64,000 nucleotides of DNA from Desulfatiglandales bacterium (GCA_963662465.1 OY759599.1:6880001-6944000); one strand, 5' to 3'. Positions 1-64,000 are shown, numbered from the stretch's first letter. Numbers and translations: made by a program. The notes: generated from the sequence alone by a model not told the origin.

Positions 1-684
1 GATGCCCTGGGCATGAAAAATTTCCACATCATATCCCTTTTCAACCAAAGCCCGGCGAAGATAGGCGGCGCATTGTTCCGATGCGCCGTCCTCGGTCATG
101 GCCACAAGCGGCTTGTCGGTCCCCGCCAGTAGATCGGACAGCGAAACACCGGCTTGATCCACCATGCCGCAGATGGCCCCTGCCGCCCGGGTTAGAACGT
201 TTTTTACCAGCTTGCCCATCCCGGCGATATCCACGATGGTATTCATCATCATGATATCTCCGGTCCCGAACCATTTACCGGCGTAGGCGGGCATGCCGGC
301 CGCCGAAGAAAGCATGAGTTTGGGAATGCCGAAGGGCAGTTCCCGCATGATCGCCGTGCCCACCGTGGCGGCTCCTGCGCCGCCCATGGCCATGATCCCG
401 TGAAGGCGATTTTGATTTAAAAGATCCTTGACTTGGTGAATCGCCCCTTGGGTCATTAAATCGGTGATCAGCCCGCGGTCGGACAAGGCGCGGATCTCCG
501 CAGTGGTTTTCCCCGCAGCCAAGGCCACCTGGTCGCAGGTAATATCAGCAGCGGAACAGGAATGGTCTCTCGTACTGGTGTCGATGATCAGCACACGGTT
601 TCCCCTGTTGACGATTTCGTTTTTGACATACAGTATCTGTTCCGCTTTGGTATCCAGTGTCCCTACGATGACAACCGTTTTCAT
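1..684 (-). CDS. Tm-1-like ATP-binding domain protein (UPF0261), 3' end runs off the window
   Basis: Not in the ORF track. Manual translation from ATG at 684 (RBS GGAGG) gives MKTVVIVGTLDTKAEQ..., the typical UPF0261 N-terminus, and stays open to the window edge. Confidence 0.85.
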   Translation of the reverse strand, partial: MKTVVIVGTLDTKAEQILYVKNEIVNRGNRVLIIDTSTRDHSCSAADITCDQVALAAGKTTAEIRALSDRGLITDLMTQGAIHQVKDLLNQNRLHGIMAMGGAGAATVGTAIMRELPFGIPKLMLSSAAGMPAYAGKWFGTGDIMMMNTIVDIAGMGKLVKNVLTRAAGAICGMVDQAGVSLSDLLAGTDKPLVAMTEDGASEQCAAYLRRALVEKGYDVEIFHAQGI

Positions 685-731
685 ATGCGAATCCTCCTAA
701 TTTCCGTCGCTGGTGCAAAACATCTCACTTT

Positions 732-1316
732 TCATCCCGACACGGCATCTTCGGCCGTGAGACGATCACAGATTGCCCCAAAGGCGGTTTCGATGAATCC
801 CTCGATCTCATCGAGAACGGCGGCAACGTAATCCGGGTTGTTATGGGCAAATTCATACATCCGGTCGTCATTGGGTACGGCGGCCGTGTCAGCCCAGAGA
901 AACTCCGTTTTTTCCGATAAAAATTCCTGTGGAAGAATGATTTTATTTGTAGCATGAGGGAAAGCGGTGACCAGATCACTTCCAAGCTCTTCCAGCATGG
1001 GGATAACGAGATCCGTTTCATCCACCATCTTTCGGGTTAATCGCTGGGACCGGTGGGTTGAGATATCCAGGCCGCGTTCGGCCATCTTTTCTTGAAGATA
1101 TCCGGACGGCTTTCGATGGAACAGGGGGTCCGGATAGGGAATCCCATGGAAATTGAACCAATCGTTGACCTGAACGCCGATGAATCCCGCAGAGGAAACC
1201 CGGATGATATGGGATTCGGGCCTGTCTTTGCGATCTAGCATCCTCTGGAAAAAGCGGGCTGCGACAACACTCCGCTTGACGTTAAAAATGCACACGAACA
1301 TGATGTTAAGGCTCAT
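732..1316 (-). CDS. Low-molecular-weight phosphatase (LMW-PTP/ArsC fold)-like protein
   Basis: N-terminal FVCIFNVKRS (CX5RS loop), SSAG, GLDISTHRSQRLT. Start placed at MSLNIMF (1316). Confidence 0.75.
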   Translation of the reverse strand: MSLNIMFVCIFNVKRSVVAARFFQRMLDRKDRPESHIIRVSSAGFIGVQVNDWFNFHGIPYPDPLFHRKPSGYLQEKMAERGLDISTHRSQRLTRKMVDETDLVIPMLEELGSDLVTAFPHATNKIILPQEFLSEKTEFLWADTAAVPNDDRMYEFAHNNPDYVAAVLDEIEGFIETAFGAICDRLTAEDAVSG

Positions 1317-1410
1317 TTGCAGTCCCATTTCGCATCCGTGATCCGGAGCGTGTAAATTGGCCGGCGCCACCTGTTTGCCCGGCCGGATAAAAACAGGGAA
1401 GGGCGGTCGG

Positions 1411-2202
1411 CTACCGGGCGGTAACGCCTCCGTCCACAGCTAAAATCTGTCCGGTCATGTAACTGGATGCCTCAGATGCCAGAAACAGTGTCAGACCCTT
1501 GAGCTCAGCTGGGTTTCCCTTACGTCCGAGGGGCACGAAACTGTTGCGTTTCACTTCGAGATTCTTGGTGTTGCCGGGTTTTTGAGTGCGCTCCCGGCTC
1601 AAATCCGTCCCCCCGAACCATCCCGGTGCGATGGCGTTCACGCGGATGTGATCGCTGGCATATTCCAGGGCCGCCTGTTTGGTAAGGCCGACCACGGCGT
1701 GTTTGGCCGCCACATAGTTGGCCCTGGGCTTATGTTCCGGCGCAACGCCCCGGATCCCGGCAACTGATGCGATATTGATGATGTTCCCCGACTGCTGCTC
1801 TACCATCACCCGCAGCTCTTCTCGCATGCAGAAAAAAACGCCGGTAAGATCAATGCCGATCAATCGATTCCAATCCGACGTGGAAATGTCGTGAAACCGG
1901 CAAGGCGGGGTGACAATGCCGGCGTTGTTGATGGCGATATCCAGTCTGCCGTAGGTCGAAAGGGCGGCAGAAACCATGGCGGCGACGTCGTTGGCCGAAG
2001 ATACGTCGCCGACCACGGAGGTTGCTTCATAGCGGAGATCCTTGAATTCCGCCATGGCGCCTTCCAAGGCGGAAACGTCGAAATCGGCGCAAACCACCTT
2101 GGCGCCTGCTTCGGCCAAGGTGGTGGAAAAGAGTTTCCCTAATCCTTTTGCCGCGCCTGTTACCAGGGCGACCTTTCCTTTCAGATCCGACGTGGGGCTC
2201 AT
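1411..2202 (-). CDS. Short-chain dehydrogenase/reductase (SDR)
   Basis: TGAAKGLG, NNAG, YVAAK catalytic motif, IRVNAIAPG, VDGG. Confidence 0.95.
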   Translation of the reverse strand: MSPTSDLKGKVALVTGAAKGLGKLFSTTLAEAGAKVVCADFDVSALEGAMAEFKDLRYEATSVVGDVSSANDVAAMVSAALSTYGRLDIAINNAGIVTPPCRFHDISTSDWNRLIGIDLTGVFFCMREELRVMVEQQSGNIINIASVAGIRGVAPEHKPRANYVAAKHAVVGLTKQAALEYASDHIRVNAIAPGWFGGTDLSRERTQKPGNTKNLEVKRNSFVPLGRKGNPAELKGLTLFLASEASSYMTGQILAVDGGVTAR

Positions 2203-2328
2203 GATGTTTTCCTTTTGTCGATTTTTCAGAGAATTCAGGAGCCGGAATAGAAGGTTGGTGCTTTTTTATATTCTGAATTCCGGCCCCTGACGCCTGAATT
2301 TTTGGGTTGCGGGCGCAACCCGCGTTAG

Positions 2329-3996
2329 TTAGTAAGATCTTCCTTTGAGTTCCCAGTGCTTCTTCAAGCCGTACTTGTCGGCGATGATCTTGTAGCAGTT
2401 ATAGCCGCAGGATCCCCGGATGCCCCCGCCCACGTGGGTGGTGGCCGAACAGAGGAAGAGGTTGTCCACCGGCGTCTGGTACTGACTCAATTCGGGAATC
2501 GGTCGGAACCGACCCATCTGACTCGGGATCATGGCGCCCACGCTCACGGAACTGTTGATAAAGTTGATGTTTTTCCGGCTGGTTTCCATGCAGGTGTCAA
2601 AGTAGCTGTCGATAACATTTTTTTCGGTCATGTTATCGGAATAAATCTGGTACTGTTTCAGCAGTTCCTTGGGAAACTCTCTTCTCATCTCGGCCCATCT
2701 GGCTTCGGAGAAGTATTTCATCTCTCCGGTATACTGCTCGATTTGAACAAGATGCTTTCCTTCGGGCACCCGTGTTTTATCCCAGATAGAGTCCGGACCG
2801 GCGAACCAGCATAACTTTTTGGGAATTCCGTACATGGAGCATTCCAGTTTTTGCCTGTCCGCTATATATTCCACGTCTTTCGGACCGATGAGGGTTCGGG
2901 GCATGGCATTGCAGTCGGGGTTGAAGGCCGCCGCCTTGAACTCGGTTGGCTCGTGCATGGCAAAGGTTCCCCAGAATGCCGCACACATCCGGTCGTAGCG
3001 GATATTCTTGACCTTTCGAACCAGGTTGTAGTCGAATTGGTCTTCTCCGATAAACCGCAGGAGGGTCTGGTTGAGGTCCACGTCGGAAACCACGCACTGT
3101 TTAGCCGTAATTTCATCCCCGTGTACGGTGCGAACACCGGTGGCCTTTCCGTTTTCCACCAGAATTTTTTCGATCTCGTTTTCCACGAAAAATTTTCCGC
3201 CCCTGGACACAAAGGCCCGTTGCATGGCATGGGCAACCGAGTGGGAACCACCCATTACCGTTGCCGGGGGGGTGATGTTCAAGCAGGTCATGATCGTATG
3301 GATTACGTTAAACAATCCCAAAGGGTCTTCCGGCCAGTTTCCGGTGCTGGTTTGAAGGCCCCGCAAAAAATAACACTGCATCTCAGGACTATCGAAAAGT
3401 TCGCGAGCCATCTCGGTACCGCTCATCACCTCCCACCGTGGATCCATACCGGACTCGGGGTCCTGAAGCAGCTGTTCCAGGGCGTCCGGGGTGCCAAATG
3501 GCGTGGGCGGGTTGAACATATAATCGCGATAGGCTTTTTTCCATTTCTTCTCTACCCGTTCGAGAAGATCAAAGGCCGTGTCCGCATCCCTTTGTGAAAA
3601 TCTGGAAATCTCCTTTAAGGTTTTTTCCAGGTTTTCGCTGGATCGGGCGGTTTCACCAGTGTTATGGTCCACCACTTGGTAAACGGGATAGGTGACCAGG
3701 CAGGTTTCATCGTCAAAGATCATGCCCTGGCCCGCTTCGGGGAATATTTGTTTGAGTCCGTATTCTCCGAGGTTGAAATCCTCGTAGCAGGGCGTCGTAT
3801 AAAAACGAACATTGGTTGCGCAGGTGTTGGTGATGAATCCGGGCAACGGCACTTCATCCCCGCACAACCCCCCTCCGATTTCCATGTTTCGTTCAAAAAC
3901 CGCGGTCTGTACACCGGCATCCTGGAGGTAAAGCGCCACCAGTAGCCCGTTTGCGCCGCCTCCGATTACCAATGCGTCATAGCTTTTGTCCGCCAT
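2329..3996 (-). CDS. Phytoene-dehydrogenase-like FAD oxidoreductase (555 aa), copy 1
   Basis: GGGANG dinucleotide motif, ERxxxIGGG, C-terminal TPVDNLFLCSATTHVGGG. Confidence 0.9.
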   Translation of the reverse strand: MADKSYDALVIGGGANGLLVALYLQDAGVQTAVFERNMEIGGGLCGDEVPLPGFITNTCATNVRFYTTPCYEDFNLGEYGLKQIFPEAGQGMIFDDETCLVTYPVYQVVDHNTGETARSSENLEKTLKEISRFSQRDADTAFDLLERVEKKWKKAYRDYMFNPPTPFGTPDALEQLLQDPESGMDPRWEVMSGTEMARELFDSPEMQCYFLRGLQTSTGNWPEDPLGLFNVIHTIMTCLNITPPATVMGGSHSVAHAMQRAFVSRGGKFFVENEIEKILVENGKATGVRTVHGDEITAKQCVVSDVDLNQTLLRFIGEDQFDYNLVRKVKNIRYDRMCAAFWGTFAMHEPTEFKAAAFNPDCNAMPRTLIGPKDVEYIADRQKLECSMYGIPKKLCWFAGPDSIWDKTRVPEGKHLVQIEQYTGEMKYFSEARWAEMRREFPKELLKQYQIYSDNMTEKNVIDSYFDTCMETSRKNINFINSSVSVGAMIPSQMGRFRPIPELSQYQTPVDNLFLCSATTHVGGGIRGSCGYNCYKIIADKYGLKKHWELKGRSY

Positions 3997-4014
3997 CGTG
4001 ATTCCTCCTTAAAA

Positions 4015-4323
4015 TTATGCTGCCTGCTCTTGTAGTTCAGCCTGTTTTTTTTTACCCCTGCGAAACAAAAGACCGAAACCCGAAAATAGAATCCAGGGGC
4101 GGCAACAGACCATCCAAAGTATTTGTCGAAGGTCGCTCGGTTCAATAAAGATTCTCACCTGCCAGTTTACGGGCTCAAGCGTCTCCATGGTCATGAGCAT
4201 GCGGACCGGTTCTTTACCGTCTTCCGACGGGGTCAGGGTTTCCGGTACCATGTCCGTGGTTTCGATTTTGGCCACCTCTGCCAAAAGCAGCGTTCTCCCC
4301 AAGCCTGTTGATCGAATAAGCAT
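4015..4323 (-). CDS. Small hypothetical protein (102 aa) between the two flavoprotein genes, copy 1
   Basis: MLIRSTGLGRT..., RBS AGGGAG, identical protein in copy 2 (26482-26790). Confidence 0.8.
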   Translation of the reverse strand: MLIRSTGLGRTLLLAEVAKIETTDMVPETLTPSEDGKEPVRMLMTMETLEPVNWQVRIFIEPSDLRQILWMVCCRPWILFSGFGLLFRRGKKKQAELQEQAA

Positions 4324-4340
4324 AATGTCTCTCCCTGTGA

Positions 4341-5957
4341 TTAAAAAAGTCCGGCAGCCTTGCCCGGCGCAAAGATTTCGGGTTCCTTCCACCATTTTTC
4401 GATCCCCAGATCTTCCGCAATGGTTTGCGTTGCGCAATAACCGGGACCGTAAGTGATCATTCCGCCGGAATGGGTGCAAGCCCCGCACATGTACAACCCC
4501 TTGATGGGCGTGGAATGCTCCGAGAGGATTTCATTGGGCCGGTAAAATCCCATCTGAAGGGGGGTATAGGCCCCCTGCTTGAAACAGCCCTGTTTCATGT
4601 TCGGGAATTTGTTTTCAATATCCAGCGGCGTACTTAGGTAATCCCATATGATGGTATCGTCGTTAATGTTGGTCGCATACTGGCTCAATTTATTTTTGCA
4701 TCGTTCCGCATGTTCCCGGCGCATCTCGTACCATGCTTCAGCCCCGCCGTTTTCCAGTTTGTAGGGGGCTTCCTGGGTGATGAGTCCTACGGCGCCGCCG
4801 TTCATCACCCGGATGGGGTCATGGACCGAGGGAAAGCAACAGGAAAAACCGGAATCGATGAGCTGGCCCTTCTTGATGGCCTCAAAATGATCGATGAGGT
4901 CCTGATCGCTGTCGTAGCCCAGCACGTAGATCAGCGCATTGTCCAGTTCGGGATTGGATTCCGCGATTTTAAGCCGGGGTCTTTCCTTCAACGCCATGTG
5001 GACATTGAAGTAGCTCCAGTCGGTGTATTTCCAGTTTTTTATGCGTTTCAGCAGGTAGTCATCCAGGTGTTCCGGTCCTACCATGTCGATGAGTGTCTGC
5101 TGGGGGTTCAGGGAGCTGGCCACAAACTTTCCGGCCGTGATTGTGGCGCCGTCCTTTAATGCCACCCCTTTTACCTCGCCGTTTTCGATGATTAAATTTT
5201 GAACGAGCATTCCGGAAAGAATTCTGCCGCCGTTTTCCACAAAGTTCTTGGCCATCAGATGGGTTACGTGATGGGATCCGCCCCGGCAGAGCCTCAGGTG
5301 CCATCCCCGGTTGATGAATAGAGGGACAAGGAATCCCACGCCCTCCAGATCGTAGTCCAAGCCCCACATGGTGGCCAGATAGAGAAACAGTCCCCGCACT
5401 CGTTCGTTTTCGAACAGGTCGTCAACGATTTGCTTCGGCGTCAACCCGGTCATTTCCTCGTCTCGCCGGATGATGGGATTGGCGTTGAGTTTTGCCACCT
5501 GTTCCAGGGGCGGGATGGGATTGACATAGCTGGCCGGCGCCAGAAATAGATCAACGGCTTCCTGGGACCACTGGGCGAACTCCCTGAAGGTCTCCGCGTC
5601 TTTCTCGGAGAATTTGCGAATCGATTCGCAGGTCCGTTCAGGGTCTTTGTACATAGCCAGATGGGTGCCGTCCGAGAAGGGCATGACCACCTGCAGGTCG
5701 GGGTAGATCCATTTTAGGTCGTACCGGGTATCCAGTTCCAAATCCGCGAGAGGCGGGGCATATTCCACCATCATATGGTAGATGGCATGGGTATCGTGGA
5801 GAAACCCCGGAGATGTAACCTGCTCCGTGGCCAACCCCCCGCCGATCTCATAGCGTTTGTCTAGCAAAAGAATTTTCAAACCGGCTTTTGCCAGATAGGT
5901 AGCTACCGTCATTCCGTTGGGTCCTGCGCCGATGATAATCCCGTCATAATCTGCCAT
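4341..5957 (-). CDS. Phytoene-dehydrogenase-like FAD oxidoreductase (538 aa), copy 1
   Basis: GAGPNG motif, C-terminal TPIKGLYMCGACTHSGG. Confidence 0.9.
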   Translation of the reverse strand: MADYDGIIIGAGPNGMTVATYLAKAGLKILLLDKRYEIGGGLATEQVTSPGFLHDTHAIYHMMVEYAPPLADLELDTRYDLKWIYPDLQVVMPFSDGTHLAMYKDPERTCESIRKFSEKDAETFREFAQWSQEAVDLFLAPASYVNPIPPLEQVAKLNANPIIRRDEEMTGLTPKQIVDDLFENERVRGLFLYLATMWGLDYDLEGVGFLVPLFINRGWHLRLCRGGSHHVTHLMAKNFVENGGRILSGMLVQNLIIENGEVKGVALKDGATITAGKFVASSLNPQQTLIDMVGPEHLDDYLLKRIKNWKYTDWSYFNVHMALKERPRLKIAESNPELDNALIYVLGYDSDQDLIDHFEAIKKGQLIDSGFSCCFPSVHDPIRVMNGGAVGLITQEAPYKLENGGAEAWYEMRREHAERCKNKLSQYATNINDDTIIWDYLSTPLDIENKFPNMKQGCFKQGAYTPLQMGFYRPNEILSEHSTPIKGLYMCGACTHSGGMITYGPGYCATQTIAEDLGIEKWWKEPEIFAPGKAAGLF

Positions 5958-6082
5958 GTTTTTATCTCCTATTTAAATACTAATCAAAGCGTGATCGGTT
6001 GATAAATTGTCGTCATATCCCATCTATCTCTTTCATTGTCGATGTGTCGGACAAGGAGCCGAGATATTCGGAACTTCTTTTT

Positions 6083-7522
6083 TTACACAACTCCCCGGGA
6101 AAAGGCGGATACGGCGGCAATTGCCGCTATTTTCTTTTTTTCGAAATGCTCATCTTGTGCCATAAACTGTTTTATATCATCCATAAGGGTGACTTCATTT
6201 TCGATAAAATGGGTCCCCAAATCGCCCGTTATAAAGCGCGGGTTTTCCATGACGGCTTTGTGGAACGCTATATTATTCTTGACTCCGGCGATGACGAATT
6301 CGTAAAGGGCCCGACGCATTCTAATGATGGCTTCATCTCGATCCCTTCCCCATACGACGAGCTTCGATATCATGGAGTCGTAAAAAGGGGGTATGGTGTA
6401 ATGGGTATGGACACCGCTATCCACTCGAATTCCGATCCCTCCGGGGGCCTGATACGCTTTGATCTTGCCCGGTGTGGGAACAAAGTCTTCCAACGGATCC
6501 TCTGCGTTGATGCGGCATTCGATGGCCCATCCGTTCATGGGAACCGCTTCCTGCTTGATGCTGAGGGACAATCCGGAAGCGATCCGTATCTGCTCTTTGA
6601 CGATATCGATTCCGGTAACCATTTCCGTAACCGGATGTTCTACCTGAACCCGGGCATTAACTTCGAGAAAGTAGAAGTTTCCGTCGGAAAATAGGAATTC
6701 TACGGTTCCCGCCCCTTCGTAATTTACCCATTTGGCGGCGTTTACGGCAATCTCTCCAATTTCTTTCCGCAGTTCAGAGGTTACCGCCGGTGAGGGCGCT
6801 TCCTCTATCAGCTTTTGATGTCTCCGCTGAATTGAACATTCACGTTCGCCTAAATGGATGACATTCCCCTTTGAATCTCCCAATATCTGAATTTCAATGT
6901 GACGCGGGTTGTTTAGGTATTTTTCTATATACACATCGCCCAGTCCGAAAGTGGTGGAAGCAATCGCCTGTGAATAACCAAGGGCATCTTGCAATTGATC
7001 ATCGTCCATCACAATGCTCATTCCGATTCCCCCGCCACCACCGGAAGGCTTGATAATCACCGGGTATCCAATGTCGTTGGCCATGCTTCTTGCCTGCTCA
7101 TATTCCGCTACACATTCATCCGTTCCCGGAACCACGGGGACACCCGCTTTCTCCAATTCGCGCCTGGCAGCTATTTTATCACCCAAAAGTTCGATTACTT
7201 TGCTGGAGGGGCCGATGAATTTTATGCCTTCCCGTTCGCAGGCAGCGGCAAATTGTGAATTCTCCGCAAGAAAGCCGTATCCGGGGTGGATCGCATCTGC
7301 GCCGCTTTCCTCGGCGACTTCAAGGATCTTTTGAATGTTGAGGTAGCTGGCCCTTGCCGGTGGCGGACCGATTAAATAGGCTTCATCCGCATATTGGGTA
7401 AAGGATGCATTTTTGTCCGCCTCCGAATAAACGGCAACGGAAGGGATTCCGAGTTCCCTGCAAGCCCGCATGATCCGAATCGCTATTTCTCCACGATTTG
7501 CGATGAGAATTTTGTTGAGCAT
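6083..7522 (-). CDS. Biotin carboxylase (PycA/AccC-like), copy 1
   Basis: [40 protein letters not shown]. Confidence 0.95.
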
Positions 7523-7523
7523 T

Positions 7524-9269
7524 TTACGCCACCACCATCAAAATGTCTTCGATGTCGATTGTTTCCCCTTCACTGGTCATGATCTCTTTTACCTCTCCGC
7601 TGTGGGGCGAATTAAAGAGTCTCTTCATTTTCATTGATTCGATCACGACAAGCAAATCGCCTTCCTCTATTTTGTCGCCCACCTTCACTTCGATGGACAG
7701 TATCATTCCCGGCATTTCGGAGATCACCGCGCCGGCAGGCAACGCTTTAGATGCATTGGCGTTATTGGGCGCTTCCGCCGCTTCTATTGCTTTGCCTTTT
7801 CCATCCCCCTTCATCACAGGTGTAACCTTCACGTTGAACACTTCGCCATCAACATCCACACTGTATTCCGCCGGAAATTCGGATGGTGGATTGTAAGGCG
7901 CCGACGTTTTCAGGTCAGGGGGGGAGGCTTTCACGGGCGCTCCCGGCTTAACCGCTTTTCCGGGGATCAGAATCTTTAGCAATAGTTCGTCATCGGAAAG
8001 TTCCGGACCATTTTCTGCGCGTAGCGCCTCGATGGATTTATCGTATCCGTCAGACTCCCAATCAAGAAATTCCTTTCTCCTGGGTAAATTCATTATTTTG
8101 TCCAAAATATTTTGGTCCATGGGCGCAATCAGTTCACCGTAATACCCAAGAGAGTACTTGATAACCTCATCCGTAATCCTTCCATACCGCTTTCCGGAGA
8201 TAACATTCTCCATGGCCTGGACGCCTACGATCTGAGAGAAGGGTGTTCCCATCACCGGATATCCAAGCTCCTTGCGGACCCGTACGATTTCCTCCAGAAT
8301 TTCGTCCAAACGGTCTTCCATTTTTACTTCCCTTAGCTGCCGCGTAAAATTGGTCATCATTCCGCCCGGCACCTGATGTTCAAAATGAAAAAGATCGTAT
8401 TCCGCCGGTACACCCATGGGCAGCCCCTCATTTTCCGCTATTTTTCTGAAATGCCGCGATACCGTTGCGAGTGCATCCTCATCAAGATCCGATGTGAAGC
8501 CCAGACGACGTACATTTTTTAAAACCGTTTCCGCTGAAGGCAAGGAGGTTCCATTGGCGAGAGGCGAGATGGCGGTATGTAATGTTGTGACGCCGAGTTT
8601 AACAGCCTCCAGATAACACAGGGGTGCAAGCCCGGAATTACAATGGGCGTGGAATTCAATGGGGATTCCGTCGCAATTCTTTTGAATCGCGGAAATCAAT
8701 CTACAGGTGGCCTCCGGCGTCAGAAGCCCGCCTCCATCCTCGATCATGATGGCATCCACATAATCTTTAGTTTCTGCAATGAGTCCCGCTTTTCGCCCCC
8801 AATATTCATCGGTGTGAGCCGGACTTAAACTATAGCCTACTGTTGTGATAACGCTGGCGCCTTCGGCTTTGGCGATGCGGGCGAAATAGACGAATCGCTC
8901 CATATTGTCCTGCCAATCGCAAACCCAGAAAGACTTGATTCCGTTGGCAATGGATCGTTTTATCCAAAGCGTAATGATATCTCGGGGCGTACTGAGGTCA
9001 AAAGTTGAGAGACTGCCCGTTTGATAGGATCCTCGAAGAGGTGTTTTTCTAAGCAAACGGGAAAGGACTTTGATTCTTTCCCACGGATCCTCATTGAGAT
9101 TTCGAACAAGTACGGTAAATGCCTGAGAACCGACCGTGGCAATGGCTTTGTATCCGACCTGGTCCATGACCTCTGCAATAGGGGTCACCATGTCCGTCCT
9201 CATCATATAGCCCCAAAGGCTTTGTTGAGCATCGCGCAAAGTTTGATCTACAAAGTTAATCTTGTCCAT
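7524..9269 (-). CDS. PycB/OadA-like carboxyltransferase plus biotin carrier, divergent, copy 1
   Basis: [28 protein letters not shown]-terminal ESMKM biotin motif. Confidence 0.9.
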
Positions 9270-9394
9270 TTCCGTATGGAACCCCTTTCTCTATATCTCT
9301 GCCGCCCGGTTTATATTTGTCGTATTTCTCTTTTTTCATGTTCTTCAGAGATGGTTTTACAAAACTGACAATTCAATCGATTTCTTAATGTGTG

Positions 9395-9459
9395 TTATTG
9401 TTGAACACAACATAATGTAAGCGCGTTATATTGTCAAGCAAAATAATTCGACATGCAAC
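9395..9459 (-). promoter_or_regulatory. Sigma70-type promoter of operon copy 1 with overlapping inverted repeat
   Basis: Minus strand TTGACA (9437-9432)-17 bp-TATGTT (9414-9409). Plus-strand TTATTGTTG-aaca-CAACATAA inverted repeat overlaps the -10. Confidence 0.65.
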
Positions 9460-9544
9460 AAATTTTTGAAAAAAATATATAAGTTGCTAATTTGACAAGT
9501 TGTTTTATTTAAGCCGATCGCTCAAATGAAATTTAAGAGTAGTA

Positions 9545-9690
9545 ATGACTGGGGAGAAGTGCGTCCGGGTAACCGACGATGCCTTGCAGCTACACGGGGG
9601 GACGGGTTTATCAGCGAATGTTATATTGAGCGTTTCTACCGGGACGCAAAAATTGTGGAGATCTATGAGGCCAGAAAGGAAATGGAGAAT
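9545..9690 (+). pseudogene. Acyl-CoA dehydrogenase C-terminal remnant
   Basis: TGEKCVRVTDDALQLHGG, then a frameshift in a G run, then GFISECYIERFYRDAKIVEIYE. Confidence 0.75.
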
Positions 9691-9729
9691 TGTTTTTATT
9701 GTACTATCACCCGATTGTTTTAACACCCT

Positions 9730-10905
9730 TTAATAGTCTGCCAATCCGGAAACGGACGGCAGGAGCTTCCGGTCTTCTGAGATTGATGGCGCGTCGCCTG
9801 TGGTGACTCTGGCACTTCTGCCCCTCTCTCTTCGTGCATCGAAGACCATGGCTGACAGTTCCGAAATGCGTTCCCGCATTCGGTCCGCCTGACCGCAAAT
9901 CGATTCCGTGGCCGCTGCGGCCTCCTCGGCTGTCGCGGCGTTTTGTTGAACCACCTTGTCCATTTCCGCCATTGCGGTATTGAGCTGGCCAACGCCCTGG
10001 GCCTGTTCCGAAGAGGCCGAAGCGATTTCATTGACCAATTCGCCGGCCTTTCCGGAATTGCTGACCACCTGGGCGAAGATCTCTGAGGTCCAATTCACCG
10101 TTTTCGTCCCTTTTTCCACCTTGCGAACCGTCCCATCGATCAACTCTGCCGTGTTTCTCGCCGCCTCGGCTGCGCGCATGGCAAGGTTGCGCACTTCGTC
10201 AGCCACTACGGCGAAGCCTGCGCCTGCCTCGCCGGCCCGGGCCGCCTCAACGGCGGCATTGAGGGCCAACAGGTTGGTTTGGAAGGCGATCTCATCAATG
10301 GTTTTAACGATCTTCTGGGTTTCCTCGCTGGCCCCGGAAATCTCTCCCATGGAAGTATTCAACGCCGCCATGGCACTCTGGGCTTCCTTCACGGCATCAT
10401 TGGTCTCTTTCATCAGCGAGTCTGCCTGACCGGCATTTTCTGAGTTTTTCTGGGTCATGGCAGCCATCTCTTCCAGAGAAGAGGAGGTTTCTTCAATAGA
10501 TGCCGCCTGCTCCGCTGCACCCGTGGCCAAGGTGTTACTGGCCGAGGAGATCTGCTCGGAAGCGTCAACCACTTCGTCGGCGCCTTCACTGATCCCTCTT
10601 ACGGTCCGCTGAATGGGTTGTGCGATTCCTCGGGCCACAATAATGAGATTTACCGTCATGAGTGCCAGACCGCCCAGAGGAAGGATCCCTTTGGTAATCA
10701 GGTCGCAGACGCCCCTTTCTTCGAATTTTCCGGCCAGAGCGCCGAGAAAGCAGAAAACCATGATGCCCGGGCCTAAACGCTGCCACAGGCGAACCACCAT
10801 GGTTTTGCCGTAGATTAGGTACAGCACTCCCCAGAGCAGAAAATAGATGATTGCTAGGACTCCCAGGCCGGAGACAAATATTTCCGTCATTGATGTATTG
10901 GACAT
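9730..10905 (-). CDS. Methyl-accepting chemotaxis protein
   Basis: [34 protein letters not shown] signalling hairpin, N-terminal hydrophobic segments. Confidence 0.95.
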
Positions 10906-10943
10906 GGAATACTCCTTAGCATATCAAAATTATTCTGAGCCAA

Positions 10944-11180
10944 CTAAAATATGCGAAGCAGCAACGGCTCGGAGCTGGCGGAAATCTGGTAAGATTTAAG
11001 CACGGGCTCACCAATAATCATTTCCTTGAATCTTGCCAATTTGATTTCATATTCACCGGTTTTTTCATAGGCGGCAACATCCTCTTTCGTATCCCAGGCA
11101 GTAACTGCAATCCCCTCTCCCTCAGCATCCATGGATTCCAAGAGATGGACAAAGCGAAGGCCTTTTCGATCTTTATGTGC
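10944..11180 (-). pseudogene. ABM-domain protein, C-terminal part, split by IS
   Basis: AHKDRKGLRFVHLLE...TAWDTKED joins in frame to the fragment at 13789-13878. Confidence 0.85.
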
Positions 11181-11357
11181 CAGAGTTCCTGGTAAATGAC
11201 CTTTACGCAACTTAACTGTTTGAAATCGTTATACTGGAGCTTCTCATAATTTCGTGTGCATTTCAGATTTTAGTGCAGCGTAACTAGCTGAAAATATTAG
11301 GTGGGGCAAAATATTTTTTTTATTGACAAATGAAAACTGAAAAATTATCTTCAGACC

Positions 11358-13625
11358 ATGATTGTCAAAACAGAAAAAATTAGCGACCTATCCATATGGA
11401 CCGAGCGGGATTGGAAGGAAAAAATCACTGTTACGGTTTATCATGAGTATCGTCCTGTCGTCAGTTTCGATCCTGGGAAGATAAATGATAGGAGACTCGC
11501 TGCCGTACAACTTGTCGAGCTTGGTTATTGTAAAAACCGGGTTGCCGGTAAAATCTGTGGGTTTCACCGCAATACGGTTGGCAAACTGCTTCGCACCAAA
11601 AGACTTTTAGGTGTTGAGGCCATATTTGAGGACAACCGTGGTCCCAAGGCTCCCTGGAAATATATTGGCAGCATTCGCAAAACCATCAAAAAACTTATCC
11701 GCGAGAATCCTGACTGGACTGACCAGCAGATTGCAAATGCCGCGGAAAAGCAAACTGAAACGACTATTTCGAGAAGTGCTGTAGCTCGTATCAGAACCGC
11801 GGACCAAGATGCAGAAACTGAAAAGCCTACAAAGCATGACTTGGAGCAACTGGCTAAAATTGCGGATAGTATTGATTTGAAGCAACACGACGAGCGACAG
11901 CTTTCTTTCAACTTTGAGGCTGATTCTGAGTTCAAAAAGAAGGTAGATGAATTTGCTGATGAGGATACACCCAAGCCACAAACCGATACAGATAAAGTAT
12001 TCCTGGATTATCTTCAACAGGGACAACGCAATGTCTTTGCCGGCATGCTTCTTCACCATCTGTTTTTAGATCATATCAACTTCCCAAATGCCTTTGATTT
12101 GCCTTCTTATTCCAATAATATGTATGATAATTATGAAGTGATGGAAACTGTCCTTTTCGGGTTGAACATCGGGTTGCCATCTATCGAATCCCATAAGCTG
12201 GTCAACAGTAGGGACATGGGGCTTTTGCTGGGACGAACCAGTTCCCCCGATGAGACCACTATTCGGTTGCGTTTAAAACAGATGGCCGAGTTCAAGCCCT
12301 CAGAGAGCCTGATAGATTATTTCGCAAACCTGTTTCTATCGTTGGGGTTCATCAACCCAGAGGTGTTTTTTATCGATGGGCACTTCCTTCCCTATTATGG
12401 ACTGAAAGTTCTATCCAAAGGCTACCATACCGTGAGACGAATTGTCATGAAAGGAAACGAGATTTATGTTGTCAGCGACCTTGACGGGAAGCCTTTCTTT
12501 TCAATTACCGAAGGGTGTGATATCGATTTCAGGCCGATCATCATAAGAGCGGCCGACAAGATAATCAGCCTGGGTGTCGACCGCCCCATTGTGGTTTTTG
12601 ATCGCGGTGGTTATGGTGTTCACTTTTTCAGTCAATTATCGAAAAGGGCTGACTTTATTACGTGGGCCAGGTATGTGAAAAAAGATGAATTGAAAGACTT
12701 GGAATATACGAGCTGCTTGATGTTTAATGGGAAAAGATATCTCATTGCCGAGAAAACAAAACTGATTCGTGAATCGATTTCTACAGCTGCCAAAGAAGGC
12801 CGAACAGAGGCAACTTCGACAGAAGTACGTATGGTTGTTTTCAAGGAATTGGACAAGGATAGACCTGTGGCAATATATACCAGCAATCATCAAAAGCCTG
12901 CTCCTGATATTGCCGCATATATGCTTTCACGATGGGGAGAGTCTGAAAACTTTTTCAAAGAGATGATGTCCCTGTACAACTTCAATTATCATCCCGGTTA
13001 TGATCTTAAAGAACTTGAAGAACAGCCTCTTGTAGATAATCCTGAGGTAAAAACAATCAAAAAAACGATCAAGGGAATTAAACAAAAGATGGGGCAATTG
13101 GCGCTTGCAAAACAACAAACAGAGTCCAAAATAGAAGCACGAAAAGATCTTCGTCTTAAAAAAAAGCTAAACACGCTCCAGGAAGAGATAGAGAAATACG
13201 ACAAAGAGCTTGACGGTTTTCAGGCAGCCTTAAAAGAAATGCCTGACAAAGTATCGATAATTGAAGTGCTGAAAGGCAGACCAATGAACAAGGCAGATCT
13301 GGAGAAAAAGAAGCTCTACGACCTGATACAAATGATTGCCTTTCACTCACGCGAGCATCTGGTTGGCCTGTTCCGTTCATGTTATGATGATCCGCGGGAT
13401 GTGAAACAGATCCTGACAAAGGTCACAAAACTCCCTGGTTATGTGAAATTAGTCGGGAAAACACTTGTTGTGCTTTTAGATTGGATAGAGGACAAAAAGC
13501 ATCGGAAGGCAGCAACAAGATTTTGCCATCTGATAAACACTATGTCGCCCAAATTGAGAGGTCGCATGGAGTTCGACCTTTATTTTCGCATCTCCTCAAT
13601 CCCTCAAGTGGGTTATTGCTGTTAA
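11358..13625 (+). CDS. DDE transposase with N-terminal HTH and coiled-coil insertion (755 aa)
   Basis: FFIDGH, VVFDRGGY, RWGESENFFKE; lies within TIRs and TSD. Confidence 0.9.
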   Translation: MIVKTEKISDLSIWTERDWKEKITVTVYHEYRPVVSFDPGKINDRRLAAVQLVELGYCKNRVAGKICGFHRNTVGKLLRTKRLLGVEAIFEDNRGPKAPWKYIGSIRKTIKKLIRENPDWTDQQIANAAEKQTETTISRSAVARIRTADQDAETEKPTKHDLEQLAKIADSIDLKQHDERQLSFNFEADSEFKKKVDEFADEDTPKPQTDTDKVFLDYLQQGQRNVFAGMLLHHLFLDHINFPNAFDLPSYSNNMYDNYEVMETVLFGLNIGLPSIESHKLVNSRDMGLLLGRTSSPDETTIRLRLKQMAEFKPSESLIDYFANLFLSLGFINPEVFFIDGHFLPYYGLKVLSKGYHTVRRIVMKGNEIYVVSDLDGKPFFSITEGCDIDFRPIIIRAADKIISLGVDRPIVVFDRGGYGVHFFSQLSKRADFITWARYVKKDELKDLEYTSCLMFNGKRYLIAEKTKLIRESISTAAKEGRTEATSTEVRMVVFKELDKDRPVAIYTSNHQKPAPDIAAYMLSRWGESENFFKEMMSLYNFNYHPGYDLKELEEQPLVDNPEVKTIKKTIKGIKQKMGQLALAKQQTESKIEARKDLRLKKKLNTLQEEIEKYDKELDGFQAALKEMPDKVSIIEVLKGRPMNKADLEKKKLYDLIQMIAFHSREHLVGLFRSCYDDPRDVKQILTKVTKLPGYVKLVGKTLVVLLDWIEDKKHRKAATRFCHLINTMSPKLRGRMEFDLYFRISSIPQVGYCC

Positions 13626-13679
13626 AGCCTTGCTCATCGTTTCAGCCATCCTACGCAGGGTATCGTGTTTCGACCACAT

Positions 13680-13705
13680 GTAGGGGCGAAAAATCTTTCG
13701 CCCTA
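13680..13705. repeat. GTAG-type REP-like palindrome inside the IS
   Basis: GTAGGGGCGAAAAATCTTTCGCCCTA, same family as the palindromes at 54510, 55668 and 55917. Confidence 0.7.
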
Positions 13706-13788
13706 ATGGCCGAAACAATGATCAAGGCCGCTGTTGAACTAAATGCACAATTTGAATTGAGAAAAAACGTCATTTACTATGATGTCTG

Positions 13789-13878
13789 ATGTGCAGGGAT
13801 AATTTCATCGTTATAGAGCTTTCGTGCGGCCTCTTTTTTCCCCGGCTTAAGATTGACAAATGTCATACGTATATACAT
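13789..13878 (-). pseudogene. ABM-domain protein, N-terminal 30 codons, split by IS
   Basis: RBS GAGGTG, MYIRMTFVNLKPGKKEAARKLYNDEIIPAH ends at the TSD. Confidence 0.85.
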
Positions 13879-14015
13879 GGGTCACCTCACATTTTTTCAG
13901 TGTTCATCCGAAGATATCATACCATTACCCGTGGATAGCGCCTGACCATGTTAAGTGACTGGTGGCGCCTAAACCATTTTGACAGTCCTTTAAAATGACG
14001 GCGAATCCTGTGGAG

Positions 14016-14540
14016 TCAATGTCCCCTGTCGGATTTATATTGTGTCCTGATTACATCCCTGAACTCAATCCAGAATTCCCTGTTTTCTTCCTTCCATTCA
14101 GGCCCGAATCTCAGGTCGAAATATCCGGCAAGCTCGTCAAAAAGTATTTTCCACGGCTCCTTTCCTTGTTCATGGGCTTCCAGCAGATTCCCCAGAATGC
14201 GTTTCATACGGGCCATGTGCTCTTTGGGCAAGAACCCGATGGCGCCTTTCCGGACGGAATGCATAAACGAGTCCACATTCATGGCAAAAGCCGTAAACAT
14301 CACCGTTGGGATGCCTTTCTTGACCGTTTTTTCCAAGAGCTCGAGTCCGTTGACACCCATGATATCCAAAACCGCCATGTCATAGGTATTTTCAGCGATC
14401 TTTTGCTCCGCCGTTTCGAAACTGATGGCGCCATCCACAAGCGCTTCATCCAGCAACTCTTTGACGGCTTCAAGAACATCCGCTTCATCATCGACCAGGA
14501 GAATTCGTTTTTCCTTGAGAATGGATTTGGGTTGTGACAC
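14016..14540 (-). CDS. Stand-alone response regulator receiver protein
   Basis: ILLVDDE, AVLDIM (phospho-Asp), FTA, FLPK. Confidence 0.9.
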   Translation of the reverse strand: MSQPKSILKEKRILLVDDEADVLEAVKELLDEALVDGAISFETAEQKIAENTYDMAVLDIMGVNGLELLEKTVKKGIPTVMFTAFAMNVDSFMHSVRKGAIGFLPKEHMARMKRILGNLLEAHEQGKEPWKILFDELAGYFDLRFGPEWKEENREFWIEFRDVIRTQYKSDRGH

Positions 14541-14646
14541 GGCTTGATCTCCTTCTAGAATTTGAAATTTGATTATTTAGTTGTTTTTTCGCTGAATTAT
14601 TCGGAGGATTGGAATTGATCCGTGCGCCGGATTATCCGCTGTGGCG

Positions 14647-16008
14647 TTATGCTTGTTGATCTATTTCAATTAGTTTCGCCTTCTTCGATGGATCTTTCTC
14701 CAGGCTGTTGGGCGGTACGAGCTGAATCTTCGTTCGAACGCGCAATCGGGTCGATATTTCATCCTCCATCTCTTTTTTCAACCGACCCATTTCGCTTTCC
14801 GCAAGACCCTGAGCATATTCCACCTTCATTTGCAGAGGAGGCGTCACTTTGGGCGGCGGTCCGTCCAAAACAATGCGCATTTCCCCCGTTACCTTGGGCA
14901 AGAATCCGTCCACCACCCCTTTTATCCCTGCCGGAAATACGTTTACCCCCTTGACGATGAGCAGGTCATCCACCCGGCCCTTATATTTCATTCGCATGCC
15001 GGGCATACCGCAACTGCAGGGTTCGGTGATCAGTTCGATGATGTCCCCCAATCCGTATCGGAAAGACGGACCCGCCTGCCATTCCAATGCGGTGTGCACC
15101 ATTTCACCGATACCGCCGCCGTTGGACAAATCGATGGGTTCTTTTGTATCCGGGTCCACAATGTCCAGAAAGTGGTAATCTTCACAAACCAGATGCATGC
15201 CCTGGTATGTTTCGCTGTCGCAGGAAACGGCGCCGAATCCCCAGATACCGCCGGTACTATCGAAAATTTTCGCGTTGAACCCTTCCGTGAGTTGTTTGCG
15301 GGTTTCCGGAATTCCGGCTCCCGGTTCGCCTACTGCCATAATGATGTCAATACCGAGGTCACTGGCGGAAATCCCCGCGACTTCAGGGGCCTTGCGAATG
15401 ATGTATTCGGCAAAGGAAGGGATGCAAAACATGCCCCTGGCCTGGATGAGCTTGGCAAAATCCAGCACCCGCGCGACACCGGATTCCGCACCCACTGGTA
15501 TGCCAGCTATTCCCATGTATTCGTAGGCCCGCATGGGGACTATCCCCGCGAGCCACATGCTCAGCCCGGTTATGTGAAGCATGTAGTCCCCGGGCCGAAG
15601 CCCCGCTCGCCAGTAAGTGCGGGAGAGCACTTCACTCTGAATCTGTATGTCCCGGGCGGTAAAGGCTTCAAAAACAGGTACTCCCGTGGTGCCCGAGGTG
15701 GAATGAATGGCCCGGACATCTTTGGGGGAAGCGCACAGATATTCGCCAAACGTGTGCCCGTGTTTTTTACGCGAGATTTCCTGGCTTTCCCGATCACTTT
15801 TTTTGTCCATGAAGAGCGGCAGTTTCCTGAAATCCTCAATGGATTTGATGTCGCCGGGATGGGCGCCGCAACGGTCGAATCGTTCCTTGAAATAGCTGGA
15901 ATTGTCGTAAATATAATGCATCTGCTTTGTTAGTTTTTTCCATTGAAGGTCCCGCAGCTGTTCGCGGGGCATATGTTCCGCTGCCATATTCCAACAATCT
16001 CTTTCCAT
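14647..16008 (-). CDS. Phenylacetate-CoA ligase family (PaaK-like) CoA ligase
   Basis: HSTSGTTGVP, RYGLGD, GRVDDLLIVKGVNVFP. Confidence 0.9.
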   Translation of the reverse strand: MERDCWNMAAEHMPREQLRDLQWKKLTKQMHYIYDNSSYFKERFDRCGAHPGDIKSIEDFRKLPLFMDKKSDRESQEISRKKHGHTFGEYLCASPKDVRAIHSTSGTTGVPVFEAFTARDIQIQSEVLSRTYWRAGLRPGDYMLHITGLSMWLAGIVPMRAYEYMGIAGIPVGAESGVARVLDFAKLIQARGMFCIPSFAEYIIRKAPEVAGISASDLGIDIIMAVGEPGAGIPETRKQLTEGFNAKIFDSTGGIWGFGAVSCDSETYQGMHLVCEDYHFLDIVDPDTKEPIDLSNGGGIGEMVHTALEWQAGPSFRYGLGDIIELITEPCSCGMPGMRMKYKGRVDDLLIVKGVNVFPAGIKGVVDGFLPKVTGEMRIVLDGPPPKVTPPLQMKVEYAQGLAESEMGRLKKEMEDEISTRLRVRTKIQLVPPNSLEKDPSKKAKLIEIDQQA

Positions 16009-16047
16009 TACTCTCGACTCCTTATTTTTGCTTATTTGAAACGCACT

Positions 16048-17277
16048 TCATTCGGTCTTTTCGAAAATGTGGACGGCCATGGAGGCCTCTTCAACCCCGA
16101 CAAACCCACCGCCGTTTTCAGTCATTCCCATCCTGGCGCCCTCGACCTGCTTTTTCCCGGCTTCCCCCCGCAACTGCATCACGATCTCCGCAATTTGCCC
16201 AATGCCGGTGGCCCCGAGGGGGTGGCCCTTAGAGACCAGCCCGCCGCTCGGGTTTACCGGCATGGCGCCGCCGAGTGTGGTAACACCGGACCTGGCCGCT
16301 GCCACGGCATCGCCCCAGGGGCAAAATCCAAGACCTTCATACAAGATGATTTCTCCCATGGAGGTCGCATCATGAAGTTCCAGCACATCAATATCTTTGG
16401 GCCCCACACCCGCCATGGCGTAGGCCTTTTTACCCAAACGGGCTGATATGTGGTCCGGCCCGAATCCTTCAGGGCGATCCGTTCCAGAGCCTAGAATCGA
16501 TGCGAGAATTTTGACCTTCCGGGAATTTGGATGTTTTTTGAGAAAGGCCGAAGAGCAAAGAATCGCGGCGGCGCCGCCGTCGCCGATGGGTGAGCACATG
16601 GGCGCGGTCAGAGGAAAGACAACCGGGCGGGCTGCAATAATTTCTTCGACGGTCATGGGTTTACGGTACTGCGCCAGGGGGTTATGCACGCTGTGATTAT
16701 GATTTTTCGAGGCAACAACAGCCAGATCTTCCTGGGTCGTTCCGAAGGACTCCATGTGCAATCGGCAATGACTGGCGTACATGTCCATGGCGAAACTACG
16801 CTGATTGTCCAGGTCGGTGCCTCCCTTCCGCAGTGCTTCTTCCGCCCAGCGGGTTCGAAGTTCTTCCAGGATTTCCATGTCCATGCCCGCATCGTAGTTC
16901 CTGAACATCTTTTCCGTGTCTTCCAGGAACAGCTTTTCCGCACCCACCGCCATGGATACATCGGCGTGACCGCCTGCAATGGATTGCCAAGCCAGATGAA
17001 AGGCGGTTGAACCGGTGGCACAGGCATTTTCACAGTTGACAATGGGAATCCCATCGATTCCGGCGGCCCGGAGAGCGATCTGCCCCCGCACCATTTCCTG
17101 CCCGGTAACCAGACCTTGCATGGAATTGCCGAAAAATGCATTTTCCAGATCGCTTTTGAGGACGCCGGCATCTGAAATTGCGGCGGATATGGCTTCACCG
17201 GCCAGGGATTTGACATTCCGTTCCACAAATTTGCCGAACGGGGTATGACCAATACCGATTATGTATACATCTTGCAT
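16048..17277 (-). CDS. Thiolase family protein (SCP-x type)
   Basis: ENACATG, ELHDA, NPSGGLVSKGHPLGATG. Confidence 0.92.
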   Translation of the reverse strand: MQDVYIIGIGHTPFGKFVERNVKSLAGEAISAAISDAGVLKSDLENAFFGNSMQGLVTGQEMVRGQIALRAAGIDGIPIVNCENACATGSTAFHLAWQSIAGGHADVSMAVGAEKLFLEDTEKMFRNYDAGMDMEILEELRTRWAEEALRKGGTDLDNQRSFAMDMYASHCRLHMESFGTTQEDLAVVASKNHNHSVHNPLAQYRKPMTVEEIIAARPVVFPLTAPMCSPIGDGGAAAILCSSAFLKKHPNSRKVKILASILGSGTDRPEGFGPDHISARLGKKAYAMAGVGPKDIDVLELHDATSMGEIILYEGLGFCPWGDAVAAARSGVTTLGGAMPVNPSGGLVSKGHPLGATGIGQIAEIVMQLRGEAGKKQVEGARMGMTENGGGFVGVEEASMAVHIFEKTE

Positions 17278-17323
17278 TAGTGTCTCCAATTCTTCACGGA
17301 ATAAGGGTCGACCGGCTCGGTTA

Positions 17324-17570
17324 TCATTTCGCCAAGACAGGCGGTCGGCCCAAACGGGTTAAAATTTCCGGCATGGCAGCCGCCAGACGCTCTTTGATCT
17401 GATCCATCACCTGATCAGTGACCGACCAGTGATCGCATTCCAGCATGCAGAATTTCGCAGGCGGCATCAGTCCCGGCGGTTCATCGGCCACGATATCCTC
17501 GAATTGAAAAGGAAATGAGAGCTCCGCGTTATCTCCGTACCGCTTTATGTGCGCATCAGCGTTGCGTATG
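17324..17570 (-). pseudogene. Start-less ORF resembling an LMW-PTP-like C-terminus
   Basis: ...ELSFPFQFEDIVADEPPGLMPPAKFCMLECDHWSVTDQVMDQIKERLAAAMPEILTRL* has a similar pattern to the C-terminus of 732-1316. Confidence 0.4.
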
Positions 17571-17571
17571 C

Positions 17572-18549
17572 CTAATCCTTTTCCAACGCAGGAAAGACGG
17601 TCTGCCAGATGTCCATATCGGCAAGGATTTTATCGCATGCCAGATAGGGGTCCATCCGGTTTTCTTCAACCTGACTTGCATAGGTTTGAAATGTGGCATC
17701 ATTTTCAAGGGCCTGTTTTACCTTCCGAAGCAGCAACTCTTTCATAATCTGGGCGAAAATTCGTTTGCGATTCTCCCGGTTAAGCCGCTCTCCCGTGCCT
17801 GTCCGGGATAGAAATTGACGATGCGCTTCCACGGCCTCCATGCATTCCGCCGTGCCGACCCCTTCAATGGCCTGGGTTTGCACAATAGGCGGACGCCACT
17901 GGCCGGGTTTGATTCGAATATCCAGGATGGCGGCCAGATCTTCCTCGGTGACGTTGGGCTCACCCTTGTCGATCTTATTGATCACGAAAATATCGGCAAT
18001 CTCCATGATTCCTGATTTCATGGCCTGGATATGGTCCCCGGCCGTGGGGGTCAGCACCAGGATGTTGGTTTCGGCGATACAACGGACATCCAATTCCGCC
18101 TGTCCCACCCCGACGGTTTCGAGTAAGATAAAGTCTTTGCCGAAAGCGTCCATGAGGCTGACCACCGCATGAACCTTCTGGGGCAAACCGCCCAAATTGC
18201 CCCGGGTCGCCATACTCCGGATAAATACGCCTGGATCAAGAAAGGCAGACCCCATTCTTATGCGATCTCCCAGTATGGCGCCGCCGCTGTAGGGGCTGCT
18301 GGGATCACAGGCAACCACACCCACCGTGGTTGATGCTTTTCGCATGTTCATGGTCAACTGTGAGGTGAGTGTGCTTTTGCCCGCTCCGGGGGAACCTGTA
18401 ATGCCGATGCAATAGGCGTGTCCCAGATGATCCTTGATTTCTTTCATCAGGTCCGAGATGATCAACCGTTCGTTTTCAATCATACTGATCAGTCGGCTCA
18501 TGGCATAGCTATCGCCCTGCAGCATCTTTTCTGTCAAATCCAGTATCAT
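17572..18549 (-). CDS. meaB: MeaB/ArgK GTPase chaperone for B12 mutase
   Basis: GITGSPGAGKST, DPSSPYSGGAILGDRIRM, ETVGVGQ, NKID. Confidence 0.95.
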   Translation of the reverse strand: MILDLTEKMLQGDSYAMSRLISMIENERLIISDLMKEIKDHLGHAYCIGITGSPGAGKSTLTSQLTMNMRKASTTVGVVACDPSSPYSGGAILGDRIRMGSAFLDPGVFIRSMATRGNLGGLPQKVHAVVSLMDAFGKDFILLETVGVGQAELDVRCIAETNILVLTPTAGDHIQAMKSGIMEIADIFVINKIDKGEPNVTEEDLAAILDIRIKPGQWRPPIVQTQAIEGVGTAECMEAVEAHRQFLSRTGTGERLNRENRKRIFAQIMKELLLRKVKQALENDATFQTYASQVEENRMDPYLACDKILADMDIWQTVFPALEKD

Positions 18550-18591
18550 TTTAATTCCCCCTTTGCGGTCTGCGATCAAGCGATTTCCGGT

Positions 18592-18987
18592 TTAGGCATT
18601 GAGGTATTTAATAACATCTTCAGTGGGCGTATCCGGTCCGAAGATGGCATCAACACCCATCTTTTTGAGCGCCTCGATCTCATCACTGGGGATAATCCCT
18701 CCAACCAGAAATTTGACTTTTTTTCCTTTTTCTTTCAAGCCGTTGAGCACGGCAGGAATATCATGGGCATATCCGGAACTATAAAAACCCATGCCGATCA
18801 CGTCCACGTCCTCCTGCAAAGCGATTTCCACGACTTCCTCACAAACGCGGTATCGGATGAAAACGACTTCCTTGCCCAGGTCCCGAAACACTTCCGCAAT
18901 ATACCGGATACCGCGATCATGGGCATCCTGGTCGCACTTGGCCAGAAGCACCCGAACTTTATCATCAACCTTTACCGTAGTATCCAT
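18592..18987 (-). CDS. Cobalamin-binding small subunit of an acyl-CoA mutase
   Basis: DAHDRG (DxHxxG), GGIIP, IFGPDT. Confidence 0.92.
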   Translation of the reverse strand: MDTTVKVDDKVRVLLAKCDQDAHDRGIRYIAEVFRDLGKEVVFIRYRVCEEVVEIALQEDVDVIGMGFYSSGYAHDIPAVLNGLKEKGKKVKFLVGGIIPSDEIEALKKMGVDAIFGPDTPTEDVIKYLNA

Positions 18988-20683
18988 ACCCTAAAACCTC
19001 CTTTAACAACCCTTGAGTTTCACCCAATGTACAGTCTGCCCGAAAGGCGTCGATCATGGCCGGCATGACCCGGCCGCAGGATTGCGGCCATTCGTTTTTC
19101 ATCGCCAGAATGGCCGCACGCAAATGTTCCAATGCGGCCTGGGCCTTTTTTTCGTCCCGCTGTTCGCGGAAGGCCTTGACCCGTTCGATGGCGAATTTTT
19201 CCGTATCCGGCTTGATTTTGAACAGGGGTGGATGCACTTCGTCATCCACTGCGTATTTGTTCACACCGACAATGGGTCTCTTTCCGTCATCGATGGACTC
19301 CTGCCATTTGCGCGCTTCCCTGGCGAGTTGGCTCCGGAACCAGCCGGACTCCCAGCATTTCAGATAGCCGCCTTTTTCTTCAATTTTGTCCAATAACCGG
19401 AGCGCTTCTTCCTCGATTTTCCGGGTCAGGGATTCCACATAGTATGATCCGCCCAGAGGATCCATAACATTGGCGATATTGGTCTCGTAGAACAGGATCT
19501 GTCCGGTTCTCAGGGCGATTTGCGCCGCTTTCTGGGAGGGAATGTTGGAACATTCGTCATAGGAGGCGGCCCACACGCCGTCGGCGCCGGCGAGAACTTG
19601 GGCCAGGGCCATGATAGTCACCCGGATAATGTTGTTCTCCGGCTCCTTGTGGTGCAGTAGAGAACCGGCGGTTTGGGGGAAATTCCGTAAGCGCAGCGAT
19701 TCCGGGTTGGTGCAATTGAATTTATTTTTGAAGATGTTCGCCCACATTTTCCGCTTGGCCCTGAATTTGGCCACGGTTTCAAAAAGATCCAGGCTGGTGT
19801 GGTCGTGTCCGTAGTACCTGGGCACGAATTCGTCGGGATCGAGCCCTACGTTGATGCACTCCTGGGTGATGAACATGGCGGTGGCCAGGGTGAAAGCCAC
19901 TTCCTGGGCGGGGGTGGCGCCGGCTTCGCCGGGATTGTAACCGGTGACGCTGGCCACCTGGGACATGGGCACATGCTTTGTGAAGAACTTTACGCATTCG
20001 GATCCAATCTTGTACGCATGGCGGGGAGGATAGCCCGCGGCATCCCAGTACCAGGAATGGTACCACAGGTTGCTGACCTTCAGGCGCAACTTGTCCCAGG
20101 GTATCCCGTTTCTTTCCGCATAAACCAGGTACCCGGCAAGGATAGCGAGCTGCCCGTCCGGGCTGGCATAAAAAACTTCCATTTTGGTGAGGTCGCGGCC
20201 GTTGTACAGATCGTCGTAATCCCACATGGTGGAAAGGGACATGCCGTCTTTTCCAACACGGCCCCTGGCCTCGGGAGCGTCTGGATCGTATCCCTGCTGA
20301 GAGGGGATATCCAACGCAACGTTTTGAACCAGCAGTTTGTTGACGTCGTCCTGCCCGATAAAAAGACCCCACCCGATCCGTTCCAGGTACTCCATCCGTT
20401 CGCGGGTGTCCTTACTCATTCCAAGCGCTACGGGTTGGCGCATCATCCATCCATCGACCGTGTAGGGGACATTGCGAAATCCCCTGGTATAGGGATACTC
20501 CCCGGGAATGGCGACATCATCAAAGCTGATCCCTTCCATGTCGGCAGGGGTGTACATGGGTTTTATGGGAATCCCGCCGGACGTTCTGGCCGAAATCTCC
20601 TCATCATCCACCGTATCCTTGATACGTTGCCGCCCCTGTTTTTCCATGGCCGCCGCTTTTTCCTTGACTGATTTTTCAAACAT
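18965..20683 (-). CDS. Acyl-CoA mutase large subunit (MCM family), highly divergent
   Basis: PGEYPYTRG, GRVGKDG, AKFRA, DPLGGSYYVESLT; specificity motifs altered. Confidence 0.9.
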   Translation of the reverse strand: MFEKSVKEKAAAMEKQGRQRIKDTVDDEEISARTSGGIPIKPMYTPADMEGISFDDVAIPGEYPYTRGFRNVPYTVDGWMMRQPVALGMSKDTRERMEYLERIGWGLFIGQDDVNKLLVQNVALDIPSQQGYDPDAPEARGRVGKDGMSLSTMWDYDDLYNGRDLTKMEVFYASPDGQLAILAGYLVYAERNGIPWDKLRLKVSNLWYHSWYWDAAGYPPRHAYKIGSECVKFFTKHVPMSQVASVTGYNPGEAGATPAQEVAFTLATAMFITQECINVGLDPDEFVPRYYGHDHTSLDLFETVAKFRAKRKMWANIFKNKFNCTNPESLRLRNFPQTAGSLLHHKEPENNIIRVTIMALAQVLAGADGVWAASYDECSNIPSQKAAQIALRTGQILFYETNIANVMDPLGGSYYVESLTRKIEEEALRLLDKIEEKGGYLKCWESGWFRSQLAREARKWQESIDDGKRPIVGVNKYAVDDEVHPPLFKIKPDTEKFAIERVKAFREQRDEKKAQAALEHLRAAILAMKNEWPQSCGRVMPAMIDAFRADCTLGETQGLLKEVLGYGYYGKG

Positions 20684-20749
20684 ATGACCTCCTAAGGTTG
20701 ATATTTGTTTCTGGTTTTCCAGTGCTGCGCGCCACAGGCATTGGCCTTA

Positions 20750-21862
20750 CTAGGTTGCTTTTCCGGGACCGGCGCGGCGCTTTGACGAATCTATCGCGGT
20801 CTTTCTGACCTGTTGAACCATCTGAACCATCAAGTCCACAAGATAATCCGCTTTTTCACCTTCATTTTTTTTTCTTGAAACCACGGTCACCGGTCGTGTC
20901 TGAACCAGGAAGATATTGGCGGGAAAGGGGAGATCCGGATCTACTGCCCACTCCATATCCTGGGGGGCGCCATAATGGGTCTCCAATTGGACCGCATACT
21001 CCGCCAGTTTGATCGCCTCCATATCCGAAAGACAGGCCGCCTTTCGTTTGTCCGCGGGAACACTTTTTTCCTCTATGCCCGATGGACCGTAGTCGAGCAG
21101 TTTTTCCTTGTCGGAAATACTCTTTTTGATCAGGGTCATGGATTCTTTTTCGATGACGAATCGATCCGGCGCGACCAAACCCTGAACGATGCTTTCTCCC
21201 AGCCCCCAACTTCCTTCCAATACGACTTTCGACGGATCTCCGGTCAACGGGTGAACTGAAAACCCCACCCCCGCGGAGCGGGCATGAATCATTTGCAATA
21301 CGGTGACCCCCATAGCGCTGCCTTCGGCGGGAATATTCATTTTACGTCGATAGGTGATTGCCCGGGTGGTGAACTGGGAGGACCAGCATTGCACGATTTT
21401 TTCCACCAGATCCTCAGGACCCCGAACATTTAGAAAGCTATCGTATTGGCCGGCAAAGCTGGAGTCTTTCAGGTCTTCCGACAGCCCGCTGGACCTTACC
21501 GCCACCGGGACGTTCTCCGCTCCGGCGGCGCGGCATAATTCCTCATAACAGGAGATAATGTACCGACGCATGACATCGGGCAGGGTCTGGCTATCAATGA
21601 TGTCGCGGATGACCCGACTCTCTTCCTGGAGATCCGAGATATCGTTTCGATCAGGAGGGATACTTTCCATGTAACGATTGACCCGTGCGGCCGTGCCGGT
21701 CTCTTTCACAAACCGGTTGTAGGCATCGGTTGTAATGGCAAAACCGTTCGGCACCGGCAAACCGGCGTGTCGCATTTCCGCCAACTTGGCACTTTTTCCG
21801 CCCACCCTGTCAACGGATATTTCGCCGATTTCATGAAACCAGACTACAAAATTATCTTTCAC
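20750..21862 (-). CDS. PEP-synthase N-terminal ATP-binding protein (phenylphosphate synthase PpsB-like)
   Basis: VGGKSAKL, VAVRSS, SFAGQYDS, GLGESIV, QDMEWA, QTRP. GTG start at 21862 with RBS GGAGG. Confidence 0.88.
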   Translation of the reverse strand: MKDNFVVWFHEIGEISVDRVGGKSAKLAEMRHAGLPVPNGFAITTDAYNRFVKETGTAARVNRYMESIPPDRNDISDLQEESRVIRDIIDSQTLPDVMRRYIISCYEELCRAAGAENVPVAVRSSGLSEDLKDSSFAGQYDSFLNVRGPEDLVEKIVQCWSSQFTTRAITYRRKMNIPAEGSAMGVTVLQMIHARSAGVGFSVHPLTGDPSKVVLEGSWGLGESIVQGLVAPDRFVIEKESMTLIKKSISDKEKLLDYGPSGIEEKSVPADKRKAACLSDMEAIKLAEYAVQLETHYGAPQDMEWAVDPDLPFPANIFLVQTRPVTVVSRKKNEGEKADYLVDLMVQMVQQVRKTAIDSSKRRAGPGKAT

Positions 21863-21928
21863 GAATTGCCTCCTCCAGATCTCTGTTGCACCGGGTTTTA
21901 CCCCTGGTTCTGAAACCACAGCAACTTC

Positions 21929-23608
21929 TTAATCATCCAGAAAATAAACGACGCCCATGTTGGCATCTACTCGGATACGCTGTCCGGTTTTAATCTTCTT
22001 CGTTCCTTCAAATACATTGAGCACCACGGGAATGCCGAATTCACGGCCCACCACGGCCGCATGGGCCAGACTGCCGCCCCGATCGATCACCGCGCCTTTG
22101 ATCAGATTGAAAACCGGTGTCCAACTGGGCGCGGTATTGACGGCCACCAGAATATCGCCCTCCTCAACAAGGCGCAGATCTTTTTCATCCAAAATCACCC
22201 GTGCAGGTCCTTCGCAAATACCGGTTGACCCTACGACTCCATACAGGTCCGCCTTAAGTTCCGGATCCACCTCCGGCATGGCGCCCATGAGGGCTTTGAA
22301 AAATATGGGATCAGCGAGACTGGCCAAATGAGGACCGATCTCTTCGTGAGATACCCCTTCCTTGAGCAAGAAAGGCGGGTTCCCTTCCTCGCACCACCGG
22401 CCCCAGTCCGCACGACGTTTTTCAATGATCGGGCGCAGGTCGTAGTGTTGGGGGGCGTAAATGATCTTGTGGATTTCGTCGGGAAGGAGAAAAAATATGT
22501 CTTCCTTTTTATCAAAGGCGCCGGCGGCCACATACCGCTTACCGATGGCGATAAACGCTCTTCGGGTAATGGCAAAACAGTAGTCTTCACAGTAATAGGA
22601 ATGTTCTTCGCCATAGGAACCGGCTTGCTGGGCAACTTTGAGCAATTTGGCGAAATAATCTTTTTGCTGGGCCGGAATCTTGGCCAAAATCTCCTTTTCG
22701 GCGGCTTCTCGTTCTTCTATGGCTTTTTTCCGCTGTTTTTCGAGATCGAATTCACTAGACCGTTTCATGTACATTTTGATGATGCCCAGGGGCGGAAATG
22801 GTTCCTCGATCCATGAGGGATCGATCATCTCGGCCCGGCGCTGGCTTCGCCATCCGTCTTCCTGGAGAAATGCATAAAACTGATCGAGCCAAAGTTTGCC
22901 GCTTTCGTTTTCTTCCAGCAGGGGAATGATGTCTTTCGCGGAGTTTTCGGTCAGAATTTCGGAGATCCCCATCTCTTTGGCAGCTTTGGAAAGATTCCAC
23001 ATTCTGCGGTCCACTTGAAAGATCTTGTTGTCGAAACCGGTTATCAACTTGAGAAAGGTGGGATGGGTGTCATCGATTTGCAGCAGCTGCTTGCATACGT
23101 TTTCAAGGAGAACATAGGGGAACCAGGTGATGTACATGCCGAGAACATGAAAATACCACATCTTGCGCGTCACCGAAAAGCAGTCCTCCACATGCTCCCA
23201 TAGCGCCATGTTCGAAGCGTTGTCCACATCAAACTGTTTCAACCGCTCATAAAGCGGCATTAACTCCTTGACCAGCATGCCTTTCCAGTTTTTGTCGTAG
23301 TCCTCCAGATAGGGCTGAATGAAGCTCCTGAATTTTTTTTCCCTTTCCTTTGCCTCTTCGGGGTCATCGACCCGGGAAAAACCGTAATAAACGCCTCCGT
23401 TTTTTAGCCGGAAAAACGTCGTTCTGGAAAACGGCAGACTGACCGCTTCCATAGCGCCAGCGCCGCCGTGATAGCAAAACATACCCCAATACCACGCGAA
23501 AAGGGGCGTCCACGGCGGGGTACAATGGCCTTCGTCCAATAGCCAGATGGGTGTTGCTTTAAAATCCAATTCCGGGTCAAAATCGATACACGTGGTCAGA
23601 TCTTTCAT
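21929..23608 (-). CDS. PEP-utilising mobile-domain protein (phenylphosphate synthase PpsA-like)
   Basis: C-terminal TAPSWTP and GGSLAHAAVVGRE (phospho-His), large helical N-terminal region. Confidence 0.88.
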   Translation of the reverse strand: MKDLTTCIDFDPELDFKATPIWLLDEGHCTPPWTPLFAWYWGMFCYHGGAGAMEAVSLPFSRTTFFRLKNGGVYYGFSRVDDPEEAKEREKKFRSFIQPYLEDYDKNWKGMLVKELMPLYERLKQFDVDNASNMALWEHVEDCFSVTRKMWYFHVLGMYITWFPYVLLENVCKQLLQIDDTHPTFLKLITGFDNKIFQVDRRMWNLSKAAKEMGISEILTENSAKDIIPLLEENESGKLWLDQFYAFLQEDGWRSQRRAEMIDPSWIEEPFPPLGIIKMYMKRSSEFDLEKQRKKAIEEREAAEKEILAKIPAQQKDYFAKLLKVAQQAGSYGEEHSYYCEDYCFAITRRAFIAIGKRYVAAGAFDKKEDIFFLLPDEIHKIIYAPQHYDLRPIIEKRRADWGRWCEEGNPPFLLKEGVSHEEIGPHLASLADPIFFKALMGAMPEVDPELKADLYGVVGSTGICEGPARVILDEKDLRLVEEGDILVAVNTAPSWTPVFNLIKGAVIDRGGSLAHAAVVGREFGIPVVLNVFEGTKKIKTGQRIRVDANMGVVYFLDD

Positions 23609-23729
23609 TTTTCTCCTCCTGTAATCAGAGCGGCTATAGTGGGGATGAACTAAGGAATAGGTTATATGGAATATTCCGACGTTATATTGTCACCTCCTTT
23701 TTGTACGAAAATACCGTTGTCATAGAGCA

Positions 23730-23794
23730 AAACTGACTTGGTCAATTTAATGCAAGCGAAGAATAGTGTCAAGCGGAATAATTCGAAATGCAAA
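23730..23794 (-). promoter_or_regulatory. Promoter of the ppsAB-like/mutase operon with candidate MarR operator
   Basis: TTGACA (23772-23767)-17 bp-TAAATT (23749-23744). Imperfect palindrome AAACTGACTTGGTCAATTT overlaps -10/+1. Confidence 0.65.
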
Positions 23795-23877
23795 CATATG
23801 TGATGCCTAAAAATCCAAATCCTGTTTTTTAAGAACTGGTCGTAAATAGATCCCGTGCTTGTCCCTGGTTTGTGCGG

Positions 23878-24387
23878 TTATGACAACTCGGGCATGGATG
23901 CCCACAGCCATTTTCTAAGTTTCTTCGATATCTCTCTGAGGTCGTCAATCTGATTGCCGGTCAGACATGATGTGGCAACTGAACTGGCCTGCTGCATATC
24001 GGGCAAACTGTTTTTCACAAGTTCTATCCCTTCTCGCGTAATGGTGATGGTGATAGACCGCCGGTCTCCGTCCGTGGGTCCCCTTTTGACGAGATCTCCC
24101 TTTTCCAGGATATCGATGGCTCTTGTGATGGCATGTTTGGAGCGGTAGACCCGTTTGCTGATATTGGTTGGGGTCATCTGGCCCCCGTTTGAAATCAGCA
24201 GATACAGAATATTCAACCGGGTCTGGTCCTGGCCGTGTTTTTTAAGCTGTGATTCCAGAAACCGGTTTGCCGCCTCGGCCGCATACATGAGCAGAATCAG
24301 ACTGTCGAATTTAACGATTTCGGAAATCTGATCGATTTCTTCGGCCAGGTCTTTGATGGCCATCTGATCTTCCCTTTTAACACTCAT
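23878..24387 (-). CDS. MarR family transcriptional regulator
   Basis: ITRAIDILEKGDLVKR, DRRSITITITREG. Confidence 0.92.
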   Translation of the reverse strand: MSVKREDQMAIKDLAEEIDQISEIVKFDSLILLMYAAEAANRFLESQLKKHGQDQTRLNILYLLISNGGQMTPTNISKRVYRSKHAITRAIDILEKGDLVKRGPTDGDRRSITITITREGIELVKNSLPDMQQASSVATSCLTGNQIDDLREISKKLRKWLWASMPELS

Positions 24388-24519
24388 AGACTTTCACCTC
24401 TCAATGGGTCTTTCTGAAGATTATGGTTCCAAAAAATCGGATCAAATTTTGAGTATCAAAGAGTCAGCCGTTCAAGTCAAGATGAAATATCCCTTGTCGA
24501 ACAATAGGGCATGGGAATG

Positions 24520-24681
24520 TCAACCGTTTTCCTTTTCCACTGTTGGGAGATCGCTTTCTCGCTGTGCCATGACCGTTTCAAATTCTCCCAACAGGGCCTG
24601 TGCAAATACGGTATCCTCCAGGTTGGCGTCGACTTCGATGAGTTCGACGCGGTCGTTGGTTAGCAGGCGTTTTAACTCCTT
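24520..24681 (-). pseudogene. C-terminal remnant of a Tm-1-like (UPF0261) gene
   Basis: 53 codons KELKRLLTNDRVELIEVDANLEDTVFAQALL...* fused directly to the end of duplicate copy 2. Confidence 0.65.
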
Positions 24682-24795
24682 TTGTCTATTTTTCAGAGAA
24701 TTCAGGAGCCGGAATAGAAGGTTGGTGCTTTTTTATATTCTGAATTCCGGTCCCTGACTCCTGAATTTTTGGGTTGCGGGCGCAGCCCGCGTTAG

Positions 24796-26463
24796 TTAGT
24801 AAGATCTTCCTTTGAGTTCCCAGTGCTTCTTCAAGCCGTACTTGTCGGCGATGATTTTGTAGCAGTTATAGCCGCAGGATCCCCGGATGCCCCCGCCCAC
24901 GTGGGTGGTGGCCGAACAGAGGAAGAGGTTGTCTACCGGCGTCTGGTACTGACTCAATTCGGGAATCGGTCGGAACCGACCCATCTGACTCGGGATCATG
25001 GCGCCCACGCTCACGGAACTGTTGATAAAGTTGATGTTTTTCCGGCTGGTTTCCATGCAGGTGTCAAAGTAGCTGTCGATAACATTTTTTTCGGTCATGT
25101 TATCGGAATAAATCTGGTACTGTTTCAGCAGTTCCTTGGGGAATTCTCTTCTCATCTCGGCCCATCTGGCTTCGGAGAAGTATTTCATCTCTCCGGTATA
25201 CTGCTCGATCTGAACGAGATGCTTTCCTTCGGGCACCCGTGTTTTATCCCAGATAGAGTCCGGACCGGCGAACCAGCATAACTTTTTGGGAATTCCGTAC
25301 ATGGAGCATTCCAGTTTTTGCCTGTCCGCTATATATTCCACGTCTTTCGGACCGATGAGGGTTCGGGGCATGGCATTGCAGTCGGGGTTGAAGGCCGCCG
25401 CCTTGAACTCGGTTGGCTCGTGCATGGCAAAGGTTCCCCAGAATGCCGCACACATCCGGTCGTAGCGGATATTCTTGACCTTTCGAACCAGGTTGTAGTC
25501 GAACTGGTCTTCTCCGATAAACCGCAGGAGGGTCTGGTTGAGGTCCACGTCGGAAACCACGCACTGTTTAGCCGTAATTTCATCCCCGTGTACGGTGCGA
25601 ACACCGGTGGCCTTTCCGTTTTCCACCAGAATTTTTTCGATCTCGTTTTCCACGAAAAATTTTCCGCCCCTGGACACAAAGGCCCGTTGCATGGCATGGG
25701 CAACCGAGTGGGAACCACCCATTACCGTTGCCGGGGGGGTGATGTTCAAGCAGGTCATGATCGTATGGATTACGTTAAACAATCCCAAAGGGTCTTCCGG
25801 CCAGTTTCCGGTGCTGGTTTGAAGGCCCCGCAAAAAATAACACTGCATCTCAGGACTATCGAAAAGTTCGCGAGCCATCTCGGTACCGCTCATCACCTCC
25901 CACCGTGGATCCATACCGGACTCGGGGTCCTGAAGCAGCTGTTCCAGGGCGTCCGGGGTGCCAAATGGCGTGGGCGGGTTGAACATATAATCGCGATAGG
26001 CTTTTTTCCATTTCTTCTCTACCCGTTCGAGAAGATCAAAGGCCGTGTCCGCATCCCTTTGTGAAAATCTGGAAATCTCCTTTAAGGTTTTTTCCAGGTT
26101 TTCGCTGGATCGGGCGGTTTCACCAGTGTTATGGTCCACCACTTGGTAAACGGGATAGGTGACCAGGCAGGTTTCATCGTCAAAGATCATGCCCTGGCCC
26201 GCTTCGGGGAATATTTGTTTGAGTCCGTATTCTCCGAGGTTGAAATCCTCGTAGCAGGGCGTCGTATAAAAACGAACATTGGTTGCGCAGGTGTTGGTGA
26301 TGAATCCGGGCAACGGCACTTCATCCCCGCACAACCCCCCTCCGATTTCCATGTTTCGTTCAAAAACCGCGGTCTGTACACCGGCATCCTGGAGGTAAAG
26401 CGCCACCAGTAGCCCGTTTGCGCCGCCTCCGATTACCAATGCGTCATAGCTTTTGTCCGCCAT
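24796..26463 (-). CDS. Phytoene-dehydrogenase-like FAD oxidoreductase (555 aa), copy 2
   Basis: Same protein as 2329-3996. Confidence 0.9.
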   Translation of the reverse strand: MADKSYDALVIGGGANGLLVALYLQDAGVQTAVFERNMEIGGGLCGDEVPLPGFITNTCATNVRFYTTPCYEDFNLGEYGLKQIFPEAGQGMIFDDETCLVTYPVYQVVDHNTGETARSSENLEKTLKEISRFSQRDADTAFDLLERVEKKWKKAYRDYMFNPPTPFGTPDALEQLLQDPESGMDPRWEVMSGTEMARELFDSPEMQCYFLRGLQTSTGNWPEDPLGLFNVIHTIMTCLNITPPATVMGGSHSVAHAMQRAFVSRGGKFFVENEIEKILVENGKATGVRTVHGDEITAKQCVVSDVDLNQTLLRFIGEDQFDYNLVRKVKNIRYDRMCAAFWGTFAMHEPTEFKAAAFNPDCNAMPRTLIGPKDVEYIADRQKLECSMYGIPKKLCWFAGPDSIWDKTRVPEGKHLVQIEQYTGEMKYFSEARWAEMRREFPKELLKQYQIYSDNMTEKNVIDSYFDTCMETSRKNINFINSSVSVGAMIPSQMGRFRPIPELSQYQTPVDNLFLCSATTHVGGGIRGSCGYNCYKIIADKYGLKKHWELKGRSY

Positions 26464-26481
26464 CGTGATTCCTCCTTAAAA

Positions 26482-26790
26482 TTATGCTGCCTGCTCTTGT
26501 AGTTCAGCCTGTTTTTTTTTACCCCTGCGAAACAAAAGACCGAAACCCGAAAATAGAATCCAGGGGCGGCAACAGACCATCCAAAGTATTTGTCGAAGGT
26601 CGCTCGGTTCAATAAAGATTCTCACCTGCCAGTTTACGGGCTCAAGCGTCTCCATGGTCATGAGCATGCGGACCGGTTCTTTACCGTCTTCCGACGGGGT
26701 CAGGGTTTCCGGTACCATGTCCGTGGTTTCGATTTTGGCCACCTCTGCCAAAAGCAGCGTTCTCCCCAAGCCTGTTGATCGAATAAGCAT
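26482..26790 (-). CDS. Small hypothetical protein (102 aa), copy 2
   Basis: Same protein as 4015-4323. Confidence 0.8.
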   Translation of the reverse strand: MLIRSTGLGRTLLLAEVAKIETTDMVPETLTPSEDGKEPVRMLMTMETLEPVNWQVRIFIEPSDLRQILWMVCCRPWILFSGFGLLFRRGKKKQAELQEQAA

Positions 26791-26807
26791 AATGTATCTC
26801 CCTGTGG

Positions 26808-28424
26808 TTAAAAAAGTCCGGCAGCCTTGCCCGGCGCAAAGATTTCAGGTTCCTTCCACCATTTTTCGATCCCCAGATCTTCCGCAATGGTCTGCGTTGC
26901 ACAATAGCCGGGACCGTAAGTGATCATTCCGCCGGAATGGGTGCAGGCTCCGCACATGTATAATCCCTTGATGGGGGTGGAATGTTCCGAAAGCACCTCA
27001 TTGGGTCGGTAAAATCCCATCTGAAGGGGGGTATAGGCCCCCTGCTTGAAACAGCCCTGTTTCATGTTCGGAAATTTGTTTTCAATGTCCAGCGGCGTAC
27101 TCAGGTAATCCCATATGATGGTATCGTCGTTAATGTTGGTCGCATACTGGCTCAATTTATTTTTGCATCGTTCCGCATGTTCCCGGCGCATCTCGTACCA
27201 TGCTTCAGCCCCGCCGTTTTCCAGTTTGTAGGGGGCTTCCTGGGTGATGAGTCCTACGGCGCCGCCGTTCATCACCCGGATGGGGTCATGGACCGAGGGA
27301 AAGCAACAGGAAAAACCGGAATCGATGAGCTGGCCCTTCTTGATGGCCTCAAAATGATCGATGAGGTCCTGATCGCTGTCGTAGCCCAGCACGTAGATCA
27401 GCGCATTGTCCAGTTCGGGATTGGATTCCGCGATTTTAAGCCGGGGTCTTTCCTTCAACGCCATGTGGACATTGAAGTAGCTCCAGTCGGTGTATTTCCA
27501 GTTTTTTATGCGTTTCAGCAGGTAGTCATCCAGGTGTTCCGGTCCTACCATGTCGATGAGTGTCTGCTGGGGGTTCAGGGAGCTGGCCACAAACTTTCCG
27601 GCCGTGATTGTGGCGCCGTCCTTTAATGCCACCCCTTTTACCTCGCCGTTTTCGATGATTAAATTTTGAACGAGCATTCCGGAAAGAATTCTGCCGCCGT
27701 TTTCCACAAAGTTTTTGGCCATCAGATGGGTCACGTGGTGTGATCCGCCCCGGCAGAGCCTGAAATGCCATCCCCGGTTGATCAATAGGGGGACCAGGAA
27801 TCCCACCCCCTCCAGATCGTAGTCCATTCCCCACATGGTGGCCAGATAGAGAAACAGTCCCCGCACCCGTTCGTTTTCGAACAGGTCGTCAACGATTTGC
27901 TTCGGCGTCAACCCGGTCATTTCCTCGTCTCGCCGGATGATGGGATTGGCGTTGAGTTTTGCCACCTGTTCCAGGGGCGGGATGGGATTGACATAGCTGG
28001 CCGGCGCCAGAAATAGATCAACGGCTTCCTGGGACCACTGGGCGAACTCCCTGAAGGTCTCTGCGTCTTTCTCGGAGAATTTGCGAATCGATTCGCAGGT
28101 CCGTTCAGGGTCTTTGTACATAGCCAGATGGGTGCCGTCCGAGAAGGGCATGACCACCTGCAGGTCGGGGTAGATCCATTTTAGGTCGTACCGGGTATCC
28201 AGTTCCAAATCCGCGAGAGGCGGGGCATATTCCACCATCATATGGTAGATGGCATGGGTATCGTGGAGAAACCCCGGAGATGTAACCTGCTCTGTGGCCA
28301 ACCCCCCGCCGATCTCATAGCGCTTGTCTAGCAAAAGAATTTTCAAACCGGCTTTTGCCAGGTAGGTGGCCACGGTCATTCCGTTGGGTCCCGCACCGAT
28401 GATAATTCCGTCATAATCAGCCAT
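26808..28424 (-). CDS. Phytoene-dehydrogenase-like FAD oxidoreductase (538 aa), copy 2
   Basis: Differs from copy 1 at a few residues (WGMDY/WGLDY, PLLINRGWHF/PLFINRGWHL, NEV/NEI). Confidence 0.9.
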   Translation of the reverse strand: MADYDGIIIGAGPNGMTVATYLAKAGLKILLLDKRYEIGGGLATEQVTSPGFLHDTHAIYHMMVEYAPPLADLELDTRYDLKWIYPDLQVVMPFSDGTHLAMYKDPERTCESIRKFSEKDAETFREFAQWSQEAVDLFLAPASYVNPIPPLEQVAKLNANPIIRRDEEMTGLTPKQIVDDLFENERVRGLFLYLATMWGMDYDLEGVGFLVPLLINRGWHFRLCRGGSHHVTHLMAKNFVENGGRILSGMLVQNLIIENGEVKGVALKDGATITAGKFVASSLNPQQTLIDMVGPEHLDDYLLKRIKNWKYTDWSYFNVHMALKERPRLKIAESNPELDNALIYVLGYDSDQDLIDHFEAIKKGQLIDSGFSCCFPSVHDPIRVMNGGAVGLITQEAPYKLENGGAEAWYEMRREHAERCKNKLSQYATNINDDTIIWDYLSTPLDIENKFPNMKQGCFKQGAYTPLQMGFYRPNEVLSEHSTPIKGLYMCGACTHSGGMITYGPGYCATQTIAEDLGIEKWWKEPEIFAPGKAAGLF

Positions 28425-28549
28425 AATTTTATCTCCTATTTAAATACTCATCAAAGCGTGATCGGTTGATAAATTGTCGTCATATCCCATCTATCTCTTT
28501 CATTGCCGCTGTGTCGGACAAGGAGCCGAGATATTCGGAACTTCTTTTT

Positions 28550-29989
28550 TTACACAACTCCCCGGGAAAAGGCGGATACTGCGGCAATTGCCGCTATTTT
28601 CTTTTTTTCGAAATGCTCATCTTGTGCCATAAACTGTTTTATATCATCCATAAGGGTGACTTCATTTTCGATAAAATGGGTCCCCAAATCGCCCGTTATA
28701 AATCGCGGGTTTTCCATGACGGCTTTGTGGAACGCTATATTATTCTTGACTCCGGCGATGACGAATTCGTAAAGGGCCCGACGCATTCTGATGATGGCTT
28801 CATCTCGATCCCTTCCCCATACGACGAGCTTCGATATCATGGAGTCGTAAAAAGGGGGTATGGTGTAATGGGCATGGACACCGCTATCCACTCGAATTCC
28901 GATCCCTCCGGGGGCCTGATACGCTTTGATCTTGCCCGGTGTGGGAACAAAGTCTTCCAACGGATCCTCTGCGTTGATGCGGCATTCGATGGCCCATCCG
29001 TTCATGGGAACCGCTTCCTGCTTGATGCTGAGGGACAATCCGGAAGCGATCCGTATTTGCTCTTTGACGATATCGATTCCGGTAACCATTTCCGTAACCG
29101 GATGTTCTACCTGAACCCGGGCATTGACTTCGAGAAAATAAAACTTTCCATCGGAGAATAGGAACTCTACCGTTCCCGCCCCTTCGTAATTTACCCATTT
29201 GGCGGCGTTTACGGCAATCTCTCCAATTTCTTTCCGCAGTTCAGAGGTTACCGCCGGTGAGGGCGCTTCCTCTATCAGCTTTTGATGCCTCCGCTGAATT
29301 GAACATTCACGTTCGCCTAAATGGATGACATTCCCTTTTGAATCTCCCAATATCTGAATTTCAATGTGACGCGGGTTGTTTAGGTATTTTTCTATATACA
29401 CATCGCCCAGTCCGAAAGTGGTGGAAGCAATCGCCTGTGAATAACCAAGGGCATCTTGCAATTGATCATCGTCCATCACAATGCTCATTCCGATTCCCCC
29501 GCCACCACCGGAAGGCTTGATAATCACCGGGTATCCAATGTCGTTGGCCATGCTTCTTGCCTGGTCATATTCCGCTACGCATTCATCCGTTCCCGGAACC
29601 ACGGGGACACCCGCTTTCTCCAATTCGCGCCTGGCAGCTATTTTATCACCCAAAAGTTCGATTACTTTGCTGGAGGGGCCGATGAATTTTATGCCTTCCC
29701 GTTCGCAGGCAGCGGCAAATTGTGAATTCTCCGCAAGAAAGCCGTATCCGGGGTGGATCGCATCTGCGCCGCTTTCCTCGGCGACTTCAAGGATCTTTTG
29801 AATGTTGAGGTAGCTGGCCCTTGCCGGTGGCGGACCGATTAAATAGGCTTCATCCGCATATTGGGTAAAGGATGCATTTTTGTCCGCCTCCGAATAAACG
29901 GCAACGGAAGGGATTCCGAGTTCCCTGCAAGCCCGCATGATCCGAATCGCTATTTCTCCACGATTTGCGATGAGAATTTTGTTGAGCAT
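28550..29989 (-). CDS. Biotin carboxylase, copy 2
   Basis: As 6083-7522 with a few substitutions. Confidence 0.95.
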
Positions 29990-29990
29990 T

Positions 29991-31736
29991 TTACGCCACC
30001 ACCATCAAAATGTCTTCGATGTCGATTGTTTCCCCTTCACTGGTCATGATCTCTTTTACCTCTCCGCTGTGGGGCGAATTGAAGAGTCTCTTCATTTTCA
30101 TTGATTCGATCACGACAAGCAAATCGCCTTCCTCTATTTTATCGCCCACCTTCACTTCGATGGACAGTATCATTCCCGGCATTTCGGAGATCACCGCGCC
30201 GGCAGGCAACGCTTTAGATGCATTGGCGTTATTGGGCGCTTCCGCCGCTTCTATTGCTTTGCCTTTTCCATCCCCCTTCATCACAGGTGTAACCTTCACG
30301 TTGAACACTTCGCCATCAACATCCACACTGTATTCCGCCGGAAATTCGGATGGTGGATTGTAAGGCGCCGACGTTTTCAGGTCAGGGGGGGAGGCTTTCA
30401 CGGGCGCTCCCGGCTTAACCGCTTTTCCGGGGATCAGAATCTTTAGCAATAGTTCGTCATCGGAAAGTTCCGGACCATTTTCCGCACGTAGCGCCTCGAT
30501 GGATTTATCGTATCCGTCAGACTCCCAATCAAGAAATTCCTTTCTCCTGGGTAAATTCATTATTTTGTCCAAAATATTCTGGTCCATGGGCGCAATCAGT
30601 TCACCGTAATACCCAAGAGAGTACTTGATAACCTCATCCGTAATCCTTCCATACCGCTTTCCGGAGATAACATTCTCCATGGCCTGGACGCCTACGATCT
30701 GAGAGAAGGGTGTTCCCATCACCGGATATCCAAGCTCCTTGCGGACCCGTACGATTTCCTCCAGAATTTCGTCCAAACGGTCTTCCATTTTTACTTCCCT
30801 TAGCTGCCGCGTAAAATTGGTCATCATTCCGCCCGGCACCTGATGTTCAAAATGAAAAAGATCGTATTCCGCCGGTACACCCATGGGCAGCCCCTCATTT
30901 TCCGCTATTTTTCTGAAATGCCGCGATACCGTTGCGAGTGCATCCTCATCAAGATCCGATGTGAAGCCCAGACGACGTACATTTTTTAAAACCGTTTCCG
31001 CTGAAGGCAAGGAGGTTCCATTGGCGAGAGGCGAGATGGCGGTATGTAATGTTGTGACGCCGAGTTTAACAGCCTCCAGATAACACAGGGGTGCAAGCCC
31101 GGAATTACAATGGGCGTGGAATTCAATGGGGATTCCGTCGCAATTCTTTTGAATCGCGGAAATCAATCTACAGGTGGCCTCCGGCGTCAGAAGCCCGCCT
31201 CCATCCTCGATCATGATGGCATCCACATAATCTTTAGTTTCTGAAATGAGTCCCGCTTTTCGCCCCCAATATTCATCGGTGTGAGCCGGACTTAAGCTAT
31301 AGCCTACTGTTGTGATAACGCCGGCGCCTTCGGCTTTGGCGATGCGGGCGAAATAGACGAATCGCTCCATATTGTCCTGCCAATCGCAAACCCAGAAAGA
31401 CTTGATTCCGTTGGCAATGGATCGTTTTATCCAAAGCGTAATGATATCTCGGGGCGTACTGAGGTCAAAAGTTGAGAGACTGCCCGTTTGATAGGATCCT
31501 CGAAGAGGTGTTTTTCTAAGCAAACGGGAAAGGACTTTGATTCTTTCCCACGGATCCTCATTGAGATTTCGAACAAGCACGGTAAATGCCTGAGAACCGA
31601 CCGTGGCAATGGCTTTGTATCCGACCTGGTCCATGACCTCTGCAATAGGGGTCACCATGTCCGTCCTCATCATATAGCCCCAAAGGCTTTGTTGAGCATC
31701 GCGCAAAGTTTGATCCACAAAGTTAATCTTGTCCAT
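29991..31736 (-). CDS. PycB/OadA-like carboxyltransferase plus biotin carrier, copy 2
   Basis: As 7524-9269 with a few substitutions. Confidence 0.9.
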
Positions 31737-31861
31737 GGTTGATATCGGCCCCCTTTAGCAAATGCGTTTAATCCGGTTTAAAATTTGCTCACTTGTTTTT
31801 TCCATCTTTTTGATGCATAATTTTGCGGTTCGTGTTTGTAATTGCCTGAACGTTGTAAAGC

Positions 31862-31912
31862 AATATAATGTAAAAGAATGACAGTGTCAAGAGAAATAAT
31901 AACATGTGCAAC
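31862..31912 (-). promoter_or_regulatory. Sigma70-type promoter of operon copy 2
   Basis: TTGACA (31890-31885)-17 bp-TATATT (31867-31862). Confidence 0.65.
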
Positions 31913-32032
31913 TATTATTTTTGACGCTTCTAACGGAAAGAAAAAACGAAGATCAAATGGCGCCGCAAAAACGGATGCCTTCGACGGATGTGATTGCAGG
32001 TCTGGAGCGTTGTTTTTCAGCGATGGAGAGAA

Positions 32033-33091
32033 TCAACAACATTGTTCAGCTGTTTTTTGCCCTTGATTCGGATCTGGAAGTCCTCTCGATGTCGCAAGAA
32101 ACAGGCCTCTGATGAGGGTGTCGTTTCGGAGGGTCAAATTGGATGTGAAGATAACCGAGCGAGCGATCTTCCGCGAGATTTTCACGTCTTTACCGCTCTT
32201 ATAGTTACGCCTTTTGTTTATGTTTCTGAGGGTAAAAACCGCCATGCCGATCGCCCATAGGCAAAATTTCCGTATGCCTGTTTCCTGTCTTGGAATAAGC
32301 AATGTGAAGTTCAATCCTTTCGAGAGATGGCCGCGAGCAATGCTGATCAACTGCGCCAGTCCTTCCCCAAAAGGGTCTTCGTATTTCCCGGAAGACAGTG
32401 ACGCGAGATTGTAGCCCACACCCTCGAAGACGTCCCTGGGCAACCAGCAAACGCCCCGTTGTAGGTCATCCCATAAGTCCTTTAAAATATTGGTCATTTG
32501 CAGGCCCTGACCGAATGAAACCGCCAGCTTCATCATCTTTTCCCGACGCTTCGACATTTCCGCCGAATATCCACAAAAAAGCTCGGTTAACATTTCTCCT
32601 ACAACCCCGGCCACGTGATAACAGTAGCTGTTCAGTTCATGAATGTCCTTCAGCCCGAGGAGAGATTCCCTTTCCTGAAAATGCTGCATTCCTTCCGACA
32701 TAATTCTGGCGCAGCGTCTCAGAGCGGCCCGTTGTGAAGCATTAAATGCGAAATGGGTTTTTACAACCAGTGGAATGTTTAAAATGAGTTGTTTTTCGGC
32801 ATCCGATGTCTGGTGGGACAATAGGGGATGAAGACTTTGAGCAAATCGATTCGGCGACGCTTTTCCTTCCAGTACATCATTGAACTCTCGAAAGAAAATA
32901 CGTTTCTGTTCGAGCGGTATCGTTTCTTCGTCTTCGATGGTGTCTGCGATTCGACATAAAAGATACCCGTTCGTGACCGGCTCCCGAAGACCACCCGGCA
33001 ACTGAGGAATAGTGAGAGCGAAAGAACGTGAGACACCCTGAAGCAACCGTTCGGTGTGGTCGTGCTGTATCAGTTCGCGGTTTTTTTCCAT
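32033..33091 (-). CDS. Squalene/phytoene synthase family protein
   Basis: VSRSFAL, YLLCRIADTIEDE, YCYHVAGVVG, GLQMTNILKDLWDD. Confidence 0.9.
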   Translation of the reverse strand: MEKNRELIQHDHTERLLQGVSRSFALTIPQLPGGLREPVTNGYLLCRIADTIEDEETIPLEQKRIFFREFNDVLEGKASPNRFAQSLHPLLSHQTSDAEKQLILNIPLVVKTHFAFNASQRAALRRCARIMSEGMQHFQERESLLGLKDIHELNSYCYHVAGVVGEMLTELFCGYSAEMSKRREKMMKLAVSFGQGLQMTNILKDLWDDLQRGVCWLPRDVFEGVGYNLASLSSGKYEDPFGEGLAQLISIARGHLSKGLNFTLLIPRQETGIRKFCLWAIGMAVFTLRNINKRRNYKSGKDVKISRKIARSVIFTSNLTLRNDTLIRGLFLATSRGLPDPNQGQKTAEQCC

Positions 33092-33269
33092 AATACAGGC
33101 TCCTGACAGCTTTCTGCCAAATTTAGCTCAACTATCTGAATTGATAAGCGATTTTAATAGACATTATTGAATAGGTTTGCTAGATTGTGCCTGAACGGTA
33201 TCCCATTTTCTATCGATTTGTCAACTGCTTACGACACGTATAGCAATCCGAATTTTTCCAAATTATTTG

Positions 33270-33434
33270 TTAAACAAAAGATGGGCAGTTGGCGCTTGCA
33301 AAACAACAAACAGAGTCCAAAATAGAAACACGAAAAGATCTTCGTCTTGAAAAAAAGCTAAACACGCTCCAGAAAGAGTTAGAGGAATACGACAAAGAGC
33401 TTGACGGCTTTCAGGCAGCCTTAAAAGAAATGCC
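33270..33434 (+). pseudogene. Internal fragment of the IS transposase
   Basis: About 165 bp closely matching 13078-13243, with several SNPs and a 1-bp deletion. Confidence 0.9.
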
Positions 33435-33465
33435 CCTGCCGATATCCCAACCAGTGGGTTGCACG

Positions 33466-33569
33466 CACGGTGAATTTGTTCTAACGCTAATCCATTGATT
33501 TGTTTGAATTGATGTGTCCTTCATAAGGTTTTGATATCAAAGGTTTACAAATAGAACAAATTTGCCCTG
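33466..33569. mobile_element. MITE, 104 bp
   Basis: TIRs CACGGTGAATTTGTTCTA vs (rc) CAGGGCAAATTTGTTCTA (15/18). 10-bp TSD GGGTTGCACG at 33456-33465 and 33570-33579. Confidence 0.8.
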
Positions 33570-33580
33570 GGGTTGCACGC

Positions 33581-33617
33581 TTGACAATTGAGATTTCCAT
33601 GTGTATTGTTCTACACA
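33581..33617 (+). promoter_or_regulatory. vapBC promoter and operator
   Basis: TTGACA-17 bp-TATTGT, overlapped by the inverted repeat TGTGTA-n6-TACACA. Confidence 0.7.
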
Positions 33618-33631
33618 GTAGGAGGTGTATC

Positions 33632-33823
33632 ATGAGAACCAATATTGTATTGGATGATAAACTTATGGAAGAGGCGATGATGTTAAGCGGCGCCACGACA
33701 AAAAAGGAATTAATTTCAGATGCGTTACGGGAGTTCATCATTACCCGCAAGAGACTTAATCTGTTGGATCTCGACGGCAAGATTGAATTCAGGGAAGCCT
33801 ATGATTATAAGGGCCTACGGTAA
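33632..33823 (+). CDS. vapB: VapB-family antitoxin
   Basis: MRTNIVLDDKLMEEAM...TTKKELI...ALRE, RBS AGGAGG. Confidence 0.88.
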   Translation: MRTNIVLDDKLMEEAMMLSGATTKKELISDALREFIITRKRLNLLDLDGKIEFREAYDYKGLR

Positions 33824-33828
33824 GGGCG

Positions 33829-34227
33829 ATGATTCTGGTTGATACGTCGGTTCTGATCGATCTTTTTAAAGGCGTTTCCAATACGCCGGCCAACAGGATG
33901 CGGGAGGTTTTGGCCCATCAGATACCCTTTGGCATTACATCGATTATCTATCAGGAAGTGTTGCAAGGTGCGAAATCGGAGAAAGAATATGCCCTTTTGA
34001 GAGATTATCTTTCCTCTCAGCGTTTTTTCCATCCGCGAGACGCGGTGAAATCATATTCAGAGGCGGCGTTTATCTACTTTTCCTGCCGAAAAAGAGGCAT
34101 TACCGTTCATAGCACTATTGATTGCCTGATTGCCCAAATAGCTCTGGAGCAAAAACTCCTGCTCCTTCACAATGACCGGGATTTTGATGCTATGGCGCCG
34201 ATTGTCGGCTTGCGTTTTTATTCTTGA
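33829..34227 (+). CDS. vapC: VapC PIN-domain toxin
   Basis: MILVDTSVLID, E in QEVLQG, DCLIA, HNDRDF. Confidence 0.92.
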   Translation: MILVDTSVLIDLFKGVSNTPANRMREVLAHQIPFGITSIIYQEVLQGAKSEKEYALLRDYLSSQRFFHPRDAVKSYSEAAFIYFSCRKRGITVHSTIDCLIAQIALEQKLLLLHNDRDFDAMAPIVGLRFYS

Positions 34228-34250
34228 CTGATTTCAGAAGGGAGGAATCC

Positions 34251-34613
34251 ATGAACTGCGAAAGATGTAATGCAAACATTCCAGCAGGTGATGAAATGGT
34301 GTACTTGGGGCAAACCCTGTGTGAAGACTGTTACATGGATGCCCTGTCGCCTGCGCGTACGTGTGATCCTTGGGAGGTATACAGCGCCAAATCCTTTGAA
34401 AAACATGCGGGAAGATCTGTTGTTACCGAGATTCAGGAACGGATTCTTGAAATTTTGAAGGAGACGGGGGGGATAGAACGCCCCATGCTCCTGGAGCGGC
34501 TTAAGGGTGACATAACGGCCTCGGAATTGGATCGGGAGCTGGCGACCTTAAGGCATATGGAGAAAACCCGTGGCGAAAAAAGGGGCGACCGAGTATTTAT
34601 GCGCCTTTGGTAA
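34251..34613 (+). CDS. Small CxxC...CxxC zinc-finger/winged-helix-like hypothetical protein
   Basis: MNCERC...LCEDC...CDPW, RBS GGAGG. Confidence 0.75.
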   Translation: MNCERCNANIPAGDEMVYLGQTLCEDCYMDALSPARTCDPWEVYSAKSFEKHAGRSVVTEIQERILEILKETGGIERPMLLERLKGDITASELDRELATLRHMEKTRGEKRGDRVFMRLW

Positions 34614-34662
34614 AATGGCGGCATCTAAAAGATGATTAAATCCGTGCTGAGGAAACCGGCCT

Positions 34663-36879
34663 TCAGCCGTTTTGATTTACATATTCCACCAGGCCCCGAA
34701 CCACCTTTTCAGCATCTCGTTGGCGCAATTCCTCAAAGCGCAGCGCCCAGGCGTGATCCGTATAGGCCAGGTTTCGCATTTCCAGCATTACCTTGATGTG
34801 GGCAGGGTTGTTTCGCAGTACGCACAGGTTCTGCCCCCGGGTAAATGCCCCGGCGCCCATGGATGAAAGCATGGCAGTCGCGAATTTTTTTGAAACCTGG
34901 TCGACATACCCGCTGTTACGACTTCGGTAATAAATGATCAGGGGCGCTTCGGGGGAACGGTGATCAATGTCCGCATGAAAGGAAAGGAACATGCGTTGTT
35001 TTGGCGGGACGTTTTTAAACGCCTTGCGGGCAATATCCACCCGATGGGAAAGGTTTCCGTTGCGCCCTCCCTTTGGCCAATTGGCCTTTCGGTTGCCTTT
35101 GTTCATTGCGGGACTGTTGTAAACTTCATTTTTTTCATTGACAAATGTTTGCACGGGGGGATCTGAATGGCGAATCAAGTGATTGGGGCTTAACAGGGTC
35201 AGGGTGACGGTTGCGCCGTGAAGGCGCAGCAGTACGTACACGCGCAAGGCGATATCGTATACATATTCATCCTCGACCACGTAGACTTTGTCGCCGTTTC
35301 CATCCATGTTTTCAACCACCGCTCCCGGGTCCATGCCTCCGTGACCGGGGTCCAGCACAATGTGCCAACCTTTCAAAGTATTGCTGAGACGTCCCATTTT
35401 TGAAATCCGCCCATCAAAATCCACTTGAAGCCTCCGGGCTTGCCGGTAGGCTTTCGAAAGGGGCATGGTCGCGCCTTCATAATATCGAGGGTGGCTCTGG
35501 CGGACGGCCCGAGGCCGTTTTCCAAAATATGGCCCGTTGCCGGCCTGAATTTTTTTGAGATCCTTTGAGCTGGGAATCAAGTCGTCCCAATTGATTTCAC
35601 CGGTTTTGAGCGATTCTTTTCCCTTGCCCAGGAGTGGACTGACCTTCAACTGATCTCCGGGATGGATCAGGGACGTGCGCATGTTGTTAGCTTTTTTTAA
35701 TTCCGCCACGCTCATCTGGTGCAGGCGGGCAATGCCGCCTAGATAATCACCCGTTTTGACGGTGTAGGTGTTAAAGGGTTCGGATTGTTTGACGCCCAGC
35801 TGCAATTCCTGCCCGGGATAAATTCGGTCGGAGGTGAGTCCGTTCAGTTTTTTGATGTCCGCAACGGTCAATCCATAGGCCTGGGCCACTTCCCACAATG
35901 CATCCCCACTTTCAACGATATGGACGTGTTGGGGCGCTGTTTTGAGGCGTAATTTTTGTCCGACCACAATTTTGCTGTCTTCAATCCCGTTGATATCCAT
36001 TAACGTGGTCAATGCCATTCGGTATTTCAAGGCGATTAAAGACAGGGTTTCGCCCGAACGAACCACATGTACTGCTTCATCCAGCGACGATGGGCGGAGC
36101 TGCAATGTTTGCCCCGGATGAATCTGGTCCGTTTTGAGGCCGTTCAACTGTCTGAGAAGGCCGAGCCCTACGTCAAACCGCTGTGCGATGATGGACAAAC
36201 TGTCTCCCGCTTTGACCGTATACTCAAATTGTTCTTCAACGGTTTCGTCGTCGTCCGCTTCATCTTCAATGGGTTCAATAAGGTTGAGGTCCATGCCGGG
36301 TGTGACGGTACTGCTTTTCAATCGGTTGAATTTTTTAAGATCATTGACGTCAAGATCATACCGACGGGCAATGCGCCAGAGGGACTCTCCCTTTTGGACC
36401 ACATGACGCGTCGCCGGTTTTTGGGCCTCGTGGGATGCACCGATCTTGAGCCTTTGCCCGGTATAGATCCGGTCCCCGGAAATGTTATTGAGGCTTCGAA
36501 GCGCCGGCACGGAGATGCCTGATTGGGCGGCGATTTCAGAGAGAGTGTCGCCGCTATTGACCCGGTAATGCTGAAAAAGGGATTTGGATTGAATCAGGAG
36601 GCGTTGCCCCTCAAAAATCTTGTCGTTCCGGAGTTTATTCCACTGTTTCAATTGTTTTATTGAGGCTTTATAGTGCAGCGCAATGCTGCCCAGGGTGTCG
36701 CCCCGTTTTACAATGTGAACCGACGATGGGTTTGTTTCTTCGGCGCGGGCGCCACGAGTGTTGCCCCAAAACAGAATGGGTGTTACAATAATCTGAAGGC
36801 AAAAAATAAAGAGAAGGATTTTGATGATCCTTAAAAGGCGAGGATAATGTAAGCCGTGAGGTGAATTCATATCAAGCAT
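34663..36879 (-). CDS. 7xLysM N-acetylmuramoyl-L-alanine amidase (Amidase_3)
   Basis: Seven VxxG(D/E)xL LysM repeats after a TM/signal segment; DPGHGG, E, SFHAD, E zinc motifs. Start uncertain. Confidence 0.88.
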   Translation of the reverse strand: MLDMNSPHGLHYPRLLRIIKILLFIFCLQIIVTPILFWGNTRGARAEETNPSSVHIVKRGDTLGSIALHYKASIKQLKQWNKLRNDKIFEGQRLLIQSKSLFQHYRVNSGDTLSEIAAQSGISVPALRSLNNISGDRIYTGQRLKIGASHEAQKPATRHVVQKGESLWRIARRYDLDVNDLKKFNRLKSSTVTPGMDLNLIEPIEDEADDDETVEEQFEYTVKAGDSLSIIAQRFDVGLGLLRQLNGLKTDQIHPGQTLQLRPSSLDEAVHVVRSGETLSLIALKYRMALTTLMDINGIEDSKIVVGQKLRLKTAPQHVHIVESGDALWEVAQAYGLTVADIKKLNGLTSDRIYPGQELQLGVKQSEPFNTYTVKTGDYLGGIARLHQMSVAELKKANNMRTSLIHPGDQLKVSPLLGKGKESLKTGEINWDDLIPSSKDLKKIQAGNGPYFGKRPRAVRQSHPRYYEGATMPLSKAYRQARRLQVDFDGRISKMGRLSNTLKGWHIVLDPGHGGMDPGAVVENMDGNGDKVYVVEDEYVYDIALRVYVLLRLHGATVTLTLLSPNHLIRHSDPPVQTFVNEKNEVYNSPAMNKGNRKANWPKGGRNGNLSHRVDIARKAFKNVPPKQRMFLSFHADIDHRSPEAPLIIYYRSRNSGYVDQVSKKFATAMLSSMGAGAFTRGQNLCVLRNNPAHIKVMLEMRNLAYTDHAWALRFEELRQRDAEKVVRGLVEYVNQNG

Positions 36880-37051
36880 TATGCCACTTTGAGATCCACA
36901 AGAGAGGTGCATGTGGCAATTGAAGATTCCTAAAAATGAGGGAAAAAAACGCCATGCAATCTCTTTTAGCACGGTAACGGCGTTCTCGGCAATAAAATAC
37001 TGGTTTTCATGGTCAATCGGTTACGAATATCTTTTATTAAGGAGTCGCGTT

Positions 37052-38152
37052 ATGCCATTCAACCTGCCGGAATATTGCCGGCCCGATTTTCGTCAGCCGC
37101 CCTTTACGTCGGCGCCGACGGTTGTTTTTCAACCGGTGGTACAAGCCGGTGTTGCGCCGGAGAACTATCATGGTACATCGATCTATCCTGAATATTTCCA
37201 GATCAGGAAAGGAAAGTGGGTTCTTCTGCAAGAATCGAGGATGGATTGTGTGGTGGTGCTGGTGAAGGATGAGGTCCTTGCCGTGCGTGAATTTCGGCAT
37301 CTCAATCCGGGCGACTTAGTTGCCCGCGGCAGACGGGAAAACGGAGAAGAAGGAATTTTCGTGCATGCGGGCGCCTTTGATTTGACCGAAGACCCTTCGC
37401 GGAAATTTGCCTTTAGAACGCGGATCACCCGGGAAACGTCTTTTTCCATCGACTACGATCAACTCTACGACCTTCTGGCCTACGAACGAAAGAACGGCTT
37501 TATTGTGTGGGTGTTGGGGCCTGCGGTGGTCTTTGACAGGGATGCCCGTGATGCCTTTGCGGCTCTGGTGGAGAAGGGCTATGTGCATGCGGTGCTGGCC
37601 GGAAATGCTCTGGCGACTCACGATCTGGAGGCAGCCTTTTTTTCTACCGCCCTGGGGCAGGATATCTATTCCAAGAAGGGGTTGCCCCTGGGACACTACA
37701 ACCATCTGGATGCCATCAACCGCATCAGGGGCCTTGGATCCATTGAAGCGGCCGTCGGGAAAGGGGTCGTCAAGGATGGCATCATGCGGGCCCTCATCCG
37801 AAAAGGGATTCCCTATGTATTGGCCGGTTCCATCCGCGACGACGGTCCCCTTCCCGAAGTGGCGGGGGATGTCTACGGAGCCCAGGATCGGATGAGGGCC
37901 TACTCCCGGAAGGCCACCACGGTCATTGCCCTTGCAACACAGCTTCATGCCATCGCCGTGGGCAATATGACGCCTGCCTACAAGGTGATGAAGGGTGATG
38001 GGGTACGGCCCGTTTATTTTTTTATCGTGGATATGTCCGAGTTTGCCGCAAGCAAACTGGCCAACCGGGGGTCCCTGTCGGCCCGTTCCATTCTCACCAA
38101 TGTTCAGGATTTTATTGTAACGGTGGAAAGGGGACTGAGGCGGCACAAATAA
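37052..38152 (+). CDS. LOR/SDH-conserved-region, ornithine cyclodeaminase-like protein
   Basis: RMDC, AGNALATHDLE, LAGSIRDDGPLP, LHAIAVGN. Confidence 0.8.
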   Translation: MPFNLPEYCRPDFRQPPFTSAPTVVFQPVVQAGVAPENYHGTSIYPEYFQIRKGKWVLLQESRMDCVVVLVKDEVLAVREFRHLNPGDLVARGRRENGEEGIFVHAGAFDLTEDPSRKFAFRTRITRETSFSIDYDQLYDLLAYERKNGFIVWVLGPAVVFDRDARDAFAALVEKGYVHAVLAGNALATHDLEAAFFSTALGQDIYSKKGLPLGHYNHLDAINRIRGLGSIEAAVGKGVVKDGIMRALIRKGIPYVLAGSIRDDGPLPEVAGDVYGAQDRMRAYSRKATTVIALATQLHAIAVGNMTPAYKVMKGDGVRPVYFFIVDMSEFAASKLANRGSLSARSILTNVQDFIVTVERGLRRHK

Positions 38153-38175
38153 CCGCCACGTTCATGATTGGCATT

Positions 38176-39135
38176 TTACGGCCAGGTTGCCTTGATTTCC
38201 TGAATGATGCCTTCTATTTCCTCAAGTGCGTTTTTTGCTTCATCCTGGGAAACAGGGAGAAAACTCACCCTGTTCCCGGGTTTTAGCTGTCCCAGCCGGT
38301 GAAGATCAGCGGAAATGACGACGGCAATTTTTCGGTATCCCCCCGTGACGGTTTCGCCCAGAATGATAATGGGCTGACCATCACCGGGCGTTTGTATGGC
38401 GCCCGGGACAACCCCTTCTGAAATGATTGATTTTTTAAACCCTTCCTTTGTCCTGAGGGGAGGGCCTGCCAATCTGATGCCCGCACGGTTCGATTGTTCC
38501 GTTACCCTGAAAGCGCTTTCCTGAAATAGCGTCAACGTTTCAAGGGAAAAATGATCGTGGTGGGATCCCATAATGACCTTCACCGAACAATCCGTGGGAT
38601 ATTGGGGGATTGCGTTGGCGGGGAGACTTCGTTTTTCCGTATCCAAATGCAAATGGGGGGCGTTGGAACCGAGAATATCCCCTTTTTGTAAGGGCCTTCC
38701 CGCAATGCCGCCAAATCGACCGCCCAGATTGGTGGATTTGCTTCCGAGTACTGCCTCTGCATTAAAACCGCCGCCAACCGCCAGGTAAGCCCTGCACCCG
38801 CTCTTGGGCCCTTTAAACGATAGGATATCCCCTTTTTTCATGACAATGGACCTCCACATGGGGACCGGCCGGTCATTAATCCGAGGTTGCAGATCCGCCC
38901 CCGTAATGGCAATCGCCACATGGGCATGCGCCTTCATAACAGGTCCCATGATCGTCATTTCGAGGCATGCCTCGTTTTCCGAATTGCCCACCATCAGGTT
39001 CCCCACCCGCAATGAGAATGAATCCACCGCGCCGCTTTGCGCAACCCCGTATTGACCGTAACCGACCCGACCTTGATCCTGCAAGGTGGTCAAGGGACCG
39101 GGTATCATAACCTCCAGGATTTTTACCCCTGCCAA
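38176..39135 (-). CDS. pxpC: 5-oxoprolinase subunit C
   Basis: PGPLTTLQDQGR, GCRAYLAVGGG, TGGY. Confidence 0.88.
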   Translation of the reverse strand: MAGVKILEVMIPGPLTTLQDQGRVGYGQYGVAQSGAVDSFSLRVGNLMVGNSENEACLEMTIMGPVMKAHAHVAIAITGADLQPRINDRPVPMWRSIVMKKGDILSFKGPKSGCRAYLAVGGGFNAEAVLGSKSTNLGGRFGGIAGRPLQKGDILGSNAPHLHLDTEKRSLPANAIPQYPTDCSVKVIMGSHHDHFSLETLTLFQESAFRVTEQSNRAGIRLAGPPLRTKEGFKKSIISEGVVPGAIQTPGDGQPIIILGETVTGGYRKIAVVISADLHRLGQLKPGNRVSFLPVSQDEAKNALEEIEGIIQEIKATWP

Positions 39136-39809
39136 TGGTCTATTTCCTCCTCGGTTGCCCGGTAGAAATGCACCCGGTCTCCCATTTTGAGGAGCGCCGG
39201 GGGATTGTTTGAAGGATCAAAAAGTGAGAGCGGCGTGCGCCCGATGATTTGCCACCCTCCGGGACTGCTGGTGGAATAGATTCCGGTTTGCTCCTGTGCC
39301 AGTCCCACCGAACCCTTCGGCACCAGGGTCCGGGGTGTTTCCTTGCGAGGCGTAACAAGGCCTTTAGGAAGTTCTCCCATATAGGGGAATCCCGGCATGA
39401 AGCCGATCATGTAAACATGGTAGATCGTTTCCGTATGCAGGCGGATGACTTCATCAGAAGAAATGCCGTGATGCTCTGCCACCCATTCCAGGTCCGGTCC
39501 GAATTTTCCCCCGTAAACAACTGGAATTTGAATTTCCGTTGTTTCAGGGATTTCGAACGAATCCATTTTATCCAGGAGGGCATCAACTTTTTTTCGCACC
39601 AATGACGCGTTGGTTTTGAGAGGGTCAAAAACCAACATGAGCGAGCAATACCCGGGTATGATGTCCACAACCTCTTTAAGCGAGGTTTTTTCAATGGTTA
39701 AAAAAAGTTTCCTGACCCTTTGATTGACGTCAATGCGGATAACACCCCCCCATTCCACAAGGAGGGCGCGATCTCCCATTTCCCGATATATGGGATGGTC
39801 GTAGGCCAT
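39123..39809 (-). CDS. pxpB: 5-oxoprolinase subunit B
   Basis: GDRALLV, GPDL, GFMPGFPY, SPGGWQIIGRT. Confidence 0.9.
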   Translation of the reverse strand: MAYDHPIYREMGDRALLVEWGGVIRIDVNQRVRKLFLTIEKTSLKEVVDIIPGYCSLMLVFDPLKTNASLVRKKVDALLDKMDSFEIPETTEIQIPVVYGGKFGPDLEWVAEHHGISSDEVIRLHTETIYHVYMIGFMPGFPYMGELPKGLVTPRKETPRTLVPKGSVGLAQEQTGIYSTSSPGGWQIIGRTPLSLFDPSNNPPALLKMGDRVHFYRATEEEIDHWQG

Positions 39810-39851
39810 CTCTTCCTTAGCTTTCAACTTTCAAGCTCCCAGTCCCGATTA

Positions 39852-41642
39852 TCAGAGTTCCGGCAGCTTCCTTAGCCCCGCGCTCGCCAGGAGTTCGTCC
39901 AGATCTCCCCGGTTGGAATAGAAGATCCCCTCGGCCTGCATCAACCTGGTGGCCTTATCCGTAAAGCCTGAATGGGAAAAGAACCAGCATCGCAGCCGCT
40001 GGAGGCCTTTTCCTTCAAACTCCCGTGTCAGGGTGGCTTTTTCAAGGAAAATTCGGATATCACTGGGGCCGGTCTTCCGATCCAGCTGCCATTTGCTCTC
40101 ACATATCCACACCTCGGCCCCGGCTGCCGCATATATGTCGATCTCCCGGCCTTCGCCGGCGCCGAGCCGCACCCGGTGGTGGATGTAGCTGAAAAGCCAG
40201 GGTACCGGTACGTCTTCCCGGCAATGAACTAAGCGGCCCGGCAATGTCTTGTTCTGGAAATTCCACAGAACCTGTGCCAGATAGACTTCGCCGAGATACC
40301 CTTTCTGGTCGCGGATCCGTTTTTCCATGAGTTGATACCGTATTCTCAGATCATTTTGAACCCGAGCCTGGTCCTGACCTTCCACCTGAATTTTACCCCA
40401 GACTTTAAGAAACGCCAGGAGGATCGGATCCTGAACTTTCCGGAACCATCCCCCCAGCTCCATGTATTCGAGAAGGTCCCCTCGGGAGAGCTTGATGAGT
40501 ACATCCCGGATCTCTTCGATGGGAACCTCCTGACCCTCGCGTTTTCGGACCTCTTCCTGTATCCGCACCAGGTCCAGCCTGTCCCCTTCTTCCATCGCCG
40601 ACAGATACAGAATGGTCTTGGTGATCCCCGACTGGTTGATCCGCTCGATCCACCGGTTTACCTGGTCGCTCAATTCCCCCCATATAAAGCCGGAAGATAG
40701 GTCCACGGCCAGGATTTCGTTCAGGGCCTCTTCCGATTCGATCTTTTTTCCCTGTTCCGCGGCCTGTTGAATCACCGCACTGATATAAAAGGGATTTCCC
40801 CCAGATCTTTGGGCAAGCACGGGGGCAATTTTTTCCGAAACGGCGGTATGGTAATATGCGGCTGACTTCAGGGCCAGTTCCGCGCCCCAGTATTCTGTCA
40901 TGGCTGAAATGGGCTTGCTCCGGAATCGACCGAACAAGGCTCCCCGGCCCAGGACCTCCCTTGACAAAATGCTCATGGCCGATCCGGTGACAAAATGGGG
41001 GCAGGTGGGGGATTCTACGGCCTCTTGCATCCAGCCCACAATGTCAAAGTCATACTGGGGCAGGCGGGTATTCTGGAATTCATCCAGGAACATGACGATG
41101 GTCGATTCGTCTCTGTCGGAAACCTGACGGGGAAGATGCAGTGCAATCTTTTCGGGAATGGTAACATCTTTTCCCTGCAATGTTTCTAAAAACTTGACGG
41201 CGCTGGAGAAGCCGGGCGTCAGCTCGAGATTGGATCGAATATATTCAGGAAGGCGGTTTCGGGGGATGTCTTTGGGGTCCAGCACGCTGGTTTCCCGCAA
41301 TCTGAAGGCCGTGTACCAGCGCAAAAAATTCTCCGTGTATTCAAGAGCAAATCCCCACCTGTCAATCCCGGTTTCATCAAAGCTATAGTAGACTGGGACC
41401 ACGCTCTTATCGAGGTCCCCGGGATTTTCCTGTTCAAAGAACAGCCGGTTTACCACCCGCTTGAAGATCTCGGTCTTGCCCATGCGCCGCTGCCCCAGAA
41501 GGACGGTGGACATGGTCCGCCGCTCGATGGCAAAAAGGGATGCCCTGTGCAGGAAGTCCAGGTATTCCTGCCGGTTCGTGTACACCGGCTCCGGGACCAG
41601 GGGCCGGATGGCCCAGGGCGGTACGTTCCGTTTGTCGGTCAT
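39852..41642 (-). CDS. P-loop ATPase (archaeal-ATPase/STAND-like) with C-terminal PD-(D/E)XK nuclease-like domain
   Basis: GQRRMGKT, FLDEFQ, GGNPFY, EIDI...ICESKW. Confidence 0.8.
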   Translation of the reverse strand: MTDKRNVPPWAIRPLVPEPVYTNRQEYLDFLHRASLFAIERRTMSTVLLGQRRMGKTEIFKRVVNRLFFEQENPGDLDKSVVPVYYSFDETGIDRWGFALEYTENFLRWYTAFRLRETSVLDPKDIPRNRLPEYIRSNLELTPGFSSAVKFLETLQGKDVTIPEKIALHLPRQVSDRDESTIVMFLDEFQNTRLPQYDFDIVGWMQEAVESPTCPHFVTGSAMSILSREVLGRGALFGRFRSKPISAMTEYWGAELALKSAAYYHTAVSEKIAPVLAQRSGGNPFYISAVIQQAAEQGKKIESEEALNEILAVDLSSGFIWGELSDQVNRWIERINQSGITKTILYLSAMEEGDRLDLVRIQEEVRKREGQEVPIEEIRDVLIKLSRGDLLEYMELGGWFRKVQDPILLAFLKVWGKIQVEGQDQARVQNDLRIRYQLMEKRIRDQKGYLGEVYLAQVLWNFQNKTLPGRLVHCREDVPVPWLFSYIHHRVRLGAGEGREIDIYAAAGAEVWICESKWQLDRKTGPSDIRIFLEKATLTREFEGKGLQRLRCWFFSHSGFTDKATRLMQAEGIFYSNRGDLDELLASAGLRKLPEL

Positions 41643-41698
41643 GATAGTTCTCCGATCATGTCAACCATGAGAATTTTTTTGCCGGGATTTACATGATT

Positions 41699-42478
41699 TT
41701 ACAGAAACGCGCCCATGGGGCAGACCCGGATATCGGAATTCAGAAGGGACGTTCTGATCTTTTTCACCAGGGCCAGGGCCTCGGGGTTATCCCCATGAAC
41801 GCAGATGGTGTCCGCCGACAATTTTATTTCGGTTCCATCAATGGCAGTGACGCTGCCATGGGTGACCAGCCTTATGATCCTTTCGGCCACTGCCGCATCA
41901 TCATGGAGTATGGCCCCCGGCAGTTTGCGACTGACCAGGGACCCATCGGGATTGTAGGCCCTGTCGGCAAAAAACTCAAAGGCGATACGAATGGAATGGT
42001 GCATGGCAATGGCTTCCAGGTCATCCCGGTTGGGCCCGGCCAGAGCCACCAGTATCAGATTTTCGTCCAGCGCCGACAACACCTCGGCGATGATGTTCCA
42101 GATTTCCGTGTCTCGTACGGCCATATTGTAAAGGGCGCCATGGGGTTTTACGTGCTGAAGGGGCAGTCCCCGTTGAGCGGCAAAGGCCTGAAGGGCGCCC
42201 ACCTGGTAGGTTACATAGTGTTTGATCTCTTCCAGGGCGATATCCATGGACCTTCGACCAAATCCCATCAGGTCGGGCAATCCGGGGTGAGCCCCAAGGG
42301 CCACGGAATTTTCCGAGGCAAGGGAGACTGTTCGATTTATCACCGATGGGTCTCCCGCATGGAAGCCACAGGCAATATTGGCCGAGTTGATGAGGGGAAT
42401 TACCGCTTCATCAAGTCCGATTTTATAGGCCCCGAAACTTTCCCCAACATCTGAATTGAGGTCAATTTTTTTTTGCAT
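41699..42478 (-). CDS. pxpA: 5-oxoprolinase subunit A (LamB/YcsF)
   Basis: IDLNSDVGESFG, ACGFHAGDP, HVKPHGALYN, TICVHGD. Confidence 0.95.
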   Translation of the reverse strand: MQKKIDLNSDVGESFGAYKIGLDEAVIPLINSANIACGFHAGDPSVINRTVSLASENSVALGAHPGLPDLMGFGRRSMDIALEEIKHYVTYQVGALQAFAAQRGLPLQHVKPHGALYNMAVRDTEIWNIIAEVLSALDENLILVALAGPNRDDLEAIAMHHSIRIAFEFFADRAYNPDGSLVSRKLPGAILHDDAAVAERIIRLVTHGSVTAIDGTEIKLSADTICVHGDNPEALALVKKIRTSLLNSDIRVCPMGAFL

Positions 42479-42769
42479 TCTGATCTTCCCCCGTTATGAA
42501 AAAAATCGTCGTCAAAGCAAATGACTCATTTCGGGAACCGGCAAGCTTTGGATTACAATAGGGGAATTCCATTGGTTCATCAACTGAAAATTTTATAACT
42601 TCAATCAGGCGAGCCTTTTTCCGGAGAGAGGTGCCCCCATTAGTGAAACAACCGGCGCTTTCAATTATTTTTGTGTTGGTTTTTGTGTTTTGCTATCATA
42701 TCCTGCTTGGCGAAGCTGCTTTTCCAAATACATTAAAGTTAGCGCTTATTTAGCTATGAAGGTAACCCA

Positions 42770-43393
42770 ATGAAAGAATATCATAAAATTCAAACGGTAT
42801 TTCTCAGGGACCCGGCAACGAAGTATAGAACGTTGCTTGAAGGACGGTTTGCAAAACCTGAGTTTGAATATCTTAAAGACAACACATGGGTCTTTACGGA
42901 AAAGGTTGATGGGACAAATATCCGCGTGCAATGGAATGGTGTGCAAGTTACATTTGCGGGGAAGACGGATCGTGCGGATACCCCGCCGTTTTTGCTCAAA
43001 AAGTTGAATGAATTATTCCAACCTGAAGCATTCCAATTAAGTGCGCTACCCCCTTTGTGTTTATACGGTGAAGGCTACGGGGCGAGAATCCAAAAGGGTG
43101 GTGGAACTTATATTTCTGATGGCGTGAGTTTTATCCTGTTTGATGTCACTATTGATGATATTTGGCTTGAACGGCATAACGTAGAAGATATTGCTGACAA
43201 ATTGGGCATCAAGACAGTCCCGATTATTGGAAAAGGGACTCTGCTTGATGGGGTTGAAATGGTAAGAGACGGCTATAAATCACGACTGCGCGAAACCGAT
43301 CCGGAAGGCATTGTCATGCGTCCGGAGATAGAATTATTTAATCGAAGATGTGAACGGGTAATCTCGAAAATCAAAATGAAAGATTTTCGATGA
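42770..43393 (+). CDS. RNA ligase (Rnl2-like nucleotidyltransferase)
   Basis: EKVDGTN (motif I), YGE, FDV, EGIV, KIK. Confidence 0.8.
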   Translation: MKEYHKIQTVFLRDPATKYRTLLEGRFAKPEFEYLKDNTWVFTEKVDGTNIRVQWNGVQVTFAGKTDRADTPPFLLKKLNELFQPEAFQLSALPPLCLYGEGYGARIQKGGGTYISDGVSFILFDVTIDDIWLERHNVEDIADKLGIKTVPIIGKGTLLDGVEMVRDGYKSRLRETDPEGIVMRPEIELFNRRCERVISKIKMKDFR

Positions 43394-43396
43394 GGA

Positions 43397-43523
43397 GCCC
43401 TAACAAAAAATTGCGCCAGCGCTCAAACCGCGTGCTTTAGTTGAGTTTTGGTGTCTGTTAAAAATACATGTCGTTGAGCTGGATGCCGGCGTCAGGGCGG
43501 TTTGAGCCTGGTGATTTTAGGGC
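43397..43523 (+). other. attC-like integron recombination site (degenerate)
   Basis: GCCCTAAC just after the stop, paired with TTTAGGGC. Inner arms CCAGCGCTCAAACCGC / GCGGTTTGAGCCTGG differ by one extra base. Confidence 0.6.
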
Positions 43524-43537
43524 GTCCGATTTGAGAG

Positions 43538-43903
43538 ATGATGAAAATAAAGAAGCGGTTCCGTAAGAAGAAGCATTGTGGCGAATTTACCGAGTGGGGT
43601 CGACAGCTCGTCATTATGCGAAATGAGGAAGAGGGATTCGATGAATTTCTTGATGCCTTCATCGAGGAGGCCATTGAATTAAATGGATGCTACTGCGGCG
43701 GAGGCGGGTATGGAGAGAAACTGGACGTGGTAGTGGCGCTTGGCCGCCGCTCGGATGATCCTGATGCCAGACTGAAGAGAATCATAGCATGGATCGTGGC
43801 TCGACCTGATGTGCGGACCTGGAAGGTGAGCGAGGAGTTTGACGTCCGGCATGGGGACTTCAAAGATATTGATGACGAAATTGAACAGCAGGATTCAGTT
43901 TGA
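43538..43903 (+). CDS. YggL/DUF469-like protein
   Basis: KKRFRKKKHCGEFTEWG, FLDAFIEEAIE, GGGG. Confidence 0.75.
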   Translation: MMKIKKRFRKKKHCGEFTEWGRQLVIMRNEEEGFDEFLDAFIEEAIELNGCYCGGGGYGEKLDVVVALGRRSDDPDARLKRIIAWIVARPDVRTWKVSEEFDVRHGDFKDIDDEIEQQDSV

Positions 43904-44012
43904 CACAAAAAGCCGGGGCAGTTTTGTGTTATAAGTCGAAAGACCCAGCGCTGCTTATTGTTTCAAATGACACCATGACCATTGTCGACGTCAATGTGGG
44001 AGGGAAAATCTG

Positions 44013-45041
44013 ATGGCACAGGCGGATTTATTGGTGGATTTAATCAAAAATGCCAGTAGCGGCGATCAGTTGGCGTTTCGCAAGAACGCCGAGACACTGA
44101 TTCAGGAAGAGAAAGCCAAGGGGCATCGAGTGCTGGCGGATCGGCTGGTCAAATCCTTGCAGCCAGGCCCAATCGGGATGGGGCGCAGCCCCGCGCCAAC
44201 GCAGAATGTCGGCAACGGCCGGCATAGGGATTTGATCTACGAAATAACGCCGGAACGTTCGCTCGATAGTCTTGTATTGCCCGACAAAATTCGGATACAA
44301 ATCAAGGAGATCGTGGAGGAGCAGCATCGCGCCGAATTGCTGCATGCGCATAATCTGCGCGCACGTAACCGGGTTTTGCTTGCCGGGCCGCCGGGTAATG
44401 GGAAAACGACTCTGGCAGAGGTGTTGGCCTGTGAATTGATGTACCCCTTGTTCGTCGTTCGTTACGAAACCTTGGTGGGAAGCTACTTGGGAGAAACCTC
44501 CAGCCGCCTGAAACATTTGATGGACTACGCCAGGACCCAGCGTTGCGTTCTGTTTTTTGACGAGTTCGAAACTCTCGGCAAGGAGCGTGGCGAGACACAC
44601 GAAACAGGAGAAATCAAACGGGTGGTGAGTTCGCTGCTTTTGCAAATTGATGATTTGCCGGATTATGTTGTGATAGTTGCGGCCAGTAATCATCCGGAGC
44701 TGCTCGATAGAGCGGTATGGCGGCGCTTCCAGTTACGCATCGAATTGCCTATGCCGACGCGCCTGCAATTAACCCAACATATCGAATCCATCGGCCGGCG
44801 GTGCCAAACCGATTTCGGATATAAGCCCGAGACATTGGCGAAACACATGCTGGGCTTGAATTTTGCTGAGGTGGAAGAGTTCTGTTTGAGTGTGGTGCGG
44901 CGGGCGGTACTCGATAAGAAAAGCGAAAACGCGCAATCCATTACGCGGCTCAAATTGGAGCAATGGCGGGATAGATTGAAACCGGTCTTAAATAGCCATT
45001 ATCCTGGTGTTGTCTCAATCGATTCGGAGGAAGATACTTGA
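44013..45041 (+). CDS. AAA+ ATPase (IetA-like)
   Basis: GPPGNGKT, VGSYLGET, FFDEFE, GEIKRVVSSLL, LDRAVWRRF. Confidence 0.85.
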   Translation: MAQADLLVDLIKNASSGDQLAFRKNAETLIQEEKAKGHRVLADRLVKSLQPGPIGMGRSPAPTQNVGNGRHRDLIYEITPERSLDSLVLPDKIRIQIKEIVEEQHRAELLHAHNLRARNRVLLAGPPGNGKTTLAEVLACELMYPLFVVRYETLVGSYLGETSSRLKHLMDYARTQRCVLFFDEFETLGKERGETHETGEIKRVVSSLLLQIDDLPDYVVIVAASNHPELLDRAVWRRFQLRIELPMPTRLQLTQHIESIGRRCQTDFGYKPETLAKHMLGLNFAEVEEFCLSVVRRAVLDKKSENAQSITRLKLEQWRDRLKPVLNSHYPGVVSIDSEEDT

Positions 45042-45129
45042 GCGCATTATTCCGCGCATTGATCGCTGAAGACGCCACTTTCACAGGAGCGTCCGCACTG
45101 AACCTCGCCGTCCCAGAGGAGGCCGAAGC

Positions 45130-46413
45130 ATGAAAGCCACTGAAGCCAGGTTTTTGGACTTTATCAAAAAGTCACCGCAGTTTGTCATCCCCATCTACCA
45201 ACGCACCTATTCGTGGACAGAGAGGGAGTGCCGGCAACTCTGGGACGATATTCTGCGTACCGGTGGTAACGATGCTGTGTCTGCCCATTTTGTCGGCTCC
45301 ATCGTGTATATTGAGAAGGGTTTGTATCATGTGACGAGCCAGTCGCCTCTTTTGGTCATCGACGGCCAGCAACGCCTGACTACGATGGAGTTGCTGATTG
45401 CCGCAGTGGCCAAGGCGCTGGAGGATCTGCCCGAGGAAAACCGGGAGCCGGTGGAGGGCTTTTCACCCCGCAAACTGCGCAATTACTACCTCATCAACCC
45501 GGAAGAAGAGGGTGAGCGGCATTACAAACTCATTCTTTCCCAGATCGACAGGGACTCGCTCATTGCCGTTGTCGCCAGAAACGAGCGGCCCAAAGAATAT
45601 TCCCGGCGCATCGCGGAGAGCTATAAACTCTTCGAGACCTGGATTGCCGGCTGTAAAGGCGACCTGACCGCACTGTGCAAAGGTATCGCCAACTGGTGGT
45701 GGTGGACATCGCGCTGAGCCGGGATCAGGACAATCCGCAGCTGATCTTTGAGAGCATGAACTCCACCGGCCGGGAACTGACCCAGGCCGATTTAATCCGC
45801 AATTTTATTCTGATGGGGCTGGAACCGGCCCTGCAAACCCGTCTCTATGAACACTACTGGCGGCTGATGGAACTGGATTTTGGGCAGGAGGCCTACTGCA
45901 CACACTTCGACGGTTTCATGCGCCATTATTTGACGGTTAAGACCGGCGTGATTCCAAAATTGGACGCAGTGTACGACGCTTTCAAGGATCACGCCAGGTC
46001 CCCCAAAGTAGCGGGGGCAGGAGTGGAATCATTGGTGGCTGACATTCTCGATCCAAGATCATCCGCATCTGCTCAGTGGCGTGGGACAAGAACTGTTTGA
46101 AGCGTTTCGCAAGGAAGTGTTGGCGCTTAATCCCGTAGTCAGGGAGTGGTTTCTCAAGCTCTATGTAGCCTACAAGGCCGAGACAAACTTTGTCGATGTG
46201 GTTCCGCAGGCCAAGCGACTGCTCCTTTCGCTGAAGACGCCGTTTGGTGATATTGCCGACCCGCGCGGCCTGTGCAAGGACGTTACCGGCATGGGGCGCT
46301 GGGGCAACGGTGATGTGGAGGTGGGATTCACCTCGTTGGAAGAACTGCCGTATATTATGGGTCTGGTCCGCCAGTCCTTCGAGCGGCAAATGGGCAATGG
46401 GGGTGAGGAATGA
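45130..46413 (+). pseudogene. DUF262 (GmrSD-like) to DUF5655-like fusion, frameshifted and internally deleted
   Basis: IPIYQRTYSW, IDGQQRLTT; frameshift near 45690 into LVVVDI...FESMNSTG; jump near 46050 to QELFEAFRK...KLYVAYK...GRWGNGD. Confidence 0.8.
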
Positions 46414-47399
46414 CCCCTGCAGGCTACAGTGAAGACGCGCTGGTTGAAAAACCGGCCATCGACATGCTCAAAGACCTGGGCTTGGAACACGTTGACGCCT
46501 TTCATGAATTTGAGCAGACGGGTGGCAGCCCCTTGGGACGCGAGACCAAATCTGAAGTGGTGCGGGTATCCCGCCTCAGGCCGGCATTGAACAAACTCAA
46601 CCTGGAGCTTCCCCCGCAGGCCATTGACCTGGCCATAGAGGAAATCCTCCGGGACCGCTCCCGCATGAGCCTTGCGGCGGCCAACCGGGAGGTGTACGAC
46701 CTCATCAAGAATGGCGTCAGGGTCGAGATTCCGGACCCGGAAGGCTATGTGATTGAGGACCCGCCTGGGCCGTATGGCCGGGATCATCTGGTGGATCTGA
46801 GCCGAATTGATTTTGAGGCTTTGAAGAAGGGGTTTAAGAAGGGGCGGAAAAGCACCGAGGCTGAAAAAGTTAAGGGCTCGGTGGTGAGAAAACTGCGTCA
46901 GATGGTGCGGCTGAACCGCTCCCGGATGGATTATTTAGAGCGCTTCCAGACGATGATCGACGCGTACAATGCCGGAAGCGTAAACATCGAGGAGTTTTTC
47001 AGCCGCCTGATGGACTTTGCTCAGGAATTGAATGATGAGGAAAAACGTGGCATTTCGGAGCAGCTCTCCGAGGAGGAATTGGCCCTCTTTGACCTTTTGA
47101 CCAAACCTGATCCGGAACTGACAAAAAAGGAGAGGAAACAGGTCAAGAAGACGGCCCGGGACCTGCTCAACACGCTGAAAGGCGAAAAACTGGTCCTTGA
47201 CTGGCGAAAAAGGCAACGCTCAAGGGCACAGGTACGGGTGACCATCGAAAAGATGCTGGACCGGGGGCTGCCCGAAACCTACACCCGAGAGCTTTTTCAG
47301 CAGAAGACTGACGCTATCTTTCAATACATATACGAATCTTACTATGGGGGTGGGAGGGGGATATATGTCGCTGTGACGCAAGATAGAGCCATATCGTAA
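46410..47399 (+). pseudogene. hsdR: Type I restriction subunit R with the nuclease/helicase core deleted
   Basis: HsdR N-terminus (SEDALVEKPAI...ANREVY) joined in frame near 46745 to the C-terminal domain (LSEEELALFDLL, VLDW); only 329 aa. Confidence 0.8.
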
Positions 47400-47420
47400 G
47401 CCATCCCCAAGGAGATTGCC

Positions 47421-48278
47421 GTGTTTGAAAATACAGAAAGTCTTTTGAAACAAATTGCTCTGGGAGAGGATTCTGTCCTGGAATTAAAAACCATCGAGGA
47501 TGAACAGACCATTCCAAAAGCCGATTGCCATGTGCTTGAGGAAGGCTTGTGGAAGCGTTTCAAGACGGTTTTATCTTCGGTGGACAACCAGGAATTTTTG
47601 CAAAAAATGAAGCTGATTTCAATGGATCAAGACGGAATGCTGCGTCCCACCGTAAGCGGCGTGCTGATGGCGAGCAAGTCGCCCGAGTCTTTGATTCCAA
47701 ATGCCTATATTCAGGCCGTCTGCTATCGGGGCGTTGAAAGAAATGCGGATTATCAATTGGATGCCAAAGACATTGCCGGTCCTCTGGATGTTCAGGTTCG
47801 GGAAGGATGTAATTTCGTTGCGCGCAACATGCGGGTTTACGCCGTAAAATCGCCGTATCGCATCGAAACCCCTCAATTTTCCATGAATGCCGTCTTTGAA
47901 GCCATCGTCAATGCGGTTGCTCACCGCGATTACTCCATTTATGGTTCAAAAATTCGTTTACATCTTTTTTCCGATCGGCTGGAGCTATTTTCGCCCGGGG
48001 CTATCCCCAACACATTAACCGTTGACAGTTTGACGGAAAGGCAATCGGCTCGAAATGAACTATTGACCTCCTTGCTGGCCCGTTGTCCAATGAATGTGGA
48101 CGTTATGGGCAGTCAACGGAGCTATCTCATGGACAAACGCGGCGAGGGCGTTCCGATTATCATTGTGGAAAGTGAAAGGCTGTCGGGCCGAAAGCCGGAA
48201 TATCGGTTGTTGGACGAAGCGGAATTGAAACTCACGATCTATGCCGCCAAGTGTCCCCATGACAGCACTGTCGCGTGA
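47421..48278 (+). pseudogene. AlbA_2/Schlafen plus HATPase_c_4 protein, AlbA domain largely deleted
   Basis: GEDSVLELK then jumps to DEQTIP; EAIVNAVAHRDY, SPG, RNELL, GEG. Confidence 0.7.
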
Positions 48279-48355
48279 GGAGACAGGTTAGCGCCCCCAG
48301 GGTGTTGATGTTTTTCTACCTGTGCACGGGTCTCCATATTTTTTCAAAAAACCAC

Positions 48356-48385
48356 TTGACAGCTTTTGCTGTATACAGTACACAT
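48356..48385 (+). promoter_or_regulatory. Promoter with GntR/FadR-type operator
   Basis: TTGACA at 48356 followed by the palindrome CTGTATACAG (48369-48378); a GntR gene is in the operon. Confidence 0.6.
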
Positions 48386-48500
48386 CTTTCCAGAATATGA
48401 CCCTAGAACTTCCGGCTTGTTGCAGCCGCTTTCTCGCGGTTTGAATTCGGTCCATAAGCCCACTGTAAACCTTATCGTTAAAAATATGGAGCGCCCCCCT

Positions 48501-49292
48501 ATGAATATCATCGTCATGGTCAAACAGGTTCCCGATACCACGGAGATTAAACTGGATCCCAAAACCGGGAACCTGATCAGGGAAGGCATTGAAAGCATCA
48601 TGAATCCGGACGACCGGCATGCCCTGGAAGCGGCGGTCCACTTGAAAGAGTCCTTGGGTGGAAAAGTGACGGCGGTTTCCATGGGCCCCCCCCAGGCCAT
48701 CGATGTCATCACCGAAGCCATGGGCATGGGGGCGGATAAAGGAGTTCTCCTGTCGGATCGGGCTTTTTCCGGCGCGGATACCTGGGCTACGTCCTTCACC
48801 CTTGGCAAAGCCATGGAAAAGATCGGCGAATATGATCTCATCATTTGCGGAAGACAGGCCATTGATGGGGATACGGCCCAGATTGGTCCCCAGGTCGCCG
48901 ATTATCTGGGTATCCCCCACGTCAGCTATGTGTTTGAGATTGAGGATGCCGGGGAAGCGACCCTGGTGGTCAAAAGACGCCTGGAGGATGGTTTTGAACG
49001 CATAGAAACCCGATTGCCCGCGCTTTTGACGGTCATCGGAGAGCTGAACACGCCGCGCTACCCGGTGGTTGGGCGATTGATTGACGCCTGCCGGGAAAAG
49101 GCGCCCATTGCCATTTGGAATGCCGCGGATATCAATGTCGGAACTCATGAAATTGGATTGGAAGGGTCATTGACCCATGTGATCAAGACCTTCGCGCCCA
49201 AATTTAAACGGCAGGGAGAAATACTGGAAGGGGCCACCGGCGAAAGCATCAGCGCCCTGGTTGGAAAACTTCGAGAAAACCGAATTCTATAG
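48501..49292 (+). CDS. etfB: Electron transfer flavoprotein beta subunit
   Basis: VKQVPDT, NPDD, SMGPP, ADTWATS, GRQAIDGDTAQIGP. Confidence 0.95.
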   Translation: MNIIVMVKQVPDTTEIKLDPKTGNLIREGIESIMNPDDRHALEAAVHLKESLGGKVTAVSMGPPQAIDVITEAMGMGADKGVLLSDRAFSGADTWATSFTLGKAMEKIGEYDLIICGRQAIDGDTAQIGPQVADYLGIPHVSYVFEIEDAGEATLVVKRRLEDGFERIETRLPALLTVIGELNTPRYPVVGRLIDACREKAPIAIWNAADINVGTHEIGLEGSLTHVIKTFAPKFKRQGEILEGATGESISALVGKLRENRIL

Positions 49293-49317
49293 TCGGTGGT
49301 GAAAAGGGAGATAACGT

Positions 49318-50529
49318 ATGACGGTATGGATTGAAACCGATCTCTGTAACGGGTGCAAACGCTGTGTTAAGGCATGTCCCTACGAGGGTGTTGAAATCAG
49401 GGATGGAAAGGCCCATATTCTGGAACGGTGCACTTCCTGCGGGGCTTGCATCGAAACCTGCAAGCAGAAGGCCATTTTAACGGATGCAAAGCCGCGGGAA
49501 ATTCCGGATTTCAGCGACAGAAAAGGGGTTTGGGTTTTTGCCGAGCAGCGGGGAGGCGTGTTGCAGCAGATTTCCCTGGAACTCCTGGGAAAGGCCGGTG
49601 AATTGGGAGAAGCGCTCAACCAGGAAGTGTCGGCCGTTCTTTTGGGCAATGGGGTGGAAAACCTCGCGGATGTCCTCATCCGGCATGGCGCGGATCATGT
49701 GTATCTGGTGGAGGATGCCTGTCTGGAACACTATCGGCCCATTAGCTATACCAGAGCCATTGAACAATTGATTCGTCAGTACAAGCCTAACATCCTTCTG
49801 ATGGGGGCGACCCATATTGGCCGGGATCTGGCCCCCAGGGTTTCCAGAAGGGTGGGGGTGGGATTGACGGCCGACTGCACGGAACTGACCATTGATCCGG
49901 AGGAGAAGATTCTCCTGCAAACGCGGCCGGCCTTTGGCGGCAATATCATGGCCACCATTGCCAACCGCTATTCGCGTCCCCAGATGGCCACGGTTCGACC
50001 CGGGGTGATGGAGGCGGTTCTGCAACCGGAAAACAGCGGGGATGTGATCAGAGACAGTATTTCCCTCTCCGAAGATGAAATCGGCACCCGGGTCCTGGAG
50101 ATCGTGCGGGAGGCGAAAAAGACGGGGGATTTGAGCAAAGCAGAAATTATCGTCGCTGGTGGAAGGGGCGTCGGCGATGGTGCGGGATTCAAGATCCTGG
50201 AAAAACTGGCGGAGGTCCTTGGCGGCGAAGTGGCCGGTACCCGTGTGGCGGTGGAAGAAGGCTGGATTCCCGCAGACCGACAGGTGGGGCAAACGGGCCA
50301 GTCGGTCAGACCGGAACTTTACATTGCCTGCGGTATTTCCGGCGCTATTCAACACCGGGCCGGCATTATGAACGCCCGGTATATTGTGGCCTTGAACAGA
50401 GATCCGAGGGCGCCTATTTTTCAGGTGGCTGACTGGGGAATTGTGGGAGATCTCCATGACCTGGTTCCTGAGATGATTCGACAGTTGGAAAGCGATCAGG
50501 GAAAAATGAAGGGGGAATTGAATGCTTAG
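49318..50529 (+). CDS. etfA: ETF alpha subunit with N-terminal 2x[4Fe-4S] ferredoxin domain
   Basis: CNGCKRCVKACP, CTSCGACIETC, GLTADCT, QVGQTG, GISGAIQH. Confidence 0.95.
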   Translation: MTVWIETDLCNGCKRCVKACPYEGVEIRDGKAHILERCTSCGACIETCKQKAILTDAKPREIPDFSDRKGVWVFAEQRGGVLQQISLELLGKAGELGEALNQEVSAVLLGNGVENLADVLIRHGADHVYLVEDACLEHYRPISYTRAIEQLIRQYKPNILLMGATHIGRDLAPRVSRRVGVGLTADCTELTIDPEEKILLQTRPAFGGNIMATIANRYSRPQMATVRPGVMEAVLQPENSGDVIRDSISLSEDEIGTRVLEIVREAKKTGDLSKAEIIVAGGRGVGDGAGFKILEKLAEVLGGEVAGTRVAVEEGWIPADRQVGQTGQSVRPELYIACGISGAIQHRAGIMNARYIVALNRDPRAPIFQVADWGIVGDLHDLVPEMIRQLESDQGKMKGELNA

Positions 50530-51655
50530 GTCGAATGCCGAAACAACCATCAGAAAAAGCATGGCCATGTTCGTGGACAACGAAGTGATTCCTCGGGCCA
50601 AGGAGATTGATGAAAAAGGTGAATTTCCCAGAGAAATGTTCCAGGAGATGGCCAAGATGGGCGTTTTCGGCCTGAGGTATCCCAGGGAAAAGGGAGGTTC
50701 CGGCGGAAATACCACCCTGTTCTGCATCAGTTGCGAGGAAGTGGCCCGCGGCCTCATGAGTCTTGCGGCCATTACGGCCATGCAGTGCTTGATGGGCACC
50801 AATTTTCTGTTTCATTACGGGACAAAAGAAATGCATGAGCAGTATTTTCTTCCTGCCATGAGGGGTGAAAAGGTTGCCTCCTTCTGCCTCACGGAGCCGG
50901 AGGCCGGTTCCGATCTGGGAAATGTCAGCACCCTGGCCCGGAAAACCGATGAAGGATACTGTATAAACGGGATGAAAACATGGGTGACCAATGGTCCCGT
51001 GGCCGATTTTTATACGGTATTGATGCAAACAAATCCGGAAAAGAAATTCAGGGGCCTGAATTTTTTCTTCGTGCCCAGGGATACGCCCGGTTTTTCTCGC
51101 AGCAAACCCTTTGAACTGCTGGGGACCCGTTCCACTCCTATCTCCGAAATCGCTTTTAAGGATTGCATAGTGCCGCACCATTACATGCTTTGCCCGGAAG
51201 GCAAGGGGTTGAGCAATTTGCTGTCCATTCTGGCCGAGATCAGGACCATGACCGCCGCTTTGGCGGTGGGGCTGCAGCGGGCCGCCATGGATGATGCCAT
51301 TCAGTACGCCCATGAAAGGGCTCAGTTCGGTCGGACCATCAGCAATTATCAGCTTATTCAGGCCAAGGTGGCGAATATGGCCGTCGATCTGGAAGCCTCC
51401 AGGTTGATGACCTATAAGGCTACCCATATGATCGATGACAAAAAAGAAGCCTTGAAAGAATCTTCCATGGCGAAATATTTCGCTACGGAGGCCGCATGCC
51501 GGGCCGGCGATCTGGTCACGCGAATCTTCGGCGCCTATGGCTATTCCATGGAATATTCAGCCCAGCGATACTATCGGGACAACCGCTTTTTGTTGTATGG
51601 GGGGGGGACCCACGAAATCCTTCAGCCCAATATCGCCAAGTGGGTGGGACTGTAG
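50522..51655 (+). CDS. Acyl-CoA dehydrogenase
   Basis: FCLTEPEAGSD, KTWVTN, RAQFG, YYRD. Confidence 0.95.
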   Translation: MLRSNAETTIRKSMAMFVDNEVIPRAKEIDEKGEFPREMFQEMAKMGVFGLRYPREKGGSGGNTTLFCISCEEVARGLMSLAAITAMQCLMGTNFLFHYGTKEMHEQYFLPAMRGEKVASFCLTEPEAGSDLGNVSTLARKTDEGYCINGMKTWVTNGPVADFYTVLMQTNPEKKFRGLNFFFVPRDTPGFSRSKPFELLGTRSTPISEIAFKDCIVPHHYMLCPEGKGLSNLLSILAEIRTMTAALAVGLQRAAMDDAIQYAHERAQFGRTISNYQLIQAKVANMAVDLEASRLMTYKATHMIDDKKEALKESSMAKYFATEAACRAGDLVTRIFGAYGYSMEYSAQRYYRDNRFLLYGGGTHEILQPNIAKWVGL

Positions 51656-51704
51656 GATTGTTGATTGTTGATTGTTGATTGTTGATTGCGGATTTCGGAT
51701 TGCA
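51656..51704. repeat. 7-bp-period tandem repeat
   Basis: (GATTGTT)x4 GATTGCG GATTTCG GATTGCA. Confidence 0.9.
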
Positions 51705-51720
51705 AGGGAGGGACCGGGGT

Positions 51721-52425
51721 GTGAGTGGCGCTGCTGATCGGGAAGACGCAAATTTTAAGGCATTAATGTCTCTTCCGGAAAGAAGGTCCCTGGGGCAGTC
51801 TGTCTATGCAAAACTCAAAAAGGCCATTGTCAAGGGAACCCTTGCCCCTGAAAGCCGCGTGGTGGAGACACGCTTTGCCGATGCTTTAGGTATCAGCCGG
51901 ACCCCTGTTCGAGAAGCCATGCATAAACTGGAGCGGGAAGGGTTGCTCCGGCAGGATCCGAAGGGCGGGTTTTACGTCGTCGGCCTGACCCGGGCGGATA
52001 TCGAGGAAGCCTTCGGCATTCGAAGCGTACTGGAAAGCTACGCGGCCCGATTGGCCACTATCCGTCATCGGGAAGGAGAACTCCTGCCCCTGGAGGCAAA
52101 GCTGGCGGAGTATCAGGCGTGCCTGGACCGGGGTGACATGGGCGAACTTCCGCGCATCAATACCGAGTTCCACGATCTTCTCTATGGTCTCGGTCGAAGC
52201 CCGAAACTGGTCAAGATGATCAATGATATCCGGGTCCAGATTTTCCGTTTCAGGCAGGTCATTTTGAAAATTGAAGAGATGGCCCGGGCTAGTAATGATG
52301 ATCACCGGTTGATGATGGATGCTATTTACGCCAGGGAGGCGGATCGGGTGGAGAGGCTGGTAAGGGAACACATCCTGCGGGGACAGGATATTGTTCTGCG
52401 GGAATTCGATATGGAACAGCTGTAA
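51721..52425 (+). CDS. GntR (FCD) transcriptional regulator
   Basis: LGISRTPVREAM, NTEFH, DH. Start 51721 or 51766. Confidence 0.92.
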   Translation: MSGAADREDANFKALMSLPERRSLGQSVYAKLKKAIVKGTLAPESRVVETRFADALGISRTPVREAMHKLEREGLLRQDPKGGFYVVGLTRADIEEAFGIRSVLESYAARLATIRHREGELLPLEAKLAEYQACLDRGDMGELPRINTEFHDLLYGLGRSPKLVKMINDIRVQIFRFRQVILKIEEMARASNDDHRLMMDAIYAREADRVERLVREHILRGQDIVLREFDMEQL

Positions 52426-52452
52426 AAAAGTCATTTAAGGAGTGTAAGCGCT

Positions 52453-52851
52453 ATGGGAGAAAGAAAAATACGGGTGCTGCTGGCGAAACCGGGTCTGGAC
52501 GGCCACGACCGGGGGGCCAAGGTTGTGGCCCTTGCTATGAAGGAAGCCGGCATGGAGGTCATCTATACGGGGCTGCACCAGACCGTACAGAGCATCGTGA
52601 ACCAGGCTCTGCAGGAAGATGTGGATGTGATCGGACTTTCCATTATGTCGGGCGCCCACATTCCCATTTGCACCAAATTGATGGGGCTGGCCAAGGCACA
52701 GGGCATTGACGACAAGCTGGTGGTGGTGGGTGGCGTAATTCCCAACAGAGATATTTCGGTATTGAAGGAGATTGGTATTGACGGCGTATTTCCCGGGGGA
52801 GCGCTTTTTGAAGAAATCGTTTCATTCATCGGCCAAAACGCCCACAATTAA
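52453..52851 (+). CDS. Cobalamin-binding small subunit of an acyl-CoA mutase
   Basis: KPGLDGHDRGAK, GLSIMSGAH, GGVIP. Confidence 0.95.
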   Translation: MGERKIRVLLAKPGLDGHDRGAKVVALAMKEAGMEVIYTGLHQTVQSIVNQALQEDVDVIGLSIMSGAHIPICTKLMGLAKAQGIDDKLVVVGGVIPNRDISVLKEIGIDGVFPGGALFEEIVSFIGQNAHN

Positions 52852-52881
52852 AACAGCCGGCGGGAAAGGAAGGGGTTAACA

Positions 52882-54510
52882 ATGGGAGTAGCAACCTATA
52901 CGAGAGACGAAAAAGACGCCATCAAAAAGGTCGTTTTACAGTCAGGCATTGAGGTCAAGCCCGTCTATACGCCCGAAGATCTTGAAAGGGTTGGGTTTAA
53001 TTACGAAACGGATCTGGGAAATACCGGCGAGTTTCCCTTTACCCGGAGCATCCATCCTGAAGGCTATCGGAGCCGGAATTGGACGACCCGGCAATACACG
53101 GGTTTCGGCACCCCCGAGGAGACCAATGAACGCTTCAAGTTGATGATTGCCCACGGACAGACCGGACTGAACGTTGCTTTTGACCTTCCCACCCAGATGG
53201 GGTACGATTCCGACAATGAGATGGCGGAAGGGGAGGTGGGCCGGGTGGGGATGGCCATCGATTCCCTGCGGGATTTTGAGATTGCGTTCAAGGATATCAA
53301 GCTCGATCGCATCGGCAGCGGGTTGACTATTAATGCTGTGGCATCCATCATGCTGGCCATGTATCAGGCCGTGGCTGAGAAATTCGGATACAAAAAAACA
53401 GAGATTTCCGCAACGCCCCAGAACGATATTTTAAAGGAGATCGTGGGTCGCGGGGCGTGGATTTATCCTGTGGAACCGGGGGTTCGGCTTATCGGGGATA
53501 CCATCGAATACGCCATGAAGGAGCTTCCCCGATGCAATCCCGTTTCCGTCTGCGGTTACCACATCCGGGAATCGGGCTGTACGCCGGTCCAGGAGATTTC
53601 ATATGCCTTCATGATCGCCTTTGCCTACATCGACAATGTGATTGCCCGGGGGTACAAGGCGGAAGATTTTGTGGCGAGATTTTCCTTTAACCTGAATATC
53701 TACGGGAACTTGTGGGAGACCGTGGCCAAGTTCAGGGCCGCCAGAAAATTATGGGCTAAATTGCTGCGGGAAAAGTACGATGTGCAGAATAAAAAGGCAC
53801 TTTTCCTGAGGGGAATTTTCGGCGGCGGCGGCTCCGGCATGACCAAACAGCAACCTGAAAACAATATCATGCGCGGCGCTTATTATGCCCTTGCCGCAGC
53901 CCTTTCAGGGGCACAGACAACAGCCCTCTGCTCTTTTGACGAAGCCTATACGATTCCCACGGAGCGGGCGGCTCTGCTGAGTTTGAGAACCTTTCAGATT
54001 CTGATGGATGAGATCGGGTTGCGGGATACGGTGGATCCCCTGGCCGGCAGCTATTTCATGGAAACCCTCACCAAGGAGATGGAAGCCAAAATCCTTGAGG
54101 AAATGGCAAAAGTGGAAAAAGTGGGCGGCATGGTGGAAGCGGTTTCCAGCGGGTACGTGCAGAGCGAAGTGGCACGCCAGGCCTATGAATATGAAAAGAA
54201 ATTGCAGCACGGCGACATCACCAAGGTGGGGGTCAACAAGTACACCGAAGGCGTCGATATGGAAGTGGAACTCCATGAATATAATGATGAATGGGCCCAG
54301 TTGCAGATCAAGAGGCTTAAAGATTTGAAAAGAGAACGGGATGGCGGCGCTGTCAGGAGTTCTTTGAAGGCACTTGAAAAAGCGGCTCGGGAGAAGAAAA
54401 ATGTGATGCCTTATCTGGTGGAGTGTTGTAAAAAATACGCTACTGTAGGCGAGATGGCGGATACGTTCAGGGATGTGTTTGGCGAATATGTGGAACCGAA
54501 TATTTTTTAG
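52882..54510 (+). CDS. Acyl-CoA mutase large subunit (MCM family)
   Basis: WTTRQYTGFG, AFDLPTQ, QNDILKE, GYHIRE, DPLAGSY. Confidence 0.93.
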   Translation: MGVATYTRDEKDAIKKVVLQSGIEVKPVYTPEDLERVGFNYETDLGNTGEFPFTRSIHPEGYRSRNWTTRQYTGFGTPEETNERFKLMIAHGQTGLNVAFDLPTQMGYDSDNEMAEGEVGRVGMAIDSLRDFEIAFKDIKLDRIGSGLTINAVASIMLAMYQAVAEKFGYKKTEISATPQNDILKEIVGRGAWIYPVEPGVRLIGDTIEYAMKELPRCNPVSVCGYHIRESGCTPVQEISYAFMIAFAYIDNVIARGYKAEDFVARFSFNLNIYGNLWETVAKFRAARKLWAKLLREKYDVQNKKALFLRGIFGGGGSGMTKQQPENNIMRGAYYALAAALSGAQTTALCSFDEAYTIPTERAALLSLRTFQILMDEIGLRDTVDPLAGSYFMETLTKEMEAKILEEMAKVEKVGGMVEAVSSGYVQSEVARQAYEYEKKLQHGDITKVGVNKYTEGVDMEVELHEYNDEWAQLQIKRLKDLKRERDGGAVRSSLKALEKAAREKKNVMPYLVECCKKYATVGEMADTFRDVFGEYVEPNIF

Positions 54511-54549
54511 TAGGGGCGCCCGGTTTAAAAAAGGGTCTTTCGCCCCTAC
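54510..54549. repeat. GTAG-type REP-like hairpin
   Basis: GTAGGGGCG...CGCCCCTAC immediately after the mutase stop. Confidence 0.7.
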
Positions 54550-54637
54550 AGTTTGACGGGAAAGGAGGTGAAACCATCAGATCTACTGCGTACGCTGCTT
54601 CATCGCTATGAAACCATCATTAGAGGAGGTCTGAATC

Positions 54638-55663
54638 ATGAAACGAAGAATTGGATTTGTATTGGCCGGAATCTTTTTAGCCGCAACGTTGACCATTTCG
54701 TGGGCGCCCACCCAAGTCCGGGCGGAACCCATCAAACTGACCTACGCCAACTTCCCCCCCGCGCCCACGTTTCCCTGCGTACAGATGGAACGGTGGAAAA
54801 AAGAAGTGGAAAAACGGACCGATGGAAAGGTCGTCGTTCAGACTTTCCCCGGTGGAACGCTCCTGAAAGCCAAAGCCATGATAGATGGTGTTATTTCAGG
54901 GGTTGCGGATATTGGTTGTCTGTGCATGGCCTATCAGCCGGGTCGTTTCAGTATTACCAATGCCACGGCGCTCCCCTTGGGCCTGCCCAACTCGGAAGTG
55001 GCCAGTCTGACCCTGTGGGACCTTTATAAGAAATACCAACCCAAAGGGTTTGCCAAGGTGAAAGTGCTGACCATGTTTACCACTGCGCCCTCCAACATCA
55101 TGAGTAAAATCCCCATCAAAGATCTTGAAGAACTGAAAGGTGTGCCGCTCCGTGCTTCCGGCGGCGCCGCCCAGATTCTTAAGGCCTGGGGCGCCACCCG
55201 CGTGGGAATGCCCATGCCGGAAACGCCCGAAGCTTTGCAGAAAGGCGTGGTTAAGGGCCTGTTTTCTTCCCTGGAAGTCATGAAGGATTTCAAATTCGCT
55301 GAACTGTGTAAATATGTGACCATGACCCAGACGCCCGTGTATCCCTTTGCCGTGGTGATGAATATGGACAAATGGAATGCATTGCCCAAGGATGTGCAGA
55401 AAATTTTTGATGAATTGGGTCCAGAGCAGTCCAAATGGACCGGCGTCTACATGGATAATCATGTGAAAGACGCCATGGACTGGTCGGTTAAAACCCAGGG
55501 CGTCACGGTGTATGACCTGTCGGGTGGGCAGAAAGCCAAATGGGACGCCCTCCTCGAACCCATTACCGCCAAGTGGATCAAGGACAATGCCGCCAAGGGG
55601 CTCCCGGCCCAGGCCATTGTGGATGACATTCGATCCATTGCTAAGAAATACGAAGGAAAATAG
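54638..55663 (+). CDS. dctP: TRAP transporter substrate-binding protein
   Basis: Signal peptide, FPGGTL, LKGVPLR, EALQKG, MNMDKWNALP. Confidence 0.92.
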   Translation: MKRRIGFVLAGIFLAATLTISWAPTQVRAEPIKLTYANFPPAPTFPCVQMERWKKEVEKRTDGKVVVQTFPGGTLLKAKAMIDGVISGVADIGCLCMAYQPGRFSITNATALPLGLPNSEVASLTLWDLYKKYQPKGFAKVKVLTMFTTAPSNIMSKIPIKDLEELKGVPLRASGGAAQILKAWGATRVGMPMPETPEALQKGVVKGLFSSLEVMKDFKFAELCKYVTMTQTPVYPFAVVMNMDKWNALPKDVQKIFDELGPEQSKWTGVYMDNHVKDAMDWSVKTQGVTVYDLSGGQKAKWDALLEPITAKWIKDNAAKGLPAQAIVDDIRSIAKKYEGK

Positions 55664-55667
55664 GACT

Positions 55668-55695
55668 ATAGGGGCGATTCATGAATCGCCCCTAC
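55668..55695. repeat. REP-like perfect palindrome
   Basis: TAGGGGCGATTCATGAATCGCCCCTA. Confidence 0.8.
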
Positions 55696-55706
55696 TGAAG
55701 GCATCC

Positions 55707-55904
55707 ATGAAAATAACCTATGACACTGAGGTTGATGTTTTGCGCATCTTTTTCAGCAATGCCGCGATTGAGGAAAGCGATGAAGAGAGGCCCGGCATTA
55801 TCCTTGATTTCGACAAGAGCGGAAATATGGTGGGAATGGAAATACTCGACGCATCCAAGCGGATGGAAAATCCGAGGGCCGTGGAGTATGCAGTTGCTGG
55901 ATGA
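55707..55904 (+). CDS. DUF2283-like small protein
   Basis: MKITYDTEVDVLRI...ILDFDKSGNMVGMEILDAS. Confidence 0.8.
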   Translation: MKITYDTEVDVLRIFFSNAAIEESDEERPGIILDFDKSGNMVGMEILDASKRMENPRAVEYAVAG

Positions 55905-55916
55905 TGTCCATTCTAG

Positions 55917-55943
55917 GTAGGGGCGAATAGTGGTTCGCCCTAC
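55917..55943. repeat. GTAG-type REP-like hairpin
   Basis: GTAGGGGCGAATAGTGGTTCGCCCTAC. Confidence 0.75.
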
Positions 55944-55955
55944 GGAGAAATCGGT

Positions 55956-56447
55956 ATGTTGATTTTGGATCGGATCAGTCATTACCTAAATCTGGTTCTT
56001 ATGGGGATTGCCGGATTGTTTCTGGTGGCCATGATTGCTTTGACCTGTGCAAATGTTTTTTTGCGCCTCGTATGGATTCCCATCAGTGGGACTTTTGAAT
56101 TGATGGGGTATTTCGGTGCGGTGATTACCGCATTTGCCATGGGTTATACCCAAATTAGAAAGGGTTACATCTCCGTGGACATTGTGGTGTTGGGGTTTTC
56201 CAAAAGGACTCAGAATGTTTTAAACGCCATTAACGCCATCATCTGTTCCGGATTTTTTGTACTGGCCACCTGGCAAATTGCCAAATATGCAGGCAATTTG
56301 CGGGAAATGGAAGAAGTTACGGAAACGTTGCAGATCATCTATTATCCCTTTGCTTACGCGGTGGCCTTCGGGTGCGGCGCATTGGCGCTGGTGTTTTTCA
56401 TCGAATTTCTCAAGATCCTGGCCGCAAAAAAGGAGGAGGACTTATGA
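55956..56447 (+). CDS. dctQ: TRAP small permease
   Basis: Four TM segments, between dctP and dctM. Confidence 0.9.
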   Translation: MLILDRISHYLNLVLMGIAGLFLVAMIALTCANVFLRLVWIPISGTFELMGYFGAVITAFAMGYTQIRKGYISVDIVVLGFSKRTQNVLNAINAIICSGFFVLATWQIAKYAGNLREMEEVTETLQIIYYPFAYAVAFGCGALALVFFIEFLKILAAKKEEDL

Positions 56448-57748
56448 GTCCCACAATGATTGGGATTGTCGGTATTCTCATCCTCATTGCCGTTCTGTTT
56501 TTTCTGGGGATACCCGTGGGTTTTGCCATGGCCATTGTGGGTTTTGCGGGTTTCTGGTATGTGGTATCCTTCAACGCCGCCATCAATATGGTGGGGGCCG
56601 ACATCTGGAGTACTTTCTCCAAGTACGGTCTGACGGTGATCCCGCTATTCATTTTTCTGGGATACCTGGCCTTTAACTGCGGTATTGCCGAACGGTTATA
56701 CAATGCCGCCTACAAGTGGGTGGGACACTGGCGGGGAGGGTTGGCCATCGCCACCATCGGGGCGGACGAACTGTTTGCGGCCATCTGCGGTTCCAATACG
56801 GCCACGGCCGCCACCATGGGCACGGTGGCGCTGCCACAGATGCAGAAATTCAAGTATGATCCCCGGTTGAGTACGGGGACCGTCATCACCGGCGGAACCC
56901 TGGGCACCATTATGCCGCCCAGCGTGGTACTCATTGTCATCGGTCTTCAGACGGAACAATCCATTATCAGATTGTTCCTGGCGGGTATTCTGCCCGCCAT
57001 ATTGCTGGGGATACTCTTTATCCTCACCATTTTTGTTCTTTGTCGCATCAACCCGGAATTCGGTCCCGCGGGACCCAAGACAAGCTTCAAGGAAAAATGC
57101 ATTTCCCTTCTGGGGGTAATTGAGGCGGTCATTATTTTTACGCTCGTTATCGGCGGTCTCTATGCCGGTCTGTTTACGCCCACGGAAGCCGGCGCCGTGG
57201 GTGTATTCTTCACCCTGGTGGTGACCCTCGCCACCGGCCGGCTCACCTGGAAGGGGTTTGTCAGCTCCATCACCGATTCACTGAAGATTTCGAGCATGGT
57301 TTTTTTTCTGGTAACCGGCGCTATTATTTTCGGTCGCTTTCTGGCCGTCACCCGGCTCCCCTTTGCCATTGCGGAGTTTGCCTCCGGCCTGCCGGTGTCG
57401 CCCTATGTGATCCTCACGTTTATTCTGCTGATCTATCTGGTTGGTGGCTGTTTTGTGGATTCTCTGGGGTTTCTGGTTTTGACCATTCCTATTTTCTTCC
57501 CCCTGGGGATGGCACTCGGTTTTGATCCCATCTGGTATTCCATCATCCTCACCATGGTGACCACCATGGGGGCTATTACGCCGCCGGTAGGCGTGAACAT
57601 CTATGTGGTCAAGGCCCTGGCCCCCGACATTGAACTCGGCACCATGTTTAAAAGCGTCAGCTTTTTCCTGATTGCCTGTGTTGTATGTATTATCCTTTTG
57701 ATCATTTTTCCGCAGATCGTTCTTTTTGTGCCGGGAATGGCCCAGTAA
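56444..57748 (+). CDS. dctM: TRAP large permease
   Basis: GTLGTIMPPS, FTPTEAG, ITPPVG. Confidence 0.93.
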   Translation: MSPTMIGIVGILILIAVLFFLGIPVGFAMAIVGFAGFWYVVSFNAAINMVGADIWSTFSKYGLTVIPLFIFLGYLAFNCGIAERLYNAAYKWVGHWRGGLAIATIGADELFAAICGSNTATAATMGTVALPQMQKFKYDPRLSTGTVITGGTLGTIMPPSVVLIVIGLQTEQSIIRLFLAGILPAILLGILFILTIFVLCRINPEFGPAGPKTSFKEKCISLLGVIEAVIIFTLVIGGLYAGLFTPTEAGAVGVFFTLVVTLATGRLTWKGFVSSITDSLKISSMVFFLVTGAIIFGRFLAVTRLPFAIAEFASGLPVSPYVILTFILLIYLVGGCFVDSLGFLVLTIPIFFPLGMALGFDPIWYSIILTMVTTMGAITPPVGVNIYVVKALAPDIELGTMFKSVSFFLIACVVCIILLIIFPQIVLFVPGMAQ

Positions 57749-57788
57749 GTTTAACTGTCTAACCTAATTTATCGAGGTAAGGTTGAAA

Positions 57789-59078
57789 ATGACACAAACA
57801 TTCATGCCCAACATCAAGACGGCAGAAGAACTGCGTGCTCACCAGTTGAAGGGGCTCCAATGGACCGTCAATCACGCGTATGAAGGCTCTTCCGTATATA
57901 GGGCTCGACTGGATGAAGCGGGAATTCATCCCCGCGACATTCGTTCCCTGGAAGACCTCAGTCGTCTCCCCTTTACCATGGCCAACGATTTAAAGGAAGG
58001 CTATCCCTTTCCGTTGCTCTCCGTTCCGTTTGATAAGGTTGTGCGGATGCATGCTTCTTCGGGCACGACCGGGAAACGAAAAGTTCTCTGCTACACCCAA
58101 AAAGATATTGACGACTGGACCCACTTTTTTGCCCGGTGTTATGAAATGGCAGGGCTTACCCGGGAAGACCGGGTTCAGATTGCCGTGGGATACGGCATAT
58201 GGACGGCAGGAATCAGTTTTCAACTGGGGTGTGAAGCCTTTGGGGCCATGGCCATTCCCGTGGGACCCGGAAATCTGGACATGCAGTGTCAGTTTCTGGT
58301 GGACTTTCAAACCACCGTCATGTGCTGTACGGCGTCAATGGGATTGTTGATGGCTGAAGAGATCAATCGAAGGGGGCTGCAAGATCAAATTAATCTGAAA
58401 AAGATGATTTTCGGTTCGGAACGGGCCAGTGATGCCATGCGAGACCGAATTCGAACGCTGTTGGGTGTGGAACATATGTTCGATATCCCCGGCATGACGG
58501 AACTCTATGGACCGGGAACCGGTCTGGACTGTTCTTACCATACGGGGATCCATTATTGGGCGGATTACTATATTCTGGAGATCCTGAATCCTGATACCCT
58601 GGAACCGGCGCCCGAGGGGGAGATCGGCGAAATGGTGGTGACGACTCTCAGCAAGGAAGCCGTGCCGCTCATCCGTTACCGTACCCGGGATCTCACCCGG
58701 ATGATTCCGGGGCACTGTCCCTGCGGATCCATCCTGCCCCGGCATGACCGGTTGCTGGGACGTTCCGACGACATGATTATCTTTCGGGCCGTGAATATTT
58801 ATCCCGGCCAGGTAGACCATGTCTTATCGGGCATGAAAGGACTTGGCAGTGAATACCAGCTCATCGTCGACCGAAAGGAAGACGGTCGGGACTATATGCT
58901 CATCAAGGTTGAGGCCGCCCAGGGCATCGATGAAAATCAGTCCCTCGAACTCGAAAAACAGATTTCCCGGGAAATTAAAAAACAGATCATGGTGAGCGCC
59001 CAGGTGGAGATGGTGGCTTACGGTGTACTGCCGAGATCGGAAAGAAAAAGTAAGCGGGTGTTTGATAATCGGGAGTAG
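57789..59078 (+). CDS. Phenylacetate-CoA ligase family (PaaK-like)
   Basis: HASSGTTGK, GMTE, IRYRTRD, GRSDDMII. Confidence 0.92.
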   Translation: MTQTFMPNIKTAEELRAHQLKGLQWTVNHAYEGSSVYRARLDEAGIHPRDIRSLEDLSRLPFTMANDLKEGYPFPLLSVPFDKVVRMHASSGTTGKRKVLCYTQKDIDDWTHFFARCYEMAGLTREDRVQIAVGYGIWTAGISFQLGCEAFGAMAIPVGPGNLDMQCQFLVDFQTTVMCCTASMGLLMAEEINRRGLQDQINLKKMIFGSERASDAMRDRIRTLLGVEHMFDIPGMTELYGPGTGLDCSYHTGIHYWADYYILEILNPDTLEPAPEGEIGEMVVTTLSKEAVPLIRYRTRDLTRMIPGHCPCGSILPRHDRLLGRSDDMIIFRAVNIYPGQVDHVLSGMKGLGSEYQLIVDRKEDGRDYMLIKVEAAQGIDENQSLELEKQISREIKKQIMVSAQVEMVAYGVLPRSERKSKRVFDNRE

Positions 59079-59083
59079 TTTTT

Positions 59084-59145
59084 TAAGTGAAAAGTGAAGA
59101 GTTAAGAGTTAAGAGTGACCCGTGACGAGTACGCCACTTTTCACT
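59084..59145. repeat. 7-bp-period repeat with inverted arm
   Basis: TAAGTGA AAAGTGA AGAGTTA AGAGTTA AGAGTGA ... CACTTTTCACT. Confidence 0.8.
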
Positions 59146-59166
59146 AGAAGGAACTGGAGGAAATGG

Positions 59167-60591
59167 ATGAAGCGTTTTGCATATTACCAACCTCTGAGCC
59201 TTGATGAGGCTTTCGGGTTGATGGAAAAATACGAAGGCCGGGCACGATATGTGGCGGGCGGCACTGATGCCATGATACGGATCAAACAAGAGGTCTGGCA
59301 GCCGGAGGCCCTGATTTCACTCCGGTGGATCGAAGAATTAAGGGGCATCAGAAAAACCGGCACTTCCCTGATGTTGGGCAGCATGACCCTCTGGCGGGAT
59401 ATTGAAACCGATCCACTGGTTCTGGAATTCTGCCCTGCTCTGGCCGAAGCCGCATCCCAGGTCGCTAATCCTCAGATTCGCAACGTGGCCACCGTGGGCG
59501 GAAACCTGTGCAACGCCGCTCCATCGGCCGATGGGGCGCCGCCATTGATGGTGATGGAGGCGGTGTTGACCATTGCGGGTCCCCATGGTGAAAGGGAAGT
59601 TCCCATATCGGAATTTTTCCAGGGGCCGGGTCGCCACGGCATGAGACCGGAGGAAGTCCTGACATCCATTGCTGTTCCCAGGATACCGGAGAATGCAGGC
59701 GCTGTTTTTTTTAAAACCGGTCGGGTGACGCAGGACATTGCCGTTGCCAATGTGGCGGTATGTTTGGAGATGCAGGGTGGGGTCTGCGGAAAATGCCGCG
59801 TTTCAGCCGGGGCGGTGGGGCCTGTCCCCTTGAGACTTCAAGGTGTGGAAGCCTTTGTGGAAGGAAAAGAGATTACCCCAGATCTGCTTCGGGCGGTTCA
59901 GGAAAAAGCCGCCGCCGAAGTGACCCCCATCACCGATGTGCGATCCACTGAAATCTATCGCAGGACCGTCACCGGCGTGATGGTGAAACGGGCCATGGAA
60001 CAGGCCCTCCGGAACTCGCAGCTGAAATCGCGGGAATCGGGTGACGTGCTTCAAAAGGATGACACTACCTTCTCGGCGACCGTGAAACCTACGGTGGGAT
60101 CTTATGATTCTCCCCTTCGAAAACAGGTTTGCTTTAACCTGAACGGGCAGGCGGTGGAGGCGGAAGTCGCATCCCATAAGATGCTTTCAAATGTCTTGAG
60201 AGAGACCTTTGAATTCACGGGGGTCAAGGAAGGGTGTGGCCAGGGGGAATGCGGCGCCTGCACGGTTCTGGTGGATGGACAGAGCGTTAATTCGTGCCTT
60301 TTCCCCGCATTTGAGGTGGATGGAAAAACCGTGATCACCATTGAGGGCCTGGTGGGTGAAGGCAATCGCTTAGACCCTATTCAGACTGCGTTTGTTGAAA
60401 ACGGCGGTATTCAGTGCGGTTTTTGCACCCCCGGTATGATCATGAGCGCCAAGGCCATGCTGAACCGGAATCCCAATCCAACGGAAGAAGAGATTCGACG
60501 GGGGATTTCCGGAAATCTCTGCCGTTGCACCGGGTATGTGCAGATTGTTGAATCCATCAAACAGGCGGCACTGAAAGAGAAAAGAGGGTGA
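59167..60591 (+). CDS. XDH-family fused FAD and 2x[2Fe-2S] subunit
   Basis: [41 protein letters not shown]. Confidence 0.93.
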
Positions 60592-60602
60592 GAGGTAAAA
60601 AC

Positions 60603-63053
60603 ATGACTCAGTTTAATTATATCGGCGCCGAAGTTCCCAGACCCGATGCCCCTGACAAAGCGGCCGGCAAGGCCATTTATATTCACGATCTTGAGCGGCC
60701 CGGCATGCTCTACGGCAAGATCAAATTCAGCGATTATGCCCACGCCAGGATTAAACATATCGATACCTCCAGGGCCGAAAAACTTCCCGGGGTTCGTGCG
60801 GTCATTACCGGCTACAATACGCCGGAGATCCGCATTGGGTTTATCAAGGACAATTTTACTCTGAAACGGGACAAGGTCAGGCAGTTCCGGGATGAAGTGG
60901 CGGCCGTTGCGGCCACCGATCCGGATATCGCCGCCGAGGCCGTCAGTTTGATCCGGGTGGAATACGAGGAACTCCCCGGGATTTTTTCGCCCACCGAGGC
61001 CCTCGGGGAAGACTCGCCCATTGTCCATGAAATCGATTTGAAGGGGAGGCCCAAGACGGACAACAGGGTTCCCGTGCCGTGGAAATTTGTCGCCGGGGAT
61101 GTGGAAAAGGCCAAGGAAACCGCCGCCTACCTGGTGGAGGAAGATTACACAACCCCTTTGATACAGCAGTCCTGTATGGGAACAGCGGGGTGCATTGCCG
61201 AGTTTGACCTGTCCAGTAATCTGATCATCCATACCAAAACCCAGATTCCCTTCCTGGCCCAGAACGATTTCAATCAGGCCCTTCGAGATATGGGTCTCAA
61301 AGGCAAAAGAAGCCGGGTGATTATTCCGACCCTGGGGGGATCATTCGGCAGCGGTCTTGACACCCACGCGTATGAATTCATCTCCATTCTTCTGGCCTAC
61401 AGGACCGGGAGACCGGTCAAGATCGTCTTGAACCGTGAAGAAGAATTCACGGCCCTCTCACCCCGTCAGCCCACGGAAACCCACATCATCCAGGGATGCG
61501 ACAAAAATGGAAAAATGGTGGTGCGGGAGATTCGGATGGTGCTGGACAACGGCGCCTATACCTCCTGGGGGGCCACCACGCCCAGCGTTATGATGATTCC
61601 CGCATCTTCCATTTACCGGGTGCCCAATGTATTGTTCAAGACCGACATCGTTTACACCAACAACACCTATTGTCAGGCTATGAGAGGATACGGCAATCCT
61701 CAGGTGGCCTGGGCCATGGAAAGCAATATGGACCAACTGGCCGAGGCTGCGGGCATTGATCCCTTTGAATTTCGGATGATCAACCGCAACATCCCCAACG
61801 AGACCACCCCCATGGGTCTCAAGGTGTCCACCTGCGGCATGAAGGAATGTCTGGAATCGGTGGCGGAAAAGCTGGATTGGAAGTCCATCTGTGGAAAGAG
61901 TGATTTGAAGCGCGGGTCCATCGATACCTGCACCACCCTTATGGGCAGCACGCCGGCAAAGGCGAAAGGCGTGGGTATGGCGGCCCTGTTTCATGTGGGC
62001 GGTTCGGGCCGGGTTTACCGGTCGGACGGTTCCGGCATCATTCTGAAAATTGATGATTTCGGCGATGTTTCAGTGGTGTCCGGCGGTGTTGAGATGGGGC
62101 AGGGCTTTGATTCGGCTCTGGCCCTGGCCACGGCGGAGGCCCTGGGGGTCAGTGTGGATCATGTAAAGGTGGTAACGGGGGATACGGCTACCTGCCCCTG
62201 GGATGTGGGGACCCATGCCAGTCGCGGGGCCTTTACCTCCTGCAACGCCGCCATCATGGCCGCGGACAAGGCCCGGAAAAAGATTTTCAACCTGGCCAGC
62301 GAGCATTTTATGCTCCGCATCAAGGGCCGCATGAAAAAAATGAAACGGAAGGACCCGGATTTCGAGATTCCCGATTTGCGTTATGAAGCGATATTTGATC
62401 CTTCTGATTTTGATATGAAGGAAAATCGTATTTTTCTGAAATCAAAACCCGATGATCCCATCCTTCATGTGACCCTGGAAGAAATCCTGCGGGCCGCCCA
62501 CTACAAGGAGCAGGGCGCCATGGTCATCGAGGAAGCCTTTTATGACCCCCCGAACCAGATGCTGGATGCCCGAACCGGTCGCGGCAACATGAGTTCCACC
62601 TATATCGTCGGTGCTCAAGGGGCCTGTGTGGAGGTGGATCTGGAAACGGGTAAGGTGGAGATCTTGAAAATCGCGGCGGCCCATGACGTGGGGCAGGTGT
62701 TGAACCGGCAGACCATCAAGGGTCAGATTTACGGCGCTCTGGCCCAGGGCATCGGGTATGCCCTTTCCGAGGAGTACAAAACCCGGGAGGGTCGGAATTT
62801 GAATCCCAATTTTCTGGATTATAAGATCCTGTCGGCGCCCGATCTGAATTTTCCCATCGAGATAGACTGTATTGAAACCCACGACAAGACAGGTCCTTTC
62901 GGCGCCAAGGGGGTGGGGGAACCGGGGCTGGTGCCCACGGCGCCCGCCATTGCCAATGCCGTTTACGATGCCATCGGCGTCCGTATTCGGGATCTGCCCA
63001 TTACGCCGGAGAAGATCCTGGCGGCCCTGGATGAGAAGAGAAGAAAGAGATAA
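60603..63053 (+). CDS. XDH-family molybdopterin-binding subunit
   Basis: [24 protein letters not shown]. Confidence 0.93.
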
Positions 63054-63128
63054 GGGGGCAGGGGGCAGGGGGCAGGAACAACTTTCCATTGAGAACCTTG
63101 CACCCTGCACCCTGAACCTTACACCCTT
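63053..63128. repeat. 7-bp-period repeats in inverted arrangement
   Basis: (AGGGGGC)x3 ... AACCTTG CACCCTG CACCCTG AACCTTA CACCCTT. Confidence 0.8.
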
Positions 63129-63142
63129 CACAGGAGGCATGC

Positions 63143-64000
63143 ATGTCTGATAAAATATACCGGTTGGGGTGTGATATCGGCGGAACCTTTACCGATTTTG
63201 TGTTGCTCAATGACCGGACCGGGGAACTCACCATCAATAAGTGTCTGACCACGCCGAAGGACCCTTCGGATGCGGTGGAATACGGCATAAGGCAACTGGA
63301 TAAGATGGTCCCCGGTTTTGTTAAGTGTCTGGATGAGGTGATCCATGGCACTACCCTGGTGATCAATTCCATCATCGAACGAAAGGGCGCCAGAACGGGC
63401 CTCATTACCACCCGGGGGTTCCGGGATGTGCTGGAATTGGGCCGGGAGATCCGGTATGCGCCCTACGATGTGTTCGCCGAATTTCCAAAACCCCTCATTC
63501 CCCGCAGCCTTCGGTTTGAGCTGGATGAACGGCTGAGAAGCGACGGCACGGTGTTGAAACCCCTGGACCCTGATGAAGCGCGAAAAGTGGTGCGGCAAAT
63601 GCTTCAAATGGGTGTGGAATCCATTGCGGTGTGTCTCCTCAATTCCTTTGAAAATCCGGCTCACGAACAGATGGTTAAGGACATTGTTCTGGAAGAAGCC
63701 CCGGATATTTCCGTGTGTATTTCCTATGAAGTACTGCCCCAGATCCGGGAGTATGAGCGGACCAGCACCACGGCCACCAATGCCTATGTGAAGCCGCTCA
63801 CCGGGAAATATCTGTACAAACTGGCGGGGCGCCTGGAAAGTCTGGGGTCTACGGGCAAGCTGTTTATCATGCTGAGTAGCGGCGGCATTACCTCCATCAA
63901 GACCGCGGCTGAATTTCCCGTGCGGATCATCGAGTCAGGTCCCACGGCGGCGGTCATCTCCGGCCAGTATTACGGCAAGCTGTTCGATATCCGTGAAATC
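63143..64000 (+). CDS. Hydantoinase A/oxoprolinase family, partial (runs off the window)
   Basis: Not in the ORF track. ATG at 63143 (RBS AGGAGG): MSDKIYRLGCDIGGTFTD, HGTT, GFRD, EYERTSTT, ESGP. Confidence 0.93.
   Translation, partial: MSDKIYRLGCDIGGTFTDFVLLNDRTGELTINKCLTTPKDPSDAVEYGIRQLDKMVPGFVKCLDEVIHGTTLVINSIIERKGARTGLITTRGFRDVLELGREIRYAPYDVFAEFPKPLIPRSLRFELDERLRSDGTVLKPLDPDEARKVVRQMLQMGVESIAVCLLNSFENPAHEQMVKDIVLEEAPDISVCISYEVLPQIREYERTSTTATNAYVKPLTGKYLYKLAGRLESLGSTGKLFIMLSSGGITSIKTAAEFPVRIIESGPTAAVISGQYYGKLFDIREI

Follow-up and report, generated by a model that had tools for sequence, protein, structure and literature searches.

The window analysed here, a 64,000-nt stretch of genome G000, contains between positions 14647 and 31912 all the genes reported for that region, every one on the minus strand, as expected from the co-oriented gene set named in the preliminary description. 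One operon encodes a carboxyltransferase (CT) fused to a biotin carrier (BCCP; 29991..31736), a biotin carboxylase (BC) subunit (28550..29989; NF006406, 801 bits against a cut-off of 739), the CrtO/phytoene-dehydrogenase-like flavoprotein A (26808..28424), a conserved small protein of 102 aa (26482..26790) and flavoprotein B (24796..26463). The other encodes a two-component kinase, comprising a PpsA-like subunit A with substrate-binding and phospho-His swivel parts (21929..23608) and a PpsB-like ATP-grasp (PPDK_N) subunit B (20750..21919), together with the large (18965..20683) and B12-binding small (18592..18987, DxHxxG motif) subunits of an AdoCbl mutase, a MeaB G-protein chaperone (17572..18579), an SCP2-type thiolase (16048..17289) and a PaaK-like CoA ligase (14647..16008). 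A MarR regulator gene (23878..24387) is present as a single copy in G000 and has orthologs (60-64%) in genome G402 and metagenome locus L071. The ligase gene is followed by a stand-alone receiver-domain gene (14016..14540, minus strand), and a receiver gene likewise lies downstream of the ligase in L071.

The two-operon system is present twice in G000, and 14647-31912 is the eroded second copy. The intact copy comprises window positions 1-9269 and 10 kb past the left window edge; its stretch from CT through BC, flavoprotein A and the small protein to flavoprotein B (2329..9269, minus strand) shares 98.75% nucleotide identity with 24677-31736, and the duplication is backed by read depth. The duplication had been described incompletely, since the ppsA-to-ligase operon is doubled as well as the carboxylase/flavoprotein operon, its second instance, at G000 6869652-6878996, lying just beyond the left window edge. 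The extra genes of the intact copy, all on the minus strand within the window, encode an SDR alcohol dehydrogenase (1411..2202; orthologs of 64-66% in G402 and L071), two LMW phosphatases, the first with a CX5RS loop (732..1370), and a Tm-1-like (UPF0261) protein, the 5' part of whose gene occupies 1..684 and which runs past the window edge into the intact kinase-mutase operon. This extension had been noted for copy 1, where it is indeed seen, but it is absent from the 14647-31912 copy. Of the second LMW phosphatase, whose intact gene spans G000 6872323-6872928, that copy retains a 3' remnant (17327..17527, minus strand, residues 135-201), approximately 400 bp having been deleted. Past the intact kinase-mutase operon lie genes for a GGR-like flavoprotein, a corrinoid adenosyltransferase and a FadL/TodX channel.

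Both operons had been proposed to share one promoter motif, and this held up. Motif comparison located promoter/operator sites on the minus strand for the copy-2 carboxylase-flavoprotein operon (31861..31911) and the kinase-mutase operon (23743..23793), and the motif also lies 5' of the copy-1 carboxylase operon (9408..9458, minus strand). None of 100 shuffles equalled either of the two pairwise matches to the region upstream of ppsA (0/100). A matrix made from the three window sites, with the fourth left out, found that fourth site 5' of the other ppsA copy with 39 bits, whereas the runner-up in the 8.16 Mb searched scored 17 bits. The core of the motif is a sigma-70 −35/−10 pair.

The flavoproteins had been described as a trio; two members are flavoproteins (the A/B pair, here FadAB, 28.7% identical to one another), but the third is the small non-flavin protein, which belongs to no Pfam family and usually sits between both flavoprotein genes. 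CtmAB and delta24-steroid desaturase are likewise paralogous pairs of ~60-kDa flavoproteins with ~27% mutual identity, and an N-terminal flavinylation motif is a further point of resemblance to the window pair, the comparison being one of motif and description (PMC11061730). Flavoprotein A fits this motif (G-F-L/R-X-N/S-T/L-H-A) at 7/8 positions, His included. The window differs in that flavoprotein B has Cys where the flavinylation His is expected, so that the motif is not found in both subunits, and in the added small third gene. Moreover, the context in the window suggests oxidation at a benzylic and not an allylic position. Close orthologs of flavoprotein B travel with the mutase.

In the CT, Glu replaces the Lys that we take to be carbamylated and the presumed pyruvate-binding Arg is lost, while the HxH and Thr, which we assume to be metal-binding and catalytic respectively, are retained. 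The protein clusters with CTs of hpe/acv-like plasmids, used as stand-ins for XccA/HpeA, away from OadA/PycB (25-row clade, 100/100), and within its own 10-row subclade. The combination of genes had not been recognised from any described pathway; however, half of it is the published Hpe/Acv/Xcc hydroxyaryl-ketone pathway, composed of kinase, biotin carboxylase, phosphatase, ligase and cleavage enzyme (PMC9618137; bioRxiv 10.1101/2022.04.28.489975). In that pathway HpeHI phosphorylates the substrate, HpeCBA carboxylates only phosphorylated ketones and HpeD removes the phosphate (PMC9618137). The window has in common with Hpe (Rhodococcus rhodochrous GD02), AcvABCDEF (Sphingobium SYK-6) and XccABC (Aromatoleum EbN1) a two-component dikinase, a biotin-dependent carboxylase with a PycB-like CT devoid of pyruvate determinants, a phosphatase, a CoA ligase and a cleavage enzyme, and Tm-1 genes also occur in clusters related to these. 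It differs in the fusion of BCCP to the CT, in having LMW rather than HAD phosphatases and a PaaK-like ligase rather than AcsA (hpe-like clusters use an acetoacetate-CoA ligase), and in the addition of the flavoprotein pair, the SDR and the B12 mutase module. In genome G403 an Hpe-type carboxylase, sister to that of plasmid pBAR1 of Sphingomonas bisphenolicum, is located on a contig other than the mutase-kinase locus.

The kinase resembles PpsAB (which works with UbiD), CreHI and PasAB as a split RPH-like dikinase with a phospho-His swivel. Nevertheless, it falls below all PRK08296 cut-offs (subunit A, 194 bits versus 578), and in the T/SxxGGxxxH motif of subunit A the T/S position is occupied by Ile. 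It shows only 26-28% identity to hpe-like plasmid stand-ins for HpeH and to the PpsA of its own genome; pairwise identity within the HpeH/CreH/PpsA clade is ~45% (PMC12167813). Phylogenetic comparison places kinase A on a separate branch from the PpsA/HpeH types, in a clade of its own found only next to window-type mutases (6/45 distinct rows, all beside the mutase; 7/24 in another tree). Eight of the ten close-mutase loci outside G000 include the kinase gene, and in the other two the contig breaks off within the mutase genes or just upstream of them. Since two of four long loci have kinase and mutase with no linked carboxylase, and genomes of the carboxylase clade carry other kinase clades and no close mutase, the kinase tracks with the mutase rather than the carboxylase. 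In G403, however, no kinase other than the mutase-linked one was found, although the genome has the Hpe-type carboxylase, on a different contig; the carboxylase may therefore be what this kinase serves.

A predicted model of the mutase (pLDDT 93) superimposes on HCM (4r3u) with a Z-score of 50.3 and an rmsd of 1.6. It shares with HCM (HcmAB), ICM and MCM the TIM-barrel fold of the large subunit, the DxHxxG small subunit, MeaB, a nearby corrinoid adenosyltransferase and the residues contacting B12 and the adenosyl group; equivalents of Y243, E247, Q330, E370, R87 and R326 are present, and the B12 radical machinery is, to judge from these residues, retained. In contrast, the substrate residues are replaced: position 89 (Tyr/Phe/Ile in the known enzymes) is Pro, Q197 is Ser, R207 is Trp (or Asp) and H244 is Asn/Ser, the last three being residues that, we assume, touch the carbonyl or acyl group as it migrates. 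Ten barrel-axis positions, which we take from the MCM literature to line the CoA tunnel and which were compared at the sequence level, are small and polar in 5/5 canonical mutases (summed volume 1041), with Ser/Thr giving way in 9/9 window-clade proteins to one bulky set that includes three aromatics (1395). A sister clade of 16 divergent mutases, mostly in acyl-CoA-enzyme contexts, has the smaller volume of 1178. Loss of R82/R87 also occurs in mutases with acyl-CoA contexts and is therefore not diagnostic; among related mutases lacking R87, such a kinase was found in 0/4 genomes, a link drawn from two clades, with some of the genomes incomplete (83-99%). From its substitutions and its pairing with an aryl kinase and phosphatase, the mutase probably acts independently of CoA. 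Its module is the novel half of the system, with a previously undescribed B12 enzyme subfamily.

Orthologs of both operons are found together in L071 and G402, bearing out the co-occurrence anticipated earlier. Close mutase homologs span three phyla, in which partners are exchanged for non-homologous equivalents. In G401 and G403 the place of FadAB is taken by an SDR together with a flavoprotein of the PCMH type (E 6e-152 to 1dii), which in both has Gly at PCMH Glu427, a change that presumably widens the benzylic pocket; these genomes also have an HAD instead of an LMW phosphatase. Their mutase loci contain no adjacent ligase or thiolase, the best ligase matches (51-52%) being on other contigs. 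G402 keeps the order mutase-MeaB-thiolase-ligase and has a four-subunit ApcABCD-like (acetophenone-carboxylase-like) set instead of the biotin enzyme; a vinylphenol-reductase-like gene adjoins its module, as does a flavoprotein of the same Pfam in L070. Distant mutase relatives lie beside caprolactamase-like hydantoinases.

Taken with the earlier interpretation, these results leave in place a conserved and probably co-regulated system of phosphorylation, carboxylation, B12 rearrangement and thiolysis for an alkyl-aromatic compound, though not its status as an unknown combination. We are fairly confident of this architecture. Tentatively, we propose that the duplicated two-operon system could serve the anaerobic degradation of alpha-branched 4-alkylphenols, for instance 4-isopropylphenol; both the substrate class and the order of steps are possibilities drawn, step by step, from homology and gene swaps. 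FadAB would add a water-derived hydroxyl at the benzylic carbon, giving a tertiary alcohol not oxidisable by any dehydrogenase. The kinase would then form the aryl phosphate, which would supply an anionic handle and keep the adenosyl radical away from the phenolic O-H. The mutase would shift the aryl group by one carbon (a neophyl shift), converting 2-arylpropan-2-ol to 1-arylpropan-2-ol, in analogy to the conversion of 2-hydroxyisobutyryl-CoA into 3-hydroxybutyryl-CoA but with the aryl phosphate replacing the thioester; no enzyme catalysing a neophyl shift turned up in the literature searched. Oxidation by the SDR would yield the arylacetone, which the biotin enzyme would carboxylate as HpeCBA does phospho-acetophenones. 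Finally, an LMW phosphatase would take off the phosphate, and the ligase and SCP2 thiolase would release hydroxyphenylacetyl-CoA and acetyl-CoA. Sister kinases are often beside flavoprotein B, and the flanks retrieved for them lack a mutase; the aryl phosphate may therefore be the substrate of FadAB, in which case the first two steps may come in the opposite order. If correct, branched alkylphenols would be degradable without oxygen through a kinase-coupled, CoA-free B12 rearrangement.

To our knowledge, all characterised members of this mutase family use acyl-CoA, and a CoA-dependent, HCM-like route can be drawn in which the ligase activates 2-arylpropionate or 2-aryl-lactate, the mutase forms 3-aryl(-3-hydroxy)propionyl-CoA, and the SDR and thiolase complete the sequence, with kinase, carboxylase and phosphatase salvaging 4-hydroxyacetophenone formed by decarboxylation. 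Among solved structures the ligase is about equally near to PaaK (E 9.7e-44) and 2-hydroxyisobutyryl-CoA synthetase (E 1.7e-41), the top structural match of the mutase is HCM, whose substrate is an acyl-CoA (PMC7888143), and the set of mutase, MeaB, ligase, SDR and thiolase would suit a classical CoA pathway, the order mutase-MeaB-thiolase-ligase being preserved in G402. Nonetheless, we consider this route, salvage included, unlikely given the bulky barrel-axis positions (9/9), the missing carbonyl-contacting residues, the association of the kinase with the mutase instead of the carboxylase, and the ligase and thiolase not being adjacent in G401 and G403. The same three replacements (Q197, R207 and H244) weigh against a CoA-free acyl shift, in which a phosphorylated, alpha-branched aryl ketone of the isobutyrophenone type, derived from 4-isobutylphenol, would be linearised in the way ICM linearises isobutyryl-CoA, carboxylated and thiolysed to 4-hydroxybenzoyl-CoA. 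That scheme uses each gene once, relies on migration chemistry native to the MCM family and suits both the PchF/FadAB, SDR and ketone-carboxylase logic and the SCP2 thiolase (closest solved structures SCP2-thiolase and BbsB), but a PaaK-type ligase better matches an arylacetate than an aroylacetate, and we find it rather improbable.

Alternatively the substrate might be quaternary, with 4-tert-alkylphenols or bisphenol A meeting kinase and mutase before any other enzyme; a benzylic C-H would arise by an aryl shift, after which phosphatase would release the phenol for hydroxylase, SDR and carboxylase. Two phosphatases would permit two phosphorylation cycles, the kinase-mutase-phosphatase core is seen without a linked carboxylase, and the pBAR1 kinship of the G403 carboxylase fits. 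We nevertheless judge this scheme quite improbable: the later steps would yield a quaternary beta-keto acid, a search for a stilbene dioxygenase found none in 4/4 genomes, the SnoaL protein shows no relationship to the NTF2 protein of pBAR1, and a mutase family this deep, with members in three phyla, better suits a natural than a synthetic substrate. The substrate could also be an arylamine or hydroxy-heteroaromatic compound, with a kinase that works as a phosphoamidate synthase in the manner of D. anilini PasAB, whose Pas-alpha (554 aa, 27-28% identical to PpsA; PMC7500099) resembles the window kinase when these figures alone are compared. The hydantoinases beside distant mutase relatives would agree with this, but in close loci the partners are the vinylphenol-reductase-like gene and PCMH-type enzymes, whose substrates are 4-alkylphenols, and we regard this reading as very doubtful. 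Lastly, the operons could be unrelated neighbours, with the kinase supplying a UbiD ring carboxylase encoded elsewhere. As previously stated, the window contains no UbiD gene, which distinguishes it from phenylphosphate synthase/carboxylase clusters; three are found elsewhere in G000, the nearest megabases away. A UbiD at 4.025 Mb is of the PpcB type (TIGR02724, 508.9; cut-off 468.95), and D. anilini recruits carboxylases from other clusters. This arrangement is nonetheless highly improbable, as G000 has a separate kinase pair of the canonical clade at 2.159 Mb, above the PRK08296 cut-off, and as the two operons share the four-site motif and occur together in L071 and G402.

All genes named in the preliminary description are present, on the minus strand of the window, which covers G000:C1:6880001–6944000; the host genome (G000) is a single contig of 8.16 Mb. 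In the intact copy of the system (copy 1), the first minus-strand operon carries the biotin carboxylase genes CT/BCCP and BC, flavoprotein A, a small protein, flavoprotein B, SDR, LMW phosphatase and Tm-1. The second, which has its own promoter on the same strand, carries ppsA, ppsB, mutL, mutS, meaB, a second LMW phosphatase, thiolase and ligase, and is followed by genes for a GGR-like flavoprotein, a corrinoid adenosyltransferase and a FadL/TodX channel. The 102-aa small protein encoded between the flavoproteins matched only unnamed clusters in the Atlas, and comparison of the SDR with the PDB gave no match pointing to its substrate. Window 24677–31736 repeats 2210–9269 with 98.75% identity, and 14069–23624 repeats a stretch to the left of the window with 94–99% identity. 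In the resulting copy 2 (14647–31912), marR stands where copy 1 has SDR–phosphatase–Tm-1, and the second phosphatase is truncated. In public contigs from two runs, which are possibly the window's own source, read depth over the duplicated segments was about twice that over the unique marR and squalene-synthase segments (∼89–105 versus 53–54 in run X1; 63–75 versus 36–42 in run X2), and contigs forked at the copy boundaries. An assembly artefact was ruled out as the origin of the duplication on the basis of this roughly twofold depth and the branching. The promoter motif said to be shared by both operons was recovered at four operon starts, the fourth scoring 39 bits even when left out of matrix building, and no site elsewhere exceeded 17 bits.

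Between the copies lie a chemoreceptor gene (9730–10905), 94% identical to one at G000 972027–973196 near a FadL paralog and a thiolase gene, and an IS element (11181–13789) with a 755-aa transposase and about ten near-identical genomic copies. The latter interrupts a 106-aa gene with an ABM domain, whose uninterrupted counterparts lie in copy 1 (G000 6868625–6868942) and at L071, a homologous metagenome locus. A single-copy squalene-synthase-like gene (32033–33091) lies directly upstream of copy 2; the homologous loci that were inspected showed none.

The mutase subfamily is rare. Of 120 clusters listed, 21 were at least 62% identical, and those with organism names all derive from MAGs. Within its class (209 genomes; 0 of 10 congeners positive) and its phylum (401 genomes), G000 alone was found to carry a close mutase; in the class of G402, a Thermoleophilia MAG, one of 301 genomes does. 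Ten close-mutase loci outside G000 were fetched (G401, G402, G403 and L069–L075), and all four loci longer than 12 kb encode an SDR, a phosphatase and a candidate benzylic oxidoreductase. The proposed association does recur in other genomes: at L071 the window system is found again (flavoproteins 72% and 83% identical, BC 78%, MarR 64%). We conclude that the system is real, conserved and modular.

Substitution of partners between these loci is informative about the likely substrate. G402 retains flavoprotein B (70%), SDR (64%), thiolase (72%) and ligase (70%), and its biotin enzyme is replaced by a four-subunit acetophenone-carboxylase-like set, which scores below the NCBIfam cut-offs; this architecture is confirmed to carboxylate ketones, not always acetophenone (PMC13677872). 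The Gammaproteobacteria MAGs G401 and G403 encode a p-cresol-methylhydroxylase (PCMH)-type flavoprotein, accompanied in G403 by a cytochrome c, together with a HAD phosphatase and SnoaL; no linked carboxylase, ligase or thiolase was found at either mutase locus. Both of these hydroxylases have Gly at the position of PCMH Glu427, and alkene-reductase-like genes occur among the neighbours of close-mutase loci. Taken together, the partner swaps point to the flavoprotein pair (FadAB) as a hydroxylase of alkylphenol side chains, to a ketone as the compound that is carboxylated and to a 4-alkylphenol derivative as the substrate of the system. CtmAB and Δ24-desaturase are characterized flavoprotein pairs with a matching motif (PMC11061730), and VAO-family activity on 4-isopropylphenol has been demonstrated (PMC6017454).

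The carboxylase half resembles a published pathway for hydroxyaryl ketones. There, 4-hydroxyacetophenone and acetovanillone are phosphorylated by HpeHI, HpeCBA accepts the ketones for carboxylation only in this phosphorylated form, and HpeD dephosphorylates the product ahead of a ligase and a cleavage enzyme; xccBCA of EbN1 is located with hpeHI homologs (PMC9618137). A preprint on Acv (bioRxiv 10.1101/2022.04.28.489975) and PMC12167813 agree with this scheme. In our tree, where hpe/acv-like plasmid clusters served as stand-ins for authentic Hpe/Xcc sequences, the window CT grouped with these stand-ins and apart from OadA/PycB, within a 10-row subclade that has Glu at the carbamylated-Lys position. 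Tree and residues together rule out a pyruvate carboxylase or oxaloacetate decarboxylase identity; an OadA/PycB-like gene is present separately in G000. CT matches at E ≤ 1e−100 occur in 19 of the 401 genomes of the phylum, and seven of these 19 join G000 in the subclade (57–69% identity). The fetched flanks of four of the seven contain PpsA/B-like genes, often with LMW phosphatase, Tm-1 and thiolase, and none of the five tested has a close mutase. From this it follows that the carboxylase module, an anaerobic variant of Hpe, can exist mutase-free. The whole system shares the working logic of Hpe/Xcc but differs in kinase clade, phosphatase, ligase and subunit layout. The earlier view that the combination is not recognisable from a described pathway fails for the Hpe/Xcc-like half (PMC9618137); for the added kinase-coupled mutase subfamily, the literature searched held no description. 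A sister CT of the window clade is encoded on Rhodococcus oxybenzonivorans pRB98 (L079), next to a split PEP-utiliser/PPDK-like kinase, DUF35 plus thiolase and a tyrosine-type phosphatase; this cluster is an aerobic parallel.

Kinase and mutase appear to travel together. A kinase gene is present in eight of the ten close-mutase loci outside G000, and the contigs of the other two break off within the mutase genes or immediately upstream of them. Together with the kinases of close-mutase loci, that of the window makes up an exclusive clade outside the PpsA/HpeH branch (6 of 45 distinct rows, FastTree support 100; 7 of 24 with IQ-TREE), in trees that leave out the partial kinases of L070 and L075 as too short. 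At E ≤ 1e−25, no kinase was found in four genomes with related R87-less mutases (83–99% complete, from two clades only).

The AlphaFold model of mutL (pLDDT 93.4) matches HCM and MCM at Z 49–50. Using numbering from 1e1c and human mutase alignments, Y243, E247, Q330 and E370, which we take to be B12 or adenosyl contacts, are retained, and Y89, Q197, R207 and H244 are substituted. Ten barrel-axis positions, presumably lining the pantetheine tunnel, are Ser/Thr/His in all five canonical mutases, and in nine of nine window-clade proteins they show the same residues throughout, including Met, Glu, Phe, Lys, Tyr and Phe, a set some 350 cubic angstroms larger. Sixteen equally divergent control mutases, most of them encoded among acyl-CoA dehydrogenase and dehydratase genes, retain smaller polar residues. 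CoA substrates bind through the barrel centre (PMC3958899), and the residue pattern, an argument at the level of sequence, suggests that the tunnel is plugged and that the substrate carries no CoA.

We infer every chemical step of the following scheme. An α-branched 4-alkylphenol would undergo benzylic hydroxylation to a tertiary alcohol, which would be O-phosphorylated; a B12-dependent 1,2-aryl shift would give a secondary alcohol, and its oxidation an arylacetone, to be carboxylated, dephosphorylated, CoA-ligated and thiolysed. It is the single scheme in which every gene has one use and a mutase is required. The PaaK-type ligase and SCP2/BbsB-type thiolase fit an α-substituted arylacetate, and the Gly at the Glu427 position and the alkene-reductase-like neighbours fit a branched side chain. 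The aryl shift would mirror the HCM reaction (PMC7888143), with an aryl phosphate replacing the thioester. We put forward tentatively, at somewhat less than an even chance, that an MCM-family enzyme gave up CoA and performs an AdoCbl-dependent 1,2-aryl (neophyl) migration on a kinase-made aryl phosphate, phosphorylation being a radical-protecting group that unlocks branched and quaternary alkylphenols under anoxia. That the mutase chemistry is categorically new is possible to a similar, slightly doubtful degree. Benzylic hydroxylation of branched alkylphenols yields a dead-end tertiary alcohol or is impossible. We know of no resolved route of anaerobic attack on benzylic-branched alkylphenols (isopropyl, sec-/tert-alkyl phenols and bisphenols), for which the cluster is a complete, expressible candidate enzyme set; the subfamily to which its B12 mutase belongs may act independently of CoA, shifting an aryl group. 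In the literature searched outside subscription journals, no description of a B12 aryl-shift enzyme or kinase–mutase cluster was found. The cluster also offers a testable reason for phenol phosphorylation by aromatic kinases, a question that PMC9618137 and PMC12167813 leave open.

Several observations count against the aryl-shift scheme. The ligase resembles 2-hydroxyisobutyryl-CoA synthetase just as closely, the sole kinase detected in G403 could serve its Hpe-type carboxylase, and Desulfatiglans anilini Pas-alpha is as far from PpsA as the window kinase (PMC7500099). Sister kinases are common (67 of 209 genomes of the class) and have flavoprotein B, aldehyde oxidoreductase and ARMT1-like phosphatases as neighbours, a setting which suggests that FadAB may act after phosphorylation. 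Even on a conservative reading, the cluster carries Hpe/Xcc logic into anaerobic lineages, with new clades of kinase, carboxylase and flavoenzyme. That the kinase instead feeds a UbiD carboxylase encoded elsewhere is a weak alternative, since a canonical kinase pair and a PpcB-type UbiD are both present at other loci of G000. A bisphenol–stilbene route was rejected, no RPE65-family dioxygenase having been found in any of the four genomes searched and SnoaL being unrelated to pBAR1 NTF2.

The PpcB-type UbiD of G000 lies at 4016000–4026100 (L106) with CoA ligase, Tm-1, UbiX and Hcr-like genes, and the canonical PpsAB pair at 2158856–2161952 (L007), 1.9 Mb away; together they are a split phenol pathway. 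A widespread sister cluster (G000 2659000–2678900, L003 and L004; also L161–L175) comprises one or more short PpsA-like kinases, PpsB, flavoprotein B with or without A and the small protein, SDR, aldehyde oxidoreductase, Etf/Hdr and an ARMT1-like phosphatase, and may represent an anaerobic route for alkylphenols of the CreHI type.

Distant (41%) mutases of the bulky-tunnel clade at L092 (G537:C27) and L093 (G466:C13) neighbour flavoprotein A/B-like genes, a two-subunit hydantoinase, SDR and thiolase; no kinase was found. Some genomes of the phylum are rich in divergent acyl-CoA-mutase paralogs (L095, L125–L135), with up to four large subunits within 15 kb in G433. A second mutase cluster in the window (48366–63053) encodes Etf, acyl-CoA dehydrogenase, GntR, a two-subunit mutase, a TRAP transporter, a PaaK-like ligase and a xanthine-dehydrogenase-like enzyme. 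To us it is reminiscent of indoleacetate clusters, and its mutase falls on the canonical branch, with changes among the C-terminal pocket residues.
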